Of a stretch of DNA of 64,000 nt, positions 1 through 64,000 are shown piece by piece. Below the pieces are notes generated by a model, which was not told where the DNA came from, ran no database searches, and worked only from the letters and a program-made list of their open reading frames with translations. Both the position numbers and the translations under genes were made by a program. Positions within the stretch are counted from its first letter, which is position 1. Each line of letters begins with the position of its first letter. The DNA is from Candidatus Omnitrophota bacterium. Its GTDB lineage: Bacteria > Omnitrophota > Omnitrophia > Omnitrophales > Aquincolibacteriaceae. Location: NCBI GenBank assembly GCA_043732705.1, contig JAYTHE010000026.1:12136-76135 (forward strand), given 5' to 3'.

Positions 1-2
1 AT

Positions 3-1088
3 CTGACTGATGATGAACGGAATATGATTCCCCATAAATTATTTCCTGGTGCTCCGCCGGCGCAGCAAATTCAAGTTTATGAGAGGCGCTTTGGCCCGGA
101 GGACACTTTTCCGGTTTGGCTGAAAGTCGATACCGGTAATGTCGCGGCGGCTAACTCGCTGCCGAATCTTTTTAACAATCGCGCGACGAATGCGTTTCAA
201 ATGCGTGATTTTTTCTGGTGGGAGTTTGCCGTTGATTTTGGAATAATTCCGGACTGGCCTATCCCCTTGAAGTCGGATGGAACCTGCCTGGATAGTTCGA
301 ACCATGTTATTCGAGGATGGGAGTGCGTGAGTCCGCGGCGTAAAGGATTAAGGCCTCGAGCTGTGCCTGATTTCGCGGGTACCGTGCATAGCACCTTGGT
401 ATGGGATAATTTAGAGGGCGTGATGATGGATCACAATAGTGGCCGCGGCATTAAAGGTTATTTGCTTGCAGCACCGACTCAAGGCACCGGAAATTGTACG
501 CAAGTATGGGTTCCAGGCACTGAAACAATTCCGGGACATGTTGAGCTTATTCCTCCGGGATGCATTCAGTTTGGGGCATGGTCAGGTACTTTCGTAGAGA
601 TGCCGATTCGACATTCGTATTTGCTCGGAGTGGGTTTTTTGAATCGCTGTCCTACGGAAGCGCATCCATGTTATGACGATGAATACTGGCATGCGAGTTC
701 GCGCAAACCCTACATTCAATATTGGGATCCGTCCTATCAACTTAATATGGGTGAGCGCAGCACTCCTTATATCGTGCGTTACAGCGGGGGGATGGAAAAT
801 CTAATTAATTTTGATGCTAATTGGAGTTATCGAACCGGTGAAAACCCTGACCATAGTCCCATTATGCATGAAAGCCATCTCTATTTTTCAGGAACTTTAA
901 CTGCGCCTTGGTCATCCAGCGAGTTAATTGGAACGGATGGGCCGGCATATTACCGTACAGATTATTACACTCCTCCGAAAAGAATTTTCGATTATGACGA
1001 AAGCCTTTCCACGGATCCGCCCCCGGCCGCACCTAATACATTTATGCTCAAGCGTTTAACGCGCACAACGGATCAGGGAAGCGCATAA
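3..1088 (+). CDS. Hypothetical protein, 5'-truncated at the window edge (C-terminal fragment)
   Basis: The reading frame is open from position 3 with no upstream stop, so Met24 is probably internal. Stop at 1088. No recognisable motif. It lies just upstream of a pseudopilin gene. Confidence 0.5.
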   Translation: MTDDERNMIPHKLFPGAPPAQQIQVYERRFGPEDTFPVWLKVDTGNVAAANSLPNLFNNRATNAFQMRDFFWWEFAVDFGIIPDWPIPLKSDGTCLDSSNHVIRGWECVSPRRKGLRPRAVPDFAGTVHSTLVWDNLEGVMMDHNSGRGIKGYLLAAPTQGTGNCTQVWVPGTETIPGHVELIPPGCIQFGAWSGTFVEMPIRHSYLLGVGFLNRCPTEAHPCYDDEYWHASSRKPYIQYWDPSYQLNMGERSTPYIVRYSGGMENLINFDANWSYRTGENPDHSPIMHESHLYFSGTLTAPWSSSELIGTDGPAYYRTDYYTPPKRIFDYDESLSTDPPPAAPNTFMLKRLTRTTDQGSA

Positions 1089-1089
1089 G

Positions 1090-1647
1090 ATGAGGATTTT
1101 TTCGCTGCGAATATTTCAAATCGACAGGGCGGGTAACACGCTGATGGAAGTGATTCTCGTCATGGTGATTTTTTCCATCGGTGCTGCGATTGGCGTGCCC
1201 AAAATGCAGCGCGTCTGGGATGTTCGAAAACTTGAACGTTCCGCAAGCTCTTTGGAATCTATCGCAAATGCGATTCGGATTTACGGAATTGAGAATAATG
1301 TTATTTCCTCAGCCGGGACCCCCGGCGTTTTTAATAACAATATTACTTCAAGGAGTTTTACCGACTTATTGACGGCACTCGAAACCAAAGGTCTTCTCAA
1401 TCAAGCTGATTTAACTCCGCATTTTTGTTATAGCTGGAAGGTTGTTCCATCAACCGATTCGAAAGGGGAGATAACGGGATTGGGTGAGATACAGTCTTCT
1501 GTGAAAGACAAAAACGGAGTTTGTAGTACGGATCCGGAAGAACAGGCGGTTTATAGAATCGATTTTACGAACGGACGCGGTTATGATCAAAAAATAATTG
1601 GAACCCAACCTCCCAAAACCAGATTGTCAAACAGCGATAATTTTTAA
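1090..1647 (+). CDS. Pseudopilin / type IV pilin-like protein (prepilin N-terminal cleavage/methylation domain)
   Basis: N-terminus reads ...RAG|NTLMEVILVMVIFSIGAAIG. This fits the prepilin peptidase site: Gly at -1, Glu at +5 and a following hydrophobic helix. Confidence 0.6.
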   Translation: MRIFSLRIFQIDRAGNTLMEVILVMVIFSIGAAIGVPKMQRVWDVRKLERSASSLESIANAIRIYGIENNVISSAGTPGVFNNNITSRSFTDLLTALETKGLLNQADLTPHFCYSWKVVPSTDSKGEITGLGEIQSSVKDKNGVCSTDPEEQAVYRIDFTNGRGYDQKIIGTQPPKTRLSNSDNF

Positions 1648-1681
1648 ATCCTATAATTTATTAAAATTAATCTGATCAATC

Positions 1682-2395
1682 ATGAGAAAAATTGTCTTTT
1701 CCCTGCGTTCACCCAGTCCTTTTCAATCGCTTGTGGATGAGTATTTCTCAGAAGTGCAATTCGAAAAGCTTCCGGAAAATAATTCCGCGGTTCAAAACGC
1801 CGATCTTATTTTTATCGAGACTCATTTTTGCCAAACGGCAATGATTCAAAGAATTCGCGTGGCGCGGAATTTGAACCCAAAAATGCGTGTGTTTGGCTTG
1901 GGTGAATTCGAGTCCGCACCCCAGGATATTTTTGACGCAACGTTTCAGGCTTCCTGTCATCTTTTTGAATTCTCAAAAAAAATATCCGAGAAAATTCATT
2001 TGCCCGAATCGATTCGGCTGCTTGTCGCGGATGATGATCCCGATATTCTCGCGATGATTTGTGATTATTTTGAGGGGCGGCAGGCTCCGGTTTTTGAAGT
2101 TTTGCGTGCGGCAAACGGGCGTGAAGCTATGGGGTGGGTTCAGAAAAAACGTCCTGACGCGATGATTCTCGATGTTAAAATGCCGCTCATGACAGGCAGC
2201 GAGGTTTATTGCAAGCTTCAAAAGCAGAATGAAAAAATCCCGACCATTATTTTTTTTGACGCGATTTCCGCGGGTGATTTAGACGCGATTAAGAAGACGG
2301 GTTCGCCGGTGATTGTGGAGAAGGGATATCGCGACAGCTCGATGGCATATTTGATGGCGACCATCAAAAAACTTGTATATTTCGCGGACTGCTGA
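1682..2395 (+). CDS. Response-regulator receiver-domain protein with an uncharacterised N-terminal ~120-aa domain
   Basis: C-terminal half shows CheY-like motifs: LLVADDDPDIL ... ILDVKMPLMTG ... a conserved Lys region. The N-terminal part has no recognisable motif. Confidence 0.6.
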   Translation: MRKIVFSLRSPSPFQSLVDEYFSEVQFEKLPENNSAVQNADLIFIETHFCQTAMIQRIRVARNLNPKMRVFGLGEFESAPQDIFDATFQASCHLFEFSKKISEKIHLPESIRLLVADDDPDILAMICDYFEGRQAPVFEVLRAANGREAMGWVQKKRPDAMILDVKMPLMTGSEVYCKLQKQNEKIPTIIFFDAISAGDLDAIKKTGSPVIVEKGYRDSSMAYLMATIKKLVYFADC

Positions 2396-2645
2396 AAAAG
2401 TCCATTTATTAGCGCGAAAGCAGTTTCATAAGGTGTCTGGAGTCCAGCCCGTCATCGCGAGGAGCCCCGTAGGGCGACGTGGCGATCTGACGCTTTTTGT
2501 CATTCCCGCGAAGGCGGGAATCCAGACTGGATCCCCGATCAAGTCGGGGATGACACGGCGTGTCAGATTGCTTCGCTTTGCTCGCAATGACGTGATAATT
2601 AATAAGGACTCTTTGAGCAGCCCTTACCATTTCGGGAGAATATTT

Positions 2646-4595
2646 TTGAATTGTAGAAAAGTTTTTTATCGTAGTGCATGTTTTTGTCTTCTGTCTTTGG
2701 CTGTTAGTCTTTTGTTTCCGGCTTTTTGCCGGGCGCAGAATTTTGAATTCTCCAATGATGACAGAATTTTTATGCAAAAAATCGAGCGGCGCGCGCTCGA
2801 TTACTTTTTAAAAGAAGCTAGCCTTGAAAATGGGCTTGTGCGCGATTATGCTCCTAATCAAGCGGGCGAAGCCGACACTTCCCCCGCAACGATTGCCGCT
2901 TCGGGACTTGCTTTGAGTGCGTATGCCGTTGGAGTTGAGAATGGCTGGATTTTACGCGAGGAAGGTATGAATCGCACCAAACGAGCGTTGCGTTTTGCCT
3001 TGCAAGGCGTCGAGTCTGAGCATGGATTTTTTTACCACTTCGTCAGTTTTAGCTCTGGGAAGCGCATTTCACAATCCGAACTTTCCCCGATTGATACCGC
3101 GCTTTTTATCTCAGGAGCTTTATTTGCCGCGGAATATTATCAAGATCCGGAAATTTCGGCATTGGCTAGAAAATTATATGAACGCGTCGACTTTCCTTGG
3201 ATGCAAAACGGCGGGAAATTTTTTGCGTTATTTTGGACGCCTGAAAAAAAATTCAGCGACAAGCATTGGGATCATTACGATGAATCACTTTTGCTTTACG
3301 CGCTTGCGATCGGATCGCCGACGCACCCCATTGACGCAGACTCCTGGCATGCCTTGGCGCGTCCCGTGGGAAGTTATCAGTCTTACCATATGGTCGCGAT
3401 GCCGCCGCTTTTTACGCATCAGTATCCGCAAATCTGGCTTGATTTGCGTAACAAACAAGACGGTGTGATGAATTATTTCAATCATTCGGTTACAGCTTGT
3501 GAGGTGAACCGGGCTTTCGCGATGGATGAATCGGAGACTTATAAAACGTATGGTCCGGCCGCATGGGGAATTACCGCGAGCGACGGGCCGCATGGTTATA
3601 AAGCTTACGGAGCGCCGCCGGGCTGGGCGATTCACGATGGAACGCTTGCTCCAAGCGGGGCAGGAAGTTGTATGCCTTTTACGCCAAAAGAATCGCTTGC
3701 GGTTCTCCGGCACTTTGAATCCTACGGAAAAAAATTATGGGGGCGGTATGGTTTTGCTGATGCTTTGAACGACGATGAAAATTGGGTTTCACCGCGTGTG
3801 CTTGCGATTGATCAAGGCGCCATGATGCTCATGATTGAAAATGCAGCGAGCGGACTTTTATGGAAAACGACGAATCGCATTGCCGCATTCCAAAAGGCTT
3901 TTGAAAAAATTGGTTTTAAACCCGGCTCAAAAGAGTTGGCATGGGTTGATCCGCCTCATACGCGTGCCTTCTATGCAGCGGGCGGAATACAAGTCGATGG
4001 ATTTATGAAAGATTGGCCGGGCGGGATGGATGTGATTACGCTGGACAAAAGCTTTGCGGAGTTTGGCGACTTTCGCAAAGAGCATGACGCGCGCGCTAAA
4101 ATTCGCTTTGCTTGGGATGAAACCAATTTATATTTTGCCGCAGAAGTGGAAGATGACAGTATCGTGGCGCGCCAAAGCGGAACGCAGCTTTGGCGGGATG
4201 ATTTATTAGAAATGTATATTGACCCCCAGGGCGACGGACTTTATTGGGAAGATGAGCGTGATTTTCAAATTGGGTTTCGTCCGGTTCCCGGGAGTGATGG
4301 GGCCATGGTTTGGTCTTGGTTTCAAAAGGGTGAAGATCCGGTCCAAGCCGGTTGGGTTAAATCGCAAAGTTATAGCGATGCGCGCGGCTATGTCATCGAA
4401 GGCAGTATGCGTTGGGATCAGCTCGGTATTGTTCCGCGGCCGGGGCTTGAGGTCTCTTTAAGCCCGGCTTTGCATGATGTGGATGCTGACCATTCGCATC
4501 GCAAGTTACAATGGTTTTTCAGAAGCGAAGGAAAACTAAAAAAGTTTACACTGGGGAAAGTTATTTTGGAGGGACCGCATGGCGGAAAAAAATAG
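2646..4595 (+). CDS. Secreted glycoside-hydrolase-like protein ((alpha/alpha)6 glucoamylase-like/DUF3131-type core) with C-terminal CBM9-like carbohydrate-binding domain
   Basis: The ORF table extends to 2373, but 2373-2640 is translation of the palindromic repeat (VIPAKAGIQ ... RFARNDV). A signal-peptide-like segment (SLAVSLLFPAFCRA) begins near TTG 2646, preceded by GGGAGA; an alternative start is ATG 2771. The core motifs (DYFLKEASLENGLVRDY ... IAASGLALSAYAVG) resemble glucoamylase-like/beta-1,2-glucanase-type barrels. The C-terminus (RFAWDETNLYFAAEVEDDSIV ... DDLLEMYIDPQGDG) resembles CBM family 9. Confidence 0.55.
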   Translation: MNCRKVFYRSACFCLLSLAVSLLFPAFCRAQNFEFSNDDRIFMQKIERRALDYFLKEASLENGLVRDYAPNQAGEADTSPATIAASGLALSAYAVGVENGWILREEGMNRTKRALRFALQGVESEHGFFYHFVSFSSGKRISQSELSPIDTALFISGALFAAEYYQDPEISALARKLYERVDFPWMQNGGKFFALFWTPEKKFSDKHWDHYDESLLLYALAIGSPTHPIDADSWHALARPVGSYQSYHMVAMPPLFTHQYPQIWLDLRNKQDGVMNYFNHSVTACEVNRAFAMDESETYKTYGPAAWGITASDGPHGYKAYGAPPGWAIHDGTLAPSGAGSCMPFTPKESLAVLRHFESYGKKLWGRYGFADALNDDENWVSPRVLAIDQGAMMLMIENAASGLLWKTTNRIAAFQKAFEKIGFKPGSKELAWVDPPHTRAFYAAGGIQVDGFMKDWPGGMDVITLDKSFAEFGDFRKEHDARAKIRFAWDETNLYFAAEVEDDSIVARQSGTQLWRDDLLEMYIDPQGDGLYWEDERDFQIGFRPVPGSDGAMVWSWFQKGEDPVQAGWVKSQSYSDARGYVIEGSMRWDQLGIVPRPGLEVSLSPALHDVDADHSHRKLQWFFRSEGKLKKFTLGKVILEGPHGGKK

Positions 4596-5199
4596 TTCTG
4601 CTAAAAAGAAAGATCCAATAACCTCGATCAATGTAGGGCAAACCGTACGGTTTCTGCGCGAAAAGCAGCGGCTTACGGGCGCGGAACTGTGTAAGCGTTC
4701 CGGAGGGTTGGACCCCAAAACTTTGACTGCGGTAGAAAAAGGACGCATCCGTAACCCTTCGATTCAAACCCTTGAAGGTATCGCGCGCGGGTTGGGCGTG
4801 ACGATCAGCGCAATCTTTCGGCAGGCGGAATTAGGGAGCGAGAAGTTTTTTTTAAGAAGTTCACAAAAAGGGGTTTTCCACCTTCAGTTTGATCCCGGAG
4901 TTGAGTTGGTGTCGTTTACGCCCTTCACTCCCGGAATTTTTTGCGGAAAATTTATTATAGGCGGCCGCAAAACATTGGATCGTAACTTAATTCGTTTTGA
5001 CGGAACTGTTTTCGCCATGAGCTTGGTGGGGAATTTTCGCGTGAAGATGGAACAGCATGAGCTTGAAATCCGCGAAGGCGAGAATCTTTATTTTCGAGGC
5101 TCATTTGATTTTTCGTTTTATAACCCGAATTATCGCAATGCGGCTCTTTTAGTGGTTACCTCACCCTCTTTCTTGTCCGCAAGCGCAGCGGGGCATTAA
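4579..5199 (+). CDS. XRE-family HTH transcriptional regulator with C-terminal cupin domain
   Basis: Helix-turn-helix motif INVGQTVRFLREKQRLTGAELCKRSGGLDPKTLTAVEKG. The C-terminal ~100 aa has a cupin-like beta pattern. Confidence 0.7.
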   Translation: MAEKNSSAKKKDPITSINVGQTVRFLREKQRLTGAELCKRSGGLDPKTLTAVEKGRIRNPSIQTLEGIARGLGVTISAIFRQAELGSEKFFLRSSQKGVFHLQFDPGVELVSFTPFTPGIFCGKFIIGGRKTLDRNLIRFDGTVFAMSLVGNFRVKMEQHELEIREGENLYFRGSFDFSFYNPNYRNAALLVVTSPSFLSASAAGH

Positions 5200-5348
5200 A
5201 ATCATAAAAACAAGCACAAAATACTGGTTTATGAGGGCATATTTATATAGACTAACCCACAATCATAATCAAATCACCCGGGTTAAGGTAAATTTGAGTT
5301 TTGCCGATAGTATTTTGAAAATGATTTTCCAACAAAAAATAAATCGAA

Positions 5349-7217
5349 ATGAATAAAATACTCATTGTTTTTTCAGGGGTTGTGTTGATGGGGATGGGTT
5401 TGCATGCTGCTCCCGCCACGGCGCAGGATTCTTCCAAGATTAAATGGACGATTGTGGACGGTTCCAATAGTCACCCTGCGGTTTCAACGGTTTCCGCTAA
5501 GGAAGAAAAGCCCTCAAAAAAAGAAAAACCCAAGAAGAAAGAAGAACCCCAGCCGTCTTCTCATAAACCTTCCTTCTGGTCCAAAAGGGCCGATAAGCCT
5601 AAAAATGTTGACCGCCAATCCGAGATGGCAAAAGCCATGCAGGGCGTTCAACCGTCCAATCCCGAAACGGCAAAAGCCGGGCATCCTGTTTCGCCGCAGA
5701 ATCTTTTTAAATCACCCGACGTCACTCAGGAATCAATTGAACTGATGTTTGCCCCATACCGAACTCAAAATAAGCAGGATTTTCTTTCACGTCAGGGCCA
5801 TGGACTGGCGGATGTCATTGAACGGTCGCAAATGGTGCATACCCAGGCACGCGCGGCTCAAGAAAGCATCGCTCTCGCCCAACGCCGCCTGCTTTTGGCA
5901 ATTCGGCAAATGTTCCCCGAACTGACATTTGAGTACCAGCACCGGGATGGTTCACTTTCTGCCGCAGAATACATCTCAAGAGGGGATAAATTTTCTATGC
6001 GTCAACCCCTTTTCAGAGGCGGAGTTTTATGGAATAGTTTCTTGCAGGAGCGCAAAATGTTGGAATCAGCGCGCAGCAACTATCAGAAAGTAATCGACGA
6101 TCTTGTTTTTGAGGTTTCAAAGGTTTACTTTGAATATCAGCGCGCCCGTGCGGTTGCGGATGATCAAGCCAAAACGATCGAAGCCGTGAAACCGCAAATT
6201 AAAATTTCGGAAGAAAAATTTAAAGAAAAAATCACATCAGAAATTGAGCATTTAAACGCGCAATCTTTGGAAGGTCAAATTGAGTTTGATCATGAAACTT
6301 CAAAGCAGGAACTCGAAATCGCGACGCTTGATTTGCAGCATTATCTGGGTTTGGGCATGAAAGACCCTTTAAATTTAAGGCCTGAGTATGATGTGGATAA
6401 AGTGATTGCAGGCATGCCGGAGGATGATTTAACGGCGGCAAAAATTGAAACTTCGTTGGGTTCGTTCAGTCATGGCCAACCCATTCCCGGGCTTGAGAAT
6501 TTGGTTGAGATGTCTTATGGCCACCGTGCCGAATTAGCGGTTCAAATTTCTCAGCTTCAGGCCGCACGTTACGGTGAGCGCGCGAAATGGGGCGGCTTTG
6601 TTCCTAAGGCTGATTTGCTTGTGGAATGGGGCGCGCTCGCGGAATCTTTTAAAGAGCTTTCCAATAACCCGGATCATCATGCTGAGTTTCGGGCAATGAT
6701 TGAGGTGGATTGGAACGCGATGGGTAATAAACTTGCTTATACCAATGAAATGGATCATCGCGCGCCTTCCGTGACGCAGTTCCAATCGGGCGCCGGCACG
6801 ATTACCAACCGTCAGTCTTTTTCGGTCGGGCTTTTGAACGGCTTAGATGGTTTTGTGGACGTGAAGCAAGCCGAAGTTGAAAAGCTGAATAAAGTTGTGG
6901 AGCTTGAGCAGTCCGAAAAGAAAGTTTTGGAAGAAGTCAAGCGGGCTTATTACGATTACCAGAAAGCGTTGATTCAAATGAAATCCGCGATGAAACGCGT
7001 GCAATGGCGCCGCAGATTGCGTGACCTCGCGCAGCATCGCCTCGAACAAAAAGAAGTCGAGATCTCGGAGTATCTTCAATCCGAAATTGATCTTTTAAGA
7101 GAGCGCGGAGAATTTCATACGGCGCTGAAAGACTATTACACGGCGAAATCAAGTCTTAATTATGCCGTGGGTGTTCAAGAATTTTTAAATGAGCACAAAA
7201 CTTACGGAGCGAAGTGA
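5349..7217 (+). CDS. TolC-like outer membrane efflux protein (OMF) with Lys/Pro-rich N-terminal spacer
   Basis: Signal peptide MNKILIVFSGVVLMGMGLHAAPATAQ. Low-complexity spacer KEEKPSKKEKPKKKEEPQP. Two OEP-type coiled-coil repeat halves. First gene of the OMF-MFP-RND-RND operon. Confidence 0.7.
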   Translation: MNKILIVFSGVVLMGMGLHAAPATAQDSSKIKWTIVDGSNSHPAVSTVSAKEEKPSKKEKPKKKEEPQPSSHKPSFWSKRADKPKNVDRQSEMAKAMQGVQPSNPETAKAGHPVSPQNLFKSPDVTQESIELMFAPYRTQNKQDFLSRQGHGLADVIERSQMVHTQARAAQESIALAQRRLLLAIRQMFPELTFEYQHRDGSLSAAEYISRGDKFSMRQPLFRGGVLWNSFLQERKMLESARSNYQKVIDDLVFEVSKVYFEYQRARAVADDQAKTIEAVKPQIKISEEKFKEKITSEIEHLNAQSLEGQIEFDHETSKQELEIATLDLQHYLGLGMKDPLNLRPEYDVDKVIAGMPEDDLTAAKIETSLGSFSHGQPIPGLENLVEMSYGHRAELAVQISQLQAARYGERAKWGGFVPKADLLVEWGALAESFKELSNNPDHHAEFRAMIEVDWNAMGNKLAYTNEMDHRAPSVTQFQSGAGTITNRQSFSVGLLNGLDGFVDVKQAEVEKLNKVVELEQSEKKVLEEVKRAYYDYQKALIQMKSAMKRVQWRRRLRDLAQHRLEQKEVEISEYLQSEIDLLRERGEFHTALKDYYTAKSSLNYAVGVQEFLNEHKTYGAK

Positions 7218-7450
7218 GCGTAAGTTTAGCGTGCGAATTTATCCCAAACGTGTAGCTTTGAAGGTTCGGGATAAAGAAGAAATTGCGGAAGCAATTTTCA
7301 AATAAATGAGCAAAAAACTTCCGGAGTGAAGTAGGCACAGGTTTTTCGTGCGCCTGCTGGCGGAAATTTAAAATAATTCCGGACGCATAGCTATGATAGT
7401 CCGGGACAGAGAAGAAGTTGCGAAAGCAAGTTTCGACACAATGGAGAAAA

Positions 7451-8698
7451 ATGGAAAATCCTAATTCAGAAGATCAAAAGCAACCGGTCGACCGCGGCTC
7501 AAAATTCAGTTTTTCTTTTCGTCCGCCGGAGGATGGTTCTCCGCGGCCCAAATTTCCCATTTCAAGAAAATGGGTGATTATCGGCGTTGCCGCTATTTTG
7601 TTGCTCTTGATCGGAAAAAATATTTTTTCACCAAAGGTAAAAAAACTTTCTTTGGCTGAAACGGTTAAAAAAGAACAGCAGGCCGCGGCTCAGGCAGCCG
7701 TTTCCGTCAAGGGTTTTAAATTAAGCCGTGTCAATTACGAGGACCCGCTTCAGGTTTTAGGTACCGTCAAGGGCGCGCAGGAAATCAAATTAAGCTTCGA
7801 GGTTCCCGGCTCGGTGAGCGCGATCAATTACCGCACCGGCGAAAAGTACGAAGAAGGCGCGCTGCTGATCTCTCTTAAGCAGGATGATATTTTATTGCGT
7901 TTGAAGCGCGCGCAAGCGGCTTGGAAAAAAGCGGAATCAGAAGTTGCCATCAAGAAGGATGAAGCCGCTGAGAATGAAAAGCTTTTCAAAATGGGCGCGA
8001 TTCCTCAATCGACTTTGGATAAAAAGAAAAATGAATTGGATGCCGCTCAGTATGAATCTGAGGCTCAACGTCTTGAAATGAAAGCTAATGAGTCGATGCT
8101 TGAGAAATCTAATTTGTACGCGCCGTCTTCCGGGATGCTCGGTAAGCTGAACGTTGAAGAAGGTGAAAATGTTTCTCAAAATACGCTTGTCGGCGAACAT
8201 ATCAACACGGAATATGTCTATGTCGAGGTTGGCATCGTTGAAAAAGACTTGAGCAAGGTTTCGTTGGGGCAAAAAGCCAAAGTTTTTATTGATGCTTACC
8301 CCGATAAGAATTTTGAAGGTGTCGTGGAAAACGTGTCGGGTGTGATTTCTGGCAATAGCCGTACCGCGACCGTCAAAGTCCGCATTGAAAACCCTGAAGG
8401 ATTGCTGCGCCCGGGCATGTTCGCGCGCATTCGTATTTTGCTTTATAGCAAGGCCAATACACTCGCGATTCCCGCGGAAACAGTCCAGGGCAAGGAAGGC
8501 GATCAATTTGTTTATTTGATCGATGCAAAATTGAACGTTGTCAAGAAAACACCAATTACAATCGGATACACGCGCCCTGATTATGTTCAGATTGACGCCG
8601 GTTTGCAGGAAGGCGATGTGATCGCCATGAGCGGCTTTGAGAATCTTGAGGATGGTAAAGCGATCAAGCTTCTCGATACTCAACAAGCCGAAATGTAA
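7451..8698 (+). CDS. Efflux RND transporter periplasmic adaptor (HlyD/MFP family)
   Basis: The ORF table starts at TTG 7418. The first in-frame ATG is 7451, preceded by GGAG. Contains an N-terminal TM anchor, a coiled coil, a lipoyl-like motif (YAPSSGMLGKLNVEEGENV) and a beta-barrel domain. Confidence 0.85.
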   Translation: MENPNSEDQKQPVDRGSKFSFSFRPPEDGSPRPKFPISRKWVIIGVAAILLLLIGKNIFSPKVKKLSLAETVKKEQQAAAQAAVSVKGFKLSRVNYEDPLQVLGTVKGAQEIKLSFEVPGSVSAINYRTGEKYEEGALLISLKQDDILLRLKRAQAAWKKAESEVAIKKDEAAENEKLFKMGAIPQSTLDKKKNELDAAQYESEAQRLEMKANESMLEKSNLYAPSSGMLGKLNVEEGENVSQNTLVGEHINTEYVYVEVGIVEKDLSKVSLGQKAKVFIDAYPDKNFEGVVENVSGVISGNSRTATVKVRIENPEGLLRPGMFARIRILLYSKANTLAIPAETVQGKEGDQFVYLIDAKLNVVKKTPITIGYTRPDYVQIDAGLQEGDVIAMSGFENLEDGKAIKLLDTQQAEM

Positions 8699-8796
8699 AT
8701 AATCCTAAACTCTAAATAAATTTCAAATTCCAATTTTGAGTGGTGTTACATCGAGTGACTGTATTTTTTTAGGATTTAGAACTTAGGATTTAACAC

Positions 8797-11700
8797 ATGG
8801 CATTAGCCGAATTTGCGGTCAAAAGAAAAGTAGCCATGGTCATGGCCACTTCCGCGCTGGTTCTTCTCGGCGTGATTTCCGCCACTATTCTTCCTCAAGA
8901 ATACTTTCCAAAAATTCAATTCCCGCAAATTACGATCGTAACCGATTATTCGAATGCCGCGCCGGAAGAAATTGAAACTCTGATTACGCGCCCGATTGAA
9001 GAAACTATTGGTTCTGTTTCGGGAATTAAGCGCATTGAGTCGGTTTCACGCGAAGGCCGGTCGACGATTACGGCCGCGTTTAATTGGGGGCAAAATATTG
9101 ATTTTGCCGCTTTGGGAATCCGTGAAAAAATTGATTTGATTAAAGAGCGCCTTCCTAAAGAGGCGGATGACCCAATCGTTCTGAAGTTTGATCCGCTCGC
9201 GACTCCAATTATGTTGATTTCCATCACGGGACCGAAGCTTGAGGCGGTACGCCTTAAGCATCTTGCTGAAAAAATGCTGAAAGATCGCCTTGAGAAAGTG
9301 GATGGCGTGGCTTCCGCGAGTATGTCGGGCGGCGTGAACCGCGAAATCTTGGTGAATATTGATCATGCGCGCCTGGAAGCCAACCATTTGTCCTTGACGG
9401 AAGTGACCAGTGCTTTGGATGAGGCCAATATTTCTTATCCTGCAGGAAGCATCAAAAAGGGTCTTTACGAATATCTTATCCGCACCATGGGTGAGTTTAA
9501 AACTATTCAGGAAATTTCAACCACGGTGGTGGGAACGGATGCCGTCCAAAATATGCGGCGCGATGACAACTCATTTATTGAAAAAAGCGAAGACGGACCG
9601 CGCGATACAATTGAGCGTTTACGCGAAGAACTGGACAAAGGGACATTAGAAAAACGTCTCATTTTTGTGCGCGATATCGGAAATGTCGAAGATGGACTTG
9701 CGGAAACGACCAGCTTTTCGCGCTACAACACACACGACAACATTCAGCTCTCGATTCAAAAGCAATCCAATGCAAATACGATTCAAGTCGTAAACCGCCT
9801 TAAAAAAGAATTGGGCAGCTTGGAAAAAGAGTTAAAGGGGCATGGAATCGAGTTCAAAGTTATTTATGATCACTCCGTTTATATCCATCAGACTTTAAAA
9901 GATTTATGCGAAGCTTCAATGGAAGCCGGAGTACTGATTTTTATTATCCTTTTAATTTTCTTGAAAGATTGGGTTGCGTGCGTTGTCGCTGTTTTAAATA
10001 TTCCGCTGAGTATTCTCGGCGTTTTCTTTATGATGACGCTCACAAAATATTTGCCGTTCATGGGCGAAGTTACGATCAATATTATGTCCTTGGGCGGTTT
10101 GACGCTTGCCATCGGGTTGATCGTGGATGACAGTGTTGTTGTTATTGAAAATATTTTCAGGAAACGCCAGCAGGGTATGGATCCAGAACAGGCGGCGATT
10201 GAGGGAACAAACGAGGTTACTTGGCCCGTAGTCGGCTCAAAAATGACTATCATCGTTGTTTTTTTTCCGATGATTGTTTTTGTTCCCGGTATTCCGGGGC
10301 AGATGTTTAAAGATTTGTCATGGGCAATTGTTTTTTCACAGCTGATCGCGCTTATTTTGCCGTTGACCGTCATTGCTATGGTTTGTGTTTACCTGAAGGT
10401 TAAGCAAGAAGGTTATCATCCCTTATCGATCACGGGAAATTTAGATCAGCATATTATTTCCATGCCCGAACCTGAGCAGCAAAATAAATTGATGCTTAAA
10501 ATGCTGATGTGGGCCGGCCTTTTTATGGCATTGAGTTTGTTGATCGTTCCGACATTGGATAAAGAAGTTTTGCCGCATGTAGACCGTGGCCAGTTTTATG
10601 TTAAGTTGGGAATGCCGATCGGAACTCAGCTTGAAGTCACCGATCAAGTGAGTCGTCAAATTGAAGGTGTACTCGAATCTGAAAATTCCGTGCAAGACGT
10701 CGCGGTGGCGGTAGGCAGTGAAAAATCAGGCAAAGGTGAAATTAAAATTGAAGCCTTACGTCCTTCTCAAGCCCAGATATTAGTTACATTAAAAAAGAAA
10801 CGCAAACAAAGTTCGTCGCAGGTGATTGATTCCGTGCGTGAGAAACTTGCCGCGCTTGAGCTCGACAGAAAGAGCGCACATATTGAATTTATTCAGCAGG
10901 AAAGTGAATTCGCGATTGCTCAAGGAGGTGTTAAGCCGATCGTGGTTGAGATTCAGGGTTATGACCTGACGAAGCTTGAAGCTTTTGCTGACCGTCTTCG
11001 TCAAAAACTCAGTAATATTCCCGGTGTGATTCATTTGTCCGATGACCGCGGTGAAAAATCTCCCGAAACTAAATTGGATATTAATAAAAAACGCGCCGCG
11101 CTTTATGGGATTTCGGCATTGGATATTTCGCTCACGGCAAAAACTGCGATTGAGGGTGCGGTGGCGACGCAGTTCCGCGAAGAGGGACGTGAAATTGATG
11201 TGCGCGTTCGGTTGCGCGAGCAAGACCGCGATAAAATTGAAAACATCGAAAATCTTTTACTTTACTCCAAAGTGTTGGATCAGCATATCCCGATGAAGGA
11301 ATTGGCTTCGATTGACCGCGGGACAGGGCCGAGTGAAATTCGCCGTATTGACCAAGAACGCACCATCACGATTTCCGGCGAAATTGACAAAGGCCAGCGC
11401 GATAAAGACGTCCTTCAGGCGGTTCAACGTATGTTGGCACAGCTTCAGCCCGGGGTGGATATTCCTCCCGACACAGCCGTGGCGCTTTCCGGAAAATTAA
11501 AAGAAATTCGTGAGAGCTTTGGCGGAACTATGTTTGCGTTTATTCTCGCCATTCTTCTCGTTTACATGGTTATGGCGGCGGAGTTCGAATCCATTTTGCA
11601 GCCGCTTTTGATTATGTTCACGATCCCGTTTTCATTTTGCGGAGCGTTGATTTTTCTTAAAATTTCCGGCGGAACACTGAATGTGATCTCACTATTGGGG

Positions 11701-12081
11701 TTTGTGTTGTTGGGTGGAGTTGTTGTTAATAATGGTATTGTTTTGATTGAATACATGAATCAACGCCGGCAAGAAGGTGAAGAATTGGTTTCGGCGGTAT
11801 GGAATGCCACACGGATTCGTACACGGCCTGTTTTAATGACTGCCATCGCGAACATCGTCAGCATGGTTCCTGTTATTTTTGGTTCGGATATTTTAAGACC
11901 GATGGCGGTGACCGTCATGGGCGGAATGTTTTCTTCGACTATTTTGACTCTTGTTCTTTTGCCTTGTCTTTATATTTTGATGGTGCGTTATATCGAAGAG
12001 CCTTATTTTGGAGCGGATGACCGGGAAAGTGAAATGATTGCTCCTGTGACGCCGCCCATCGATGGGGAACCCGAAGCTTAG
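8797..12081 (+). CDS. RND family efflux permease (AcrB/MdtB-like)
   Basis: 1094 aa with 12-TM topology and two large periplasmic loops. Typical AcrB N-terminus (FAVKRKVAMVMATSALVLLG ... PQI-TIVT-YS-A). Confidence 0.9.
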   Translation: MALAEFAVKRKVAMVMATSALVLLGVISATILPQEYFPKIQFPQITIVTDYSNAAPEEIETLITRPIEETIGSVSGIKRIESVSREGRSTITAAFNWGQNIDFAALGIREKIDLIKERLPKEADDPIVLKFDPLATPIMLISITGPKLEAVRLKHLAEKMLKDRLEKVDGVASASMSGGVNREILVNIDHARLEANHLSLTEVTSALDEANISYPAGSIKKGLYEYLIRTMGEFKTIQEISTTVVGTDAVQNMRRDDNSFIEKSEDGPRDTIERLREELDKGTLEKRLIFVRDIGNVEDGLAETTSFSRYNTHDNIQLSIQKQSNANTIQVVNRLKKELGSLEKELKGHGIEFKVIYDHSVYIHQTLKDLCEASMEAGVLIFIILLIFLKDWVACVVAVLNIPLSILGVFFMMTLTKYLPFMGEVTINIMSLGGLTLAIGLIVDDSVVVIENIFRKRQQGMDPEQAAIEGTNEVTWPVVGSKMTIIVVFFPMIVFVPGIPGQMFKDLSWAIVFSQLIALILPLTVIAMVCVYLKVKQEGYHPLSITGNLDQHIISMPEPEQQNKLMLKMLMWAGLFMALSLLIVPTLDKEVLPHVDRGQFYVKLGMPIGTQLEVTDQVSRQIEGVLESENSVQDVAVAVGSEKSGKGEIKIEALRPSQAQILVTLKKKRKQSSSQVIDSVREKLAALELDRKSAHIEFIQQESEFAIAQGGVKPIVVEIQGYDLTKLEAFADRLRQKLSNIPGVIHLSDDRGEKSPETKLDINKKRAALYGISALDISLTAKTAIEGAVATQFREEGREIDVRVRLREQDRDKIENIENLLLYSKVLDQHIPMKELASIDRGTGPSEIRRIDQERTITISGEIDKGQRDKDVLQAVQRMLAQLQPGVDIPPDTAVALSGKLKEIRESFGGTMFAFILAILLVYMVMAAEFESILQPLLIMFTIPFSFCGALIFLKISGGTLNVISLLGFVLLGGVVVNNGIVLIEYMNQRRQEGEELVSAVWNATRIRTRPVLMTAIANIVSMVPVIFGSDILRPMAVTVMGGMFSSTILTLVLLPCLYILMVRYIEEPYFGADDRESEMIAPVTPPIDGEPEA

Positions 12082-12083
12082 GT

Positions 12084-15000
12084 ATGGGCTTACCCTCGCT
12101 CGCCATTAAACGTCCGATCTCGACGATGATGTTTTACATCGCGCTTTGTATTTTTGGTGTAATCTCCCTTTTTGCTCTGGAAGTTGAGCTTTATCAAGGC
12201 CAAAACCAAAGCATTATTAGTATCGTGATCCGCGCTCGCGGCGGTTTGCCTGCCACCGAAGTTGAAAAAATGATCACCAAGCCCACCGAAGAAGCCGTGG
12301 CAACGGTCACCGGTATTCACACACTTTATTCCAATTCGCGGGAAGCTGAGTCGCGTGTGACGATGGAGTTTGAACCCGGCACCAATATGAAGTTCGCGGC
12401 ACTTGAAATTCGTGAAAAATTCGCACGTGTCAGGCCGCTTCTTCCCAAAGAAATTGAAAAGCCTGTGATCGCTAATTATGATGACGCGCAGGCGGCGATT
12501 CTTATTTTTGCGGTGACATCAGACCGATATTCCACCGAAGACATTCGTGAAAAAGTAGATAACGAATTAAAGCCTATTTTGAGTCGCGTAGATGGCGTCG
12601 CCAGCGTGGAAGTTTATGGCGGCCGCGAACGCAAAATTATGATCGAGCTCGATCGCGACAAAATGATGGAGTACAACATTCCGATCGAGCGCGTGATGGA
12701 TATTCTCGGGCAAAGTAATGTTAACCTTCTCGCCGGAAGCGTTAAAACAGGGAAGCTGCAGCTTGCGATCCGCAGTATGGGCGCGTTCAACAGCGTAAGT
12801 GAAATCGCGGAAACCGGTATTAAAGCGACGCGTCAGGGAACTATCATTCCGCTCAAAGAAATTGCCACGGTTAAAGACGCGTACATGGAAGCCAGCAATC
12901 ACGCGCGTTTAAATCTGGAACAGAACGTTACGGTTTATATTAAAAAAGAAAGTTTGGCGAATACCATTTCCGTTGTTAAAGCTGCGCATGCCGCCGTGAA
13001 TCAATATGAAAAAAATTATAAAGGCGAATTCCGCGTCATTACCGTGAATGACCGCGCGGATACGATCGCAAACGCAATCGGAACGGTTTCGGGCGAGCTT
13101 TTCATGGGATTAATTCTCACGGTTTATACGATTTGTGTTTTTTTAAAGCGGACAAAATCTATTTTTGTTTCTTTTCTGGGGATACCCGTCGCGGCATTTT
13201 ATTATTTTACCTTCGCGAAAATTTTCCATGATCCAAATAATCTTTTTGATTTGACGATTTTCTTTATGATGGTCGCGACGCTTGTCGGAATGTATTTAGA
13301 TCGCGCGATCGTGGCTTTTATTGTTGTTTTGACAATTCCGGTTTCATTAATGATTACTTTTATTTTTATGGAAGCTTGTAATATCAGCATTAATGTCATG
13401 ACTTTAACGGGACTTGCGCTTGCGATGGGTAATCTCGTGGACAGCGCGATTGTGGTTACGGAGTCTGTTTTGGCCAAAAAGGAAGAGGGTAAAACAGACT
13501 TTGCGGCGATTCATGAAGGCGCGGAGGAAGTTTGGCTGCCGCTTTTGACCTCTCTCGCGACCACCTTAATTGTTTTCTTGCCCATTTTGTTTATTGATAA
13601 ACGCGTTCAAATTATGTACAGCGGCCTGGCTTTTACCGTAAGTTTTTCCCTCATCTCTTCCTTCTTTGTTGCGTTGATGCTTGCTCCGATGATGTTTTCG
13701 CAGTTTGCGCGCGGGAAATTAATGATTGAAAAAGTTCATCATCGCACCATTTTAGACCGGTTTTGCGACTGGTATCACGGCTTTATGAAAGGCATTTTAG
13801 ACGGCACGGCTTTTAAACGCGGAGTGATATTACTTGTTTTTGCGGCGGTGGCTGTGACGGGCACCACGCTTCTCTTTAAGAAGAGCATCGATTGGCCTTC
13901 CACTTATGAAGAAAATGAATTCGCCGTTATTTCCTTTCCGCTCGCAGGCGCCAAACTGGAAACCAATGACGAGGCCATGAAGAAAATTGAACAAATTCTG
14001 AATAAAATTCCTGATGTTCAAATCTTTTCGTCCACGATCAGCAAAGATGATTTGCGAATTTTTGTGCGTCTCAAGCCAAAGAATCAAAGAAAGTATTCCA
14101 AGAGTGAGATCATGAAAATGATCGATGAGCAGGGAAATGCCGCGATTAAAGAAATTCATAATGACTTTAGTTTGATTGTCGATGAAGGCTCGGGTTCATC
14201 GGAGCAAAAGAAAATGGTGATCGAAATATTTGGCTATGACAATGATGAGTTGGAAAAGCTGGCCAAGCAATTCGCTCAGAAGGTCCGCGATGTTCCCGGA
14301 ATTTCTAATATCGTGATGACCGACCTGCGCAAACGTCCAGAGTATTCGATCAAAGTTGACCGCCGCGCCGCGTTATATGGGCTCAGTGTTAAAAAAGTGG
14401 CAGACTCTTTGCATGCGCAAATTCGTGGAATGCGACCGACCGAATTTCATGAGCTTGCCAAAGGGGAACGCATCGAAATGATCACGCGGCTGCAGCCGAT
14501 TTACAGGCAAAAAATTGACGATTTGAAGCTGGTGCCGATAGGAACTGATTTAGGCGTTCAAATTCCATTGCAGGAAATTGCTAACTTTTACCCGACTGTG
14601 GGGCCGCAGACAATTGACCGTAAAAATAAATATCGCTACGTGTTTGTTAAATGCGATATCAAGCGCCCGGTTGAAGATATTGCCAAGGATATAGACAAAG
14701 TTCTCACTGGTATCAAAATGCCGGATGATTATTTTTGGCGATTTGGCGGAGGTTACGAAGATTTGTTGGCAAGTAAGTCACAGCTTTTTGTAGCGGTCCT
14801 CATCACAGTCTTCCTGGTTTACATGGTCATGGCATGCTTGTTTCAAGATTTTCTTTCGCCGCTTTTAATCATGGTGACGGTTCCGATGGCATTAATTGGC
14901 GTTTGGATCGCGTTGGATTGGCCCAATTTTATCCGTTGGCCGCTCATGCTTTTGGGCCTGCCGGTTGAGAAGTGGACGTGGCTACCTCAAGCCAAACCGT

Positions 15001-15752
15001 TGAGTCAGCAAGTTTTGATCGGTATTGTCATGTTGGGCGGATATGTCGTCACGGCAGCGATTATTATGACGGATTACTATAAATCCCTTTTGGCGGATGG
15101 AATGGAAATGAAAGAGGCTTTGGTTGAATCCGTTGTGGACCGGTTCAGGCCGATTTTAATGACAACGATGACGACAGTTTTGGGTTTTGCGCCCATGGCT
15201 TTTTCAATCGGAACAACCAGTGATCTATGGGCGCCGATGGCGGTAACCGGAATCGGCGGAATGATCATGGGGACGGTTTTGACACTTTTTGTTTTGCCGA
15301 TTTTGATTTATTTTATAGCGGAGGAAAGGAGAGTTGTGGCGGGAATAATTGATTTAATCGTCATCCCTATCCTCTATGGTTTTCTATTAGCGCTTGTTAT
15401 TAAGCCCTGGGAAAGCGGCCCTAACAAGATCTATTGGTTGATTGTATGGAATTTAATGAACTCGATGTTGCCTGTCATACGCGACATGTTTTTTTCACCT
15501 GGCCGGACAGCGATGAAATTAAAATTAATTAGTTTAAAATCCGAAAAGGTCTCCCTGCTTCAGGTGGTTCGGCGTAATGCGCTCTTGATGATTCCGGGTG
15601 TTTCGCTTGCCGGTTGTCTATTTGAATTTATTATGATCATCAAGAAGGGCCATCGTTTTGAGGATGCCTGGGCCCAAACACAAATTGTGGACCACGAGCT
15701 TGAATTTAAAAGTAGAAAGATAGATGTTGGACTTCTCGCGCCTGGACAATAG
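12084..15752 (+). CDS. Second RND efflux permease (MdtC-like partner) with ~150-aa C-terminal RDD-like membrane extension
   Basis: The AcrB-like N-terminus (LAIKRPISTMMFYIALCIFG ...) follows directly after the previous permease, suggesting a heteromeric pair. The extra C-terminal region from about 15318 to the end carries an RDD-like motif (GRTAMKLKLISLKSEKVSLLQVVRRNALLMIPG). Confidence 0.8.
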   Translation: MGLPSLAIKRPISTMMFYIALCIFGVISLFALEVELYQGQNQSIISIVIRARGGLPATEVEKMITKPTEEAVATVTGIHTLYSNSREAESRVTMEFEPGTNMKFAALEIREKFARVRPLLPKEIEKPVIANYDDAQAAILIFAVTSDRYSTEDIREKVDNELKPILSRVDGVASVEVYGGRERKIMIELDRDKMMEYNIPIERVMDILGQSNVNLLAGSVKTGKLQLAIRSMGAFNSVSEIAETGIKATRQGTIIPLKEIATVKDAYMEASNHARLNLEQNVTVYIKKESLANTISVVKAAHAAVNQYEKNYKGEFRVITVNDRADTIANAIGTVSGELFMGLILTVYTICVFLKRTKSIFVSFLGIPVAAFYYFTFAKIFHDPNNLFDLTIFFMMVATLVGMYLDRAIVAFIVVLTIPVSLMITFIFMEACNISINVMTLTGLALAMGNLVDSAIVVTESVLAKKEEGKTDFAAIHEGAEEVWLPLLTSLATTLIVFLPILFIDKRVQIMYSGLAFTVSFSLISSFFVALMLAPMMFSQFARGKLMIEKVHHRTILDRFCDWYHGFMKGILDGTAFKRGVILLVFAAVAVTGTTLLFKKSIDWPSTYEENEFAVISFPLAGAKLETNDEAMKKIEQILNKIPDVQIFSSTISKDDLRIFVRLKPKNQRKYSKSEIMKMIDEQGNAAIKEIHNDFSLIVDEGSGSSEQKKMVIEIFGYDNDELEKLAKQFAQKVRDVPGISNIVMTDLRKRPEYSIKVDRRAALYGLSVKKVADSLHAQIRGMRPTEFHELAKGERIEMITRLQPIYRQKIDDLKLVPIGTDLGVQIPLQEIANFYPTVGPQTIDRKNKYRYVFVKCDIKRPVEDIAKDIDKVLTGIKMPDDYFWRFGGGYEDLLASKSQLFVAVLITVFLVYMVMACLFQDFLSPLLIMVTVPMALIGVWIALDWPNFIRWPLMLLGLPVEKWTWLPQAKPLSQQVLIGIVMLGGYVVTAAIIMTDYYKSLLADGMEMKEALVESVVDRFRPILMTTMTTVLGFAPMAFSIGTTSDLWAPMAVTGIGGMIMGTVLTLFVLPILIYFIAEERRVVAGIIDLIVIPILYGFLLALVIKPWESGPNKIYWLIVWNLMNSMLPVIRDMFFSPGRTAMKLKLISLKSEKVSLLQVVRRNALLMIPGVSLAGCLFEFIMIIKKGHRFEDAWAQTQIVDHELEFKSRKIDVGLLAPGQ

Positions 15753-15792
15753 TTTTAATTTAATAATTTTGATTTTCCGATAAGGAGGAATT

Positions 15793-16350
15793 ATGCAACA
15801 GCAACCGACCCGTAATTATCAACGTAAGGCGATGAATCTTTTTATTCACAAGGAGATGCAGCGCGAGTTTTCATTCGTGCTCATCGCGCTTTTGATCGTG
15901 TCGTCATTTTGCGTGGCGCTCACGATTCACTACACCATTCAACATGCCGCGTTTGGAGACCAGGCGCTGCAGTTTGGAAAAGTCAATCCTTACGAAGTGA
16001 TTGCTCAGGTGAGTTATCAAATCGTAATGCGCGTGACGGTGATTTTGATTTTGACGCTCTTTGTTGTAGCGGCATATGGCATTAAATTCTTGCATCGCGT
16101 TGCAGGCCCGATTTATCGTTGCCGCAAAACTTTAATTTTATTGAATCAGGGTAAAATCCCGGATCATATTCGTGTGCGCTCGGGGGATTTTTTTGATGAA
16201 GTGGCGGAAGAAATTAATCGTCAAACTGATTTGTGGATCGCTGAAAGCCAACGCAAAGAGGAGCTAGCCCGCCAAATTACGGATTTATCCGGTTCGATTA
16301 CGTCGTCCGATGTGAAAACAAAGGTTGAAGCGCTTAAGCAGTGGATTTAA
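15793..16350 (+). CDS. Hypothetical membrane protein (two TM segments)
   Basis: Strong RBS AAGGAGG 6 nt upstream of ATG 15793. Two hydrophobic helices. No recognised catalytic motif. Confidence 0.5.
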   Translation: MQQQPTRNYQRKAMNLFIHKEMQREFSFVLIALLIVSSFCVALTIHYTIQHAAFGDQALQFGKVNPYEVIAQVSYQIVMRVTVILILTLFVVAAYGIKFLHRVAGPIYRCRKTLILLNQGKIPDHIRVRSGDFFDEVAEEINRQTDLWIAESQRKEELARQITDLSGSITSSDVKTKVEALKQWI

Positions 16351-16355
16351 ACATT

Positions 16356-16429
16356 CCATCCTACCTCCCGGTAGTAGGAAAGACTCCTGCTGCCGGGAGG
16401 TAGGATGGGTTGGTGTAATGATTTTTTGC
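16356..16429 (+). terminator. Strong hairpin (16-bp perfect stem CCATCCTACCTCCCGG / CCGGGAGGTAGGATGG) downstream of 15793..16350; terminator-like
   Basis: The inverted repeat 16356-16371 / 16393-16408 is read directly. The T-run at 16424-16429 lies 15 nt downstream and the loop is 21 nt, so this is an atypical intrinsic terminator. Confidence 0.4.
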
Positions 16430-16561
16430 TCGGTGTTAACCTCTTTCTAAAGCCCTAAAATTATTCCATCCCTTTTAGGCATAATCACTTACGTTATATC
16501 CCAGCGTCATTATGCTTCATAGTGCTATGTAGTGCTTTGAATAGATTGATATAGATATGAT

Positions 16562-17026
16562 TTGATGTTAGACTTCTTAAGCGGAGAAGTGTCTATGTAT
16601 GGATTAGCCATTGCAGAAAATAAACACATTGGGGAAAGCGGATTCACTTTCATCGAGCTCATGATTGCGATGGTAGTGGCTTCGCTGACCATTCTCTTTT
16701 GTGTTACGGGTCAAAACGTTCTTCAGGTTAACGCTGAATCAGCTTATGAGCGTAAAGTTGCAGCTCAAGATGCGCATCGGTTTCTTGAACAAATGCGTCT
16801 TACAGCAAAGACGGGAACATTTCCTGCAAATGTTAGTACAACTTCGTTTCCGGCGGGCTCAATTTCCGGTTATACCAGTATGCCTTCATCATCTACTGAA
16901 ACGATGTCAGTTGCTTATGCTAGCGCGGCGGCTGATCCGTTGGATGTGACGGTAACAGTTTCTTGGACGGGAAATAATGGACACAGCGCGAGCCAAACGG
17001 TTCGAACCATGGTTACGGCAAGGTGA
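16562..17026 (+). CDS. Pseudopilin (prepilin N-terminal methylation domain)
   Basis: Motif GESG|FTFIELMIAMVVASL with Glu at +5. The start is uncertain: ATG 16562 or ATG 16592. Confidence 0.65.
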   Translation: MMLDFLSGEVSMYGLAIAENKHIGESGFTFIELMIAMVVASLTILFCVTGQNVLQVNAESAYERKVAAQDAHRFLEQMRLTAKTGTFPANVSTTSFPAGSISGYTSMPSSSTETMSVAYASAAADPLDVTVTVSWTGNNGHSASQTVRTMVTAR

Positions 17027-17030
17027 AATT

Positions 17031-17567
17031 ATGAAAATCTTAAAAAATCAAAAAGGGTTTTCATTGCTGGAAATTATGGTGGCTTCACTTCTTGCGAGCT
17101 TCGTGATTGGGGCCCTTTTCGCGTCAGTGCGTGCTTATGATGCCAATGGAGATTTATTTTATACGAAGACAAGTATGGAAGAGCAGGGTATGCGTGCCTT
17201 GCAGAAAATGGAGTTGGAGTTGCGTGAAACAGCGCCAAGCAGAATCTCTCTTGGCTCAGGCGGAAGTTCGATTACGTTTTCAGTTCCGAGCGAATCCTCC
17301 CCCACTACGGCAGGAACCTATGCGGTGGATTGGACCAATGCCCATTCCATTACTTATTCTGTTTCAGGAACACAACTGATTCGAACCGATGCTAACGCCG
17401 TAACAGACACAACGACGCGAAAATTAAGTAATTTTGTAAGCAGCGTTGTCTTTGCTGTCCCCAGTTCTGGTGTCGTAACAATTACTTTGAATTTATCTCA
17501 AACTTTAAAAAATACACGAACTCTAACTAAAACATTAACGGCAACGGCCCAATTGAGGAACCCGTGA
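17031..17567 (+). CDS. Pseudopilin (prepilin N-terminal methylation domain)
   Basis: MKILKNQKG|FSLLEIMVASLL. RBS AAGGTGA. The start overlaps the previous stop. The ORF table shows a longer upstream extension. Confidence 0.7.
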   Translation: MKILKNQKGFSLLEIMVASLLASFVIGALFASVRAYDANGDLFYTKTSMEEQGMRALQKMELELRETAPSRISLGSGGSSITFSVPSESSPTTAGTYAVDWTNAHSITYSVSGTQLIRTDANAVTDTTTRKLSNFVSSVVFAVPSSGVVTITLNLSQTLKNTRTLTKTLTATAQLRNP

Positions 17568-18760
17568 AATTTCAAAAAGAAATTTGTGACTGTTTCAAGG
17601 TAAATGTTTTCTCTGGGCAAAAAGGTTACGTTTTAATTACGACCTATATTCTCATGGCCGTCCTTTCTGTTACAACGCTGGCTTCAATGCGCAGAACCTA
17701 TATTTATACACGCGATGCTGAGCGCCAAAAAAATGCAATTATTGCTTCCGAGATGGCGGAGGGAGCTATCGATAAGGCGATTACACAGTTGGCAGCAAGC
17801 AGCAGTTACACGGGAACGAGTTATCAAGATTTTTCAAGCGGTAGTGCACAGGGTGGTTATTCTATTACAGTGACGACTCCGGCATCTAACATTCGTCAAA
17901 TTGCGGTCACAGGTTATGCTCCGGGAAGTACTGCAACTGCGATTGGCTATAAGACGGCGAGCTCGAATACTTATGTGAGCCTTCCTTCCTCAGGCACTTT
18001 TACTAATGCTGTTTTTTCCAAGACAACTCTCAGTATTAATGGAAATCCTACGATTGATAGTTATATTTCAAGTAGTGGGGCTTATGCTGCAGGTTCGGCT
18101 CGAAGCAATGCTAATGTGGGCTCAAACACAACAGCTGTTGGTGGGATTAGCTTGACGGGAAGTGCAATTACAATCCAAGGGGCCGTCCAATATGGTTCAG
18201 GAGGGACAAGTTCGGTTGTTGACACGAGTGGTCATCCCACAATTACGGGGGGTACGCCTACTGCGCAGACCACCAATAAATCTTTTACAAACCCTACTAC
18301 AAGCACGGTGTCTTCTGGTGCGCTTTCAGTTAGTAGAGGAACCACAACACTTGCGGCAGGAACTTACAACTACTCGTCGCTTTCGGTGAGTGCTAGCGGT
18401 TCTTTGGCGACATCTGGCGCAGTAACTATTTATGTTAGCGGCACGGTTGATCTTGGCGGAGGCGGTATCGCGGGAGCAAGCAGTATTCCCGCCAATTTAA
18501 AAATATATGTTACAGGTACTTCGGCTGTGAGTGTAAGCGGTAACAGTTCTATGATAGGAGTGATTTATGCGCCGCGTTCGAGTGTTGACTTGGGTGGGAC
18601 GGGGGGCATTTACGGTGCTGTCGTAGGAAATGCTGTAACTGTTTCAGGCAATGGAAAGATTCACTATGATGAAGATTTGGCGAGCATTGGAGCTTCAACG
18701 GGTGGAGATCCGACCGTTTTAACTTATATTCAAACTGGCAATGGGTCGTGGACAGCTTGA
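17564..18760 (+). CDS. PilX-like minor pilin / pilus-associated large Ser/Thr/Gly-rich protein
   Basis: N-terminus QKG|YVLITTYILMAVL is PilX-like and lacks Glu at +5. Followed by ~300 aa of S/T/G-rich beta-helix-like sequence. The C-terminal motif (IYAPRSSVDLGGTGGIYGAVVGNAVTVSGNGKIHYDEDL) is seen in PilX-neighbour proteins. 4-bp overlap with the upstream pilin gene. Confidence 0.55.
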   Translation: MKFQKEICDCFKVNVFSGQKGYVLITTYILMAVLSVTTLASMRRTYIYTRDAERQKNAIIASEMAEGAIDKAITQLAASSSYTGTSYQDFSSGSAQGGYSITVTTPASNIRQIAVTGYAPGSTATAIGYKTASSNTYVSLPSSGTFTNAVFSKTTLSINGNPTIDSYISSSGAYAAGSARSNANVGSNTTAVGGISLTGSAITIQGAVQYGSGGTSSVVDTSGHPTITGGTPTAQTTNKSFTNPTTSTVSSGALSVSRGTTTLAAGTYNYSSLSVSASGSLATSGAVTIYVSGTVDLGGGGIAGASSIPANLKIYVTGTSAVSVSGNSSMIGVIYAPRSSVDLGGTGGIYGAVVGNAVTVSGNGKIHYDEDLASIGASTGGDPTVLTYIQTGNGSWTA

Positions 18761-18813
18761 TGAGTCGCGTAAGTGTAGTTAAAAATAAAATAAATGAAAC
18801 AGGAGGATTGGAT

Positions 18814-19140
18814 ATGAAAAGTAAACAAAGCGCAAAAATGGTTCCCGTGGCATGGCTTGTTTTATTGGCTATGATTTTCGCACCAGCTTTCTTGAGTGCT
18901 ACTGCATGGGCTGATGAAGCAAATGATGCGGTTGCAGGCTGCCAAGCTGTGGCAGTTGATCCGGCTGCATCATTCGAGTATCAACAAGCTGTTTGTCGTG
19001 CAGCTGAAGGAAACGCTTCTTCGAGCTGTGCAGCTAGCGGTCATGGCATGTGCTCGTCTCCCAAGATGAATGACACTATGGTGGATGGCACCAACTGTAT
19101 TTGCTTGGCTGATGCTCCGGCAGAAACTCCGGCACCTTAA
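18814..19140 (+). CDS. Small secreted cysteine-rich protein (6 Cys)
   Basis: GGAGG 9 nt upstream of ATG 18814. Signal peptide MKSKQSAKMVPVAWLVLLAMIFAPAFLSATAWA. Six cysteines in the mature ~80 aa. Confidence 0.5.
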   Translation: MKSKQSAKMVPVAWLVLLAMIFAPAFLSATAWADEANDAVAGCQAVAVDPAASFEYQQAVCRAAEGNASSSCAASGHGMCSSPKMNDTMVDGTNCICLADAPAETPAP

Positions 19141-19167
19141 AAGTATTTTATAAGGTCGCTCTGTTCT

Positions 19168-19216
19168 AAAGCGCCTCGGCTTCAGCATTTTGAGGAAGCC
19201 GAGGCGCTTTCTTTTA
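19168..19216 (+). terminator. Rho-independent terminator
   Basis: 16-bp perfect stem AAAGCGCCTCGGCTTC / GAAGCCGAGGCGCTTT with an 11-nt loop, followed by CTTTT. Confidence 0.65.
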
Positions 19217-19359
19217 CACGTGTTCAAGCTCCCGCCTATTTAGCCGTTAAAGATACGGGCTTCTGTCTTTTGAGCTGCATCGCTTTCAGTTTTAGAGCCT
19301 TTAAGGCCTAAAATAAAATGTCCATATTCGTTTAAATGAAGACAGAGCGAGGATATTGA

Positions 19360-20955
19360 ATGTTTGAACCTAAAACCTACTCGGTCGACCTGAAGCGCAA
19401 GATGAAGTCAAAACGTTGGAAACTTTTGCGTTCGATGACTCGCATTGAGGATCTTGCCCGTTATATGCCTAACGTGAAGTCTTGCAAGGTAGTGGGCCGC
19501 GAGCCTGATGGGGTGGTGACCGCATGGTCCATTGAAATCGAAGGTATTCCTGTGAGTTGGAAGCAGCGGGAAATATTTGATCTTAAAAATTTCCAGGTTT
19601 CTTTTCAAGCGACCGAAGGTGATTTGCAAGATTTCGCGGGTTATTGGAAGTTATCGAAAGAATCGGATGATGTGACGGAAGTTCACCTGCATCTTCAGGT
19701 TAAAGTCGGCATTCCTCAGGTTGAAGAAATTATCGGCGAGATGATCGTCCAGAAAATAAAAAAAAATTTCTCGCAAATGCTGGATGTCATCGAAGAAACG
19801 ATTGTTTTTGAGCGTTATAAAAACTTAACGGACCGGCAAGCGAGCGACGTGCACGGTTTTGCGGTTATTTGCCACCCTTATAATTACAACCATTTAGTCC
19901 GCTACCTTCAATCGTTTAATCCCGAACTGAAGCTGCCATCGCGTGAATTTCTTTCAAAAATATTTGAAATGACACCTTCTTATGCTTCTTATGAGGTGAA
20001 AGAGTTTCGGTCGAAAACGGGCAAGGTGACGCGCGGCTATTTTATTATGTGCCCGATTTTGCCGGATATGATTGAAAATAATCTCGAGATGGTTATGAAA
20101 AAAGTGGTGGAAGCCTGCCGCGTTGCCGAAAAGCTTGGCCTTGGAATTTTGACGTTGGGCGGATTTACCTCGATTGCGGCCGAAAAACATCATCGTGGTT
20201 TGCCTGGTATGGTAAATATTCCCGTGACGACAGGCAATACTTTTACGGCCGTGCTAGCCGTGGAAGGCGTTAAAAAAGCCGCGCAAATCATGTGTCATGA
20301 TTTAACGAAATGCAATGTCGCGATTATCGGCGGTGCGGGCGATATCGGAAGCGCTTGCGCGCGCGCATTATCCCGTATCGTAAAGAAGATCACGATTACC
20401 GGGCGCAATCCCAAAAATTTGATCGAGGTGAAGCGCAGTTTAGAAAATTATGGCCGTGCCAAAATTGAAATTACGCATGACAACCGGAAAGCAGTTGCTG
20501 ACGCGGAAATTGTGATCGCGGCAGCCAGTTCCACCCATTCAATCGTGGAAATTTCCGATTTTAAACAGGGCGCGGTTGTTTGTGATATCGGCTATCCTAA
20601 AAATATTTCGCATGCCGATTGTGACCGCGATGATTTGTTGATTTTCTCAGGCGGCATTTGCGCGATTCCAGATGAATTTGACTTTGGATTTGACGTGGGG
20701 CTGCCATCTAAGAAAACGATGTATGGCTGTTTCTCCGAAGCAATTTTGCTCGATTTAGAGGAGCGTTATGAAAATTACTCCTGGGGAAAAGGGCATATTA
20801 CCGAAGAGCGGATGAGTTATCTCTGGGAAATTGCCAAGAAACACGGGTTTGGATTAGCGCCCTTCTTTTGGGGTAGTCAAATGTTGAGTGAGAAAGAACT
20901 GCAGGCCTTACACGAGCGGCGAAAGCGTATTTTATTTGACCTCGATCATGCCTGA
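19360..20955 (+). CDS. Two-domain protein: N-terminal SRPBCC (polyketide cyclase/START-like) domain + C-terminal NAD(P)-binding Rossmann oxidoreductase-like domain
   Basis: The N-terminal 150 aa show the SRPBCC pattern. The C-terminus has a GxGxxG motif (VAIIGGAGDIGSACARAL) with a shikimate/saccharopine-dehydrogenase-like arrangement. Confidence 0.5.
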   Translation: MFEPKTYSVDLKRKMKSKRWKLLRSMTRIEDLARYMPNVKSCKVVGREPDGVVTAWSIEIEGIPVSWKQREIFDLKNFQVSFQATEGDLQDFAGYWKLSKESDDVTEVHLHLQVKVGIPQVEEIIGEMIVQKIKKNFSQMLDVIEETIVFERYKNLTDRQASDVHGFAVICHPYNYNHLVRYLQSFNPELKLPSREFLSKIFEMTPSYASYEVKEFRSKTGKVTRGYFIMCPILPDMIENNLEMVMKKVVEACRVAEKLGLGILTLGGFTSIAAEKHHRGLPGMVNIPVTTGNTFTAVLAVEGVKKAAQIMCHDLTKCNVAIIGGAGDIGSACARALSRIVKKITITGRNPKNLIEVKRSLENYGRAKIEITHDNRKAVADAEIVIAAASSTHSIVEISDFKQGAVVCDIGYPKNISHADCDRDDLLIFSGGICAIPDEFDFGFDVGLPSKKTMYGCFSEAILLDLEERYENYSWGKGHITEERMSYLWEIAKKHGFGLAPFFWGSQMLSEKELQALHERRKRILFDLDHA

Positions 20956-23131
20956 TTTGTTTGATCTTAGTTTTCGTTCCAACTCCTACGCATGGCCCGT
21001 CTTTTTTATCGCGGCATTTATTCCGCTGGCCGGCATTTATATCTATAAACAAAACTACAAGTCCGCATCGAACCGCGCGTTCTTTTTTTTATGCATCGCG
21101 ATTTTCTTTTGGATGATCGGACAGGCTGGTGTTTTTTGCGCCACCAAAGAAGCTCAGGCGATTGCGCTTTACCGCACCGTTGCTTTTTTAGGAGTCAGTT
21201 GGATTGGAACACTAGTTTATTATTTCTCAGTGGTCTGGCTCGGCCTTTCTGAAAAATCACGTCTCCAGGTAAGGCTGGGCTTTATCGGTTCGGTTGTTTT
21301 CTACGCGGCGGGCCTTTTCAGTTCATGGAGTTTTCCGGGAGTCCGCACTTATTATTGGGGCTATTATCCGATTTATGGGCCGCTCAATTGGCTGTTTTTA
21401 TGCTTCTTTTTCTTTTATTTTTTTGCGGCTTTTTTTAATTTCGTCAAAGCGCTTAAAACAGAAACCAACCGCCAGCGTATTGCGCAGATTCAATTGATCA
21501 ACATTGCATTTATTATTTCTTTTTTTTCCTCGCTCGACTACGTTCCCAAGCTGATTTCATTTTCACTTTATCCGTTGGGATTTTTATACGTCTTTGTCTG
21601 GATCATGATCGTGGCTTACGCCATCATTAAATATCACGCAATGGACATTGAAACCGTCATTCATAAAACGGCGATGTGGGCCGCGACACTCGCCGTAGCC
21701 TTGGTGCCGTTCGTTGCGGTTATTTTCTTTACACATGAACGCATGAGAAACTTAGGTCATGTGACGGCGTCGATTCTTTTTTCATTTTTTGCGATTCTGT
21801 TTTATTTTTATTTCAGCAAAGTGAAGCCTCTGCTTGATAAGTTTTTTCAGAAACGGCGCTCGGATTTAAGCAGCGAGTTCGAACGTTTCTCAAGAGACAT
21901 GGTTTTTTTGACCGATTTACGCAGTTTGCTTCAGCGTTTTGCGCGTTTACTGCGCCGCAGCTTATATGCCCGCGATTTATCAATTTATCTTTTTGATGAA
22001 GAGCATGACCAATATGTGCCTGTGATTGCAAAACGAATTCGTAATTTAAAGCCGATCCCCAACAGCCAGGTATTTCTATTGTGGCTCTCCAAGGAAGCGC
22101 GAGTGGCTGGTCTTCAAAAGCTCAAGCAAAACCCTGAGAATGAAAAAATGTTAGTAGAGATCAACGCTTTTTTTGAATCGTTGCGTGCCATGGTCATGAT
22201 GCCTTTGATGGTGGGCGATAGGATGATTGGCTTTGTGTCGCTTGGCAAACGTATGAATTTACAAAAATATAAGCATGATGATATTCAGTTTTTAACCCAG
22301 CTTGCGGTTCCTGTCAGTATTGCGCTTTCGAATACCATGCAATATGAAAAAGTTCAGGAAATGACCGAAGAACTTTTAAAATGGAATGAAGATCTTGAAA
22401 AACGCGTTGAAGAGCGTACGCGTGAATTGCGTGAGACCCAGGAACAGTTAATTCAAGCCGAAAAAATGGCGACGCTCGGTATTTTGGCGGGAGGCGTCGC
22501 GCATGAAATTAATAATCCGCTGACAGCTGTTTTGACCAATGCGCAGATTTTGAAAATGGGCGCCAATCCCGATGACGTGGAATCTTTGGGAATGATTGAG
22601 GAGGGCGCTAAACGTTGTCAAATTATTGTTCAAAAACTGCTCAATTATTCCCGTACGGCGATAACGGAAGTTTCCGGCCAGAAAACAGATTTGAATAAAG
22701 CGATCAAAAATACCATCGCGATGCTTGCGTATCAAATCAAGCAGGAGAATGTTGAAATTGAATTCCATTCTGAAGAATTGCCGCCTGTTGCTGCCGTGCA
22801 AAATGAAATCGAGCAAGTTTTTACAAACTTAATTGTAAATGCCCGTGATGCCATCGCGGAGACAGGAAGAAAAGACGGTAAAATTCAAATTCGGACATTT
22901 GTGCAGAATAAGAAAGTTTGCGCCGAAGTGCGTGACAATGGCTGCGGTATTTCCAAGGAGATTGTCGGGAAAATCTTCGATCCTTTCTTTACTACCAAAG
23001 ATGTCGGCGAAGGCACCGGCCTCGGCCTTTCTGTGACGCAAGGTATCATTACGCGTTATAGCGGAGAAATCACCGTACAATCCGAAACCGGCAAAGGCGC
23101 TGCTTTCACTATTGCTTTCACTGCGACGTGA
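20948..23131 (+). CDS. Sensor histidine kinase (N-terminal 7TM sensor domain - GAF - HisKA - HATPase_c)
   Basis: ATG 20948 overlaps the previous stop. Seven hydrophobic helices. H-box [21 protein letters not shown]1 and G2 boxes present (DNGCGI ... GTGLGLS). Confidence 0.85.
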
Positions 23132-23162
23132 CATGATTGACCACATGTTTTTATCTTCAGTC

Positions 23163-23190
23163 TGTCATTCTCGCGCAGGCGGGAATCCAG
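23163..23190. repeat. Single unit of the palindromic hairpin repeat family (TGTCATTCTCGCGCAGGCGGGAATCCAG)
   Basis: Read directly. Lies 14 nt upstream of ATG 23204, at the boundary of the AT-rich segment. Confidence 0.8.
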
Positions 23191-23203
23191 GAGTTTTTAA
23201 CGA

Positions 23204-24607
23204 ATGAATTTGTACGCGTTAAGTGTGACTTGCTTTGGAATCACATCTCTTTTGATAGGACTTTTGGTTTGGATTAAGCTTGAGTCAAAGGTCGGATTTT
23301 ATTATTTTTTATTTTCGGCTTTTGCAGGGTTGTGGGGAATGTTTGAAGGACAGCAGTTTTCTAACAATTTTGATTACTCGACATCCGTTTTCTTTGCTAA
23401 GTGCTCAAATGTTTCGGCGATTTTTATCGGACCATTCTGGTATCACTTCGCCTTGGCTTTTGAACGAAAAGAATATTCTTTATCTCAGAAAGCGACACTT
23501 TTTATTTTTTACTTGGCTGCGATTTTTATTTGTTCGTTTTCTTCATCACGTTTATTTGTTGCAGGTGTTCACGAAATAGTTGGAATTAAGTACTACACGA
23601 AGCCTGGTCCTATATGGCATATTTTCACTGTTTTGTTTTTTGCATCTATTCCATTTGGTTTCAAAGAACTGTTCCGACATTTAAGTAAATTAGCGGGAAA
23701 AGAGCGGGGACAATGTTGGTGGTTAATTTGTACAACGGGCGTTGGTTTCTTGGGCGGCGCTTTAACTTTTCCACCTGCTTATGGGATTCCATTACCTCAA
23801 TATGGTTTGTTGATCATGCCGCTTTACCCTTTGTTTATGGCTATCTCGATGATGAAATATGGATTGCTTACCGAAGAGAATTTAATTTTAGCGGCACACA
23901 AAGATAAGCTTGCTGCGCTGGGAGTTTTAACCGCAAGCATGAACCATGAAATCCGCAGCCCTTTATTTTTAATGCGAGGCATGATTGAAATCGAAGGCAA
24001 AGGCTCTCCATTAGGGATTAAGCTATTGAATCAAATCAATCGCGTAACAGATATCGTTGCTCGTTTAACACATTTTGCAAAAAAGGGTGTGGAAGAAACT
24101 GCACAAATTGAGCCTCTTAACTTGAATGAAGTTTTAGAAGATATTCGTCCTTTATTTCAGCATCAGCTCAATTATCAGCATATCGAATACAATCAAGAGG
24201 TTCCCAAAGACTTACCCAAAGTGATGGCCGATAGGCGCTATCTCGAAGAAATTTTATTTAATCTTATTTTGAATGCCTGCCAAGCTCTCCAGAATACGTC
24301 GCAACCAACAATTGAATTGTCAGCGCGTATTCTTGAAGACCAACGACTATCGACTAGCGACCATAGACTCGCTTCTCGGTCCTCCGGCCTTGGGTCTACG
24401 ATCGTTGTCACGATCGTAGACAATGGCCCTGGCTTTACAGACAAGCAACGCAAAAATGTTTTTAAGCCCTTTTACACCACTAAAGAAGAGGGAACGGGCC
24501 TTGGTCTTTATATCACCAAACAACTTGTTGAAAAATGCGGTGGGAAAATTGAAATTAGATCTAGTGCCGCTAATGGGACACAATTTGTTGTAAAGCTGTT
24601 GCTTTAG
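23204..24607 (+). CDS. Sensor histidine kinase (7TM N-terminal sensor - HisKA - HATPase_c), paralog
   Basis: 7TM N-terminus. H-box LGVLTASMNHEIRSPL. G boxes DNGPGF ... GTGLGLYI. Lower-GC DNA than its neighbours. Confidence 0.8.
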   Translation: MNLYALSVTCFGITSLLIGLLVWIKLESKVGFYYFLFSAFAGLWGMFEGQQFSNNFDYSTSVFFAKCSNVSAIFIGPFWYHFALAFERKEYSLSQKATLFIFYLAAIFICSFSSSRLFVAGVHEIVGIKYYTKPGPIWHIFTVLFFASIPFGFKELFRHLSKLAGKERGQCWWLICTTGVGFLGGALTFPPAYGIPLPQYGLLIMPLYPLFMAISMMKYGLLTEENLILAAHKDKLAALGVLTASMNHEIRSPLFLMRGMIEIEGKGSPLGIKLLNQINRVTDIVARLTHFAKKGVEETAQIEPLNLNEVLEDIRPLFQHQLNYQHIEYNQEVPKDLPKVMADRRYLEEILFNLILNACQALQNTSQPTIELSARILEDQRLSTSDHRLASRSSGLGSTIVVTIVDNGPGFTDKQRKNVFKPFYTTKEEGTGLGLYITKQLVEKCGGKIEIRSSAANGTQFVVKLLL

Positions 24608-24709
24608 GGTGACTAGCTAGACGCCTTTAAAAAGACCTTCTGGGATCATTTGAGGCTCTTTAGTTTCCCGTTAATTATTCCGATACATATATGTAAAAAA
24701 GAGGTGAAA

Positions 24710-25087
24710 ATGGACAAGAAAATTGTTGTTGTCGATGATGAAGAGATACTGGTTAGATCATTTTCTAAGTTGCTGGAGAAGCATGGTTATGAAGTATTTG
24801 GATTTAAAAAAGGGTCAGATGCAATAGCTTTTAGCGAGGAAGAAGATATTGACCTAATAATATGTGATATTCGCATGCCTGGTAAAAATGGAGTGGAAAC
24901 AATACAAGATATATTTAACCATCTAATTAAAGATAAAAAAAAATTAATGCCAGTTATTTTTGCTACAGGATATGCAGACAAGGAAATAGAAAAAGCGGCT
25001 GAAAATCTTAAGCCAGTAGCAATTTTAAGGAAACCATTTGACATCAATCATCTTCTCGAAATAGTGCAACGGACACTGAGTAAATGA
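24710..25087 (+). CDS. Single-domain response regulator (CheY-like receiver)
   Basis: RBS GAGGTG. MDKKIVVVDDEEIL ... LIICDIRMPGKNG ... K. No output domain. Confidence 0.8.
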   Translation: MDKKIVVVDDEEILVRSFSKLLEKHGYEVFGFKKGSDAIAFSEEEDIDLIICDIRMPGKNGVETIQDIFNHLIKDKKKLMPVIFATGYADKEIEKAAENLKPVAILRKPFDINHLLEIVQRTLSK

Positions 25088-26109
25088 TCAAATTTATAAA
25101 AGAATTTAAACCGGAAACCTCGCTTCGAAAAAGGCTAAAGGCGTACTTACAGCGCGTTAACCAAATAGAGGTGGAGCTTGATAATAAACCAGCTGAGTGG
25201 GGCCGTTATCAGAGCGAGTTCAATCAGGAAGTTAACTCCGTATTTCGCGATTTAATGATTTTTGAGAAAGAAAATGTCATAGGGGGGAAAGAGCAGCTTG
25301 TTTATAAGCTAAAGAGATTTTTTACTGAAAACCTGAGAGATGTTTTTGTTAGAGGGAAATGTCTCAAGCAAAGCCTTCATAAGCCCTATGGATATGCGGG
25401 CGACTTTGAAATTATTAATGACATATATCTTAATGAGCCACAGACGAAGGGGATTGAATTACTTTACGATAATTACTTTCAGATGTCCGCAATTTGTCAT
25501 GCTGTTCGTAATCGTAAGAAAGATTTTCAGAATTTTTTTATTAATAAAGCAAAAAGCAAAGTTGGACGGAATGTGAATGTGCTAGATTTGGCATCAGGTC
25601 CGTGCCGAGATGTCTACGAGGTAATGAGTGGACCATTAAAGAATAATAATGACGTTAGATTATTTTGCTTTGACGCGGATGAGAATGCTGTTGCTTTTGG
25701 ATCTAAGCTCTTTGAAGGAGATCAAAGGGTGGAATTTAGAAAGTACAATGCGGTAAGGATCGCATTAATGAAAAATATAAAAGAGGTGGTTCCTGAAAGA
25801 TTTGATTTAATTTTTTCCACGGGGTTATTTGATTATTTAGATGATAAAATTACTGTTAGGTTGATAAAAAATTTAGGCAAGCTGCTGAAGCCAGATGGCA
25901 TTTTAGCTATATCGGATGTTCGCGATAAATTTAGCAACCCATCGATTTATTTTATGGAGTGGGTAGCTGATTGGAACCTGATTTATCGGGGAGATGATGA
26001 GTTTAGAGAGCTTTTTGGTGAGGCTGGCTATAAAAAAGAAAATCTCGAATTCCGTTATGAGCAACAAGGAATGTTTCAGTATGTATTGGCGAGTGGACCT
26101 CTTCCCTAA
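25084..26109 (+). CDS. Class I SAM-dependent methyltransferase with uncharacterised N-terminal region
   Basis: Motif I VNVLDLASGPCRDV, then an acidic residue after beta2 and a motif-IV-like segment. Overlaps the receiver stop (ATGA). Confidence 0.6.
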   Translation: MIKFIKEFKPETSLRKRLKAYLQRVNQIEVELDNKPAEWGRYQSEFNQEVNSVFRDLMIFEKENVIGGKEQLVYKLKRFFTENLRDVFVRGKCLKQSLHKPYGYAGDFEIINDIYLNEPQTKGIELLYDNYFQMSAICHAVRNRKKDFQNFFINKAKSKVGRNVNVLDLASGPCRDVYEVMSGPLKNNNDVRLFCFDADENAVAFGSKLFEGDQRVEFRKYNAVRIALMKNIKEVVPERFDLIFSTGLFDYLDDKITVRLIKNLGKLLKPDGILAISDVRDKFSNPSIYFMEWVADWNLIYRGDDEFRELFGEAGYKKENLEFRYEQQGMFQYVLASGPLP

Positions 26110-26123
26110 ATGAATGATTAAGC

Positions 26124-28427
26124 ATGATACAGATTTTTTGTGGATACTCTGGCTTAGTTAACTTTATTGTATGTATCGCTCTCTCAGTCTTCCTTTTTTT
26201 TGCCAATAGTAAAAGTAAAATAAATCGAAGCTTTTCTCTTTGGTCTGCCTGCGTAGCATGGTGGTCATTAGGCTATTTTGTTTGGCTATTTACTCCCAAT
26301 AAAGCTTCAGCCCTATTCTGGACGCGGTGCCTTATGGCAGGAGCTATCATTATCCCGTCCGCCTTTTTACATTTCGCTTTGATTTATGTTAAAAAAGACA
26401 TCCAACAAAAAAAACTTGTGTTTGGAGCTTATGCTTTTAGTTTTATTTATCTTATTTTAGATTTTACTAGCTACTTCATTAAAGACGTTGAGTCCCGGTA
26501 TTGGTTTCGTTTTTGGCCTGTTCCTGGAATTAGCTATCACTTGTTTCAGATATTTTTTATTTTAGCGGTAATTTATTCGCACTATTTGTTATTTAAAAAT
26601 GCAATTGATAGTAAGGTGGAAAGAGAAAAAAAACAATACATGTTGGTTGCTTTTGGAACTCTAGTTGCATTTTCTGGAGGAAGCACCAATTTCTTTATTT
26701 GGTATAACATACCTATTCCCCCCGTGCTGAATATATTAGTTGTTGGTTATGTTGTTTTGATTGCGCACGCCATACACTATTACAAGCTGTGGGATTTACA
26801 GCTGATTATACGAAGAACTGTGGTTTTTGCGGGGTTGTTAGCATTCGTTTTTGGTATATATTCAATGGCAACTATTTTTGTTCGTAATGTGTTAAACGAC
26901 TTTTTTTACATTCGTCCTTTTTGGTCAAACCTTGCTTCAATTTTTCTTATTGTGCTTGGTTACGATCCCATTCGAACCTTTCTTATTAACCTCACAGATA
27001 AACATCTATTTCAAAAAGGCTACGATTACCACAAGGTTTTGAAGGATGCTTCGCGGGGAATGGCAAAGATTGAAAGTCTTAAGCATTTGCTCGGTCTTGT
27101 GCTTCATTTTATCACCATGAAAATGCGTGTTGAAAATGTTGCGGTGCTTTCATTCGAAAACAGTGAGCGTTTATTTAGGTTGGTTGCATCGCGAGGTTAT
27201 CAAGGGAATGTCTCAAGAGTTTCTTTGAATACCGATCATCCTTTGATGGCCATGTTGCGTGAAACACGTGAAGCAATTCAATTGCATGAAGTGACGGATA
27301 AGCTTGAGAGTGCTGAAGAATCTGAATCTAGAGGAGATTTGAAAATTATCGGCGATGAAATGAAAATGCTGGGTGCAAAGTGCGCCATTCCAAGTTTCTT
27401 GGGCAATGATCTTAAAAATGTCCTTCTTATCGGGGACAAAAAATCTGGTGAGCCGCTCACATCGGAAGACATCAGCCTTTTGATGACATTAGCGCAGGAA
27501 GCCTCAATTGCGCTTGAAAATGCGCGTCTTTACGATGAAGCCATCAAGAAACAAAGGCAATTAGGGCAAATCAATGATCAGCTTGAGCACTCCAAAAAAA
27601 TGCTCGTGAATGCGCTATCTGAAGCGGAAGGCGCGAATAAGCAACTGCAAGATACGCAGGCGCAATTGATTCACGAACAAAAAATGGCGACGCTTGGACG
27701 TTTAGCCGCATCCGTCGGACATGAAGTCAATAATCCACTCACAATTTTATCGATGAATGTGTCGCGCGCAATTTTAAAATTCAGAAAAAATCCTGAATTG
27801 AAGGTGAGCGAGATTCTCGATGTATTCGACAAAATGGAAAAGAATATTGAGCGTATCAAGGCTGTTGTGAATACCCTCACCGGGCTTTTGAAGAAATCAG
27901 AAAAAGGGAAGTTTGAACCACTGTCGTTGAAGCTAATTTTGGAGGAAACTTTGCCGCTCGTTCAATTTCAAACTTATATGGATAACTTATCCGGAACTGA
28001 GGTGGAATTAAATGTGCCGGGCAGCGTTCCGCTGATTCGCGGCGATCTCGAGCGCTTGCAGGAAATTTTTCTTAATTTATTCATTAACGCCTATCATGCC
28101 ATGGCAAACAAACGCTTTCGGAAAATCCGTGTCGATGCTGAACTTGATCCTGAGGCCGCGGGAATGGTCGCGATTCATTTTACGGATAATGGCTCGGGTA
28201 TGAGTGAAGACACAATGAAGAAAGTGTTTAATTATGGCTACACCACGAAGCCTCCCGGAAAAGGTTCGGGACTTGGGCTTTATATGTGCAAATATATTGT
28301 CGAATTGCACGGTGGGACAATTCGAGTGAAGAGCAAGTTGGGCGAGGGCACAACCTTCACAGTGACTTTGCCGGTGTATCAAGAAGAACAAACGGCTGCA
28401 AGCGCGAGCCAGCAAAAGGCCGGATAA
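26124..28427 (+). CDS. Sensor histidine kinase (7TM N-terminal sensor - GAF - HisKA - HATPase_c), third paralog
   Basis: 7TM region. GAF-like middle. Coiled coil. H-box LGRLAASVGHEVNNPLTIL. DNGSGM ... GSGLGLYM. Confidence 0.85.
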   Translation: MIQIFCGYSGLVNFIVCIALSVFLFFANSKSKINRSFSLWSACVAWWSLGYFVWLFTPNKASALFWTRCLMAGAIIIPSAFLHFALIYVKKDIQQKKLVFGAYAFSFIYLILDFTSYFIKDVESRYWFRFWPVPGISYHLFQIFFILAVIYSHYLLFKNAIDSKVEREKKQYMLVAFGTLVAFSGGSTNFFIWYNIPIPPVLNILVVGYVVLIAHAIHYYKLWDLQLIIRRTVVFAGLLAFVFGIYSMATIFVRNVLNDFFYIRPFWSNLASIFLIVLGYDPIRTFLINLTDKHLFQKGYDYHKVLKDASRGMAKIESLKHLLGLVLHFITMKMRVENVAVLSFENSERLFRLVASRGYQGNVSRVSLNTDHPLMAMLRETREAIQLHEVTDKLESAEESESRGDLKIIGDEMKMLGAKCAIPSFLGNDLKNVLLIGDKKSGEPLTSEDISLLMTLAQEASIALENARLYDEAIKKQRQLGQINDQLEHSKKMLVNALSEAEGANKQLQDTQAQLIHEQKMATLGRLAASVGHEVNNPLTILSMNVSRAILKFRKNPELKVSEILDVFDKMEKNIERIKAVVNTLTGLLKKSEKGKFEPLSLKLILEETLPLVQFQTYMDNLSGTEVELNVPGSVPLIRGDLERLQEIFLNLFINAYHAMANKRFRKIRVDAELDPEAAGMVAIHFTDNGSGMSEDTMKKVFNYGYTTKPPGKGSGLGLYMCKYIVELHGGTIRVKSKLGEGTTFTVTLPVYQEEQTAASASQQKAG

Positions 28428-28431
28428 AAGT

Positions 28432-28791
28432 ATGGGCAAGAAAATATTAATTGTGGATGATGAAGTCGGAATCGTGGATGAGATTCGCGATTTTCTTGTG
28501 GAAGAGGGTTATGAAGTTTTTACGGCGGATACAGTCAAGGCAGGTATTGCCGCTGTGACTTCTTTCCGGCCTGATTTATTGATTGTCGATATGAAATTGC
28601 CCGATGCTTCCGGAATTGAAGTGTTGCGCGTCTGCCGCGCTGAATTACCAAACACAAAAACAATGGTTGTGACGGGCTATGTCGATCAAAAGGTCATGGA
28701 TGAGGCCGAAAACCTGGGCCGCGATATGTTTTTACAAAAACCTTTTGACCTTGTCACATTGATCGAAGAAATTCAAAAGTTCCTTTCCTGA
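28432..28791 (+). CDS. Single-domain response regulator (CheY-like receiver)
   Basis: MGKKILIVDDEVGIV ... LLIVDMKLPDASG ... K. No output domain. Starts 5 nt after the kinase stop. Confidence 0.85.
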   Translation: MGKKILIVDDEVGIVDEIRDFLVEEGYEVFTADTVKAGIAAVTSFRPDLLIVDMKLPDASGIEVLRVCRAELPNTKTMVVTGYVDQKVMDEAENLGRDMFLQKPFDLVTLIEEIQKFLS

Positions 28792-28859
28792 GACAAAAGA
28801 CTACAGGCTAAAGGTCGACGCACAATGACAAATTTTATTTGTCATTCGGAGAGGGCGGC

Positions 28860-28928
28860 TGTCATTCCCGCGAAGGCGGGAATCCAGTTTTTAATCTGAC
28901 TAGATTCCCGCCTTCGCGGGAATGACAG
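28860..28928. repeat. Inverted pair of palindromic hairpin units (MITE/REP-like)
   Basis: TGTCATTCCCGCGAAGGCGGGAATCCAG at 28860-28887 and the reverse unit CTAGATTCCCGCCTTCGCGGGAATGACAG at 28900-28928, separated by a 12-nt spacer. Confidence 0.85.
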
Positions 28929-28949
28929 AGTAGCAATTCTCATTAAAGC

Positions 28950-29267
28950 TTGGTTTACTTGAAAGAATATTTTGTTTATATTTTAGCAAGCAAGAGAAAT
29001 GGAACTCTTTATATTGGAGTTACCAATGATCTTGTGCGTAGGGTATATGAACACAAGCAGGGGTTGGTTGAGGGTTTTACGAAAGAATATGGAGTTGACC
29101 GGCTGGTCTATTTTGAACAAACGAATTCCGTTGAAGCAGCGATTTTACGTGAGAAGCAAGTTAAGAAATGGAATCGTCAGTGGAAATTAAGATTGATAGA
29201 AAATCAAAATCCAGAATGGGAAGATTTGTACAACAAGTTGACTGGATTCCCGCCTTCGCGGGAATGA
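28950..29267 (+). CDS. GIY-YIG nuclease family protein (COG2827-type small URI-domain endonuclease)
   Basis: YFVYILASKRNGTLYIGVTNDLVRRVYEHK ... KKW matches the GIY-YIG core. Start is TTG 28950. The last codons and the stop (..TGFPPSRE*) lie inside a repeat unit. Confidence 0.8.
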   Translation: MVYLKEYFVYILASKRNGTLYIGVTNDLVRRVYEHKQGLVEGFTKEYGVDRLVYFEQTNSVEAAILREKQVKKWNRQWKLRLIENQNPEWEDLYNKLTGFPPSRE

Positions 29268-29270
29268 CAG
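29242..29270. repeat. Single reverse-orientation hairpin repeat unit overlapping the GIY-YIG stop codon
   Basis: CTGGATTCCCGCCTTCGCGGGAATGACAG. The stop TGA falls at 29265-29267 inside it. Confidence 0.85.
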
Positions 29271-29342
29271 TAAAAACAGAGGTTTAATAATCGTGGATTT
29301 AACTGTCTTTAGTCCACAGTCTTCAGTCTTTGGTCTGCTATT

Positions 29343-29888
29343 ATGAAATTAATAGCAACTGCAATTCCCGATGTCATTTTAATTGAACCACAAGTTTTCG
29401 GCGACGAACGCGGATTTTTTATGGAAACTTTCCGCGGAGAATGGCTGACAAAACTAGGAATTAAGCACGGCTTTGTTCAGGATAATCATAGTATGTCGGT
29501 GAAAGGTGTTTTGCGCGGGCTGCATTTTCAAAAGCCGCCTTACGAACAAGCTAAATTAGTGCGCGTGATTAAAGGTGAAGCGCTTGATGTGGCGGTTGAT
29601 TTACGGCACGGATCGCCGACATTCGGAAAAGTTGCAGCTGAAATTTTATCCGAGAAAAACCGCCGCATGATGTATGTTCCGAAAGGCTTTGCGCATGGTT
29701 ATTGCGCGATATCGGAGACTTGCGAATTTCTTTATAAGGTCTCGGATTTTTATGCGCCGGGCTCCGAAGGCGGAATTATTTGGAATGACCCCGGGCTTAA
29801 TATTCAATGGCCTAAGCTCGACACGCCGTATATTCTTTCTGACAAAGATAAGAAGTTTCCAACCTTGAAAGAGTGGGTGAAAACCTAA
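29343..29888 (+). CDS. rfbC: dTDP-4-dehydrorhamnose 3,5-epimerase
   Basis: Near-collinear match to RmlC: IPDVILIEPQVFGDERGFFMETF ... VQDNHSMS ... VLRGLHFQ ... KLVRV ... DVAVDLR ... SPTFG ... VPKGFAHGY ... EFLYK ... IIWND. Confidence 0.93.
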   Translation: MKLIATAIPDVILIEPQVFGDERGFFMETFRGEWLTKLGIKHGFVQDNHSMSVKGVLRGLHFQKPPYEQAKLVRVIKGEALDVAVDLRHGSPTFGKVAAEILSEKNRRMMYVPKGFAHGYCAISETCEFLYKVSDFYAPGSEGGIIWNDPGLNIQWPKLDTPYILSDKDKKFPTLKEWVKT

Positions 29889-29911
29889 TCACGGACGTGG
29901 TCCGAGATCTT

Positions 29912-29979
29912 TGTCATTCCCGCGAAGGCGGGGATCCAGGTCTAACGATTACTAGATTCCCGCCTTCGCGGGAATGACA
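29912..29979. repeat. Inverted pair of palindromic hairpin units
   Basis: TGTCATTCCCGCGAAGGCGGGGATCCAG at 29912-29939 and CTAGATTCCCGCCTTCGCGGGAATGACA at 29952-29979. Confidence 0.85.
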
Positions 29980-29991
29980 TTAAAAAGGAAA

Positions 29992-31230
29992 TCATCTCTT
30001 TTTTAAGATGACGAGGGTTTCAATATGCTTGGTACGCGGAAACATATCAAAGGCCTGAACAGATTCCACCTTATAAGCCCGCTCGGTGAGTATCCTTAAA
30101 TCGCGCCCTAAAGCCCCCATATGACACGATATATATAGTATCGAATCAGGGCCCTTCCCTGAAGAAAGCGCCTTAGAAACGATGGGATCAAGGCCTGTGC
30201 GGGGAGGGTCAAGCAGGGCAAGAACGGGGCCATGGTGCTCTTCTTCCAAAATATCTTCGATGCAGTTTTCCACTTCTTCAGGGGCGATTTCAGCTGCAAG
30301 CCCCGCGTTATTCAAATTCATTTGCAAGGCGTCAATCGCTTGCGGATGACTTTCAACACACAAGGTTTGAGATTTGCTTGGATGCACGAGCATTGTAAAA
30401 GTACCCACGCCCGCGTAAAGATCCCAAAAATGTTCCGGTTTTAAACTTTCATACTGCGCATGAATTTTTTCTGCGATTTTTAAAGTCATTTCAAGATTAT
30501 TTTGAAAAAAGCAGCGCGAATGTGTTCGCAGGCGGATATTACCAACCGGAATATTAAAAAAAGTATCTTCAGCGCTTGTGGTAACTTTGCCTGCGGCTCC
30601 CACACGCACTGTGATTCTATTTGCTTTTGCAGTGTCATCCTCGCGCAGGCGGGGATCCATGTGCGGGTCGTTGGTCTGACGCGCAGTAGTCATCCCTGCG
30701 GAAGCAGGGATCTTCTGCCTGTTATCTCGAGTCTCTGGTCTCAGGTCTGCCAGAAATGAGTTAATCTCATTTTTAGCAAGTAGGCATGATTTGATTGCGA
30801 CTTTCGACTCATTGTTCTCATCCACAAAACCCCAGCCGTTATTTGCGTGATGTAAAGTGATGTGATTGCGATAGCTGTAAGGGTTGGAATTCGCGACAAT
30901 CGGCAGAAAAAGTTCATCGGGAAGCTGCAGCTGCTTTTGTAAAGATTCACGGATTTGAATTTCTTTCCATTTCACTTCTTCCGCGTAGCTCATGTGCTGA
31001 TACTGACAGCCGCCGCAGGAACCATAATAGGGGCAGGGAGGCGTCTCCCGCGCGTTAGAAGGATTCTCAATTTTGATGGCCCGTGCTTCTATAAAATTCT
31101 TTTTATCCTGAAGAATTTTAATTTCAACCGTTTCGCCCGGCAAAGCATTTTCAACAAAGCAAACTTTGCCTTCAAATCTGCCAATACCTTTTCCGCCGTA
31201 ACCTATTTTTTCGATTTTGATTTGTGTCAT
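29992..31230 (-). CDS. rlmD: 23S rRNA (uracil-C5)-methyltransferase RlmD/RumA family (TRAM + [4Fe-4S] + SAM-MTase), carrying an in-frame repeat insertion
   Basis: TRAM N-terminus (IGYGGKGIGRFEGKVCFVENALPGETVEIKI). Cys cluster CPYYGSCGGCQYQH. MTase motifs DLYAGVGTF and nucleophile ISCHMGALGRD. The segment IPASAGMTTARQTNDPHMDPRLREDDTAK is translation of the repeat family. Confidence 0.85.
   Translation of the reverse strand: MTQIKIEKIGYGGKGIGRFEGKVCFVENALPGETVEIKILQDKKNFIEARAIKIENPSNARETPPCPYYGSCGGCQYQHMSYAEEVKWKEIQIRESLQKQLQLPDELFLPIVANSNPYSYRNHITLHHANNGWGFVDENNESKVAIKSCLLAKNEINSFLADLRPETRDNRQKIPASAGMTTARQTNDPHMDPRLREDDTAKANRITVRVGAAGKVTTSAEDTFFNIPVGNIRLRTHSRCFFQNNLEMTLKIAEKIHAQYESLKPEHFWDLYAGVGTFTMLVHPSKSQTLCVESHPQAIDALQMNLNNAGLAAEIAPEEVENCIEDILEEEHHGPVLALLDPPRTGLDPIVSKALSSGKGPDSILYISCHMGALGRDLRILTERAYKVESVQAFDMFPRTKHIETLVILKKR
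30633..30717. repeat. Two direct hairpin repeat units inserted in-frame inside the rlmD-like CDS
   Basis: TGTCATCCTCGCGCAGGCGGGGATCCAT at 30633-30660 and TAGTCATCCCTGCGGAAGCAGGGATCTTCTG at 30687-30717. The minus-strand reading frame continues uninterrupted. Confidence 0.8.
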
Positions 31231-31256
31231 ATGAATTAATTTTTTGTATCCGTACT

Positions 31257-31325
31257 TGTCATCCCCGCGAAGGCGGGGATCCAGTCTTGAGTATTGCTAG
31301 ATTCCCGCCTGCGCGGGAATGACAG
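31257..31325. repeat. Inverted pair of palindromic hairpin units
   Basis: TGTCATCCCCGCGAAGGCGGGGATCCAG at 31257-31284 and CTAGATTCCCGCCTGCGCGGGAATGACAG at 31297-31325, between the two minus-strand genes. Confidence 0.85.
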
Positions 31326-31390
31326 CGGGTGATTATAGACAAAAAAAGAGGAGAGACCTACAAAAGTCTCTCCCCTTAAATTAAAGAATG

Positions 31391-32815
31391 CTATTTGGCG
31401 GCGACTGTCGAGCCTTCCCAGTCTTCAGCTTCTTTGGGGGTGGGTTGAAGCCCGTCCCACTTGTAAGTGAGGCCAAAGTTCCAAACATGCAGGAATGATT
31501 TGTATGTGCCGTCCACGGATGTCCCTAAAGGGTTGCTGATGTCATTTTGGACATGGCGATTGAGAAAGAAAACAGCAGTGTAGGCTGCATCAAAAGTAAG
31601 ATATTTCGTGAATGCATAAGAGATTCCAGCCGCCCAAATCATGCGGTTTGAATCCGGCACAACCGGTGTGAAGTGATTTTTGGGGATAGGCGTCCAATAC
31701 CAAAAGTTGCTGCCACGCAAAGTTAATTTATCGGTCATTTTATGACTTACACCGTACGCGAGAGAGTATCCGTTATGCCAATCTTTATCTGCTGCGCCGG
31801 TTGGTCCAGGAGTATTGAAAAGACTGTTTAGTAAATTATCATGAAAGCCGCTTAGCCCGCCCAACGATGTGCCGCTGATTGGATCCACAGGAATGTTGAG
31901 GTTGTCAAAAACAGACCAACGGGTCCAACCGAAATCAATTCCGACATCGGTTTTCTCAGTGGCTTTATAGTTATATCCCCAAGTCATATTCATGGGTAAA
32001 TGGACTTTGGTGTGAATGCCGGTTTCAAATTTACCGGTCGTCCCGCCTCCGGCAAAGTCGTCTAAAATATTCTCACCCTTAAGTAGACCCTTAGCGCGGA
32101 CCAAAACAGGACTGCGGAAGTAAAAACCAATTTTATGTTTGGGCGCCGGTTTTGCCAAAATCCCCATATGCCAACCCCATGCATTCCCGGATAAGTTGCC
32201 GCGAACCTGTCCGTCGGGAGTGGTGGGTACGCCTGTAATGGCTTTATTGGGATAAGCCGCGATTTGGCCTAAGTCAAAAATACGATACCACATTGGACCG
32301 CCGCCCATTGAGAGCCAATCTGTAAATCGAAAAGAGGCAACGGGTTTGATCGCATACATTTTAAGCCAGTTGCGAGAGCCAGTGTAATGCGTTGCCGTAA
32401 AACCGGAATCATATTTATTGGAAAGACCAAACGGAGAATCAACGCCAAGACCGAGTGCTAATCGGTCATTGAAAACTTTACCCGGATTAACCGAAAGATA
32501 AGTTGTTGGCGCGACAATGGTTGTTCCCGAACTGCGTGAAGAACCTCCGCCCGGCAAATCACTATCCATACGTGTCCACATATTTAAAAAATTGGCATTG
32601 CCTTGAAATTGGACGCCCGGTAAATCAACCAATCCCGCAGGGTTCGATGAAATGGAAGCGGGCTCATCAGGATCAGCTGTCACTGCGCCGCGAGCATAAG
32701 CACGGGGGCTAAAAGTAGCATTTTCGAAACCGGCGCCGCCGACGGCATAAGAAGAAGCGGGGAGTGCGATGAGTACAATGAGTATGAGAGCTGATACTTT
32801 TTTGAAATGCTGCAT
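31391..32815 (-). CDS. FadL/TodX-family outer membrane transport protein
   Basis: Signal peptide. N-terminal GAGFENATFSPRAYARGGAVTADPDEPASISSNPAGL motif typical of FadL-like proteins. Beta-rich with a C-terminal aromatic residue. Confidence 0.7.
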   Translation of the reverse strand: MQHFKKVSALILIVLIALPASSYAVGGAGFENATFSPRAYARGAVTADPDEPASISSNPAGLVDLPGVQFQGNANFLNMWTRMDSDLPGGGSSRSSGTTIVAPTTYLSVNPGKVFNDRLALGLGVDSPFGLSNKYDSGFTATHYTGSRNWLKMYAIKPVASFRFTDWLSMGGGPMWYRIFDLGQIAAYPNKAITGVPTTPDGQVRGNLSGNAWGWHMGILAKPAPKHKIGFYFRSPVLVRAKGLLKGENILDDFAGGGTTGKFETGIHTKVHLPMNMTWGYNYKATEKTDVGIDFGWTRWSVFDNLNIPVDPISGTSLGGLSGFHDNLLNSLFNTPGPTGAADKDWHNGYSLAYGVSHKMTDKLTLRGSNFWYWTPIPKNHFTPVVPDSNRMIWAAGISYAFTKYLTFDAAYTAVFFLNRHVQNDISNPLGTSVDGTYKSFLHVWNFGLTYKWDGLQPTPKEAEDWEGSTVAAK

Positions 32816-33125
32816 TTTTTTCCCCTCCGACGCATGCGTCGTTCCCTAAAGTCAGTATTTATTCCGCTTCATTCTAACGGCAATTTCCGGAATTTCTTCA
32901 GATTTAAATCAAGATAAAGAAAAGTCTTTTGATTGAAGGTCCGCGATTTTATCTCCGCGAGCTCAAAATCAGAAATAAATCGATCTCGTTAAACCTTCTT
33001 ATAAAGTTTTCAGTACTCAAGTGAATGATATTAATAAACGTTTTTTATCGTTTTTTGGTATCCGCTCTTCCGCTTTTCTTTCATTCGCGCATGCTATTTC
33101 CTGAGTCTCTGTTTAAACTCCAAAC

Positions 33126-33299
33126 ATGACGCATCCTGAAAAAATAAACACAGATAGTTGGATCGAAATCAAATTGATTGTTGAGCCGGAGGAATATCGA
33201 TTCCTTCAAAAGCAAGCTCAGCGCAAAGACATGATGGTTTCAGACCTAATTCGGCAAATTGTTCTGCGCTACATCGGTAATGAACGGGGGAGTTTATGA
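33126..33299 (+). CDS. Small (57 aa) ribbon-helix-helix-like protein, translationally coupled to the giant gene
   Basis: Absent from the ORF table (below 60 aa). Reads MTHPEKINTDSWIEIKLIVEPEEYRFLQKQAQRKDMMVSDLIRQIVLRYIGNERGSL. The beta-alpha-alpha pattern is CopG/RHH-like. Its TGA overlaps the giant gene's ATG (ATGA at 33296-33299). No strong SD. Confidence 0.4.
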   Translation: MTHPEKINTDSWIEIKLIVEPEEYRFLQKQAQRKDMMVSDLIRQIVLRYIGNERGSL

Positions 33300-36200
33300 G
33301 GTTAAAAAAAACAGTCAAGAAAGTGACCGCGCTTTTTTTGATAGTTACTTTTTCTTGGACAAATTTAATTGGAGCAAATAGCTGGGCGGCAGTCGAGCCG
33401 ATTCAAATGGTTAATGGGCAAGCCACAGCTGTTACCGATCCTTTTGCCACGAATACAAGTACTACTCAGATGGGAACGGTTCCCGTTGATTTTTTAGCGC
33501 AACAACCTGTGGTGACAACCGCTGCCGCAGTCTCCTTGGTTTCAATTGCTCCTACAGCTGCATTAAAATCTACCAACGTATCAAGTTTGTTGGGGAACCC
33601 TAAACCTTATATTCTTTCTAGTTCAACTTCCGCGACAAATCTGAGCTATGTAAACAATGCATTCAATTTTGGTTATAGTGTTCCAAATACTAACGACAAA
33701 TCAGGATTTTCTGTTTCATTTGATAATACAAGTACGGCCTTGATAGAAACGCAAAGCCTAACAAAAATGACCTTGGGTTTGAAGGGCACTGCTTCGACAA
33801 TTCAACTCGAAATCGTGGACTCATCCGGAATGCACGATAAGATTTTACTCACAGGTATTTCAAACACAGTCGAGCAGTTTTGGAAGATTCCAACGGCCTA
33901 CTTTTCTGCTTCAGTGAATAAAGCGAAAATTACTCAAATTAATTTTATTGTTGATCAATCGAATACTACAACCACAGCCCGATCGGGAACTTTGAATGTT
34001 CGGTTGAACGGATTGGATGTCGCTTCGCCAACTGCGCCTCTTGTGCAATCTGCGCCGCCCGCATTTTCAAATGTGAATAATATTACCTTGTCAGGAGCCA
34101 AAGAAGCGAACACATCACTTTTGATTAATGGTGTTGAAGTTATGCCGCGTAATAACTCAACAGCCTGGTCTTATCAGGTGAGCTTGCCCATAGAAGGTAA
34201 ATATATATTCAGTCTGATTGTCAAAAATTCGCTTGGAAAAATCAGTGCGGCATCTACGGTTGCGATAACGCGTGATACTGTTTTACCAACCGGAACAATC
34301 ATAATCGATTCAGGGGCTCTTTATTCCACTGACTTAAATGTGGCGTTGAAGCTTTCGGCGGTAGACGCCGGCAGCGCGGTCAAAAAAATGAGTTTTTCAG
34401 CGGACGGAGTGAATTGGAGTGCTCAAGAAACTTATGTGACTGCAAAAACTCTGACGCTTTCCTCAGGCGACGGTAATAAAACGGTGTATGTGAAATTTTA
34501 TGACGGAGCGGGGAATGCTAGCGCCGTATATTCCAAATCAATCATTGTTGATACTTTACCGCCTTCCGGAACAATTAAAGTGAATGATGGTGTGGCGATG
34601 ATTAATCAACGGGTAGCAATGTTGAATCTTTTAGCTGTAGACGTTGGATCCGGTGTCAGCAAAATGAGTTTTTCAACTAACGGGACTTCTTGGACAACCG
34701 CAGAAGTCTATGGGACAACTAAAGATTGGATATTTTCAGCGGGTGATGGGAATAAAATAGTTTATGTAAAGTTTTTGGATAAGTCGGGTAAATGGTCAAC
34801 GCCGATATCAGCAGCTGTTTTGATGGATACAATCAAACCGACAGGATCAATTAATATTAATTCCGGAGCGGCTTATGTTAATTTGCCTGAGATTGCGCTT
34901 AATCTTTCTGCTGCCGATCTTGGGGGAGCAGGCATCGGCAGCATGAGTTTCTCGTCTGACAATGTGAATTGGACAGTGCCGGAAGCTTACACGACTACCA
35001 AATCCTTTGTGCTTTCTCCCGGCGATGGGAATAAAACAATTTATGTAAAATATTTTGATAAAGCGGGGAATGTGAGTGTCGCTTATTCAAAATCCATTCT
35101 ATTGGATACGATAGCACCAACGGGTACGATGCGTATTAACGGAGGCGAGTCTTTTGTTAGTCAGACAGCCGTAACTCTTAATTTAACCGCAGCTGATTCC
35201 GGTACGGGGCTCGATAAGGTAAGTTTTTCGAATGATGGTGTGAATTGGAGCGTGGCCGAAACATTTGCTGCCGAGAAAAATTGGGTGCTTGCGATTGGCG
35301 AAGATCTTAAAACTGTTTTTGTTAAGTTTCTTGATAAGGCCGGTAATTGGTCAAGTGTAATTTCTAATAGCATTTTTCTGGATGTCACCGCGCCCACGGG
35401 GGCAATCAATATTAACTCCGGCACTGCTTACACAAACTCAAAAAATATCACATTAAATTTATTAGCAAATGATTCTGGCAGTGGTATCGATAAGATGAGT
35501 TTCTCAGTAGATGGAATTAATTGGAGCGCGCTTGAAAATTTTACGGCTTCCAAAGCATGGATGCTTTCTGACAATGATGGGAATAAAACGATTTATGTAA
35601 AATATTTTGATAAAGCGGGGAATGGGAGTGTCGCTTACTCAAAGTCCATTATCCTGGACACTATCGCACCGATTATTGATCTTTTGAATGCGCCGACTCA
35701 TGCAAATAGCGCAAGTTACATGACTCAGTATCGTGTGGATGGCGTATTAAAAGACAAAGCTTTTACGCTTAGCTCCGGAATGAATGCGATTTCAATTCGG
35801 GAAATAGACTTTGCGGGAAATGAAACAATTCGCACATGGAATGTGGAATATTCTACGACGGAAGACATCAATCTTGCCGGCGGTGGGTTGCAACATTTTG
35901 AAAATGGAAAGATTCAGTATCAGGTTAATGCGGACGGGAGCCGGGTTAATTATAATTCGGATGGATCGATTGCGAATTTTTCATGGGGCATAGCGAATGG
36001 AAATACAAAGGTCACATTTTTAAATGACGCACAAAACTCTTTAGAAATACGCGACGCATCCAATCAATTAATCAAGATCATCTCAAATGTAAAACCCCCA
36101 GAGCCTAATTTGAGCAACGCTCTTAAAATTAATTTGCAAGATGGAATCGAGACTTACTATTCAGAAGGTGTCTTGAAGGAAATCCGGACTGCGGAAAATG

Positions 36201-39200
36201 TGAAGCTTTTTAATTTAACGATGTCCGCGCCTGTCTCCGCAAGTGAAGTGCCCGAAATACGGGATGCCGTGATTGCTTATCCTAATGGTTCGATTGACAT
36301 TATGTGGAATAAATTTTTGATCCGCAGAATCACAGTTGATGGATCAATTACAGATATGCTGCCTGACGGAACGATAGGCAGGGAAATTAGCGAGGAAATT
36401 GAGCAAACTTATCTCGGAATTTATGATGCCTCCGGAAATGTTGCAGGGACAAAAATTCTTTCGAATCAAGGCGACGAAGTCACTTACGACGAAAAGGGAA
36501 TTTTAAAAGAAGTCAAAGGGCATGATGGTAAGCATTTTGTTTATGATCGCACACAAAGTGGGAACCAGTATCTTTTAAGCCTAAACGGAGCACTTTCCAG
36601 TTCTGCGTCGGACCAAACGCTTAAATCAGGGAAATATGCGCAAGACGGAAGCGTTCTTGAGCTTGATTTTCAAAATGGCAGCAAAGTAACCTTTGAAAAC
36701 GGACAAATTAAACAGGCTGTAAATGCACAAGGTGAGACGGTTAATTACAGTCAACTGCTAAGCAATGGCCTCGCACAGGGGCTAATGGTGAATCGGGGCT
36801 TAGCCAATTTTACTTATGACATAACCGGTTTTCTCAGCCAGATTCAAACGGAACAAGGAATCATTACCCGCGAACAAGTGGACTCTAATCACGATGGTCT
36901 GCTCAATGACCAAGATACGGTCGATTTGCTGTTGGAGCTGACAGGCGGGAATAAACTCACGGATTTTCAATTGGATGTGAATGGGAAAATTTTAAATGGG
37001 ATTATCGAGACGCGCGAAGGTATAAAGCAGAAAATTGAAAATGGAATTCTTAGAGAGCTAATTACCGCAGATGGCAAAAAATATCTGATACATAACGGAC
37101 AGGCAGAACTTGATACTTGGGCATTTCAGGATGGCATAGTTGTGAAGTATGGCGGTACAAGTATTCAGCAGATTTTGTTTCCAAATGGGAAGCGTTTTGA
37201 GCAAGTGCAGCTTAACGCACAAAAAGAAATTGCAAGCTATGTTGAAATTGATGGTAACACACAAAGTTTTTTTGAAAATGGAATTTTAAAAAAGCGTGTT
37301 TTTGATGGGGTTCAGATTTTTTACTCAATAGATGGACGAGCTCAAAAAATAATCCGTGCGAATGGTGCCGAGGAATTTGTTGAGCATCAATTTGATGTGA
37401 ATGGAAATTGGGTTGGATTAAATCTGGTTAGTGCGGATGGCATGCTTGTTTACGATGAGGATGGAAAGCTTACCGCTATTTTGACATCAGGCTTAACCGC
37501 GCAGGTCGAAGATAGCACGATTAAGAGTCTTTCAACGCGCTTTGGAAATATACAAGATCCCGTTTTTAATGCTAAGGGCAATCTGAACGGAGAGGTTGTT
37601 TTATCAGACGAACGAAAACTTCTCATTCAGGATGGCAAACTTTTACGTATAACTTTTAAAAATGGAACACAGATTGATTGTGCCAATGGTCGCATCTCAC
37701 GCGTTGAAAATTCAGAGGGAATTTATCAGCTTACCTACTTGGAAAACTCTAGTGCCCTTGAGGATGTTAAAGTTAATTATGTCTTAAGCCCCGGTACTTC
37801 TGCCACCGGACTTACGGTTGAAATGAGCCTCGCAAGCTATTTACTAGCTAATCCTTATTCTGAATTTTCAAAAATCATAAGTCCTCGCCCTGCGAAAGAT
37901 ATTTTTGCGGGTGGAATACAAACACAGTTAGGCGCTCATGGTTTACTTGATTTATCAAAGATAGTTGAAGACCAAGATCGCGGAGATACTTACTCCGTAG
38001 GAGGGATTTTTGATCCAAACTTATCAGATATTTATAATTTAGATGGCAACTATAACGGCGGATATCTTAGCAAAAGTCTCATGGGGATGATTGCTTCTGA
38101 TTTACTAGATTTAGATGGAGATGGTGATTTAGACCGGATCTTTGTTGATTCTTCGAAAAATTTTTGGTGGGTTCAAAAATTTGAAAATGGAAGTTTCCTT
38201 TCTGCTGAGAAGTGGATCGGGATAGAGGCGATTGGAAATACAGTCAATAATTTTGCTTTAAGATTCTCTAATGACTCAAACACCGCGGTTATGGGTAACT
38301 TGCTGGATATGAACGGGGATGGCAGGCCTGATCGCGTAGTAGCTTCTGTAAATGAAAATCCCGTTTGGTATGTTCAATTAAATAATGGTGTCGGTTTTGA
38401 TCCGGCTAAAATTTGGAGTAATGTGCAGCCGCTTATCCAAATCAATGCCGGCGATCCTATCAACAAGTACGCGCTACAAGTTCGCGAGAATTCTTCGCAA
38501 AATCAGTTTTTTATCTCTGATTTAATTGACATGGATGGTGACAATTTGCCGGATCGCATTATTCAATCGCAAGCAAGCCCTGTTCCTGGCGCGGATCCAT
38601 TCAATCATTGGTTTTTTCAAAAAAATAACGGACATGGGTTTGATGAAGCTGTCATTTGGAAAGGGATTAACAATTCCTTTGATCTGGATCCTAAGATCGG
38701 CAGCGGCATGAACGTTTTTTTTAATAGTACAACTTGGTTTGATGAAGATCTGCGCCTTGCATTTACAAGCGCCCATGCAAGTTTTAATAACGCTTGGACT
38801 AGCAAAAATATTAATGCTTACCGTGCGACTTTCCTTCTAACTAAGTCAATGGTTAAAGGGCCTCCGGGAATCTTGAATTGGCTTAATAGCCTGGAACCGC
38901 AGCTTTTCGGAACGACATGTGTAAAGAACATATGCACTCAATATATAAAGGAAAACGTATACCAAGCGGCCAACGCACTTTTTTCAAACATTGATTCTGT
39001 CCAAAGAAATATTCTAACCACGAGCGTTCTAAAGGACATGAATGGCGATGGCCGGCCCGATCGAATTTTACTTAAACAGAAGAATCCGAGTAATGCTAAT
39101 TCGGGCTATAGCTGGTACATCCAATGGAATAATGGCAGCGGCTTTGATCCCGCTGTTCTTTTTGATGATCAAGTTCGCAGTGTGTCGGGCAGCATTGCGC

Positions 39201-42200
39201 AGCAGGGAGCATCCACCGCCATTCAATCTTTTTTTGCCTGGGATCAGAAAGAAAAGACACGCAGCTATCTGAGTTATTTAGCGGATGTCACGGGTGACGG
39301 CCTTCCGGACCGCATCACTTTAGATTCTTGGAGCATGGTTCCGGCAAATCGGTGGTGGGTTGAAGTGAATGATGGAAAAACTTTTAAGGATGCTGTTGCT
39401 TGGGATGGTGTGGAAGGTAGTGCTTTAGCCCAAATCGCGCCTTCCCAAGGTATTGAAGGAGCCGCGACGCAGAGTTCGAATGTAAGCGTGATATCAAAAC
39501 TAATTGATATAAATGGCGACAAAATTCCCGACCATATTTTTTTTAAGGAAGGAACAAATCAATGGGTTGTGCAGTATGGAACAGGGCACGGCTTTTTACC
39601 TTCTCAGCCGATGGAAATCCAGGGTATTCGGAACAAAGAAGCATTTAATGCGGCTAAATACGAATATGCGCACATAAGTTTGCGCGCTCAATATCCTGAT
39701 CTTGTTCAAAATGGCAAATTGGTAATTAGGCTTATCGATGAAAATAATAAAGAAGTTCAAAAATGGGAAATTACGGGCGCAAACAATAGCTGGAAAGATC
39801 AATATTTGGCGATTGACCGTGCAAAAACAGGCGGCCGCTATCTGGATGCGCGTTGGGAGCTTAATGCAGGGGTAGTTGCAGCCGATCCGCAAATTTTAGT
39901 CGATGATGTAAGTTTAATTTCGTTGCATCCCAATGCAAGTACGGAATGGCTAGATTATTTGCTTACGGAAGGGAATGTGATTAATGCCGTGCAAGCGGCG
40001 GCGAATGATCCGGCGATTCATGATTTAGCTCAAGTCGTTAATGCGCAAGACACATTTGATTGGAAAAAACTGCTCGCGGTCGAAACCAAAATTAATTTCA
40101 ATGCAACCGGCGCGGTTAGCGGCGCCGAAAAATTAAATGGTGAAACCTCACAAGTTCAAACTTCGGGCAACACAACCACGATTACTGTGGCGCATACCGA
40201 TGGAACTGTTACTCAAACCACAGTTCCCACCGCAGGTAGTTCAAATAGCTACACAAAAAGCATTAACTATGACAATGGAACACCGGATAATTTAACGGAT
40301 GACTACACTGAGATAGCTATGATTGCTTATGATCGTATGCGAAGTGTGACTCGTGACCACAGTCATAAACAACCGCTTCAATATTCTTATGAATTTGATG
40401 AATTAAATCGAGAGATTACAGTTATCTATGATCCTGATTCTAATGAAACTGAAAAATCACGGGCGGTTTCCGGATTAAATGGGGACGAAAATAAAATTGT
40501 CGCGCAAATCGCGGCCAACGGGGTTGAAACTCGCTACACCTACAATGCTTCCGCTGAGCTCACGCGCACCGAAATTACTTATAAGGGGCGCGTACGCGAA
40601 ACTTTTGAGCAAAGTATTACTGCGGACGGCCTTCACGCGCTCAAAACCGAATCGGGCTCAATCGAGTTTTATAATGAGCAAGGACAAATTGTCGGCCATC
40701 GCACAACCGATGGCTATTATTACAAGCATGAATTTGCTCCGGCTAAAACCATAGAGACTTCTATAACCACTAAAACAGTTGTGTTGTGCGATTCCGCAAA
40801 GCAAGATTGTTCAGCAATTCCTGTCGCGCAACGCACGCTTACAGTTCAAATTCCGACAGTTACCTTGACAGACTGTTTAATTAATTGCGAAACCATTCAT
40901 CAGGTTACACTCGATCATCTTACCGACTTAGATGGCAATATTGCTTTTTATACAGGCTCGCAGTTAAGCAGTCTTGAATTATCAACGGGCCTTAAGATGA
41001 CTTTCGACGGAATGATTACCGAAAATAGCAAAGATGTTAATGGTAATGATATTGAAATTACCAAGCCCAAGAACGTGGTCATTTTTCATCAAGATGGAAC
41101 GATCACTGAGTTTAAGAATGGTCTGCCATACTCTGTCACTTCCGCAGCTGGCCACGTTATTTCTATTGAGCCCGACACAGAGACGACGACTACAGGTCGT
41201 GTTGTATTAAAAAATCCTTCCTCCTCCGCCGAGTTTCACTACGCTGAAGCGGTCAAGCTTTGGAATCAGAAAGTTTTGGCTAATTTTGATAAATATCAAT
41301 TGCCGGACAGCCAAGTTGTGCAGGTGGAATATGCAAAGACGGGCAACAAGATCGTTACGCAGCTTTTCGCGTCAGGTGGGCGGGAAATGTATGACGCTGC
41401 CGGGCATATTGACTTTGTGGTTTCCGAAGAAGGGGATCGCATTATTGATTATGACTATGATGCAGCCGGCAATCCTACCGCGATCCATTTAGAAGGCTCG
41501 CGCCGCAAACTTGATCAGACCATATTAGATCTTAAAATTGAAATAGCTTTAAAACAGTATCAGTCTTTACTTGATGTGGCAGAACGCGAGCAGATTTTAA
41601 ATGAAACAGTAGAAAGTCAGTACATTGTTCAACGCAATCAGTTAATCGCGTTACGCGCGCAAATTGAATCGCAGCGAAACCAACTAGCCTCGATTAAAGT
41701 TAAAGGCAAAGCCGGTAAAAATTCAATATCGGACGCGATGCAGCAAATTAATGTTGGTCTCGGGCAGGTGAATCAGGCTTTATACCAATTGCTCGAAAAT
41801 CGTACGCAAGCGCTCGCGAATTTACAAGGCCAGGTGAAAAATCTTAATACGCAGATTAATGACCAAACAACGCAGGCTTACACGGACATTTCAAATAAAG
41901 AAAGAGAAGTTCAAAATTCAATCCTGACGCAGGAAATTTCGCCGATCGTTTATCACTGGTACCGCACAATTCTTGGTCGCGATCCCTCTGAGTCGGAGTA
42001 TGAAGCTGCCAAGTCTTTGGCCAACTATAGCTCGGGGACATTTAACCTTACAAGTCTTAAGGCGCAGCTTCAAAATAGCCCTGAATATGTCCAACGCACA
42101 GCGGAAGTAGCCGCGATTAAAGCCGCAGTTAAGACGCAATTGCTTAATTATTTAGCGGCAGATGACGCCGGCAAGCAAGCCTTTGTCGCAGGTTTAGGAA

Positions 42201-45200
42201 TTAATTCTCAAAATAGAGTGTCTCTTGCTCGGGCTGAAGTGGATGCAATTTTTGTATGGATGGATAAGCAAAACTTGCACTTTGGTCAATCCGCTTTCAT
42301 TTCCTTAGAAGCGCTGCTTGACGATGCGGGCATTGCGCACAACCGCATTAATATGGCGCGGGATTTAATTTTAACTGACATTATTACCGGTACTCTTACT
42401 CCGATTGAAAAAGGTGATTTGCTTATTTCGATGTATGCGATGAATGCCTATGCCGCCCGGTTTGGTTTAAATTTATCGCCACTCAAACTAACTTACGACG
42501 CCCTCAAGTCTATTTTTGATACTTGGTGCGTTGAGCATGGTTCATGCGCGGGATTCCGTTTGGTTGCGCATATGGATGGTAATCATTACGTTGTAGTTAC
42601 AGGCATTACTACGCGGGTTGAAGATGGGAAGACTATCGAAGAAGTTCACTATACTGATCCGGGCGCGGGCAAGAACGGTGACGAAGCGGTTGTCGTATCC
42701 AAAGATGATTTTTTGAAGTATTGGATTAATCAATCCGCAAAGTTAGACAGCCCGGATGCATCTAACTTACAAAACTCAGCTATGGGTTATATCCTCTCGC
42801 CGCGCGCGCCTCCGGCTGCTAAAAAAAGTGAATTCCGTGTTTTAAATTTCACAGAGCAAATGCAGGTTCGCGGCTCCTTCTTCTTTCTCATTCCCATTAT
42901 CGTAGCTGCTATCGTTGTAGCTATTCATGCCATTGTTGGCGCAATTATCGCAGCGATCACGGCGATTATCGGCGCACTCGTAGCAAGTGTTAGCACAATC
43001 ATTACCGGTTTCACCACGTTCTTTGGTGGATTATTCGGAAATTTCTTAACAACATTCTCTGGATTTTTTACCGGAATATTTCACGGTTTGACTTCGCTCG
43101 GCGGACTTGTTTTTAATGCGATTACGTACGGTCCTAATGCGGTTCTTGGAGTGCTTGGCCTGAAAGCCGGAACCTTTCTCGGCAGCGTGGTTTTCTCAAG
43201 CTTGATAGGCGCTGAATTCTTGGGTGCAGGAAAGCTTTTAGAATTGACGGGTTTGTCCCCAAAATTCGCGCAAACGATTATTAACTTTGGAAAAATTATC
43301 ACGGGTGTCAGTCTTATCGCAACGGGCGCTGGAAGTGTTCTTGGATTCGGATTCATCAGCGCGGGAACAACGGATTTGCTCCATGCCTATACAAATCTTT
43401 CACCGCAGTTTATCAATGCTCTTTCCATTGGTGCGCAGGCATTAAGCGCGTTTGGAATTGGTGGAGTTATCGGCGGAACTATCCAAGGCGCAATGAATGC
43501 GCTTAAAGAAGCAACTCCATTTTTGACGAAAGAGCTTTCATCGCTGGGGTTGCTTAGTTTTGGGACGAGCAAAAGCCTCAGGCTCGCTGCCTTGCTTGAA
43601 ACCCCGATCAATTTATTTACGGGCGCACTTTTGGGAGGAGGGTTTTCAGCAGCTAATATTCTGAACTCCGTCAAAACGGCGCTTTTTAGTCAGCAAGCAC
43701 TTGCTAGTTTTATTTCGATCGGGGCGCAAGTGGGACTGAATGCATTACCGATTAACCCTCTTTTGGCCGGCTTAGGCGGGGTAGTTATTTCGGGGCTGAT
43801 TGATGGATTGGTTCCGGTCAAAAAAGTTCCGGGCTTGGAAATTGGCGCGCCTATTTTTGAAACAACTTATCAATTGAAAGGCGTGCTGGAAGGATTAAAA
43901 AATGCCGTTCAACGCGCCTTCAATACTGTTTTGGAGACTCTTAGAACAGAGTCAGTGCGGTTTGACGTATCAGTTGCGAAAAATGGACTTAAAGCAACTC
44001 TCTCCGACATTGTAGCAAGCGCGCTTGACCGCTCTTCAATTGAAGGTTTGATTGGAACTGTCGGTAACCTCTCGGATTATATTGAAGACAAATATAACAA
44101 TCACTCCACGATCGTTAATTATCACGGTTCGCCGGCTAAAGAAGTCACTTTGGATGTAAATGGTAAAACCGTCATTATGACATTCGATCAGGCGACACAT
44201 GAACTTTTGCGCGTTGATGGCAGCAATGGGCATATTTTAGAAGGCGATTTGCGGCTTGGGGCGAATGGAAATATATACGCTTTTAACGGTTCGGAATTAA
44301 CCTCTGGAGCCAATGGCGTCGTGCAACAGTTTACTTATGAAGACGGCAATCTTGTTTTTTCGCGCTATGTCGGTGATGGTAAAGGCGCGGATTGGTACCC
44401 TGAGCAAGGTAAGAAATTAACTCTTTATTCAGACGGACAATTGCGTGACGGCATTATTGAAGACTTGAGTTCGGGCGCAAAGACGGTTGTGCGCAACGGA
44501 AAAATTATTGAAGTTATCAATCCGCTTAAGCTTGAAATCGCACCGAATTCAATCGGCGGCGAGCAAGTTCCACTTTTTGAGCAGGCAGGGCTGCTTGGCG
44601 AAGATGGAAAATTCACAAATTATGAATATCGAATCAATTCCGCGGCGCTAAAAGGAATGCGGTCAGATGATTTAAGCAGCGCGGCGTTGACGGGCTTAAA
44701 AGAATCCATGAATGATCTTTCCAGTTGGCAGGGAACACCGGCAGGATTTGCGAAAACAGGTATTCAAAAAGTTCAAGCATGGGAGGAGAATTTTTATGCG
44801 GTGAACGGCAGTCCTCTGACAAATCGCGGTTCCTTGGGTGTTTTTCTTGCGGCAGGAGCCATTAAAGGCGTGTTCGATATTGGCAATTTTGGAACAGACA
44901 CGTACTTGGCGGTGGAATCATTAAAAGAAGCGATTCGAACCGGGGAATTCGAAACCGGCGCGAAGAATTATTTTGATAATTGGAAAAATTCGCTTCTCAC
45001 TAATCCTTTGATTTCTGTGGCTAACGTATTTGGAGTCAACACCCCCAATTTAAATCAAGCCGTGTCGTCTATGGGCAACGAAACCATGCGCGTCATGAAT
45101 GCCTTTGGCACCGCAGAAATGGTCAAGGTTTTATGGCCGTACAAAGGAATTTTCGCTACGGGGTTAGTATCTGCTCTGAAAGATGATTTTGGACAGCTCA

Positions 45201-45748
45201 TTAGGAGTGAAGGCGGGTATATTCGAATTGTTCGAGAAACTTTTGGGGAAAGAGTATCAAGATTGCTTGGAAATCCTACCAGCGGTAACTTAAATGAGAT
45301 CGAGGGATTATTACGAAATAAAGTCAATATGCAGGAGGTCTTATTTAAAGAATATAAGAGTGCAACAGATGTGACTGAGGCGGCTCAACGCGGCTTTTTA
45401 AATTTGGATGTTAATACAGCACGATCATTTAAAGGCGGACAGTATCAAGTTAGAGTTTTATCGGAAGATCTTGTAGTGTATCGAGCAGAAGGTGGATTGG
45501 CCAAAAAATATGGCGCATTTTTTGGCACTGAAAAACCTATTAATGCTTACGATGCGGATCGGCTCTATAATGTCGTTGTGCATGGCAATGATGTGCAAGA
45601 GGTTTCTACGTATATAATTAAAAAAGGCACAGTGGTCTACGAAGGTGGGGTAGAAGGTGGGGTAGGTGTTCAAATGTTTTTGAGAAATCCAAAAGAAAAA
45701 GATGTGGCTCTTTTAGCTACAGAAATCTTAGAAAGAAGTACTACATGA
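33296..45748 (+). CDS. Giant (4150 aa) secreted multidomain protein: Ig-like tandem repeats, YD/RHS-like repeats, FG-GAP-like Ca-binding repeats, coiled coil, DUF4214-like motif, C39-like peptidase motif, 330-aa glycine-zipper hydrophobic region, variable C-terminal domain (polymorphic-toxin/teneurin/Tc-toxin-like architecture)
   Basis: Single uninterrupted 12.4 kb ORF. Signal peptide MRLKKTVKKVTALFLIVTFSWTNLIGANSWA. Five ~93-aa repeats (DT-PTG-I-IN-G...GDGNKT-YVKF-DKAGN). YD-like segments (VYDEDGKLTAI, ETRYTYNASAELTRTEITYKG). Six FG-GAP-like repeats of the form L-D-[MLI]-[ND]-G-D-G-x-P-D-R (written xDxNGDGxPDR elsewhere). Heptad-rich region at aa ~2740-2880. VYHWYRTILGRDPSESEYEAA (DUF4214-like). 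CAGFRL ... NHYVVVTG (Cys...His). aa ~3192-3521 is hydrophobic and G/A/I-rich. Confidence 0.85.
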   Translation: MRLKKTVKKVTALFLIVTFSWTNLIGANSWAAVEPIQMVNGQATAVTDPFATNTSTTQMGTVPVDFLAQQPVVTTAAAVSLVSIAPTAALKSTNVSSLLGNPKPYILSSSTSATNLSYVNNAFNFGYSVPNTNDKSGFSVSFDNTSTALIETQSLTKMTLGLKGTASTIQLEIVDSSGMHDKILLTGISNTVEQFWKIPTAYFSASVNKAKITQINFIVDQSNTTTTARSGTLNVRLNGLDVASPTAPLVQSAPPAFSNVNNITLSGAKEANTSLLINGVEVMPRNNSTAWSYQVSLPIEGKYIFSLIVKNSLGKISAASTVAITRDTVLPTGTIIIDSGALYSTDLNVALKLSAVDAGSAVKKMSFSADGVNWSAQETYVTAKTLTLSSGDGNKTVYVKFYDGAGNASAVYSKSIIVDTLPPSGTIKVNDGVAMINQRVAMLNLLAVDVGSGVSKMSFSTNGTSWTTAEVYGTTKDWIFSAGDGNKIVYVKFLDKSGKWSTPISAAVLMDTIKPTGSININSGAAYVNLPEIALNLSAADLGGAGIGSMSFSSDNVNWTVPEAYTTTKSFVLSPGDGNKTIYVKYFDKAGNVSVAYSKSILLDTIAPTGTMRINGGESFVSQTAVTLNLTAADSGTGLDKVSFSNDGVNWSVAETFAAEKNWVLAIGEDLKTVFVKFLDKAGNWSSVISNSIFLDVTAPTGAININSGTAYTNSKNITLNLLANDSGSGIDKMSFSVDGINWSALENFTASKAWMLSDNDGNKTIYVKYFDKAGNGSVAYSKSIILDTIAPIIDLLNAPTHANSASYMTQYRVDGVLKDKAFTLSSGMNAISIREIDFAGNETIRTWNVEYSTTEDINLAGGGLQHFENGKIQYQVNADGSRVNYNSDGSIANFSWGIANGNTKVTFLNDAQNSLEIRDASNQLIKIISNVKPPEPNLSNALKINLQDGIETYYSEGVLKEIRTAENVKLFNLTMSAPVSASEVPEIRDAVIAYPNGSIDIMWNKFLIRRITVDGSITDMLPDGTIGREISEEIEQTYLGIYDASGNVAGTKILSNQGDEVTYDEKGILKEVKGHDGKHFVYDRTQSGNQYLLSLNGALSSSASDQTLKSGKYAQDGSVLELDFQNGSKVTFENGQIKQAVNAQGETVNYSQLLSNGLAQGLMVNRGLANFTYDITGFLSQIQTEQGIITREQVDSNHDGLLNDQDTVDLLLELTGGNKLTDFQLDVNGKILNGIIETREGIKQKIENGILRELITADGKKYLIHNGQAELDTWAFQDGIVVKYGGTSIQQILFPNGKRFEQVQLNAQKEIASYVEIDGNTQSFFENGILKKRVFDGVQIFYSIDGRAQKIIRANGAEEFVEHQFDVNGNWVGLNLVSADGMLVYDEDGKLTAILTSGLTAQVEDSTIKSLSTRFGNIQDPVFNAKGNLNGEVVLSDERKLLIQDGKLLRITFKNGTQIDCANGRISRVENSEGIYQLTYLENSSALEDVKVNYVLSPGTSATGLTVEMSLASYLLANPYSEFSKIISPRPAKDIFAGGIQTQLGAHGLLDLSKIVEDQDRGDTYSVGGIFDPNLSDIYNLDGNYNGGYLSKSLMGMIASDLLDLDGDGDLDRIFVDSSKNFWWVQKFENGSFLSAEKWIGIEAIGNTVNNFALRFSNDSNTAVMGNLLDMNGDGRPDRVVASVNENPVWYVQLNNGVGFDPAKIWSNVQPLIQINAGDPINKYALQVRENSSQNQFFISDLIDMDGDNLPDRIIQSQASPVPGADPFNHWFFQKNNGHGFDEAVIWKGINNSFDLDPKIGSGMNVFFNSTTWFDEDLRLAFTSAHASFNNAWTSKNINAYRATFLLTKSMVKGPPGILNWLNSLEPQLFGTTCVKNICTQYIKENVYQAANALFSNIDSVQRNILTTSVLKDMNGDGRPDRILLKQKNPSNANSGYSWYIQWNNGSGFDPAVLFDDQVRSVSGSIAQQGASTAIQSFFAWDQKEKTRSYLSYLADVTGDGLPDRITLDSWSMVPANRWWVEVNDGKTFKDAVAWDGVEGSALAQIAPSQGIEGAATQSSNVSVISKLIDINGDKIPDHIFFKEGTNQWVVQYGTGHGFLPSQPMEIQGIRNKEAFNAAKYEYAHISLRAQYPDLVQNGKLVIRLIDENNKEVQKWEITGANNSWKDQYLAIDRAKTGGRYLDARWELNAGVVAADPQILVDDVSLISLHPNASTEWLDYLLTEGNVINAVQAAANDPAIHDLAQVVNAQDTFDWKKLLAVETKINFNATGAVSGAEKLNGETSQVQTSGNTTTITVAHTDGTVTQTTVPTAGSSNSYTKSINYDNGTPDNLTDDYTEIAMIAYDRMRSVTRDHSHKQPLQYSYEFDELNREITVIYDPDSNETEKSRAVSGLNGDENKIVAQIAANGVETRYTYNASAELTRTEITYKGRVRETFEQSITADGLHALKTESGSIEFYNEQGQIVGHRTTDGYYYKHEFAPAKTIETSITTKTVVLCDSAKQDCSAIPVAQRTLTVQIPTVTLTDCLINCETIHQVTLDHLTDLDGNIAFYTGSQLSSLELSTGLKMTFDGMITENSKDVNGNDIEITKPKNVVIFHQDGTITEFKNGLPYSVTSAAGHVISIEPDTETTTTGRVVLKNPSSSAEFHYAEAVKLWNQKVLANFDKYQLPDSQVVQVEYAKTGNKIVTQLFASGGREMYDAAGHIDFVVSEEGDRIIDYDYDAAGNPTAIHLEGSRRKLDQTILDLKIEIALKQYQSLLDVAEREQILNETVESQYIVQRNQLIALRAQIESQRNQLASIKVKGKAGKNSISDAMQQINVGLGQVNQALYQLLENRTQALANLQGQVKNLNTQINDQTTQAYTDISNKEREVQNSILTQEISPIVYHWYRTILGRDPSESEYEAAKSLANYSSGTFNLTSLKAQLQNSPEYVQRTAEVAAIKAAVKTQLLNYLAADDAGKQAFVAGLGINSQNRVSLARAEVDAIFVWMDKQNLHFGQSAFISLEALLDDAGIAHNRINMARDLILTDIITGTLTPIEKGDLLISMYAMNAYAARFGLNLSPLKLTYDALKSIFDTWCVEHGSCAGFRLVAHMDGNHYVVVTGITTRVEDGKTIEEVHYTDPGAGKNGDEAVVVSKDDFLKYWINQSAKLDSPDASNLQNSAMGYILSPRAPPAAKKSEFRVLNFTEQMQVRGSFFFLIPIIVAAIVVAIHAIVGAIIAAITAIIGALVASVSTIITGFTTFFGGLFGNFLTTFSGFFTGIFHGLTSLGGLVFNAITYGPNAVLGVLGLKAGTFLGSVVFSSLIGAEFLGAGKLLELTGLSPKFAQTIINFGKIITGVSLIATGAGSVLGFGFISAGTTDLLHAYTNLSPQFINALSIGAQALSAFGIGGVIGGTIQGAMNALKEATPFLTKELSSLGLLSFGTSKSLRLAALLETPINLFTGALLGGGFSAANILNSVKTALFSQQALASFISIGAQVGLNALPINPLLAGLGGVVISGLIDGLVPVKKVPGLEIGAPIFETTYQLKGVLEGLKNAVQRAFNTVLETLRTESVRFDVSVAKNGLKATLSDIVASALDRSSIEGLIGTVGNLSDYIEDKYNNHSTIVNYHGSPAKEVTLDVNGKTVIMTFDQATHELLRVDGSNGHILEGDLRLGANGNIYAFNGSELTSGANGVVQQFTYEDGNLVFSRYVGDGKGADWYPEQGKKLTLYSDGQLRDGIIEDLSSGAKTVVRNGKIIEVINPLKLEIAPNSIGGEQVPLFEQAGLLGEDGKFTNYEYRINSAALKGMRSDDLSSAALTGLKESMNDLSSWQGTPAGFAKTGIQKVQAWEENFYAVNGSPLTNRGSLGVFLAAGAIKGVFDIGNFGTDTYLAVESLKEAIRTGEFETGAKNYFDNWKNSLLTNPLISVANVFGVNTPNLNQAVSSMGNETMRVMNAFGTAEMVKVLWPYKGIFATGLVSALKDDFGQLIRSEGGYIRIVRETFGERVSRLLGNPTSGNLNEIEGLLRNKVNMQEVLFKEYKSATDVTEAAQRGFLNLDVNTARSFKGGQYQVRVLSEDLVVYRAEGGLAKKYGAFFGTEKPINAYDADRLYNVVVHGNDVQEVSTYIIKKGTVVYEGGVEGGVGVQMFLRNPKEKDVALLATEILERSTT
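34270..35680 (+). repeat. Five tandem ~279-bp coding repeats (Ig-like modules) inside the giant gene; repeats 3 and 5 are near-identical at the DNA level over ~100 bp
   Basis: GATGGGAATAAAAC(A/G)ATTTATGTAAAATATTTTGATAAAGCGGGGAATG ... CGCTTA(T/C)TCAAA at about 35028 and about 35578. The protein-level periodicity is listed in the call. Confidence 0.8.
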
Positions 45749-46107
45749 TTAAATCTTTATCCGAAACTCGCAAATCAATTGTAGAAATAGTTGGGTTTTT
45801 GAAAGTGCACAATGATTTAGTTTGGACTAAATATTTGAGTGGAATGCTTTCGGAGTTTGACAGGGTTTTTGGTGGAGCCGAAGTAGATCAGCAGGGTGGA
45901 AAAAGTATTTTAGAAAAAATCGACAAGCTATTCGGTGGCATGGGCTCATTGAATGATTTGAATATTTACAAAGAGAATGGTCATATTGTAAGTAATGAAA
46001 GAGAAGCCAATGTGGAATTAAGCAAATTACGATCAAGATTATTTGATAATGTTCAGAGAAGTATTTTGGAGATGCAGCAACAACAGGAGAGATCGGAACA
46101 TTTCTAA
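45745..46107 (+). CDS. Small (120 aa) cytoplasmic protein translationally coupled to the giant gene's stop; candidate immunity/partner protein
   Basis: Its ATG at 45745 overlaps the giant gene's TGA at 45746-45748 (ATGA). No signal peptide. Acidic, helical. Motif SILEKIDKLFGGMGSLNDL. The assignment rests on position only. Confidence 0.5.
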   Translation: MIKSLSETRKSIVEIVGFLKVHNDLVWTKYLSGMLSEFDRVFGGAEVDQQGGKSILEKIDKLFGGMGSLNDLNIYKENGHIVSNEREANVELSKLRSRLFDNVQRSILEMQQQQERSEHF

Positions 46108-46153
46108 AAGTGCCAGGTCTAAAAGGACAAAAAGTTGAAAAAGATATTAAGTT

Positions 46154-46741
46154 ATGCCAAGAAGACCAAGAGTATTAGTAGATGGTGGAATCTATCATGT
46201 TTTTAATCGTGGAAATAACCGACACGATTTATTTTGTGATCAAGAGGATGCAGGAATTTTCCTTTCGTATTTATATGAAATCAAGCAAGAGCTTGGGGCG
46301 AGCATCTATCACTATTGTTTGATGACCAACCACTTTCATTTTTTGATGAAGGTTGAGAGGGGCGAGGACTTGTCGAAAGTGATGCATAGAGCACAATTGG
46401 GATATGCGCGTTACTTTAAGCGAAAATATAAATTTGTTGGGCATGTGTTTCAGGAACGGTTTCGAAGCCCATTAATTGATAGAGAGGCTTACTACCTCCA
46501 GTGTGGGAGGTATATCGAGCGCAATCCTGTCAAAGCGGACATGGTGAAGAATGCCTGGGACTACGAATGGACGAGTGCTACGTATTATGCGCTAGGTGAA
46601 AAGGATGGAATGATAACTCCAAACCCATATTATGAGGGAATGGGCAAGGATGCAGCGAGTCGGCAGGAGAGTTATCGTAGCTTTTTAGCGATCGAAGATG
46701 CTTATTCAAAGTTAATTGATGAGGCTTTAATTAAATGTTAG
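46154..46741 (+). mobile_element. IS200/IS605-family Y1 (HuH) transposase of the REP-associated tyrosine transposase (RAYT, COG1943) type
   Basis: IYHVFNRGNNRHDLFCDQED ... YHYCLMTNHFHFLM (HuH motif HFH) ... catalytic Tyr in YIERNPVKADMV. Matches the RAYT signature YI..NPVKA. Confidence 0.8.
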
Positions 46742-47040
46742 TAATCGAACCCGGCACTTTTAGAAATGTTCCGATCTCTGTTCTAAGATATGCCAGTGAA
46801 CAAAATGGAGCTGGTAGTTTTTTAACCAAAAGTAATTATTCAGATGTCGCTCAAGCTGTTAGTGGATTAAACTTGGAGCCAACTAATAATTTAGCAAGTT
46901 ATAAACAAGTGGTTATGGTGGAAAAACCCACGCTGGTTTTAGAAGGTAAAATTGCCGGAAGTGGTGATGGTTCTGTGCAATCAATAGTCCTCGAGAAAGA
47001 TAGCTTTGTTTTTCAGGCAGGAGAAAGTATTAATGATTAA
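46735..47040 (+). CDS. Hypothetical small protein (101 aa), coupled to the transposase stop
   Basis: ATG 46735 overlaps the RAYT stop by 7 nt. AT-rich DNA. No motif recognised. Confidence 0.4.
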   Translation: MLVIEPGTFRNVPISVLRYASEQNGAGSFLTKSNYSDVAQAVSGLNLEPTNNLASYKQVVMVEKPTLVLEGKIAGSGDGSVQSIVLEKDSFVFQAGESIND

Positions 47041-47311
47041 TAAAGTTTTAATTCAACTAGAAGCTTTAATTCGTCAGTTAGAAACGCCCTTACAAGAAGA
47101 AGAAAAACAGCAAGGGTGGACTGAAGAGAAAAGAAAGATATGGTTGAATTATTTTATTTCGGTGAAGCTTGAAATTAAACTTAAAGGAATTGAATATTAT
47201 AAGAAAAATTCCAAATCAATCATTAGGTCCTTAGATTCTCATAACATCCATGGCGGCAATATTCTCGAAAGCGCTTGTCGCCTTGAAAATTTGGTTCATG
47301 ATTTAAAATGA
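47033..47311 (+). CDS. Hypothetical small helical protein (92 aa; alternative start 47006)
   Basis: ATGATTAA overlap with the previous stop. Predicted helical. No motif recognised. Confidence 0.4.
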   Translation: MINKVLIQLEALIRQLETPLQEEEKQQGWTEEKRKIWLNYFISVKLEIKLKGIEYYKKNSKSIIRSLDSHNIHGGNILESACRLENLVHDLK

Positions 47312-47469
47312 AACTCTGGCACATCGGTTTAATCATTCTTCTTGTGTCGCTGCTTATCAGCGTATTGCTTGTCCATGCTGAAATCGGCGGCCTTATTCGC
47401 GATCTTTTTCGCATCCTTACGCTTGCTGGACTCGTGCTTCTTATTTATGGACTTATTAAGCATAAATGA
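47308..47469 (+). CDS. Putative 53-aa two-TM membrane peptide
   Basis: Absent from the ORF table (below 60 aa). ATGA overlap with the previous stop. Reads MKLWHIGLIILLVSLLISVLLVHAEIGGLIRDLFRILTLAGLVLLIYGLIKHK. Confidence 0.35.
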   Translation: MKLWHIGLIILLVSLLISVLLVHAEIGGLIRDLFRILTLAGLVLLIYGLIKHK

Positions 47470-47558
47470 CTGGGGCAAAGATTGAATTTTTTCAAAGGTA
47501 GTGAGTCTAAGAAAATAGATTCGTAGTTATGATTCTTAAAAATAAACAGGAGAAAAAT

Positions 47559-47960
47559 ATGAAAACCTTAGCATCCGTATTTGCAGTTATGATTTTATTA
47601 AGTGGATGTAACGCGGCCAGCCATCGTGCGGCGGTTCAGGATGACTCCACGGATCGTTTGACTGTGGGAAATGTGCAAAGAGAAATTCATGTTGGCATGA
47701 GCGGTGCTGATGTGGTTCAGGCACTAGGTTCACCCAATGTTGTAACTACGGATGAGCAGCGCCGCGAAGTTTGGGTTTATGATAAAGTTGCTTCCGATGC
47801 CACATATTCAAACAGTTCAGGCTATGGCACGCTAATTCTTTTAGGCTATAGTAAAGATGCTGGATCGGTTTCGACTACTCAAAGAACTTTAACTGTTGTT
47901 GTGAAGTTTGATGAGAAAAAAATGGTCCGAGACTTTGCTTATCACAGCTCGAAATTTTAA
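47559..47960 (+). CDS. Lipoprotein, BamE/SmpA_OmlA-like
   Basis: RBS AGGAG. MKTLASVFAVMILLSGC lipobox. Motif LTVGNVQREIHVGMSGADVVQALGSPN ... EVWVYD. Confidence 0.55.
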   Translation: MKTLASVFAVMILLSGCNAASHRAAVQDDSTDRLTVGNVQREIHVGMSGADVVQALGSPNVVTTDEQRREVWVYDKVASDATYSNSSGYGTLILLGYSKDAGSVSTTQRTLTVVVKFDEKKMVRDFAYHSSKF

Positions 47961-47991
47961 AAATAGAACTGATTTGTGCGGATTTAAAAAT

Positions 47992-48534
47992 ATGAAACGC
48001 ATTGCAGCTTTTGTCTCAGCCTGTTTAATATTGACCGGCTGTATGTCTATGCCGCTGGATATTTTAAAATCTCCAGCGGATGCGGTTCAAAAGCGTGAGC
48101 TCCAGAGTCGGGCTTATGCCACGACCGATGAAAATAAAATGATCACATCGGCCGCTATGGCGCTCCAGGATATGGAGTTTACCTTAGACGATAGTGAAAC
48201 TTCACTTGGCGTGGTATTAGCATCAAAGGATCGAAGTGCTGTGAGCGCCGGTCAAGTTACTGCGGCAGTGATGCTTGATGTGCTTGCGGCGGCAGGGGGC
48301 GGATATTCAAATGCTTATGGAACAACTGACAAGCAACAAAAGATACGCGCTTCAGTTGTGACAAAACTGAGTGAAGATAGATCAAAGGTTATTGTCCGCA
48401 CTGTTTTTCAAAAACTGGTTTGGAATCAAATGGGGCAGCTTTCTCGAGTTGAAACGTTGAAAGACGCGACGATGTATCAAGGGTTTTATGATAAATTGTC
48501 TAAATCGGTATTTCTTGAGGAACAAAAAATATGA
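47992..48534 (+). CDS. Lipoprotein, uncharacterised family (paralog A)
   Basis: MKRIAAFVSACLILTGC lipobox. Shares motifs with the next gene (R-Y/F-T-D ... QD-E ... FY..LSKSVFL..QK). Confidence 0.55.
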   Translation: MKRIAAFVSACLILTGCMSMPLDILKSPADAVQKRELQSRAYATTDENKMITSAAMALQDMEFTLDDSETSLGVVLASKDRSAVSAGQVTAAVMLDVLAAAGGGYSNAYGTTDKQQKIRASVVTKLSEDRSKVIVRTVFQKLVWNQMGQLSRVETLKDATMYQGFYDKLSKSVFLEEQKI

Positions 48535-48962
48535 AGTCAGATTTTTGTAAAAGAATATTTATCGCGGGAGTGATGCTTTTTTTTGTAGGGTGCACGAGCT
48601 CTCCATCGAAGAGTGTTCTTGCGACCGATGCGAGTCAAGTGATGTTGCGTAGTATGCAGACACGTGCCTTTGATACAAGTGATCAGTCAAAAACAATGCG
48701 TGCGGTGATTGCCACTGTTCAAGATCTTGAGATGGTGATCGAAAAAGCGGATCAGCAGTTGGGGAGTGTGACTGCAACAAAATTTAGCAGCGGACAAGAG
48801 CTTAAAATGACTGTTACGGTGAGAAACGGAAATCCTGGACAAACTCTGGTGCGTGCTAATGCGCAATATGGAATTAAGCCTGTTGATAAGCCAGAGCCCT
48901 ACCAGGACTTTTTTTCTGCACTTGAAAAATCGATGTTTTTAGCCGCGCAAAAAGTCGATTAA
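48531..48962 (+). CDS. Lipoprotein, uncharacterised family (paralog B)
   Basis: MKSDFCKRIFIAGVMLFFVGC lipobox. ATGA overlap with paralog A. Motifs RAFDTSDQ ... QDLEMV ... FFSALEKSMFLAAQK. Confidence 0.55.
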   Translation: MKSDFCKRIFIAGVMLFFVGCTSSPSKSVLATDASQVMLRSMQTRAFDTSDQSKTMRAVIATVQDLEMVIEKADQQLGSVTATKFSSGQELKMTVTVRNGNPGQTLVRANAQYGIKPVDKPEPYQDFFSALEKSMFLAAQKVD

Positions 48963-49072
48963 GTTTTCTTTTCATTTCCGCAAAATAAGATTTTCCCTCC
49001 TATTCCGTCATGCCTGCTTTGCAACTTGAAGGTGCAGACAGCTGTGTTTCGAATGAGCTACAATAGCGGCTT

Positions 49073-50068
49073 GTGATGTCCTTTTATATGCGAATTCAAA
49101 AAACGACTTTAATCCGGCAGGCTTTTTTTATTGGTGTTTTATTTTTAATTTCTGCACAAGGTTTTGCCGCGGAAAAGGGTGAGCAAATGAAAAATAGTCC
49201 TATCAAAATAAAAATCGGCGAATCTTTTCTTTTACAAAAGGATCAAGCAGCGAAGTATAAGGGAATTTTATTTAACTTTTCAGCCGTCACACATCCATTC
49301 TCCAAAAATCCGGATACAGGCATTGAGCAATATCCGAAAGAGGATTATGAGCTCACCGTTTCATACCGGGGAACAAAGCTGAATACCTATAAAATAGGTG
49401 ACGGCACTTTTTTACGTTTAGCTGACCCTAGTGATCAGGTTATAGGGAAAATCGAAGGTATTTCTTATGCGTTTCGCAGACTTGAACACAAGTTGGGAGA
49501 GGTGCGATTGATATTAAATAAAACCGAATATGAAGTTGCTCCCATTGCAAAGCAAGATGCTGCAAAACAATCTCTTATCTATTCGATTAAATTGCGTTAT
49601 GACATTGAAAAAGACGTTGCCAGGAAAGTTATCTATCTTGATGAAACTTTTCACAATAGCGGACAAACTCCATTAACTCTAAGTCTGTGGGGGCAGTCTC
49701 CCATGGTTAAAGCAGTTAAGCCTTGGTGGGCATTTCGTAAAGAAAAAACCCGCGCAGCTTGTGGAATGCCAGGTGCCGCCAAAGAATCAGATGTGCTGCA
49801 AATTCCTCCTAATCAGTCAATCACAGTGTCTCAATGGTATTGGGCGCAGTCCCTGCTGCCATGGACTTCAGAGCCGGACAAAGGTTTTAATACGCTTTTT
49901 CACCTTAAGAAATCAAGCTCGATTCAAATAGCACTTTGCCGGGTTTTTCGTAATGACGTTGAGGTAGTCGGGCATTTATTAAAGTGTAAAGTACAACTTG
50001 TGGAAGGAAAGTTCTGTTCAGCGCCGGTGAAGTTCAAGTACGAAATTCTTGAAAAAGAAGAAAAGTAA
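49073..50068 (+). CDS. Hypothetical secreted protein
   Basis: Signal peptide (FFIGVLFLISAQGFAA). No recognisable catalytic motif. Confidence 0.45.
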   Translation: MMSFYMRIQKTTLIRQAFFIGVLFLISAQGFAAEKGEQMKNSPIKIKIGESFLLQKDQAAKYKGILFNFSAVTHPFSKNPDTGIEQYPKEDYELTVSYRGTKLNTYKIGDGTFLRLADPSDQVIGKIEGISYAFRRLEHKLGEVRLILNKTEYEVAPIAKQDAAKQSLIYSIKLRYDIEKDVARKVIYLDETFHNSGQTPLTLSLWGQSPMVKAVKPWWAFRKEKTRAACGMPGAAKESDVLQIPPNQSITVSQWYWAQSLLPWTSEPDKGFNTLFHLKKSSSIQIALCRVFRNDVEVVGHLLKCKVQLVEGKFCSAPVKFKYEILEKEEK

Positions 50069-50187
50069 ATAAGTAAAATGAGCCGGTGCAAACTAGCCCC
50101 TTTTCATTAGCCGGAATGGAATAGGGGAGCGTGGAAAAATTTATGTTTTGTTAAAAATACCGAATTGTATTTCCGGTCAACCTAGGC

Positions 50188-51132
50188 TCAGGCTTTCTTT
50201 TTTATCAACGCGATAAAAAAGGCGGTCATGGTGCCGTCGGGTAAAATGCGGCGGGCTTTTTTCACCTCCGGCGAGTAAGTCTTTTTATCCCAATCGGCAA
50301 TGCCTTCCATCCAATTTGAAACGGGCGGCCTCCAATCTAAAATTTCCATTTTATCGTCAGTGCGTCCAAGCGCCCAATCAAGCATGCCCTCATTTTCTTC
50401 GGGCGCGAAAGTGCAAGTGGCATAAACCATCACACCGCCCGGTTTCAAAGAAAGAAAAGCAGATTTAAAAAGCGCGCGCTGTTTAAAAACCATTTCCTTG
50501 ATTTTGGAAAGCGACCAGAATTTAAATGAATCGGGATAGGCGGTGGAAAAACGCCCTTCGCTTGAACAAGGTGAATCTAAAAGCACACGGTCGAAAGTAT
50601 CGGGCGCGAGTTTGCAGTAAATTTCACCGGGCTTAAGTGTTAATTTAAAATTGTCATAACCCTGCGTATCGAGATTGGTTTTTAGTTTAAAAAACCGGGT
50701 TTTAATTTTTTCATTCGCGGTAAGTTCACCCTCGCCATTGAGGGCGCGCGTCATTTGGCCGGTTTTACTGCCCGGCGCGGCGCAAAGATCAAGAATCGTT
50801 TCACCCGGTTCAGGGTCTAAAGCTAATACAGGCAGCATGCTTGCAAGCCCTTGAATGTAAATTTCGCTATTTTGATAGCACGGCGCCTCTTGTAAGGCGC
50901 GGATATCTTTATTAAGAAGGCGAAAAGCATCCGGATACCAACTGACCGGTTCAATTTCAAATCCAAAATCTTTAAGCTGAGCAATTATTTTTCCGTGGTC
51001 TGCGTTTTTGTGATGAAGCCGGAAAGCGGGACGAGGCGTTTCAGAAAAAGAATCAACAACCTGTTTTAGATGAAGCGCCGGAATTATTTTTTGAAGGCGT
51101 TCAAGAAAAAGCGGGGGAAGTGATAGGGGCAT
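50188..51132 (-). CDS. RNA cytosine-C5 methyltransferase, NOL1/NOP2/Sun (RsmB/RsmF) family, compact form
   Basis: ILDLCAAPGSKTGQM (motif I). LLDSPCSSEG (the motif-IV Pro-Cys motif) and YATCTF (motif-VI Thr-Cys) supply the two catalytic cysteines. Confidence 0.8.
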   Translation of the reverse strand: MPLSLPPLFLERLQKIIPALHLKQVVDSFSETPRPAFRLHHKNADHGKIIAQLKDFGFEIEPVSWYPDAFRLLNKDIRALQEAPCYQNSEIYIQGLASMLPVLALDPEPGETILDLCAAPGSKTGQMTRALNGEGELTANEKIKTRFFKLKTNLDTQGYDNFKLTLKPGEIYCKLAPDTFDRVLLDSPCSSEGRFSTAYPDSFKFWSLSKIKEMVFKQRALFKSAFLSLKPGGVMVYATCTFAPEENEGMLDWALGRTDDKMEILDWRPPVSNWMEGIADWDKKTYSPEVKKARRILPDGTMTAFFIALIKKKA

Positions 51133-51140
51133 GGGATTAT

Positions 51141-51183
51141 TTAACCTGCGAGATTAGGAGACCGCTCCAATCTCGCAGGTTAA
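51141..51183 (-). promoter_or_regulatory. 15-bp perfect inverted repeat hairpin between the DUF2892-like gene and the m5C-MTase start (TTAACCTGCGAGATT ... AATCTCGCAGGTTAA)
   Basis: Read directly. On the minus strand the stem ends 8 nt before the MTase AUG and has no U-tract. It is therefore more likely an RBS-occluding or processing structure than an intrinsic terminator. Confidence 0.35.
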
Positions 51184-51193
51184 AATGGGTTGT

Positions 51194-51424
51194 CTAATGA
51201 CTGCAGCCGTCACCGTGTTTGTGCTCGTGCTTTTCTTCTTCCTTTTTCATTTCGCATGATTTTCCGCCGCAGCAAAGCGGGCAATAGCCGATCGCAGACG
51301 AAAGAATTGGAATAATACCTAACCCGCCAAACCAGTTTTTATAATAAATTCCTGCGCCAATGATCGCGAGCCCGATAATAGCTCGAATCAAACGGTTTGT
51401 TCGATTCATATTTGCTTTCATCAT
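51194..51424 (-). CDS. DUF2892/YgaP-like small membrane protein with Cys/His-rich C-terminal tail
   Basis: RLIRAIIGLAIIGAGIYY ... IGYCPLCCGGKSCEMKKEEEKHEHKHGDGCSH. Two TM segments plus a metal-binding-like tail. Confidence 0.55.
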   Translation of the reverse strand: MMKANMNRTNRLIRAIIGLAIIGAGIYYKNWFGGLGIIPILSSAIGYCPLCCGGKSCEMKKEEEKHEHKHGDGCSH

Positions 51425-51569
51425 TTCCCCCTCTTAAAAAACATGCTGAAATAAACCCCTGATAAGCGCATATTGTAGCACTTAAAAACCGATTGTGATC
51501 CGAATGAAGATAGCCCCTTTAATTCCATCCTCTTTTTCTATTATACTGATACTATATATACTTAATTTT

Positions 51570-53543
51570 ATGAGTAAAAAGCCAAAACCAACCAAGCAGG
51601 ATTTGCCCCTCAATAAGATTTTTGGATCAGCTTCCGAAAAGAGCAGTCCTTTCATTACCGACTTTGACCTGTACCTCTTAGGCGAAGGCACCCATTTAAA
51701 AAGCTACGAAAAATTAGGCGCGCATCTCATCGTCAAGGATGGCGTTGCCGGAGTTTGCTTTGCGGTGTGGGCGCCGAATGCCAAAGCCGTCAGCGTCGTA
51801 GGTGATTTTAATGGCTGGTGCGCGGGCAAGCATGCGCTCGAAAAATTACCTAAATCGGAATTTTGGGCGGGTTTTTTTCCGGGCATCAAAGAGGGCAGCT
51901 TTTATAAATATTCGATTGTCACTCCGGAAGGGGGACAGATTCCTCTCAAAGCCGACCCGTACTCTTTTTTTTGTGAAATCCGTCCGAAAACCGCATCCGT
52001 TGTCACAACGCTTGACCGTCATGTTTGGCAGGACAATGATTGGATGGAAAAGCGCGCAAAAATAAATAGCCTCGACGCGCCGCTCTCGATTTACGAAGTT
52101 CATTTAGGCTCTTGGAAACGAGAGCTTCATTCCAACCATTTTTTAAACTATCGTAATTTAGCGCATGAGCTTGTCGAGTACGCGAAGAAGCAAGGCTATA
52201 CCCATATTGAGCTCATGCCCATTATGGAACATCCGTTGGATGAATCTTGGGGCTACCAGGTGCTTAGTTATTTCGCGCCCACAAGCCGCTTTGGTTCCGC
52301 GGAAGACTTTATGTATTTCGTAGATTATTGTCATCAGAACGATATCGGTGTCATTCTCGATTGGGTGCCGGCCCATTTTCCGCAGGATAAACATGGCCTC
52401 GCGAATTTTGACGGTCGCGAAATTTATGCGTATGGCGATTGGAAAAAGCGCGAGCACAAAGACTGGGGGACTTTTGTTTTTGATTATGCGAACCCCAAGG
52501 TGCGTAATTTTCTGATGGCGAACGCGCTTTTTTGGTTTGATAAATATCATATCGACGGTTTACGCGTGGATGCGGTCGCGTCGATGATTTACCGCGATTA
52601 TTCCAAAAAACCCGGAGAGTGGGATCCGAATGAGTACGGCGGCCGTGAAAACTTGGAAGCGATTGATTTTTTAAAACGCTTCAATGAAACGGTGCACATT
52701 AATTTTCCCGGCGTGTTGACGATGGCGGAAGAATCAACTGCCTGGACCGGTGTGTCACGCCCGACTTATACCGGCGGACTTGGGTTTAGCTTGAAATGGA
52801 ACATGGGCTGGATGCATGACACGCTTGAATTTTTTTGTCAGGATCCCGTGCATCGCCGCTTTCATCAAAACATGCTGACTTTTTCCCTGCTCTACGCTTT
52901 TACCGAAAATTTTGTACTGCCTATTTCCCATGATGAAGTAGTGCATGGTAAGCGCGCGCTGCTTGAAAAAATGCCGGGCGATGATTGGCAAAAGTTCGCG
53001 AATTTACGTCTTTTTCTGGGATATATGTTCGGGCATCCCGGGAAGAAACTCAATTTTATGACGAATGATATCGCGCAGCGTCAAGAATGGAATGCGGTTA
53101 GTTCCATGGATTGGCATGTGCTGCAATGGGAGCCGCATCAAAAGATTCAGCACTTTGTGCAGGATTTGAACCGTCTTTATCGTTCTAACGCGGCGCTCTA
53201 TGAAGTTGATTTTGAATGGCAGGGTTTTGAATGGATTGATTTTCTTGATCATGAAAACAGCGTGCTTTCTTTTATTCGCTGGTCGAAAGACCGCAAGCAG
53301 TCTTTAATTTTCACCCTCAATTTAACCCCGGTTCCGCGTTTGAATTACCGCATCGGAGTTCCTTTTGGCGGTTTTTACGAAGAAATCTTAAACAGTGACG
53401 CCAAAGAATACGGCGGAAGCGGTATTGGTAATTTGGGCGGAGTCCAAGCGGAATCATTTTCTTGGCATGGAAGGCCGCATTCGATCGAAGTTAATTTGCC
53501 GCCGCTCGCGATTAACATTTTTAGACCGACAATACAAAAATAA
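51570..53543 (+). CDS. glgB: 1,4-alpha-glucan branching enzyme
   Basis: Collinear with GlgB: DLYLLGEGTHLKSYEKLGAH ... VWAPNAKAVSVVGDFNGW ... SIYEVHLGSW ... GYTHIELMPIMEHP ... LDWVPAHFP ... IDGLRVDAVASMIYRDYS ... EWDPNEYGGRENLEAIDFLK ... LPISHDEVVHGK. Start at ATG 51570 (MSKKPKP). Confidence 0.93.
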   Translation: MSKKPKPTKQDLPLNKIFGSASEKSSPFITDFDLYLLGEGTHLKSYEKLGAHLIVKDGVAGVCFAVWAPNAKAVSVVGDFNGWCAGKHALEKLPKSEFWAGFFPGIKEGSFYKYSIVTPEGGQIPLKADPYSFFCEIRPKTASVVTTLDRHVWQDNDWMEKRAKINSLDAPLSIYEVHLGSWKRELHSNHFLNYRNLAHELVEYAKKQGYTHIELMPIMEHPLDESWGYQVLSYFAPTSRFGSAEDFMYFVDYCHQNDIGVILDWVPAHFPQDKHGLANFDGREIYAYGDWKKREHKDWGTFVFDYANPKVRNFLMANALFWFDKYHIDGLRVDAVASMIYRDYSKKPGEWDPNEYGGRENLEAIDFLKRFNETVHINFPGVLTMAEESTAWTGVSRPTYTGGLGFSLKWNMGWMHDTLEFFCQDPVHRRFHQNMLTFSLLYAFTENFVLPISHDEVVHGKRALLEKMPGDDWQKFANLRLFLGYMFGHPGKKLNFMTNDIAQRQEWNAVSSMDWHVLQWEPHQKIQHFVQDLNRLYRSNAALYEVDFEWQGFEWIDFLDHENSVLSFIRWSKDRKQSLIFTLNLTPVPRLNYRIGVPFGGFYEEILNSDAKEYGGSGIGNLGGVQAESFSWHGRPHSIEVNLPPLAINIFRPTIQK

Positions 53544-53555
53544 TATTAATAGTAT

Positions 53556-53620
53556 TGTCGTCCCCGCGAAGGCGGGGACCCAGTTATTATTTCTGGATTC
53601 CCGCTTACGCGGGAATGACA
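53556..53620. repeat. Inverted pair of palindromic hairpin units between glgB and glgX
   Basis: TGTCGTCCCCGCGAAGGCGGGGACCCAG at 53556-53583 and CTGGATTCCCGCTTACGCGGGAATGACA at 53593-53620. Confidence 0.85.
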
Positions 53621-53644
53621 ACTGAGAATAACGGAGTTAGGAAG

Positions 53645-55756
53645 ATGCAAATTTGGCCCGGCAAATCTTATCCTCTGGGAGCGAATTGGGACGGTGCGGG
53701 AGTGAATTTTTCGATTTTTTCGGAGCATGCTGAAAAAATCGAGCTTTGCCTTTTTGATTCCCCGGACTCGGCTAAAGAAGATGTCATTCTGCCGTTGCCC
53801 GAACGCACCAATCATATTTGGCATGGATACATTCCTGGGTTAAGGCCCGGACAGCTCTATGGCTACCGCGTGCATGGACCCTACAAACCGCAAGAAGGAC
53901 ATCGCTTTAACCCCGCTAAAATTTTACTCGATCCTTATGCTAAAGCGATTGGCCGCCAGATTACCTGGCGCGAAGAAATGTTTGGCTATGACTTGCATAA
54001 CCGCCGTAAAGATCTCGCTATCGATAAACGTGACAATGCCGCTTGGGCGCCTTTGGGTGTTGTGGTTGCGCCTTATTTTGATTGGGAAGGCGACACGCTT
54101 TTAAAAACACCTTGGCAGGAAACAGTTATTTATGAAATGCATGTTAAGGGCATGACGCAGCTGCATCAGCATATTCCCAAAGCCTTGCGCGGAACTTATG
54201 CCGGGTTGGCCTCCGAACCGGTGATCGCACATCTGAAAGAATTAGGAATTACGGCGGTGGAGCTGATGCCGATTCATTTTCACGCGAATGAGTGGCATTT
54301 ATTGGATAAGAAGTTGACGAATTATTGGGGGTATAACACCGTTTCTTTTTTTGCGCCCGACCCGGAATATGCTAGCGCCAAAAATCCGCTCGAGGTGATT
54401 CGTGAATTCAAGCATATGGTGAAACTTTTTCACCGCGCGGGTATCGAAGTGATTTTAGATGTGGTTTATAACCATACTGCGGAAGGTAATCAGCACGGGC
54501 CGACGCTTTCATTTCGAGGCATCGATAATAAATCTTATTACCGTTTATCGGAAGAGAATCAACGGCATTATGAGGACTTTACAGGCTGCGGCAACAGTTT
54601 GAATGCGCGTCATCCGCGTGCGCTCCAGGTGATTACCGATAGTTTGAGATATTGGATTCAAGATATGCATATCGACGGTTTTCGTTTTGATTTAGCGAGC
54701 ACGCTCGCGCGTGAATTTTTTGCAGTTGATAAAATGGGAAGCTTTTTTGATGTGATGCATCAAGACCCCGTTATTCATCAAGTGAAACTCATTGCTGAGC
54801 CATGGGATCTGGGTGAAGGCGGCTACCAAGTTGGTAATTTTCCGGTAGGTTGGGCGGAATGGAATGGAAAGTACCGTGATTGCATGCGCAGTTTTTGGAA
54901 GGGAGACGGCGGACGGCTTTCAGAATTCGCGACACGGTTGTGCGGTTCCAGCGATCTTTATAAAATCAGCGGGCGCAGGCCTCAGGCGAGCATTAATTTT
55001 ATTACCAGCCATGATGGATTTTCAATGCAGGATTTAGTAACGTATAACTCGAAGCACAACGAGGCTAACCTTGAAGAAAACCGCGATGGGACGGATGATA
55101 ATTTAAGCTGGAATTGCGGTTTTGAGGGTCCGACTGAAGAATTATCCGTAGTCAAACTGCGTGAGCAGCAAAAAAGAAATTTGATCGCCACACTTTTTCT
55201 TTCACAGGGTGTGCCGATGATGCTGGGCGGCGATGAAATTTCGCGCAGTCAAATGGGCAATAATAACGCGTACTGCCAGGATAATGAGCTCAGCTGGTTT
55301 CATTGGGATTTCAATGAGAATCAAGTCGCGTTTTTAGATTTCGTTAAAAAAGTAATCCGCTTTCGCAAAAGCCAGCCGGTCCTGATTCGTAAAAATTTTT
55401 TAGAAGGCCGTGAAGTACGCGGAGCAAAAGACATAATCTGGCTTGATTCAACCGGCAAAGAAATGGGCGACGCGGAGTGGAACAATCCGCATGTTCAAAG
55501 TGTCGGCATGCTGCTTTCCGGTCAAGCCATGAACGAACTGAATGAACGCGGCGAACGGATTGAAGGCGACACTTTACTTTTAATGATGAATGCGTATCAT
55601 GACCGGGTTTCCTTTTTGCTTCCGAAGATTGATTCGTCACAAGCATGGGAAATGGCTTTTGATACAGCGGAAGGCAAATTGTCAGGATGGAGAATGCGCG
55701 GCGAAGAAACGTATGTTCTTGAAGGCCGGTCATTGGCCGTGATGAAGCTTGCCTGA
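53645..55756 (+). CDS. glgX: Glycogen debranching enzyme
   Basis: MQIWPGKSYPLGANWDGAGVNFSIFSEHAE ... HGY-PG ... GYRVHGPY ... GHRFNPAK-L-DPYA ... YWGYN ... FDLAS ... AEPWD ... NNNAYCQDN. Collinear with GlgX. The ORF-table start at 53555 is a repeat-derived artefact. Confidence 0.93.
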   Translation: MQIWPGKSYPLGANWDGAGVNFSIFSEHAEKIELCLFDSPDSAKEDVILPLPERTNHIWHGYIPGLRPGQLYGYRVHGPYKPQEGHRFNPAKILLDPYAKAIGRQITWREEMFGYDLHNRRKDLAIDKRDNAAWAPLGVVVAPYFDWEGDTLLKTPWQETVIYEMHVKGMTQLHQHIPKALRGTYAGLASEPVIAHLKELGITAVELMPIHFHANEWHLLDKKLTNYWGYNTVSFFAPDPEYASAKNPLEVIREFKHMVKLFHRAGIEVILDVVYNHTAEGNQHGPTLSFRGIDNKSYYRLSEENQRHYEDFTGCGNSLNARHPRALQVITDSLRYWIQDMHIDGFRFDLASTLAREFFAVDKMGSFFDVMHQDPVIHQVKLIAEPWDLGEGGYQVGNFPVGWAEWNGKYRDCMRSFWKGDGGRLSEFATRLCGSSDLYKISGRRPQASINFITSHDGFSMQDLVTYNSKHNEANLEENRDGTDDNLSWNCGFEGPTEELSVVKLREQQKRNLIATLFLSQGVPMMLGGDEISRSQMGNNNAYCQDNELSWFHWDFNENQVAFLDFVKKVIRFRKSQPVLIRKNFLEGREVRGAKDIIWLDSTGKEMGDAEWNNPHVQSVGMLLSGQAMNELNERGERIEGDTLLLMMNAYHDRVSFLLPKIDSSQAWEMAFDTAEGKLSGWRMRGEETYVLEGRSLAVMKLA

Positions 55757-55792
55757 GTATGAAATTATAATTTTTTTGAAAGGATTTTATTT

Positions 55793-57484
55793 ATGGCGTT
55801 TTTAAGTCAAGAAGTGATTGCTTATTTTTCCATGGAAATTGCGTTGCAGTCGGATATGCCGAGTTACAGCGGCGGTTTGGGCGTGCTTGCCGGCGATACA
55901 GTGCGCACAGCCGCTGATCTTGGAATTCCGATGGTGGCAGTAACATTGCTGCACCGTAAAGGTTATTTTAATCAAAAGTTAAATCCCGATGGAACTCAGG
56001 TCGAGTCGCCATCGGAATGGCGTATTGAAGACTTTTTGCAGGAACTGCGCTCCCGCGTTGCGGTTAACATTGAAGGCCGGACAGTGTACATCCGGCTTTG
56101 GCGTTACTTGATCAAGGGTGTTACCGGCGCGACTGTTCCGGTTTATTTTTTAGATACCGACCTTCCCGAAAATTCCGAATGGGACCGCACATTAACTCAT
56201 TTTCTTTATGGTAAAGATCAGCGCTATCGTCTTGCCCAAGAAATTATTTTAGGCGTGGGCGGAGTGCGCATGCTGCGTGTCAAGCGCCACAATAATATTC
56301 GCCGGTTTCATATGAATGAAGGCCACGCCAGTTTACTGACTTGGGAGCTTATGCAAGAGCGGCTCGGTCCGGACCAAAGCCGCACATTGACTGCCGAAGA
56401 TATTAATGCTTTGCGTGAAAAGTGTATTTTTACAACGCATACGCCCGTTCCCGCCGGACATGACCAATTTCCGATGGAACTTGTAGAGCAGGTTCTCGGG
56501 AAACCGGCGATGGAAGCGATTAGCGCGGTTGTGAATGATTCGCATACTTTGAATATGACGCGCTTGGGAATGAATCTCAGTCATTTCATCAATGCTGTTG
56601 CGCGCAAACACGGCGAAATTTCGCGCAAAATGTTTCCCGAGCACAACATTGACTATATTACGAACGGTGTTCACGCTACCAGCTGGACTGCGCCCGCTTT
56701 TCAAGCTTTATATGACCGCTATATTCCCGATTGGAAGAAGGACAATCTTCTTTTTCGTGAAGTTCAAAAGATTCCGCGTCAGGAAATCTGGGACGCGCAT
56801 CAAGCGGCAAAGCGTGATTTGATTGCCTATGTTAAGTCAGCTGCGCAGGTTGAATTTGACCCCGAAGTTTTTACTCTCGGTTTTGCGCGGCGTTCGGTTG
56901 CGTATAAGCGCGCGGATTTATTTTTCGAAGACACCGAACGCCTCAAAAGAATTATCGGAAACCATCCGATTCAAATTGTTTTTGCAGGCAAAGCCCATCC
57001 TCAAGATACTGCCGGCAAAGAACTGATCAAAAATATCCATCGTGCCCGCGCAGCTTTGGCACCGCAGGTTCGCGTTGTTTATTTGGAAGATTATGATATG
57101 GAAATCGGGCGGTTGATGACCTCAGGCGTGGATATTTGGCTGAATAATCCGGAGCGTCCGCTTGAAGCTTCTGGCACCAGCGGAATGAAATCTGCATTAA
57201 ATGGTGTTCCGTCACTTTCAGTTTTAGACGGATGGTGGTGTGAAGGCTGCATTGAAGGTGTGACCGGATGGGCGATTGGCGAGCAATTTAATGAAACCAA
57301 TCAAAATCGTAAAGATGATGCCGACTCGCTTTACTCCAAGCTCGAAAATCTGATTTTGCCGCTTTACTATAAAGAGCGTGCGCGTTATCTCGATATTATG
57401 GCGCAGGTGATTGCTCTTAATGGTACGGCATTTAATACGCAAAGAATGTTATATCAATACGCGCTTAAGGCTTATTTCCTCTAA
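55793..57484 (+). CDS. glgP: Alpha-glucan phosphorylase (GT35, short form)
   Basis: MAFLSQEVIAYFSMEIAL ... SGGLGVLAGD ... a PLP-lysine motif EASGTSGMKSALNGV. Confidence 0.85.
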   Translation: MAFLSQEVIAYFSMEIALQSDMPSYSGGLGVLAGDTVRTAADLGIPMVAVTLLHRKGYFNQKLNPDGTQVESPSEWRIEDFLQELRSRVAVNIEGRTVYIRLWRYLIKGVTGATVPVYFLDTDLPENSEWDRTLTHFLYGKDQRYRLAQEIILGVGGVRMLRVKRHNNIRRFHMNEGHASLLTWELMQERLGPDQSRTLTAEDINALREKCIFTTHTPVPAGHDQFPMELVEQVLGKPAMEAISAVVNDSHTLNMTRLGMNLSHFINAVARKHGEISRKMFPEHNIDYITNGVHATSWTAPAFQALYDRYIPDWKKDNLLFREVQKIPRQEIWDAHQAAKRDLIAYVKSAAQVEFDPEVFTLGFARRSVAYKRADLFFEDTERLKRIIGNHPIQIVFAGKAHPQDTAGKELIKNIHRARAALAPQVRVVYLEDYDMEIGRLMTSGVDIWLNNPERPLEASGTSGMKSALNGVPSLSVLDGWWCEGCIEGVTGWAIGEQFNETNQNRKDDADSLYSKLENLILPLYYKERARYLDIMAQVIALNGTAFNTQRMLYQYALKAYFL

Positions 57485-57501
57485 TCCGTTTCGCCCCATT
57501 T

Positions 57502-57538
57502 AACCGCTTAGGGCCTTTGGCCTTAAGCGGTTTTTTTC
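57502..57538 (+). terminator. Rho-independent terminator after glgP
   Basis: AACCGCTTAGGGCC / GGCCTTAAGCGGTT stem with one G-U position, followed by TTTTTTT. Confidence 0.8.
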
Positions 57539-57848
57539 TATTCCTTGTCTTCATAATCTTGTAATTTATTAATCCTATGTTAGTTTTTGATTAATAATGC
57601 TATTAAATGACTCATATTTTTTTGAATAATCTTTGAATATCCGCCGTCCAAGATGTGAACTTGAAATTATTCACTTAATGATAATGGAGGGGTAAACCGA
57701 AAGAATCCTGACGGTATTTTTATACTGTTATGAACGCTGTCAAAGGCGCTCAGGTAGCAGGGCAAAACCCTGACGGTGAATCAGCGTAAGAGTTTCTGGT
57801 GCGCGTTTTTGTTTAGTGTTACTTCAATTTAAACTCAAGGAGATATTT

Positions 57849-58175
57849 ATGAAAAAGTTTTTGACAGTCTTGGCTTTATTGGCGGTTGCGCTTAATTTCA
57901 GTTCAGTTCGTTTATGGGCTGAAGAAATCAAAGCAGACAGCACGGCGGTTGTTAGCACAGATGCAGTTAAAGGCGGCAGTGATGCTGAAATTGCTCTTGA
58001 AAACGCGGCTGTAGCGGATGATCAGAAAGCGAAGACTGAAGTAGTAGCGCCCGTAGTTGCTGTGCCCGCGGCGGATGCCGCAAAAGCAGTCGTTCCTGCG
58101 GTGACAGAAGAGAAGAAGGAAGCTATGGGCTCTGTTCTTCCTGTAACCACACAAGATCAGGCTAAGATTTCCTAA
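57849..58175 (+). CDS. Small secreted Ala/Val-rich protein
   Basis: AAGGAG RBS. Signal peptide MKKFLTVLALLAVALNFSS. Low-complexity A/V/E/K-rich mature region. Confidence 0.5.
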   Translation: MKKFLTVLALLAVALNFSSVRLWAEEIKADSTAVVSTDAVKGGSDAEIALENAAVADDQKAKTEVVAPVVAVPAADAAKAVVPAVTEEKKEAMGSVLPVTTQDQAKIS

Positions 58176-58196
58176 TCTTTTCCTGGCTGAGAGAAT

Positions 58197-58232
58197 AAAA
58201 AGCGGCTTGGGTTTCCCAAGCCGCTTTTTCTA
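58197..58232 (+). terminator. Rho-independent terminator
   Basis: AAAAGCGGCTTGGG-TTT-CCCAAGCCGCTTTTTC. Stem about 11 bp, with flanking A-tract and T-tract. Confidence 0.8.
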
Positions 58233-58464
58233 TCTTCTGTTTTATATTGCGACCATCAACAAGCCTGCGGTCGTCTTTTGGCAATCCTCGATAAAAATCG
58301 AACCGGGCATGCTGCGCTTTGAACCTCAATTTTTGATAATGCTTGGATTGGTCTCTAGCGTATTTTTAGGGTATTTCTCGAGAGGATTTTCAGAAAGTTC
58401 TTTTCGGATTTAGGGCAAACAGGCTATATTGCTTCAACGTCAGACTAAACTGAGACAATAATAT

Positions 58465-59004
58465 ATGTTATGTTCCTGCGGTAAAAAAGAGGCGACAATT
58501 CATTTGACCGAAATTGTCAACGCTCAAGTCACGGAGCTTCACTTATGCGAAGCTTGCGCGAAAGATCAGGGAACTGACTTTAAGCAATTTCTTGCCCCTT
58601 TGCAGGGCGGTATGCCGGATTTGGCGGGTATGTTTTCAAAAGCCATGGGGTTGGCTCCCGGACAGGATATGAAGTGCCAGTCCTGCGGCATGACCATGGG
58701 TGATTTTGAAAAGGCGGGCCGTTTGGGATGTGCCGGTTGTTATAAGACCTTTGCGCCTTATTTACTACCGTTGATTAAACGGATTCACCGTCATGACCAG
58801 CATCACGGAAAAACGCCGGGAAATGTAAAACAGGTTGTTGCCGATAATAAAGCAGCCCCGCGGGGTAAATTGTCCGATTTGGCGATCCTGCGCAAAAAAC
58901 TCACCGAATGTGTGAAGACTGAAGATTATGAGGACGCGGCACGGCTGCGTGATGAAATTCAAAAATATGAAAAGTCCCATTCTAAAAAAAAGGTTAATTT
59001 GTGA
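58465..59004 (+). CDS. McsA-like zinc-finger protein with C-terminal UVR domain (UvrB/UvrC motif-containing protein)
   Basis: CSCGKKEATIHLTEIVNAQVTELHLCEAC ... CQSCGMTMGDFEKAGRLGCAGCYKTF ... LRKKLTECVKTEDYEDAARLRDEIQKYE. Collinear with McsA. Confidence 0.8.
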   Translation: MLCSCGKKEATIHLTEIVNAQVTELHLCEACAKDQGTDFKQFLAPLQGGMPDLAGMFSKAMGLAPGQDMKCQSCGMTMGDFEKAGRLGCAGCYKTFAPYLLPLIKRIHRHDQHHGKTPGNVKQVVADNKAAPRGKLSDLAILRKKLTECVKTEDYEDAARLRDEIQKYEKSHSKKKVNL

Positions 59005-59107
59005 GCGGAAAATATAAAGTAAATGACGACATTTTTTTATGGAGCAGCGCGAACATAAATAATGATGGGTCGGAATTTATCCCAGAAAAATGCGCAGCAT
59101 TTCATCC

Positions 59108-59146
59108 GGGACCCAGGCTAGATTCCCGCCTGCGCGGGAATGACAG
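59108..59146. repeat. Degenerate hairpin repeat pair upstream of topA
   Basis: GGGACCCAGG remnant followed by CTAGATTCCCGCCTGCGCGGGAATGACAG at 59118-59146. Confidence 0.75.
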
Positions 59147-59158
59147 GAAAGTTTAAAT

Positions 59159-61741
59159 ATGGCACATTATAAAGCTCTCGTGGTAGTTGAGTCTCCTACC
59201 AAAGTTAAAAAAATAAGTGCGTTTTTAGGAAAAGATTACAAAGTCATGGCCAGCGTCGGCCATGTACGCGATTTGCCTTCCAGCGCGTCCGAAATTCCGG
59301 CGGCCATGAAAAAAGAAAAATGGCGAACACTCGGTGTCAATGTAAACGATGATTTCAAACCGTATTATCTTGTCTCATCCGAAAAAAAGAAGATTGTCGC
59401 TGAAATTAAAAAGGCTGCGGATGAATCCGACGAACTCTTGATCGCGACCGACGAAGACCGCGAAGGCGAGAGCATTGGCTGGCATCTCATTGAAGTGCTT
59501 CAGCCTGAAGTTCCGGTACGGCGCATGGTTTTTTCTGAAATCACAAAAGAAGCTATTCAAACCGCATTAACACAAACCCGCAAGCTTGATTTGCATTTGG
59601 TGAATGCGCAGGAAACACGCCGTATTTTGGACCGCCTTTACGGGTACACATTAAGTCCTTTGCTTTGGAAGAAAATCGCGCGCGGCCTTTCCGCAGGACG
59701 TGTTCAGTCGGTTGCGGTGCGGCTTTTAGTTGAGCGCGAACTCGAGCGCCTCGCATTTCGCAGCGGAACTTATTGGGATTTGAAAGCTTCGCTTGCCAAG
59801 ACCACAGGCGATCGTTCTTTTGAAGCGCATCTTTTTAAAGTCGGAAGTAAGCGCGTTGCGGAAGGCCGTGACTTTGATGAATCCACCGGAAAACTGAAAG
59901 CGGACGTGGATGTTTTGCTTTTGGATGAAAAGGCCGCCGGAGTATTAAAAGAAAAAGTTCTGACAAGTCCTTGGAAAATTTCAAACATTGAAACCAAGGC
60001 GCAGATCCGCCGCCCTTATCCGCCGTTTACAACCAGCAGCCTTCAACAGGAGTCCAACCGCAAGCTTGGTTTTACCGCGCGGCGCACGATGCAGGTCGCA
60101 CAGGGACTTTATGAAAATGGACACATTACCTATATGCGTACCGACAGCGTTAATCTTTCCGGTGAAGCTATGAAAGCCGCGCGCGGTGCGGTGCTTGAAC
60201 GCTACGGTAAAGAATTTTTAAGTCCCGAGCCCAGACAGTTTCAAAATAAATCCAAGAACGCGCAGGAAGCCCACGAAGCGATTCGTCCCGCCGGAACGGA
60301 AATGAAAAAGGGCGAAGAACTTGGTTTAGCGGGTGAAGAATTGAAACTGTATGACATGATTTGGAAGCGCACCATGGCGACGCAGATGGCGGACGCGCGC
60401 GTTCAATTTGAAACGGTTTTTATCTCTGCCGCTGACGCGGAATTCCGCGCGACCGGCAAAAAGATTTTATTTCCCGGTTTCTTCAAAGCATATGTGGAAG
60501 ATGTGGATGATCCCGAAGCGAAGGGTGATGACCATGAAACCGAATTGCCCGAGTTGGCGGTAGATGAAAATTTGAATTGTAAAAATGTCGAAGCGATTTC
60601 GCATGAAACGAAACCGCCCGCGCGTTATACCGAAGCGTCGCTTGTAAAGGCGCTGGAAGAAAAAGGGATCGGCCGTCCGAGTACTTATGCTTCGATTATC
60701 GGAACGATTCAAGACCGCGGCTATGTGCGTAAAGCCGGCAATCAATTGATTCCTACCTTTGTAGCGATTGCCGTGACACAACTTTTGGAAAAAAACTTTC
60801 CCAAGCTTGTTGACTATAATTTTACGGCGAAGATGGAAGACTCGCTGGACGATATCGCGGCCGGCAAAGCGGAAGAGCTGCCTTATTTGCAGAATTTTTA
60901 TAACGGTGAAGAGGGTTTGGCTCAGCGCGTTAAAGTGGGCGAAGAAAAAATTGATGCGCGCGCGTCATGCACTTTGAGGTTTCCGGATTTGGATTATGAT
61001 ATTCGTGTCGGCCGCTATGGGCCTTATTTTGAAGTGATTACCGGTGAAACCAAAGTGACCGCCGGAATTCCTGAAACTTGCGCGCCCGGAGATTTGTCGA
61101 ATGCTGTAGCTAAGCAAATTATTGCGGACAAAGAAAAAGGCCCGCAAAGCATGGGAACGCATCCCGAAACAGGGCTACCGATTTTTCTGATGCGCGGTCC
61201 TTACGGTCCCTATATTCAGTTGGGCGAAGTTAAAGAAGGCGAAAAAAAGCCTAAGCGTGTTGGTATTCCTAAGACGATGGACGCCAATGCAGTTGATTTT
61301 GAAAAATCACTGGCACTTTTACAATTACCTCGTAATTTAGGCCCGCATCCGGCTGATGGTAAATCTGTTTTTGCAAATACGGGGCGCTTCGGTCCGTATG
61401 TCAGCCATGATGGAAAATTTAAGTCCATTCCTAAAGACCAGGACGTGCTGGCAATTGAATTACCTGCGGCCGTAGAATTGATTGCACAGGCCAAGGGCCG
61501 CGCGACAGCGAAACCCATCAAAGAATTAGGCAATCATCCTGATGGTGATGCGGTTGGAATTTATGAAGGTAAATACGGTCCTTATGTAAAACATAAGAAA
61601 ACCAATGCCACGATTCCAAAACAAACCGATCCGCAAAGTGTCACGCTTGAGCAGGCGCTTGAACTTTTGAAAGCGCGTGAAGCTAAAGGCAAGAAGAAAC
61701 CTGCGCGCGGCGGCAAACGTTCTAAAAAATCTGCTGAGTAA
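59159..61741 (+). CDS. topA: DNA topoisomerase I
   Basis: TOPRIM N-terminus (ALVVVESPTKVKKISAFLGKDYKVMASVGHVRDLP). Active-site region. Three C-terminal Topo_C repeat motifs (GPYGPYIQLG, GRFGPYVSHDG, GKYGPYVKHKK). Lys-rich tail. Confidence 0.93.
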   Translation: MAHYKALVVVESPTKVKKISAFLGKDYKVMASVGHVRDLPSSASEIPAAMKKEKWRTLGVNVNDDFKPYYLVSSEKKKIVAEIKKAADESDELLIATDEDREGESIGWHLIEVLQPEVPVRRMVFSEITKEAIQTALTQTRKLDLHLVNAQETRRILDRLYGYTLSPLLWKKIARGLSAGRVQSVAVRLLVERELERLAFRSGTYWDLKASLAKTTGDRSFEAHLFKVGSKRVAEGRDFDESTGKLKADVDVLLLDEKAAGVLKEKVLTSPWKISNIETKAQIRRPYPPFTTSSLQQESNRKLGFTARRTMQVAQGLYENGHITYMRTDSVNLSGEAMKAARGAVLERYGKEFLSPEPRQFQNKSKNAQEAHEAIRPAGTEMKKGEELGLAGEELKLYDMIWKRTMATQMADARVQFETVFISAADAEFRATGKKILFPGFFKAYVEDVDDPEAKGDDHETELPELAVDENLNCKNVEAISHETKPPARYTEASLVKALEEKGIGRPSTYASIIGTIQDRGYVRKAGNQLIPTFVAIAVTQLLEKNFPKLVDYNFTAKMEDSLDDIAAGKAEELPYLQNFYNGEEGLAQRVKVGEEKIDARASCTLRFPDLDYDIRVGRYGPYFEVITGETKVTAGIPETCAPGDLSNAVAKQIIADKEKGPQSMGTHPETGLPIFLMRGPYGPYIQLGEVKEGEKKPKRVGIPKTMDANAVDFEKSLALLQLPRNLGPHPADGKSVFANTGRFGPYVSHDGKFKSIPKDQDVLAIELPAAVELIAQAKGRATAKPIKELGNHPDGDAVGIYEGKYGPYVKHKKTNATIPKQTDPQSVTLEQALELLKAREAKGKKKPARGGKRSKKSAE

Positions 61742-61776
61742 CCCGGTAATTTTAAGTTCTTAACGAAAGAAAACTC

Positions 61777-62589
61777 ATGAAACTTGATAATGCGCTTGTG
61801 GTGATTGATATTGAATCAACCGGAACTTGGGTTGAAAAAGACCGGATTATCGAAATTGCTTTGATTAAATATTTGCCCGACGGAAAAAAAGAAGTTTTTG
61901 AAAAAAGGATTAACCCGGGAATGCCGATTCCGCCTTTCGTCGTCCAGTTGACGGGGATATCGGATGCCGACGTAAAAGACGCGCCGGCTTTTAAATCAGT
62001 CGCGCAAAGCGCGATTGCTTTTATCGGTTCCGCGGATATGGGCGGCTTCAACATCGAACGTTTTGATTTGCCGCTTTTGGAGCGGGAATGCGCGGACGCG
62101 GGTTTCCGTTTTGAGTGGAAAAACAGGAAGATATATGACGCGCAAAAGGTTTTTCATTTGAACGAAAAACGCGATCTTTCGGCGGCATATCAGTTTTATT
62201 GCGGACAGGACTTGGTGGGGGCGCATTCTGCCAGAGCGGATAGTGAAGCGGTTTTTGCTATTTTGGAAAAACAAGTTCAAAAGTACGGCGCGGGTTCCGA
62301 CGCTCTTTCTATTTTGGATCAGTTTGAGTATACATCCAGCACCGAGTTTTATGACACGGAAAGAAAGTTTTGCTGGTGGGACGGGAAACTTTATTTGATG
62401 TTCGGAAAATACGCGCGCAAACTGCCGCTTGAAGAAATTGTGAAAGTGGATACGGGTTATTTAACTTGGATTTTAAAATCTGATTTTTCAGACGGTGTTA
62501 AAAATATTATTCGTGCCGCGATGAAAGGTGAAATTCCTTCGCGAAAATCAAATTCAAACCCAACTCCCGCTCAAACAACCGCGTCCTGA
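61777..62589 (+). CDS. DEDDh 3'-5' exonuclease (DnaQ/epsilon-like) with C-terminal extension
   Basis: Exo I VVIDIESTG. Exo II FNIERFDLPLL. Exo III HSARADSEAV with Y-x3-D-like context. Confidence 0.75.
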   Translation: MKLDNALVVIDIESTGTWVEKDRIIEIALIKYLPDGKKEVFEKRINPGMPIPPFVVQLTGISDADVKDAPAFKSVAQSAIAFIGSADMGGFNIERFDLPLLERECADAGFRFEWKNRKIYDAQKVFHLNEKRDLSAAYQFYCGQDLVGAHSARADSEAVFAILEKQVQKYGAGSDALSILDQFEYTSSTEFYDTERKFCWWDGKLYLMFGKYARKLPLEEIVKVDTGYLTWILKSDFSDGVKNIIRAAMKGEIPSRKSNSNPTPAQTTAS

Positions 62590-62732
62590 CGGCGCGGAAC
62601 TCGCGGTTTTTGAGTTTGAATTTGATTTTCGCTCAGCTGGGCCATAATAAAGAACTGCGTCTGTTTTAAATTTGCGCTCCTGAATGTCGCGCCTGGGTTG
62701 TTTAATTGAAAAGTAAAAATTGAGAGGAAATT

Positions 62733-63200
62733 ATGTCGAAGCGTGTACTTTCATTTCATTATATTCTTACCAATAAAAAAGGCGAAACGATTGATTCGTC
62801 TCGCGGCGCCGAAGTTTTTCCGGTGTTGGAAGGTGCCCAGCAAATTATTCCCGGCCTTGAAGCCGAACTTTTTCAAATGAAAGCCGGTGATAAAAAGAAA
62901 ATCCATGTGACGGCGGACAAAGCCTATGGCCTCGTGCGCGAGGATTTACGCGTTAAAGTGAGCCGCGGACAGCTTCCGGACGGCGAAATCAAAGTCGGCG
63001 TTCAATTTAGTGCGGGCGAAGGGCATGGCCCCGTTTTTACCGTGATCAAGATCGAAGAAGACGGCGTACACTTGGATGGCAATCATCCTTTAGCCGGCGA
63101 AGATTTAACTTTTGACGTAGAAGTGACGGATGTGCGCGATGCGACGGCGGAAGAGGAGCAGCATGGACATGCTCATGGGCCACATGGTCACCACCACTAA
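62733..63200 (+). CDS. slyD: FKBP-type peptidyl-prolyl cis-trans isomerase SlyD with His-rich tail
   Basis: Collinear with SlyD, including the IF domain and the C-terminal HGHAHGPHGHHH metal-binding tail. Confidence 0.88.
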   Translation: MSKRVLSFHYILTNKKGETIDSSRGAEVFPVLEGAQQIIPGLEAELFQMKAGDKKKIHVTADKAYGLVREDLRVKVSRGQLPDGEIKVGVQFSAGEGHGPVFTVIKIEEDGVHLDGNHPLAGEDLTFDVEVTDVRDATAEEEQHGHAHGPHGHHH

Positions 63201-63325
63201 AATTTATTGAAAAAGGTCATCTGCTGCGTCATTCACGTCGTTTCCTTGTGCGGCGTATTACCGCATACGCCTCCGCGGGCACTAGTGAATTCCTTGCATC
63301 TGAACCTTTTTGAATAAATTTTTCT

Positions 63326-64000
63326 ATGAAAAAGCTAACATCAAAATTTTTTGAGAATGTGAAATCAAAGCGAAACGGCCGATATGCGAATATCGGCCGT
63401 TTACGTTTGTATTACGAAATTCACGGAAGGGGCGAGCCGCTTTTTTGGCTGCATGGCGGGCTTTCCTGCATTGACGGCCTGCGCTTTCAAATCCCTTATT
63501 TTGCTGGAAGCAAATATCATAATCGTAGTGAGCATTTCAAAGTGATTCTTCCTGAAAGGCCGGGGCATGGGCATACAGCCGATATTGCGGGCGCTTATTC
63601 TTACGAGCAAATGGCCGTTCAGACTTTTGAGTTAATGAAGAAATTAAAAATTAAAAAGGCGAACTTTGCCGGATACAGTGACGGCGCGAATTTGCTTCTA
63701 TGGTTAGCTGCGAAATATCCCACATGCGTTAAAAAAATAGTTTTAGTCGGCGGGAATTTTCATCATCGCGGATGTGAGTCTGAGTTTCAGAAGCATTTGC
63801 GCAAACAAAATGCGGGAATGGATCCGCGCTATGCGGCCTATTCTCCGGACGGCGCCGGGCATTACGTGGAAGTGTTTGAAAAGTGCCGTAAATTGTGGCT
63901 GACCGAGCCTCGGTGGAAAACCAGCCTCCTGAAAAAAATTCGCTGCCCCGTTCTGGTGATGGCGGGTGACCGCGATATGATTAAGCCCGAGCATACGCTT
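63326..64000 (+). CDS. Alpha/beta-hydrolase fold protein, 3'-truncated by the window end
   Basis: Read by hand; the ORF has no stop, so it is absent from the table. MKKLTSKFF ... LFWLHGGLS (HGG oxyanion motif) ... FAGYSDGANLLL (GxSxG nucleophile elbow). Confidence 0.65.
   Translation, partial: MKKLTSKFFENVKSKRNGRYANIGRLRLYYEIHGRGEPLFWLHGGLSCIDGLRFQIPYFAGSKYHNRSEHFKVILPERPGHGHTADIAGAYSYEQMAVQTFELMKKLKIKKANFAGYSDGANLLLWLAAKYPTCVKKIVLVGGNFHHRGCESEFQKHLRKQNAGMDPRYAAYSPDGAGHYVEVFEKCRKLWLTEPRWKTSLLKKIRCPVLVMAGDRDMIKPEHTL

Follow-up and report, generated by a model that had tools for sequence, protein, structure and literature searches.

The locus raises two questions: what kind of repeat is the short hairpin unit that recurs in this DNA of an Omnitrophota-like uncultured bacterium, and which protein, if any, does it belong to. 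The analysed stretch of 64,000 nucleotides is referred to as the window. The original prediction described REP/MITE-like units, mostly inverted pairs at gene boundaries, at nine loci; all nine are present, Table 1, and this description of their kind and placement holds. The family was left unnamed, and a GIY-YIG gene whose stop codon was said, correctly, to be overlapped by a unit was overlooked as its partner. We find that the units are very probably NTS/SRM repeats of the CGTC-1 REP superfamily, i.e. the single-strand DNA recognition sites of a Ssn-type GIY-YIG endonuclease encoded at 28959-29267. On our analysis, the product of this gene is the predicted cognate protein of the repeat family, not an incidental neighbour.

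The unit is TGTCATTCCCGCGAAGGCGGGAATCCAG, formed by an 8-bp stem (ATTCCCGC/GCGGGAAT) and a 4-nt loop. The predicted stem length is right; the loop, proposed as GAAG-type, is GAAG, GCAG or GTAA. The consensus written originally, CCCGCG-AAGG-CGCGGG, contains an extra CG and its literal core has no match at <2 mismatches in the window; the 28-mer itself has 11 matches at <=3 mismatches, against 0 expected. The published SRM pattern, HGTCWYN(0-2)YYVSBRHN(0-5)WNVSBRGN(0-2)RNCYNB (Chenal 2025), matches 13 times, compared with 0.15 +/- 0.36 in 100 dinucleotide shuffles. These 13 copies, two further variant units and one remnant make up the nine loci. Seven copies differ at one position from the Neisseria NTS consensus CGTCATTCCCGCGMAVGCGGGAATCYRG (each at T1, T for C), with 0 expected. 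In the variant TGTCATCCCCGACTTGATCGGGGATCCAG (2527..2555) the stem differs and the loop is longer than in the NTS units, with the head and tail unchanged. The outer pair of the second family (2450..2492 and 2560..2592) encloses the NTS pair at 2498-2555, and the nested structure folds with a z of -5.8.

Single units and pairs form hairpins in DNA folding (z -4.2 to -11.8). In a set of 90 distinct units, drawn from about 200 loci, compensatory changes are observed in six of the eight stem pairs and 97.8% of the cells are paired, a level that none of 500 shuffles reaches. All units share the GTC head and the C that follows the stem, positions that the pattern itself fixes, and the non-palindromic head and tail are kept across phyla.

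Table 1. Hairpin repeats and the putative nuclease gene in the window. In the columns: the locus, the feature, its position, the strand, and its context.
Locus	Feature	Position	Strand	Context
	Second CGTC-tagged hairpin family unit (CGTCATCGCGAG...GGCGATCTGACG)	2450..2492	+	Left arm, outer pair
2498-2555	NTS/SRM unit, exact master copy TGTCATTCCCGCGAAGGCGGGAATCCAG	2498..2525	+	Left half of pair, 1-nt spacer; hairpin fold
2498-2555	SRM variant TGTCATCCCCGACTTGATCGGGGATCCAG	2527..2555	-	Right half of 2498 pair
	Second-family unit CGTCATTGCGAGCAAAGCGAAGCAATCTGACAC	2560..2592	-	Right arm, outer pair
23163-23190	Single NTS/SRM unit	23163..23190	+	In 72-nt spacer with two histidine-kinase genes either side
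28860-28927	NTS unit, exact master copy	28860..28887	+	Left terminal inverted repeat of ssn cassette; left half of 68-bp pair
28860-28927	NTS unit, tail CTAG	28900..28927	-	Right half of 68-bp pair; ssn start codon 31 nt downstream
	Putative ssn, single-domain GIY-YIG nuclease, 102 aa, TTG start	28959..29267	+	Pfam PF01541, E 9.7e-17
29242-29269	NTS unit, exact master copy	29242..29269	-	Right terminal inverted repeat of ssn cassette; overlaps ssn stop
29912-29979	68-bp inverted NTS pair	29912..29979	29912-29939 +, 29952-29979 -	12-nt spacer; between convergent RmlC and RlmD; fold z -11.0
30633-30715	SRM unit within RlmD (gene on -)	30633..30660	+	In-frame, peptide MDPRLREDDT
30633-30715	SRM-like variant AGTCATCCCTGCGGAAGCAGGGATCTTC within RlmD	30688..30715	+	Direct orientation vs 30633 unit; peptide KIPASAGMTT
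31257-31324	68-bp inverted NTS pair	31257..31324	31257-31284 +, 31297-31324 -	12-nt spacer; between RlmD start and FadL-type gene end
53556-53620	Decaying inverted pair	53556..53620	53556-53583 + (head TGTCGT), 53593-53620 -	9-nt spacer; between GlgB and GlgX
59101-59145	Remnant left unit with internal deletion (59101-59116) and intact NTS unit (59118-59145)	59101..59145	intact unit -	Upstream of topA

Judged by these features, the units are a known kind of repeat, CGTC-1 REP, which is the same family as the Neisseria dRS3/NTS and the SRM. CGTC-1 REPs were defined by a CGTC/TGTC tag, an 8-bp stem starting from AT, a 4-nt loop and a CCA tail (Di Nocera 2013, PMC3733652). The window units have a TGTC head, a stem from AT, a 4-nt loop and a CCA tail, and occur mostly as inverted dimers. 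They share with the CGTC-1 REPs, which include Neisseria dRS3 and Rickettsia RPE-6, the TGTC tag variant, the prevalence of inverted homodimers, the location between co-directional or convergent genes and the occasional intragenic copies. However, the 2013 survey found no dedicated enzyme, a gap that the flanked GIY-YIG gene fills, both in this window and in Chenal et al. 2025.

The putative ssn gene has PF01541 as its only domain, spanning residues 7-80 of the 105-aa ORF translation (28950-29267), and at 102 aa the protein is below the <150 aa single-domain limit of the Ssn family (cd10448). The public annotation (P0009) of this ORF covers 77 aa only, and NCBIfam has no specific model for the Ssn protein. 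Among solved structures, UPF0213 BH0048 is the closest (1ZG2, E 2.4e-6). The protein has 7997 homologues, and Y7, Y18, R28, H32 and E65 are invariant in the alignment. Y7, Y18 and E65 correspond, by spacing and not by direct alignment, to Y6, Y17 and E64 of the N. meningitidis SsnA, the positions mutated in Neisseria SsnA (PMC11893778).

The gene is embedded in the repeats. The segments 28859-28888 and 29241-29270 are 100% complementary over 30 nt and flank the ORF with their heads outward; by this arrangement, it is the published NTS-ssn-NTS architecture. The downstream unit supplies the last eight codons and the stop (...ACT GGA TTC CCG CCT TCG CGG GAA TGA). The cassette is atypical and may be decaying: the start codon is TTG, the stop is borrowed from the repeat, and an additional, inward unit separates the left repeat from the gene. 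Compact cassettes, NTS(+)-5 nt-ATG...stop-12 nt-NTS(-), are found in two other loci (L022 and L044). Of 80 metagenomic loci that encode close relatives of Ssn, 50 have an SRM within 300 nt, and the orientation is biased both upstream (27 '+' vs 7 '-') and downstream (34 '-' vs 6 '+'). Units on both sides are seen at only 16 of the 67 evaluable loci, and an ssn gene lies close to the 28-mer at only 6 of 119 loci that contain it.

SsnA is a small GIY-YIG nuclease that binds and cuts NTS/SRM as single-stranded DNA (Chenal et al., Nat Commun 2025, PMC11893778). According to the same work, in Neisseria and Wolbachia the hairpin is bound only on the strand (C/T)GTCAT...CCAG, the protein needs the head and the tail of the unit, the cut is placed a few nucleotides 5' of the head, and double-stranded DNA and RNA are ignored. 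By homology, the predicted Ssn would cut the window units, would drive, or once have driven, their spread, and would restrict incoming or exposed single-stranded DNA carrying them, as in Neisseria transformation, a function that presupposes DNA uptake by the host. The 5' flank of the units shows a composition bias only, pyrimidine-rich and G-poor.

The cassette and its units are thus a further case of a known kind, in an Omnitrophota-like uncultured genome. The 28-nt unit agrees with the Neisseria system in stem, loop class, head and tail; in both, a small single-domain GIY-YIG gene with its catalytic Tyr/Tyr/Glu at corresponding positions lies between inverted units, and units are seldom within genes. 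Unlike there, the host lies outside the symbiont and pathogen groups that the paper emphasises, the heads read TGTC instead of CGTC, the gene has a TTG start and a stop taken from the repeat, and tight heads-outward pairs predominate, whereas Neisseria has large clusters.

Inverted pairs account for six of the nine loci. The original prediction placed the units head-to-head, 8-25 nt apart, in elements of ~70 bp; instead the TGTCAT ends point outward in every inverted pair, the spacers are 1, 12, 12, 12, 9 and 1 nt, and the pairs are 45-68 bp long. The intragenic pair in RlmD is in-frame, as proposed, but its units are in direct and not inverted orientation. The same outward geometry prevails elsewhere, as close pairs at the 119 genomic loci with the exact 28-mer are heads-outward in 49 cases and heads-inward in one. 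In Candidatus Hatepunaea the pair spacers are conserved from copy to copy, and therefore the pair is copied as one unit.

The repeats differ in presence and absence among relatives. In three relatives with the gene order found here (L121, L124, L126), the pairs at 29912..29979 and 31257..31324 are absent from the syntenic position. In the slot that the ssn cassette fills here, between RmlC and the response-regulator gene, L121 has nothing and L124 and L126 have another small gene. Orthologues of RlmD that are 66-79% identical have none, one or two peptides derived from units in their linker. The pair at 53556..53620 has an orthologue in L129 (~82% DNA identity) and is absent in L127; the segment 59101..59145 is missing or replaced in both. 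The repeat family thus turns over, as the cassette and pairs are absent in relatives, the gains in the RlmD linker are variable and one pair is shared at ~82%. The exact 28-mer is present in at least 119 DNA stretches from many phyla, which indicates constraint or transfer. For this reason copy identity is no clock, and the earlier claim of recent activity does not follow from it. The units are neither restricted to the window nor fixed at orthologous positions, so that a mobile reading survives. The identity of RlmD falls to about 43% outside the immediate lineage, against 70-82% for Ssn homologues in other phyla; Ssn and the units appear to have spread strongly horizontally between phyla.

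Given that their heads-outward geometry matches NTS-ssn-NTS, the gene-less 45-68-bp pairs are best read as non-autonomous miniature cassettes or as preferred landing sites of the cassette. We consider it possible, with the balance somewhat against it, that NTS-ssn-NTS is, now or recently, an autonomous mobile element of a not yet demonstrated single-strand-DNA class, with a ~100-aa hydrolytic GIY-YIG nuclease as its sole protein. Ssn would cut on opposite strands, immediately beyond each of the outward-facing hairpins, the joining step would come from host replication or repair, and the heads-outward pairs would be miniatures, the GIY-YIG counterpart of RAYT/REPIN. The three states of one syntenic slot, the recurrent gain in the RlmD linker and the copying of pairs with their spacers bear on this, at a resolution coarser than the nucleotide. 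We know of no strand-transfer activity in a hydrolytic GIY-YIG nuclease, which leaves the mode of unit multiplication unexplained.

The direction may also be reversed, although we regard this as unlikely: the gene-less pairs would be resident targets and not deletion derivatives, and ssn a homing-type selfish gene that cuts the units, after which host repair would copy the gene into the pair spacer by means of the short homology that the two units provide. GIY-YIG enzymes count among the classical homing endonucleases and have no transposase chemistry, the gene in canonical cassettes sits exactly at the position of the pair spacer, the syntenic slot in relatives holds nothing or another small gene, and a full pair lies immediately left of ssn, as though the gene had inserted next to, or into, units already present. 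However, this leaves the multiplication of pairs with conserved spacers unexplained, 28 nt is very little for a homology arm, the window has a single ssn copy and most unit loci lack one, and we found no empty/filled allele pair at nucleotide resolution.

A purely regulatory role, with the units as host terminators or mRNA 3'-end stabilisers or processing sites and the GIY-YIG gene as an unrelated neighbour, is improbable. Every intergenic copy occupies a short spacer whose flanking genes are co-directional or convergent, never divergent, so the copies would be transcribed and could fold in RNA; a like placement is given for REPs in general by Di Nocera et al. (PMC3733652). Against it, a T-run follows only one of the 13 SRM copies, which does not bear out the terminator role suggested originally, in-frame units also occur within RlmD, and a separate classical terminator is present at 31346-31377. 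The conserved non-palindromic head and tail are not needed by an RNA stem-loop but are needed by Ssn, and the association of gene and repeat holds statistically in many genomes (here; PMC11893778). As intrinsic terminators the units were rejected: only that at 28864-28883 is flagged with a T-run, and terminator-like sites in the region equal the shuffle count. The units may nevertheless have a secondary effect in RNA. It is hardly credible that the tyrosine transposase of RAYT type at 46154-46741 mobilises the pairs as REPINs, even though a Y1 transposase is present (PF01797, E 7e-13) and RAYTs classically act on inverted REP pairs. On either side of the Y1 gene are inverted repeats of its own, 31 nt long and with no relation to the units (46088-46118 and 46749-46779, 97% complementary), the closest unit is about 7 kb away, the unit tag is TGTC/CGTC and not GTAG, and in the survey of Di Nocera et al. 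(PMC3733652) no RAYT is flanked by CGTC repeats. RAYT mobilisation is thus contradicted by the Y1-flanking repeats and the TGTC tag, in agreement with the original view that the units are not tied to the RAYT.

The resemblance of the Ssn system to REPIN-RAYT (Bertels and Rainey 2011; Nunvar 2010) is one of organisation, i.e. inverted pairs of hairpin repeats that are copied together, a gene, present once, for a (here predicted) single-strand-DNA-specific nuclease between its own repeats, and long persistence with turnover. The enzyme is a hydrolytic GIY-YIG nuclease here and a HUH tyrosine transposase there, the tag (C/T)GTC and not GTAG, and REPIN-RAYT is described as mainly vertical, unlike the apparently strongly horizontal Ssn and units. 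As in insertion-sequence-derived MITEs, short gene-less inverted-repeat elements have the same ends as an element with a gene, lie dispersed between genes and are tolerated in-frame within a protein linker. A classical MITE is ruled out, with no target-site duplication flanking any pair, no DDE transposase and a GIY-YIG nuclease as the partner gene; each 'end' would here be a hairpin recognised as single-stranded DNA.

Two smaller points of the original prediction were also recovered: the inflated ORFs 2373 and 53555 contain the peptides VIPAKAGIQ and IPAYAGMTT, and the copy at 59101-59116 is degenerate. The classical terminator noted above is that of the FadL-type gene and adjoins the pair at 31257..31324.

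The original prediction placed a family of hairpin units at nine loci of the window and read it as REP- or MITE-like, and both the family and this reading hold. The G+C content of the window is ~38-47% in 4-kb blocks. The literal core of the proposed consensus, CCCGCGAAGGCGCGGG, has no match at fewer than two mismatches, and the 28-nt unit was therefore re-derived as TGTCATTCCCGCGAAGGCGGGAATCCAG, which has 11 matches at three mismatches or fewer where 0 are expected. A hairpin-aware scan finds 14 units when variants are included. The unit has an 8-bp stem (ATTCCCGC/GCGGGAAT) and a 4-nt loop, and when folded as single-stranded DNA a single unit and the pairs obtain z-scores of -4.2 to -11.8 against shuffles. 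The TGTCAT heads point outward in all inverted pairs of the window. Spacer lengths within pairs are corrected in the table, as is the arrangement of the two intragenic units, which have direct orientation. The overlap of one unit with the stop codon of the GIY-YIG gene was rightly called, as was the inflation of two ORFs (2373 and 53555) by translated repeats. The calls of these two ORFs are corrected, as is that of the GIY-YIG gene, which the public record truncates to 77 aa. Scanning the window against Rfam and for tRNAs gave no match, and no Rfam family fits the units.

Repeat units of the window, and sites of short intergenic motifs in the window and in loci of two relatives (L121, L124)
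Feature	Position	Spacer	Remark
Unit pair	2498-2555	1 nt	
Lone unit	23163-23190		
Unit pair	28860-28927	12 nt	
Lone unit	29242-29269		overlaps GIY-YIG stop codon
Unit pair	29912-29979	12 nt	
Two units, direct orientation	30633-30715		intragenic
Unit pair	31257-31324	12 nt	
Decaying unit pair	53556-53620	9 nt	
Remnant and one intact unit	59101-59145		
GACTA(A/C)AGAC/AGTCTTCAGTC/CGACCACCGAC motifs	window 28792-28830, 29300-29340; L121 9760-9800; L124 11780-11830, 12190-12240		

Di Nocera et al. defined "CGTC-tagged" REPs by a tag that frequently reads TGTC, an 8-bp stem beginning with AT, a 4-nt loop and a CCA tail, and found most of them arranged as inverted dimers; dRS3 of Neisseria is CGTC-1 (PMC3733652). 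They stressed that these REPs have no known dedicated enzyme (PMC3733652). Chenal et al. describe a 28-nt repeat, NTS (CGTCATTCCCGCGMAVGCGGGAATCYRG), which has dRS3 inside; the form that is bound and cut is single-stranded DNA, of one strand only, and the cut lies 5' of the head by a few nucleotides (PMC11893778). The enzyme, SsnA, is a single-domain GIY-YIG nuclease of 94 aa (cd10448) whose gene is typically flanked by repeats, NTS-ssnA-NTS, and the repeat was generalised to a degenerate pattern, the SRM (PMC11893778). In the window the SRM pattern has 13 matches versus 0.15 expected, and seven copies fit the Neisseria NTS consensus, each with a single mismatch (T1). Judged by sequence, the system in the window is of a kind already known, in which CGTC-1 REPs (identical with NTS/SRM) are accompanied by an Ssn nuclease. 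A previously unannotated repeat family of an uncultured Omnitrophota-like genome is now assigned to the Ssn/NTS system.

The GIY-YIG gene is the partner of the repeats and not a bystander, a link that the original prediction missed. The ORF at 28950-29267 encodes a protein with a GIY-YIG domain (PF01541, E 9.7e-17). Because the homologues begin with MK(E/S)Y(F/Y)VYIL, we place the start of ssn at a TTG at 28959, which gives a product of 102 aa; there is no in-frame ATG upstream of this start. The public annotation (P0009) contains only the last 77 aa, from MRRVYEHK, and so misses both the YIG motif (Y18) and the tyrosine motif that precedes it (Y7). Y7, Y18, R28, H32 and E65 are invariant across the homologues, and Y7, Y18 and E65, the predicted catalytic residues of the window protein, correspond to those that were mutated in Neisseria SsnA (Y6, Y17, E64). 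Its probable membership of the Ssn family is judged partly from proxies, not from a direct alignment with Neisseria SsnA or cd10448.

The window has a single copy of ssn, bracketed by two 30-nt copies of the unit, 28859-28888 and 29241-29270, that are 100% complementary, and the cassette holds an additional inward-facing unit at 28900-28927. A unit, read as its reverse complement, supplies the final eight codons of ssn together with its stop codon, and the end of a 78%-identical homologue (P0001) is likewise formed from one. Directly left of the cassette, at 28826-28859, come a small palindrome of two unit heads (AATGACAAATTTTATTTGTCATT) and then the start of a unit, truncated (TGTCATTCGGAGAGGGCGGC); both may have been left behind by units formerly present there. 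Short motifs of the type GACTA(A/C)AGAC or AGTCTTCAGTC, and CGACCACCGAC runs, recur in the intergenic spacers of this lineage and are found on both flanks of the cassette.

The units are not restricted to the window. The exact 28-mer, with C or T allowed at position 26, is present in at least 119 stretches of a species-representative genome collection, and its hosts include Zixibacteria, Planctomycetota, Nitrospirota, Chloroflexota, Patescibacteria, Proteobacteria, Bacteroidota, Gemmatimonadota and Rickettsia; the source genome is not among the loci listed. In these loci, 49 close pairs have their heads outward versus one with heads inward. An ssn homologue adjoins the 28-mer in 6 of the 119 matches listed, and two loci (L022, L044) show a compact cassette of the form NTS(+)-5 nt-ATG...stop-12 nt-NTS(-). 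In 50 out of 80 metagenomic loci that code for relatives of Ssn at 60-78% identity, an SRM lies no more than 300 nt away. Units upstream of these metagenomic genes, 4-50 nt before the start, are mostly in + orientation (27 versus 7), while those downstream, 6-30 nt after the match, are mostly in - orientation (34 versus 6). In 90 distinct units, 97.8% of the cells are paired and six of the eight stem pairs show compensatory changes, which none of 500 shuffles reaches; here the search pattern constrains some columns, but not complementarity. Pairs from Candidatus Hatepunaea share their spacers and even extended flanks, and therefore a pair is copied whole, as one unit. The only other contig with identical sequence comes from an independent assembly of the organism of the window (L001, Logan, SRR23617244); it is 100% identical to window 29245-31285 and ends on both sides exactly inside NTS units, which would be expected of repeats present in enough copies to interrupt a short-read assembly.

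The main added value of the analysis is presence and absence in synteny, seen for the cassette, the pairs and the RlmD linker. These data bear on a question left open in the 2025 paper, namely whether NTS-ssn-NTS is mobile and by what route the repeats increase in number. Among relatives with a name, those of Candidatus Omnitrophota come closest to the host RlmD and to Ssn. In three relatives (loci L121, L124, L126) the genes follow one another as in the window: giant protein, FadL, RlmD, RmlC, slot, response regulator, kinase. The slot corresponds to 28792-29342 of the window; it holds the ssn cassette there, is empty in L121 with a gap of 6 nt, and contains a small gene of the 23S_rRNA_IVP/bAvd-type four-helix bundle in L124 (11833-12195) and L126 (3475-3834). 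This slot resembles a hotspot of small accessory genes. The RmlC/RlmD and RlmD/FadL pairs are missing from all three relatives, each of which has a unit elsewhere. The linker of the window RlmD contains two in-frame units (KIPASAGMTT...MDPRLREDDT), and the orthologues, 66-79% identical, contain one unit (P0128, P0130, P0136, P0137) or none; even two near-twins (P0137 and P0138) are not alike in this.

The relatives compared are at 77-84% DNA identity or more distant, and intergenic DNA could be aligned only between GlgB and GlgX and upstream of topA. Between GlgB and GlgX, one relative (L129, ~82-84% DNA identity) has the pair as well, in decayed form, and another (L127, ~77%) does not, and the unit upstream of topA is missing or replaced in both. 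The units are thus neither limited to the window nor fixed at orthologous sites, either of which would have spoken against the original prediction, and their turnover is supported by presence/absence differences at pairs, cassette, RlmD linker, GlgB-GlgX and topA. Ssn stays 70-82% identical in other phyla while RlmD falls to ~43% outside the lineage, which points to a spread of the cassette by horizontal movement.

The best supported reading is that the units are single-strand recognition sites of the Ssn nuclease encoded in the window. With the heads outward, the two cuts at a pair or cassette would be expected to flank it closely, one on each strand. We infer that the window Ssn acts on the window units; it may also drive their spread, and by analogy with Neisseria it could restrict incoming or exposed single-stranded DNA. 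To our knowledge, hydrolytic GIY-YIG enzymes have no joining activity. We found at the units neither a conserved cleavage-site motif nor the target-site duplications that the original prediction proposed to look for, and their 5' flank shows composition bias only, being pyrimidine-rich and G-poor. The known chemistry of the enzyme and these flanks therefore do not account for the multiplication step. A homing-type reading, in which the pairs are target sites and ssn is copied into a pair spacer, is a less likely alternative. A phage origin is rejected, as the search of viral_contigs gave no contig encoding an Ssn relative.

Two other readings concern the role of the units and their partner. 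The Y1 transposase gene of the window (IS200-like, RAYT/TIRYT-type, 46154-46741) is excluded as partner, since it is far from any unit and flanked by its own unrelated inverted repeats (46088-46118 and 46749-46779; 31 nt, 97% complementary), of which we saw no further copies in the window; its independence had been predicted. The proposed terminator role is unsupported, with a T-run at only one of the 13 SRM copies; a classical terminator is found apart from the units, at 31346-31377. Under the recognition-site reading, the TGTC-headed unit and its enzyme would be ready candidates for use as a tool wherever single-strand DNA is to be cut sequence-specifically.

The pair at 2498-2555 is enclosed by an outer inverted pair of another CGTC-tagged hairpin, CGTCAT(C/T)GCGAG...ATCTGAC, at 2450-2492(+) and 2560-2592(-), and the 149 nt at 2447-2595 fold as one composite (z -5.8). 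This second family, [CT]GTCATTGCGAG...GCAATC[CT]A with a variable inner hairpin, does not fit the SRM pattern. It recurs as "+ then -" pairs, heads outward, at many of the loci compared, from many phyla (L007, L023, L025, L043, L062, L116, L161), and its translated peptides include VIARSPVGRRGDL and LLRFARND. A 35-nt inverted repeat (CCTACCTCCCGG.../...CCGGGAGGTAGG) at 16345-16419 resembles a palindrome, TAACCTTCCTAACTCCCGGAGTTAGGAAGGTTAGA, in the FadL-RlmD gap upstream of RlmD in two relatives (L121 9857-9897, L124 9918-9952), and may be another lineage-specific repeat family. An intergenic 50-nt direct repeat, 80% identical, lies at 7186-7235 and 7303-7352 with a spacing of 117 nt. The giant ORF of 4150 aa (33296-45748) contains diverged tandem repeats of ~276-279 nt (e.g. 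34412-35670), and its counterparts in relatives, of 5392 and 7079 aa, have faint Laminin_G, Big_13 and RHS matches.

Follow-up and report, generated by a model that had tools for sequence, protein, structure and literature searches.

The closest described system to the locus studied here is the SsnA nuclease of Neisseria meningitidis together with its repeat, the Neisseria Transformation Sequence (NTS), within which dRS3 is contained (Chenal et al. 2025, Nat Commun; PMC11893778). SsnA homologs bind the NTS hairpin as single-stranded DNA (ssDNA), on one strand only, and the cut falls a few nucleotides to its 5' side. Cleavage proved ssDNA-specific in the four homologs tested (those of N. meningitidis, N. 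elongata, N. wadsworthii and Wolbachia), which acted on neither dsDNA nor RNA, and mutation of Y6, Y17 and E64 abolishes SsnA cleavage (PMC11893778). The same paper already reported the genome-wide association between gene and repeat, and its authors raised the idea of a mobile element themselves; the sole in vivo role tested was that of restricting the ssDNA taken up during transformation of naturally competent Neisseria (PMC11893778). Our literature searches on GIY-YIG proteins with REP or with COG2827 gave nothing relevant, and a search for follow-up papers on Ssn found none.

Other systems share parts of this organisation. REP, BIME and REPIN repeats with their RAYT enzymes also consist of short hairpins with a defined orientation, which are often paired into convergent doublets and lie scattered in intergenic DNA, with one small enzyme gene between inverted copies and recognition as a single strand. 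Elements of the IS200/IS605 type carry imperfect end hairpins that are recognised as ssDNA and cut a short distance away, while the homing endonucleases I-TevI and I-BmoI have the same catalytic fold and key residues as the protein described below.

We analysed a window of 64,000 nucleotides from an uncultured Omnitrophota-like bacterium which, unlike Neisseria, has no known natural competence. The locus is very probably an Omnitrophota-type Ssn/NTS module, in which the 28-nt hairpin units are the recognition sites of Ssn. The preliminary description, made from the letters alone, had proposed the GIY-YIG protein as the cognate nuclease of the hairpin, which matches the published Ssn/NTS system (PMC11893778); a sequence-only reading had recovered a real enzyme-repeat partnership that has been in print only since 2025. 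The partnership as such is already known, and this locus adds an Omnitrophota-type copy of it.

The gene, here called ssn, encodes a single-domain GIY-YIG nuclease, as do SsnA of N. meningitidis and its homologs, proteins of ~94–100 aa with an identical set of catalytic residues (Tyr, Tyr and Glu). The PF01541 match (E 1e-16) spans residues 7–80 of a 105-aa open reading frame, with no further domain. This frame, which starts at 28950, had been taken as the gene, but homology to N-termini such as MKEYY.. favours the TTG at 28959 and a protein of 102 aa. We used as SsnA reference the gonococcal ortholog (L083:2989-3270, on a chromosome filed as a plasmid) and not N. meningitidis CAX49033.1; it has 94 aa, and its numbering Y6/Y17/E64 agrees with that published for N. 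meningitidis SsnA. The window protein is 62% identical to this ortholog over 86 of the 94 aa (BLASTP E 4e-40, tblastn E 4e-29) and, with this ortholog as reference, belongs to the family under the rule that PMC11893778 sets for homology to Neisseria SsnA (E < 1e-10 over >75% of the protein; at least 60% identity in the strict form). Window residues Y7, Y18 and E65 align with SsnA Y6, Y17 and E64, respectively, and Y7, Y18, R28, H32 and E65 are invariant across 30 homologs; the catalytic Tyr, Arg and Glu are all present. About 8000 homologs, mostly of 94–97 aa, are 70–82% identical to the window Ssn, and the best annotated ones come from Candidatus Omnitrophota. NCBIfam contains no model specific to Ssn, and its sole match was TIGR01453 (group I intron endonuclease), which at 20.8 bits stays below the cut-off of 56. 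Among solved structures nothing was nearer than distant UPF0213 proteins (E 2.4e-6 for 1ZG2 and 0.11 for 1YWL, against 62% identity to SsnA), and WD40 matches were compositional noise. These UPF0213/YhbQ-type proteins, the COG2827 type to which the preliminary description had assigned the gene, are likewise small single-domain GIY-YIG proteins; we know of no pairing between them and NTS. PADLOC gave no more than a 14-bit match, and therefore we make no defence-system assignment.

The hairpin unit TGTCATTCCCGCGAAGGCGGGAATCCAG is present in ~15 copies in the window, against a chance expectation of ~0.1 (Table 1). It agrees with the NTS consensus CGTCATTCCCGCGMAVGCGGGAATCYRG at 27 of 28 positions, and 7 window units pass the search rule of PMC11893778 (up to 1 mismatch to NTS). 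The pattern for Ssn-related motifs (SRM) as published there had 13 matches in the window, against 0.12 in 100 Markov simulations; a search for the 20-nt core that allowed 3 mismatches gave 12, against 0.02 expected. The core ATTCCC-N8-GGGAAT equals dRS3 and, as in the Neisseria intergenic mosaic elements, the units flank short variable segments; dRS3 is, however, defined as a symmetric 20-mer and phage recombinase target, whereas the window units bear asymmetric NTS flanks and lie in a distant phylum. The bases reported as critical in PMC11893778, GTC on the 5' side of the palindrome and C directly on its 3' side, are kept in all examined units except the degenerate 53556-53583 (TGTCGT..GACCCAG). 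Among 69 distinct units the columns G2, T3, C4 and C25 are invariant but fixed by the search pattern itself; in the stem, 99.6% of the cells are paired and 45 are compensatory, against 6.5 in shuffles. Folded as ssDNA, the units reach z-scores of −4 to −12 (e.g. −10.5 kcal/mol, z −4.2, for the first unit upstream of ssn, and −36.3 kcal/mol, z −11.8, for the doublet 28860-28927 as one long hairpin). The first unit of this doublet, with the T-run behind it, is terminator-like and lies 3' of a response-regulator (RR) gene, and the outer end of the unit over the ssn stop (ATGACA) is a −35-like hexamer pointing at rfbC.

Table 1. NTS units and associated genes in the window (positions are those of the whole window).
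Feature	Position	Strand	Remarks
ssn	28959..29267	+	single-domain GIY-YIG nuclease gene; 102 aa, TTG start
rfbC/rmlC	29343..29888	+	TIGR01221 E 2.5e-75; bracketed by NTS units; by gene order a resident gene, not part of the element
NTS/SRM unit	28860..28887	+	left arm of doublet upstream of ssn; NTS pattern with 1 mismatch
NTS/SRM unit	28900..28927	-	right arm of upstream doublet; passes the NTS rule of up to 1 mismatch
NTS/SRM unit	29242..29269	-	over ssn 3' end; passes the NTS rule of up to 1 mismatch
NTS doublet	29912-29939, 29952-29979	+, -	between convergent rfbC and rlmD
Two degenerate tandem NTS units	30633-30660, 30688-30715	+	in frame in rlmD
NTS doublet	31257..31324		units start at 31257 and 31297; between rlmD and fadL-like gene
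NTS doublet	2498..2555		units start at 2498 and 2527; second unit is stem variant CCCCGA/TCGGGG
Lone NTS unit	23163..23190	+	between two histidine-kinase genes
NTS doublet	53556..53620	+, -	53556-53583 (+) degenerate; 53593-53620 (-)
Lone NTS unit	59118..59145	-	upstream of topA

The three repeat sites that the preliminary description had placed around ssn and rfbC are all present, but its list was incomplete, and the other NTS rows of Table 1 have to be added to it. As in N. meningitidis, the order is NTS-gene-NTS and extra units cluster around the neighbouring genes. The window ssn is flanked on both sides, by the units at 28860 and 28900 upstream and by the one at 29242 over its stop, but three traits set it apart from SsnA/NTS: the upstream doublet, a stop and 8 C-terminal residues taken from the repeat, and the two units in frame inside a housekeeping gene. 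The stop codon (TGA, 29265-29267) had been correctly located inside the reverse unit; this unit holds not the last five codons but seven complete ones (G F P P S R E) and the TGA, and residues 95–102 (TGFPPSRE) are read from it. The in-frame units of rlmD encode IPASAGMT...MDPRLREDD in an inter-domain linker, and the insertion is a present/absent polymorphism among RlmD orthologs. Compared with the simple case of + gene -, the local order is + - gene -, and the repeat-derived tail and the TTG start are further peculiarities of this copy.

We re-tested the association between gene and repeat independently at 80 loci from more than 15 phyla. The layout unit(+)-gene-unit(-) recurs across these loci, and 72 hits of the strict canonical motif lay no more than 150 nt from the gene, where the flank density (0.047 per kb) predicts ~1.1; for the co-occurrence that the preliminary description had proposed to check, the association across genomes is strong. 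When inverted repeats were sought without any motif, the upstream region matched the reverse complement of the downstream one at 65 of 77 loci; with shuffled sequences, this was so at 1 of 77. The arms within one locus are more alike than those of different loci (mean score 26.1 and 16.4, respectively), and the polarity of the doublets matches that of the cassette arms (17 convergent, 3 divergent). Other copies of the gene that end inside a unit, also suggested for checking, do exist: 6 of the 36 other loci with a downstream unit in the 80-locus set have this arrangement.

By analogy with the tested homologs, we infer that the window Ssn is active as a nuclease. It would bind the hairpin only in ssDNA, on the strand YGTCATTCCCGCG-loop-CGCGGGAATCCAG, and in the presence of Mg2+ it would nick this same strand on the 5' side of the motif, at a distance of a few nucleotides, leaving duplex DNA and RNA untouched. 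The top-strand cut is predicted to the left of 28860 and the bottom-strand cuts to the right of 28927 and of 29269, just outside the unit-ssn-unit cassette. The cellular substrate would be NTS DNA turned single-stranded, e.g. incoming DNA or replication or recombination intermediates. The transformation role known from Neisseria need not hold for an Omnitrophota-like organism.

The Omnitrophota-type example offers one conserved gene block that is directly comparable with and without the Ssn system. The order histidine kinase (HK)-RR-rfbC-rlmD-fadL is kept in relatives that have neither ssn nor NTS, and therefore rfbC is, judged from gene order, an ancestral resident of the block. In particular, RR-rfbC-rlmD are adjacent in two separate NTS-free relatives (RfbC 77–78% and RR 90–92% identical). 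The RR-rfbC gap measures 6 nt in the NTS-free relatives and 551 nt here, and the doublet between rfbC and rlmD is missing at the orthologous junction, at which these genes have a 4-nt overlap. The block holds nine NTS units where ssn is present and none where it is absent. On this comparison, the cassette and the repeats form a lineage-specific difference, either gained here or lost in the relatives. Together with the cassette-bounded homology given below and the in-frame rlmD units, this contrast bears on the mobility question left by the Ssn paper and on the role of Ssn outside naturally competent Neisseria.

That the nuclease might also mobilise the repeats is a hypothesis, and we put mobility forward as a possible extension of the Ssn/NTS explanation, with which it is compatible. 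It is conceivable, if doubtful, that the unit-ssn-unit cassette can move autonomously, with the nuclease starting its spread, and that the gene-less doublets, which share the polarity of the cassette arms, are its non-autonomous derivatives, as REPINs are with RAYT. The absence of ssn and NTS from relatives with the same gene order and the different RR-rfbC gap point in this direction, although loss in the relatives may explain them instead of gain here. One MAG has two cassettes whose homology begins precisely at the outer end of the + unit and continues through the - unit, with unrelated left flanks; one contig (L016) ends at the - unit, and the comparison covers the left side. Several loci have 2–3 ssn copies within 10 kb, the GC content of ssn is 36% against 44% for the window, Ssn stays 60–80% identical across phyla while RlmD drops to ~38%, and the presence or absence of NTS in the rlmD linker adds to these. 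The idea was also proposed by the authors of the Ssn paper (PMC11893778).

Against mobility, we saw by eye no target-site duplications or shared direct repeats flanking the 9 window sites, and doublet partners are often different stem variants. Among 50,697 phage records close Ssn homologs are essentially missing; an Ssn match occurs in 35 plasmid records, most of which are very large replicons. The chemistry is a further difficulty, as GIY-YIG nucleases have to our knowledge no strand-transfer activity. IS200/IS605 elements cut both ends on one strand and rejoin them via a covalent tyrosine intermediate, whereas the window arms are inverted and no joining chemistry is known for them; with the predicted nicks on opposite strands, neither strand would be excised as a unit. 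We consider it rather unlikely that the cassette propagates itself by a new kind of mechanism, in which a hydrolytic GIY-YIG ssDNA nickase takes the place of a transposase and seeds the copying of its own hairpin-bounded cassette and of the gene-less doublets. If true, it would explain how a near-identical hairpin and a 60–80% identical protein come to occur in more than 15 bacterial phyla.

The hairpins could instead act mainly in transcription, as terminators, stabilisers of mRNA or donors of promoters, and be functionally unconnected with the nuclease, which we judge very improbable. The stretch 28864-28883 followed by a T-run does resemble a terminator, and ATGACA of the unit over the ssn stop forms with AATAAT a promoter-like site (10/12) facing rfbC; most units, however, have no T-run, and terminator-like matches in the region do not exceed those in shuffles (6 against 3.5 ± 2.3). 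Nor would this reading account for the strict pairing with ssn and the conservation of the asymmetric flanks (GTC and C). Transcriptional effects can coexist with the Ssn/NTS explanation as side effects.

There is next to no case for ordinary REP elements served by the Y1 transposase-like gene at 46154-46741, with the proximity to the GIY-YIG gene a coincidence. This gene matches NF047646 REP_Tyr_transpos with 78.8 bits (cut-off 80) and Pfam Y1_Tnp, but it has its own 31-nt inverted repeats (46088-46118/46749-46779, 97% complementary), unrelated to NTS, and the nearest NTS unit is more than 6 kb away; NTS, moreover, follows ssn across more than 15 phyla. The separate inverted repeats of the Y1 gene speak against a RAYT as the cognate enzyme of NTS. 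The window enzyme also differs from RAYT in being a GIY-YIG hydrolytic nuclease and not an HUH/Y1 transposase, and the hairpin sequence is another one.

We give equally little credence to homing in the classical sense, by a GIY-YIG endonuclease that would cleave an empty site in duplex DNA and insert a copy of itself there. The fold, the weak TIGR01453 match and a patchy distribution would suit it, but the 102 aa comprise the catalytic domain only, without a DNA-binding domain, whereas I-TevI and I-BmoI are two-domain enzymes that have one, cut duplex intron-less alleles and lack hairpin repeats. Classical double-strand homing is unlikely because the enzyme recognises repeat-bearing DNA and not an empty allele, and the tested homologs leave dsDNA uncut (PMC11893778). 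A search of the window against Rfam at gathering thresholds found no group I intron or other family, and an ARAGORN scan for tRNAs found nothing.

Finally, the suggestion that rfbC is cargo between two hairpin elements, or a rearrangement joint, can practically be dropped: the gene is a true rmlC, as had been recognised, is bracketed by NTS units and lacks rfbA, rfbB and rfbD partners among the window genes tested, but the adjacency kept in the two NTS-free relatives contradicts the proposal, its GC content (44%) equals the window mean, and it is unlinked to ssn in the 80 other loci. In the look-ups made for rfbC and RR, we also observed that short-read contigs of the same organism break at NTS units.

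The locus in the window is of the Ssn/NTS type, and its partnership between a small GIY-YIG nuclease and hairpin repeats is already known. Chenal et al. (Nat Commun 2025; PMC11893778) defined the Neisseria Transformation Sequence, NTS (CGTCATTCCCGCGMAVGCGGGAATCYRG, dRS3 included), and reported its spatial association across bacteria with homologs of a single gene, ssnA (NMV_0044/NMB0047; 94 aa, cd10448): a degenerate motif, SRM, lies near 71% of ssnA homologs and on both sides in 42%, an ssnA homolog is present in 81% of the genomes with more than 200 SRMs, and only 2% of NTS are found inside genes. Purified SsnA bound NTS only as single-stranded DNA and on one strand only, cut a few nucleotides upstream of it and was inactive on double-stranded DNA and RNA; the Y6A, Y17A and E64A mutants kept binding but lost cutting, and in N. 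meningitidis the enzyme lowered transformation by NTS-bearing DNA (PMC11893778). The preliminary description proposed the GIY-YIG protein as the nuclease that belongs to the hairpins, which is correct and was already in print (PMC11893778).

Both repeat pairs and the single reversed unit were present as previously described. Allowing up to 3 mismatches, the 64 kb contained 12 matches to the 20-nt core (0.02 expected); 13 units passed the SRM pattern of PMC11893778 (0.12 in simulations), and 7 were recovered by its NTS search rule (up to 1 mismatch). Apart from its first base, the window unit agrees with the NTS consensus. As single-stranded DNA, every unit adopts a hairpin whose 8-bp stem is closed by a 4-nt loop (-10.5 to -11.5 kcal/mol, z -4 to -6), and a doublet can also fold as a whole into one extended hairpin (-31 to -36 kcal/mol, z -11 to -12). 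We also noted a perfect 10-nt palindrome, AATGACAAAT-TTT-ATTTGTCATT (28824-28846), on the upstream side of the doublet at 28860 and 13 nt away from it. The palindrome is made of NTS outer termini back to back, with the stems absent, and could represent either a remnant or a junction formed end to end.

Repeat features in the window and the genes associated with them
Feature	Position	Strand	Remarks
NTS unit TGTCATTCCCGCGAAGGCGGGAATCCAG, 28 nt	28860-28887	+	upstream of ssn
NTS unit, reversed	28900-28927	-	12 nt from unit 28860-28887
Single NTS unit	29242-29269	-	overlaps ssn 3' end
Convergent NTS pair (second pair)	29912-29939 and 29952-29979	+ and -	
Two degenerate NTS units, in frame in the 23S rRNA methyltransferase gene rlmD (29992-31230, -)	30633-30715		encode IPASAGMT...MDPRLREDD, inter-domain linker
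Tandem heptamer run GACNNNN	24338-24372	+	
Tandem heptamer run GACNNNN	29301-29335	-	
Tandem heptamer run GACNNNN	30727-30747	-	
REP-associated tyrosine transposase-like gene	46154-46741		NF047646, 78.8 bits (cut-off 80)
31-nt inverted repeats bracketing the transposase-like gene	46088-46118 and 46749-46779		97% complementary, unrelated to NTS

The ORF ending at 29267 encodes a GIY-YIG domain protein (PF01541, E 1e-16), Ssn, with 62% identity over 86 residues to the N. gonorrhoeae ortholog (E 4e-40) and only distant similarity to UPF0213/YhbQ-type structures. We placed its start at TTG 28959 based on homolog N-termini (MKEYY..., MKSYY...), which gives 102 aa instead of the 105 aa first assigned. 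The stop codon TGA (29265-29267) is the TGA in the terminal ...GGAATGACA of the unit, as had been noticed; seven C-terminal residues, GFPPSRE, and not five, come from that unit. Using the gonococcal ortholog as reference (94 aa; its Y6, Y17 and E64 agree with the numbering in PMC11893778), the three mutated residues align with Y7, Y18 and E65 of Ssn, and R28 and H32 are also invariant across the family, so both the catalytic Arg and Glu are in place. The ssn core has a GC content of 36%, versus 44% in the window. No close Ssn homolog was found in the phage genomes searched, and a PADLOC scan gave nothing meaningful. The gonococcal locus (NZ_CP119142.1 1878719-1884976) comes from a 2.17-Mb chromosome that PLSDB lists as a plasmid; the ssnA ortholog there lacks an in-frame ATG (its frame begins ATT ATA TGC ACG GTT TAT) and has NTS units on either side.

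A search with the Ssn protein core recovered approximately 8000 homologs at 70-82% identity, those annotated belonging to Omnitrophota, Zixibacteria, Ignavibacteria, CPR phyla and Alphaproteobacteria. Of the best 120 homologs, about a quarter carried N- or C-terminal extensions (MSFPRKRES.., MDARLRGHD.., VIPAKAGI, ..GFPPARE, ..GFPPSRE) that are translations of the NTS repeat, and thus the repeat abuts both gene ends in many genomes. We examined 80 loci, taken from at least 584 confirmed matches in one-genome-per-species contigs. In nearly all 80, TGTCAT-stem-loop-stem-ATCCAG lay 4-140 nt 5' of the start, and the reverse complement of the hairpin lay at or just past the stop. Under the strict published pattern, 46 of the 80 loci had a canonical-orientation unit within 150 nt and 22 had one on both sides, amounting to 72 canonical matches where 1.1 were expected from the distal-flank density (0.047 per kb). 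Six further loci had the stop codon at the matching position inside a unit. Independently of any motif, the upstream 150 nt could be aligned with the 150 nt on the downstream side once these were reverse-complemented (score of at least 16) in 65 of 77 loci, compared with 1 of 77 in the shuffled control, and arms of the same locus were more alike than arms of different loci (mean score 26.1 vs 16.4). Among 69 distinct units, 99.6% of the stem cells were paired, with 45 double-change cells vs 6.5 in shuffles.

By homology to the published mechanism, Ssn would recognise the hairpin on single-stranded DNA and nick on the 5' side of the motif, at a distance of a few nucleotides. Since the cassette arms are inverted, the predicted nicks would fall on different strands, in each case immediately beyond the cassette.

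The gene after ssn is a full-length rmlC/rfbC (PF00908, E 1.5e-72; TIGR01221, E 2.5e-75), which had been noted to look like transported cargo or a rearrangement joint. The order histidine kinase, response regulator (RR), rfbC, rlmD, fadL-like gene and giant protein is kept in two independent relatives, the Omnitrophota MAG GCA_035436425.1 (also on ENA and JGI contigs) and GCA_964562525.1, with protein identities of 90-92% (RR), 77-78% (RfbC) and 66-73% (RlmD); the 13-kb blocks of both contained zero ssn homologs and zero NTS or SRM units. This synteny, together with a GC content equal to that of the window (44%), indicates that rfbC is ancestral and refutes the cargo reading. RR and rfbC are 551 nt apart in the window vs 6 nt in GCA_035436425.1, and rfbC and rlmD are 103 nt apart vs a 4-nt overlap. 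The cassette and doublets are a lineage-specific difference, reflecting either gain in this lineage or loss from the relatives. In two relatives a different small gene, encoding a 119-120-aa 23S_rRNA_IVP/bAvd family protein (L087 7833-8195, L089 3475-3834), occupies the gap between RR and rfbC, which suggests that this gap is an insertion hot spot. Two other observations concern this region: the NTS outer end ATGACA and an AATAAT 16 nt on (29264-29291) form a 10/12 sigma-70-like promoter match toward rfbC, by consensus only, and a 4150-aa ORF (33296-45748) adjoins the fadL-like gene; the orthologous proteins of relatives have 5392-7079 aa and faint Big_13, Laminin_G and RHS-type matches.

The published authors likened NTS-ssnA-NTS to an insertion sequence and to REP/RAYT, with mobility undemonstrated there (PMC11893778). 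That the cassette is an autonomous element seems to us rather unlikely. Several results would fit present or past mobility of the cassette. Both ssn and NTS are missing at the orthologous sites of the relatives. In one MAG with two cassettes, the homology between them sets in precisely where the + unit has its outer end and extends over the - unit, at which point the second contig stops; the two cassettes have identical units and genes of approximately 80% identity. Five loci carry three (L019, L041) or two (L039, L049, L079) ssn copies within 10 kb, doublets are mostly convergent (17, with 3 divergent and 4 tandem), and cross-phylum conservation of Ssn is far above that of RlmD. NTS-coded linker peptides are also present in some RlmD orthologs (P0122, P0124, P0130, P0131) and absent from others (P0125-P0129, P0132-P0136). 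Three points count against nuclease-driven transposition: inspection by eye of the 9 sites in the window showed no target-site duplications, a doublet often combines two different stem variants, and GIY-YIG enzymes are not known to have joining chemistry. The RAYT-like gene of the window was ruled out as the hairpin partner by its own, unrelated inverted repeats.

A short-read contig of the source organism (L081, Logan SRR23617244) begins and terminates within NTS units (window 29245 and 31285), and therefore these repeats fragment assemblies; relatives with an NTS-bearing rlmD were found on 1-4-kb contigs only. Finally, the three GACNNNN runs of the window (0.14 expected) are adjacent to NTS units and within two genes, and NTS-free relatives have comparable runs between genes (L085 5760-5810, L087 7150-8250, L089 ~2140-2175).

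Follow-up and report, generated by a model that had tools for sequence, protein, structure and literature searches.

How does a hairpin repeat of a dispersed family come to lie within the reading frame of a gene for an RNA-modifying enzyme, and does the gene survive it? The question is raised by the CDS at 29992..31230 on the minus strand of the window (the whole 64-kb stretch of DNA analyzed here), which codes for an RlmD/RumA-type protein and contains two hairpin units of 28 nt, in the same orientation and without interruption of the ORF. Coordinates and frame are as given in the initial annotation, which had left two possibilities side by side: a linker contributed by a mobile hairpin element and tolerated by the protein, or an inactivated gene that merely looks intact. 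We favor the former. The two units are probably, at roughly 80%, known hairpins of the kind described both as CGTC-1 REPs and as NTS/SRM elements, which are tolerated in-frame within a disordered loop of an RlmD-type enzyme.

The methyltransferase and its insert

The 412-aa product of the gene combines the TRAM and tRNA_U5-meth_tr domains of Pfam and scores 238.9 bits against the NCBIfam model TIGR00479 (rumA), for which the cut-off is 183.55. Its best Foldseek matches are RlmCD (5zq0) and RumA (2bh2), with TM values of 0.79-0.84. Across 119 sequences, the four cysteines of the Fe-S motif (C66/C72/C75/C149), C369 and E404 are invariant; C369 is the nucleophile of the SAM methyltransferase core, and the SAM and DPPR motifs are invariant as well. 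The protein has the features of an RlmD/RumA 23S rRNA (uracil-C5)-methyltransferase, and m5U at either U1939 or U747 is its predicted product. In the AlphaFold (AF2) model, which has a mean pLDDT of 92, the sole disordered part comprises residues 172-201, i.e., the insert, with values below 50 at residues 172-189 and 195-201. The insert is predicted to form a surface loop.

The two units are part of a hypervariable linker (30622..30744, minus strand) corresponding to residues L163-A203 (LRPETRDNRQKIPASAGMTTARQTNDPHMDPRLREDDTAKA), which is otherwise made up of degenerate GAC heptamers. In two alignments of RlmD orthologs (A1 and A2), internal insertions of at least 8 aa are confined to the closest clade, and there to query residue 162/163. 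Relatives lacking the insert have proteins of 379-388 aa, leaving ~24-31 extra residues in the window protein, in good agreement with the earlier estimate of roughly 28. The segment had been placed between the Fe-S/TRAM N-terminal part and the methyltransferase core. This is right in outline, but the insertion site lies more exactly within the central domain, where it is preceded by the fourth Fe-S cysteine (C149) and the helix formed by residues 154-162 and followed by the strand formed by residues 205-210. The equivalent inter-domain segment of RlmCD is ~60 residues longer; hence, this part of the family tolerates changes in length.

Unit A (30633..30660; NTS sense on the plus strand, TGTCATCCTCGCGCAGGCGGGGATCCAT) is laid out on the plus strand as TGTC / ATCCTCGC / GCAG / GCGGGGAT / CCAT, with 7 of the 8 bp of its stem paired around the 4-nt loop GCAG, and its mRNA strand encodes DPRLREDD. 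It is predicted to fold into a hairpin both as DNA and as RNA, and its stem mismatch is also present in the orthologous unit of locus L005. Unit B (30688..30715; NTS sense on the plus strand, AGTCATCCCTGCGGAAGCAGGGATCTTC), laid out as AGTC / ATCCCTGC / GGAA / GCAGGGAT / CTTC, has a perfect 8-bp stem with the loop GGAA, in which a change from a C:G to a T:A pair is compensated, and its mRNA strand encodes IPASAGMT. The literature offered nothing useful on encoded peptides such as IPAFAGMT and DPRLRGDD. The units follow each other as direct (head-to-tail) repeats at a distance of 55 nt, and the spacer between them (30661..30687, minus strand) encodes TARQTNDPHM together with the end of unit B. 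The 5' part of this spacer (CTGCGCGTCAGAC) also occurs in the ortholog at L004, and the rest is similar to the GAC-rich leader before unit A in L005. A possible regularity, with the hairpin staying in 7-nt register with the GAC array before it, holds for unit B of the window but, by eye, not for L005, and was dropped.

A dispersed hairpin family and an Ssn-like nuclease gene

The window holds 15 units of the family of A and B, with ~0 expected by chance. Allowing up to 3 mismatches, the 25-nt consensus has 9 matches, as against 0.00 in 100 shuffles, and the published SRM search pattern, HGTCWYN(0-2)YYVSBRHN(0-5)WNVSBRGN(0-2)RNCYNB, has 13, where 100 windows simulated by a Markov model average 0.15. 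Compared with the consensus of the intergenic units, unit A is identical at 23/25 positions and unit B at 20/25, the stem changes of the latter being compensatory. These are DNA-level copies of a dispersed intergenic family. Unit A matches the SRM pattern, and unit B falls outside it because of its one compensated stem pair. The strict Neisseria NTS consensus (CGTCATTCCCGCGMAVGCGGGAATCYRG) is fitted by no window unit because the first base is T; with this base left free, seven intergenic units fit the 28-nt consensus, and units A and B do not. The TGTC tag is shared by unit A and all 13 other window units, and unit B has AGTC, in which the GTC is kept and the first base deviates. The tail is CCA in unit A, CTT in unit B, and CCA or CTA in the intergenic units. 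A search of the whole window with Rfam at gathering thresholds matched no family.

Head-to-head doublets occur at five places (2498-2555, 28860-28927, 29912-29979, 31257-31324 and 53557-53620). The one at 31257..31324 lies in the gap between a FadL-like gene and the start of the methyltransferase gene, and the one at 29912..29979 lies between the stop codons of the convergent methyltransferase and rfbC genes. The latter is missing in two relatives (L007 and L008), whose methyltransferase and rfbC genes overlap. Two mechanical ORFs, at 2373..4595 and 53555..55756, also seem to hold units, but these were judged intergenic because in both cases the hairpins precede the likely start codon and the Pfam domains.

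CGTC-tagged REPs were described by Di Nocera, De Gregorio and Rocco (2013, BMC Genomics 14:522; PMC3733652). Their CGTC-1 family, which they equate with dRS3 of Neisseria and RPE-6 of Rickettsia, is defined by an unpaired tag, which reads CGTC or often TGTC or CCTC, a stem of 8 bp that opens with A-T and T-A, a 4-nt loop and a short unpaired CCA tail. Its members are dispersed in multiple copies, mostly as head-to-head dimers, the head-to-tail arrangement being negligible. In-frame REPs, typically dimers encoding 20-30 aa, were found in several phyla, including in RNA-modifying enzymes (PMC3733652). The window units share with these CGTC/GTAG-tagged intragenic REPs the tag, the 8-bp stem from AT, the 4-nt loop and, in unit A and some intergenic units, the CCA tail; further likenesses are the head-to-head doublets near gene 3' ends and the single or paired units lying wholly inside ORFs, in-frame, where they contribute 20-30 aa. 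They differ in the Omnitrophota-like host and the rlmD gene, neither of which is listed in that study, in the head-to-tail order of the intragenic pair, which is embedded in degenerate GAC heptamer arrays, and in that a single loop has been hit in several orthologs of the window lineage. The head-to-tail order, rare as it is for this family, counts against our explanation. The in-frame REP in rlmD is a further example of a phenomenon documented well beyond Rickettsia, and the earlier remark that such insertions are rare elsewhere was overstated.

The parallel drawn earlier with the Rickettsia RPEs, by contrast, is stronger than had been claimed, because RPE-6 is assigned to the same CGTC-1 family as the window units; RPE-4 is similarly equated with CGTC-4 (PMC3733652). 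This link is taken solely from Di Nocera's identification of RPE-6 with CGTC-1. As far as the RPEs (Ogata et al. 2000) are characterized in the papers citing them (PMC3733652, PMC10969869), they too are in-frame palindromic repeats in functional genes, situated in predicted surface regions compatible with the fold. The classical RPE-1 is ~100-150 bp long with a conserved peptide, as against the 25-28-nt units seen here; moreover, the window organism is not an obligate intracellular alphaproteobacterium.

The family to which the repeat in the methyltransferase belongs is now tied to Ssn nucleases. Chenal (2025, Nat Commun 16:2388; PMC11893778) reported that NTS/SRM hairpins are bound and cut as ssDNA by the small GIY-YIG nuclease SsnA, for which the GTC before and the C following the palindrome matter most in cleavage and binding. 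The words 'intragenic', 'intergenic' and 'in-frame' were not found in the text of that paper. The window codes for an Ssn-like small single-domain GIY-YIG nuclease of 105 aa (28950..29267, plus strand), 0.7 kb from the methyltransferase gene; the Ssn family domain is cd10448 (PMC11893778), and the window gene was assigned through the Pfam GIY-YIG model (E = 9.7e-17). Hairpins are found on both of its flanks: a doublet (28860..28927) directly upstream and a unit (29242..29269, minus strand) that overlaps the end of the gene and supplies its TGA stop codon. Ssn-like relatives number at least 582 across many phyla, and among the 80 loci kept, a unit is present at the stop in 54, upstream in 65 and at both places in 47, with 0.04 per 180 nt in the far flanks. 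The syntenic gap in L007 and L008 lacks an Ssn-like gene. This association of GIY-YIG genes with hairpins is already published (Chenal 2025; PMC11893778) and is not new here. The window resembles the published NTS/SRM-Ssn system in its intergenic units, which equal the NTS consensus except for the first base, in the NTS-ssn-NTS architecture at 28860-29269 and in the fit of unit A to the SRM pattern. Unit B departs from that pattern, and cleavage by the window Ssn is a putative role.

The REP/REPIN-RAYT systems and BIMEs (Bertels and Rainey 2011; Nunvar 2010) offer a comparable picture: short hairpin repeats, usually in inverted doublets, go with a single dedicated gene for a nuclease or transposase, and this gene has the repeats on its own flanks. 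However, the enzyme here is a GIY-YIG nuclease rather than an HUH Y1 transposase, the tag is (C/T)GTC rather than GTAG, and mobilization by Ssn is putative. Enterobacterial RU/ERIC MITEs (Delihas 2007; PMC2759123) are likewise small intergenic repeats that occasionally occur in ORFs and give rise to peptide sequence, but they are 100-170 bp long, carry terminal inverted repeats and are unrelated in sequence. MITE identity, which would call for terminal inverted repeats of 15-30 bp and target-site duplications, was also considered for the window units and rejected: the intragenic units are direct rather than inverted and have no flanking duplication, and the intergenic doublets are inverted with no TSD seen.

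Presence and absence of the units among orthologs

Close orthologs have either no unit or one unit at the insert loop: P0002 has unit B only, P0004, P0010 and P0011 have an A-type unit only, and P0003, P0005 and P0012 have none. These states are scattered across the methyltransferase gene tree. The DNA of nine loci was compared, and the window gene and the four hairpin-bearing orthologs with DNA (L003-L006) are all in-frame; the hairpin unit is open in 5/6 reading frames, and the hairpin-bearing alleles are confined to the two stop-free frames of that strand. The unit at the loop of L006 is identical to the consensus at 25/25 positions. In 60-nt windows, the identity of alleles L001 and L003 is mostly 93-100%, except in a ~180-nt patch around the hairpin, where it falls to 20-77%; therefore, the allele has been replaced in this region. 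The flanking linker consists of heptamer repeats itself and resists precise alignment, so that neither a target-site duplication nor a clean empty site could be delimited, even against the closest hairpin-free alleles (L089 and L090). This, too, is a point against our explanation.

The initial annotation had taken conservation of the segment at the protein rather than the DNA level as the mark of an ordinary linker. Here the sharing is at the DNA level: the 25-nt core of unit B is identical at 25/25 nt to the unit of L004, no other exact match in the alignment of the entire gene being as long, and synonymous sites between the two genes are saturated outside it. A 'CTGC..GCAG' stem variant, as in unit B, also adjoins the ssn genes in L016, L056 and L067 and is found downstream of the gene in L004. 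Across the six intragenic units, 46/48 stem positions are paired, with 3 compensated pairs.

This is a clear and well-controlled case, from a poorly studied phylum, of a conserved enzyme that has taken up a REP-type hairpin and was not destroyed by it. The orthologs, which at a single loop have neither unit, either one alone or the pair, could serve, along with the visible recombination patch, in studying how repeats enter and leave coding DNA and could help to test any role of Ssn in these events. It leaves existing knowledge of RlmD and REP biology unchanged.

Passenger, functional element or dead gene

In our reading, the units and the GAC-rich heptamer sequence have become coding sequence at a naturally length-variable, disordered surface loop of the central domain. 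The hairpins would have arrived by the process that spreads the family in intergenic DNA, which may depend on Ssn and may be directed at heptamer arrays, and/or may have moved between alleles by homologous recombination. Purifying selection leaves only variants that are in-frame and stop-free, so that the enzyme retains an intact frame and carries ~30 extra hydrophilic loop residues (IPASAGMT..DPRLREDD). The insert itself would be a passenger without function for the enzyme. The hairpins look better preserved than a neutral passenger should be, and this counts against the passenger view; their preservation could mean selection at the DNA or RNA level, insertions that are recent or independent, or conversion by other copies of the repeat.

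The first of these options leads to the alternative that fares best, although we regard it as distinctly less probable, namely that the intragenic hairpins are kept by selection as functional nucleic acid. They might be ssDNA sites of binding or cleavage by Ssn that modulate recombination or transformation at this locus, with the loop as a hot spot of programmed variation, or mRNA structures that affect translation or stability. The identity of unit B across lineages with saturated synonymous sites and the maintenance of stem pairing by compensatory changes are consistent with this, and both units keep the upstream GTC and the C after the palindrome that are key to SsnA (PMC11893778). The mosaic tract at the hairpin in L001/L003 and the scattered hairpin states point in the same direction, as does the raised diversity reported for genes adjacent to dRS3/NTS (PMC11893778). 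However, recent insertion or conversion from well-maintained master copies predicts the same pattern, only six intragenic units from ~3 independent lineages are at hand, and many close orthologs are hairpin-free. Moreover, the stems of units A and B differ from those of the cognate units flanking the window ssn gene, and the Nm SsnA loses its activity when the palindrome sequence is changed (PMC11893778). At the mRNA level, a terminator role was rejected, because the mRNA-sense sequence lacks a U-run after either hairpin.

A bolder version, which we consider a long shot and slightly less probable still, is that the loop is more than a passive landing pad: in this Omnitrophota-like clade, its degenerate (GACNNNN)n arrays would attract or co-travel with Ssn-type hairpins, and the hairpins would be kept as working sites for single-strand nuclease action or recombination. 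If so, a housekeeping gene would harbor a hypervariable cassette that renews itself, and the genome would offer a direct readout of how Ssn/NTS systems spread and shape coding sequence.

That the gene is a pseudogene, or was inactivated by the insertion and is intact in appearance only, is improbable. In principle, RNA binding could suffer from ~30 additional residues in the Fe-S central domain. Against this, the gene outside the insert is under strong purifying selection: relative to five orthologs, pN is 0.10-0.18, pS 0.69-0.74 and dN/dS 0.04-0.09. The Fe-S, SAM and catalytic residues do not vary, the protein clears the RlmD equivalog cut-off, the model is confident everywhere outside the insert, and the hairpins are in-frame in the window gene and four independent assemblies. 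Hence, of the two possibilities raised at the outset, inactivation finds no footing, and, judging from conservation alone, the insert-bearing methyltransferase is probably made and active.

An ordinary lineage-specific linker resembling the repeats by coincidence, or an assembly artefact at a repeat, can practically be dismissed: hydrophilic linkers of low complexity are widespread and this one varies throughout the clade, but units as close to the consensus as unit A and that of L006 have an expectation of zero by chance, and different samples, assembled independently, yielded the same hairpin-in-loop structure.

Hairpin units and their repeat family

The minus-strand ORF at 29992..31230 encodes a 412-residue methyltransferase of the RlmD/RumA type and carries two hairpin units, both in the NTS sense on the plus strand: unit A at 30633-30660 (TGTC-ATCCTCGC-GCAG-GCGGGGAT-CCAT) and unit B at 30688-30715 (AGTC-ATCCCTGC-GGAA-GCAGGGAT-CTTC). 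As the initial annotation had it, they are direct repeats that leave the frame unbroken; they form a head-to-tail pair 55 nt apart, and their mRNA-frame peptides are IPASAGMT (unit B) and DPRLREDD (unit A). On either side of the gene (29912-29979 and 31257-31324), the same sequence forms a complete head-to-head doublet, and a loose scan of the window recovers 14-15 units.

The window repeats, mostly inverted doublets near gene 3' ends, combine a TGTC tag, an 8-bp stem starting with AT, a 4-nt loop and a CCAG or CTAG tail. By this anatomy they are CGTC-tagged REPs of family CGTC-1 as defined by Di Nocera et al. (2013; PMC3733652), who equate CGTC-1 with Neisseria dRS3 and Rickettsia RPE-6. The repeat is also the "Neisseria transformation sequence" (NTS), CGTCATTCCCGCGMAVGCGGGAATCYRG, described by Chenal et al. 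(2025; PMC11893778). Seven window units match this consensus everywhere but at the first position, and the degenerate SRM search pattern from the same source has 13 hits in the window, unit A among them, where 0.15 would be expected. Unit B misses the pattern solely because of one stem pair, in which both partners differ (T:A for C:G), and its stem variant also occurs intergenically, 3' of the gene in L004 (an ortholog locus) and beside the ssn genes of loci L016, L056 and L067.

The best-supported reading, from sequence comparison and a structural model, is that this known hairpin repeat was probably taken up in-frame by a functional RlmD-type enzyme, in a disordered and permissive loop. It coincides with one of two alternatives raised by the initial annotation, a tolerated hairpin-encoded linker, and is favored by the DNA-level family copies, the hairpin-free orthologs and the disorder of the loop. 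In-frame REPs are already documented, as is the link between Ssn nucleases and hairpins (PMC11893778). Di Nocera et al. describe intragenic CGTC and GTAG units in several phyla, mostly dimers encoding 20-30 amino acids, in genes including those for tRNA pseudouridine synthases, tRNA synthetases and helicases, and place Rickettsia RPE-4 and RPE-6 in the same superfamily (PMC3733652); a review of MITEs gives a similar summary for RPEs, ERIC and others (PMC10969869). The Rickettsia precedent invoked earlier for this insertion is therefore sound; the remark that such cases are rare elsewhere is overstated. The present one is a further case of modest significance, differing from those documented in its Omnitrophota-like host lineage, its host gene (rlmD), the head-to-tail pairing, the repeated use of the same loop in different orthologs and the accompanying heptamer arrays.

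Alleles of the linker and their turnover

Comparison of nine ortholog loci, representing eight orthologs, showed that some relatives lack the insert: L089, L090, L001 and L007/L008 have no hairpin in the linker, and orthologs without the insert are 379-388 residues long. L004 (protein P0002) has only unit B, L005 (P0004) only an A-type unit with the same stem mismatch as the window's, L006 (P0010) a perfect consensus unit and L003 (P0011) one whose stem is compensated. Every allele that carries a hairpin keeps the frame, and only the two same-strand frames free of the unit's TGA are used. On a gene tree built with the linker left out of the alignment, hairpin states are scattered and every hairpin-bearing lineage has a hairpin-free sister: the window (B+A) groups in one clade with L005 (A), L004 (B) and L089 (none), and L001 (none) is the near-identical sister of L003 (A). 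Over most 60-nt windows, L001 and L003 share 93-100% identity, which drops to 20-77% across a ~180-nt patch (gene alignment columns ~391-570) spanning the hairpin together with ~100 nt of upstream conserved coding sequence. This patch is evidence for localized recombination, and therefore at least some of the turnover is allele replacement rather than simple insertion. The hairpins could have arrived via the process that spreads the family through intergenic DNA, possibly Ssn-dependent, or alternatively via exchange of such allelic patches.

The intragenic hairpins are very well preserved, which is awkward for a purely neutral passenger and raises the alternative that selection on the hairpin itself keeps them in the gene. 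Across six intragenic units, 46 of the 48 stem positions are paired, with three pairs altered on both sides, and the window gene and its L004 counterpart share no exact run longer than the 25-nt core of unit B, identical at 25/25 positions. However, these units represent only ~3 independent lineages, and recent or independent insertion, or conversion by master copies, would look alike; we consider such selection improbable.

An unexpected second repeat accompanies the hairpins. In the closest clade, degenerate heptamer arrays, (GACNNNN)n, make up the coding sequence of the entire linker and translate to peptides of the R-P-x-T-x-D type, with TRF reporting periods of 7 and 14 on L004; the hairpin abuts the array directly on its 3' side. 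Such arrays, or their complement (GTCNNNN)n, lie at 29305-29330 in the window, at 1536-1567, 1682-1705 and 2355-2378 in L004, at 1256-1290 in L005 and at 1345-1366 in L006. L004, L005 and L006 have the array-hairpin composite again just past the stop codon, inverted array pairs lie where the methyltransferase and rfbC genes converge, and inverted arrays fill the 3' intergenic region of L089 and L090. Some C-terminal tails (..KTND, ..RLTTTD, ..KTTD) are also heptamer-encoded. The inserted material therefore exceeds the two hairpins alone, and the array may be a target for the hairpin or a fellow traveler. The available sections of PMC3733652 and PMC11893778 make no mention of heptamer arrays.

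Two further repeat-like segments were seen in these orthologs. The L004 linker also contains CTTTCGACCACGCTCAGGACAAGCC (1560-1600), encoding PFDHAQDKP, which resembles a fragment of a further GC-rich repeat family. L005 has a second in-frame insert of 30 nt at the end of the TRAM domain (190-227), absent from all other orthologs compared, comprising two small tandem hairpins, TCCGCCAAAGGCGGA and TCCGCCTCTGGCGGA, that encode SAKGGSASGG.

The host enzyme

The window protein combines TRAM and tRNA_U5-meth_tr domains and, over two stretches, scores above the NCBIfam equivalog threshold for RlmD. Its AlphaFold model (mean pLDDT 92, pTM 0.88) is closest to the structures of RlmCD and RumA (TM 0.79-0.84). 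The pLDDT falls below 50 only at residues 172-189 and 195-201, in the coil between helix 154-162 and strand 205-210; the corresponding DNA, 30628-30717, nearly coincides with the interval originally annotated. When 119 relatives are aligned, only the closest clade has internal insertions of at least 8 residues at this point, and the corresponding inter-domain stretch of RlmCD is ~60 residues longer than in the window methyltransferase family, so the linker is where the fold accommodates differences in length.

The other alternative of the initial annotation, a gene inactivated but seemingly intact, is disfavored. Across the 119 relatives, the four cluster cysteines (C66, C72, C75, C149), the nucleophile C369 and E404 are invariant, as are D270 and G274 of the SAM motif and P343 and R344 of the DPPR motif, with the remainder of DLYAGVGTF, D341 and P342 nearly so. 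Pairwise comparison with five orthologs gives 0.10-0.18 differences per non-synonymous site, saturated synonymous sites (0.69-0.74) and a dN/dS of 0.04-0.09, which marks a gene kept by purifying selection and not one in decay. Chance palindromes are rejected by 9 window matches to the 25-nt consensus (up to 3 mismatches) against 0.00 in shuffles, and an artefactual hairpin insert is likewise rejected.

The Ssn-like cassette and neighboring repeats

SsnA, a small single-domain GIY-YIG nuclease, binds and cuts NTS hairpins as single-stranded DNA, and its gene typically has hairpins on its flanks, according to Chenal et al. (PMC11893778). The window has a plus-strand gene of this kind at 28950..29267 (105 residues, Pfam GIY-YIG, TTG start at 28950) within an NTS-ssn-NTS cassette (28860-29269), where a hairpin doublet lies just upstream and the terminal unit provides the TGA stop codon; by sequence, the cassette matches the published Ssn family (PMC11893778). 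At least 582 relatives of this gene occur in species genomes of many phyla; those with 54-76% identity span very many phyla, and most of these have covarying flanking hairpins. In the 80 ssn loci kept, which independently reproduce the ssn-hairpin association, a hairpin lies at the stop codon in 54, upstream in 65 and at both places in 47, against 0.04 per 180 nt in the far flanks. The otherwise syntenic region of L007/L008 (FadL-like gene, methyltransferase, rfbC, response regulator) has neither ssn gene nor hairpins, the cassette being missing from the rfbC/response-regulator gap, and L001/L003 have a 23S_rRNA_IVP-type gene in its place.

Elsewhere in the window, four different hairpins of the GTCAT...ATGAC type form a nested group (2440-2600) upstream of a glucoamylase-like gene. 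Its inner doublet (2498-2525 and 2527-2555; second unit with stem ATCCCCGA and a 5-nt loop) is enclosed by longer, unrelated hairpins at about 2451-2492 and 2563-2592, and translation yields VIPAKAGIQ and LLRFARNDV, motifs common in "hypothetical proteins". A single plus-strand ORF of 4150 residues occupies 33296-45748; in relatives, giant Big_13/Laminin_G_3-type proteins adjoin the FadL-like gene. Between two alpha-amylase-family genes, a heterodimeric doublet (53557-53620) has a left unit with the variant tag and stem TGTCGTCCCCGC..GCGGGGACCC, GTCGT replacing GTCAT; the mechanical ORF 53555..55756 begins within this doublet, and its real start is likely the ATG at 53645.
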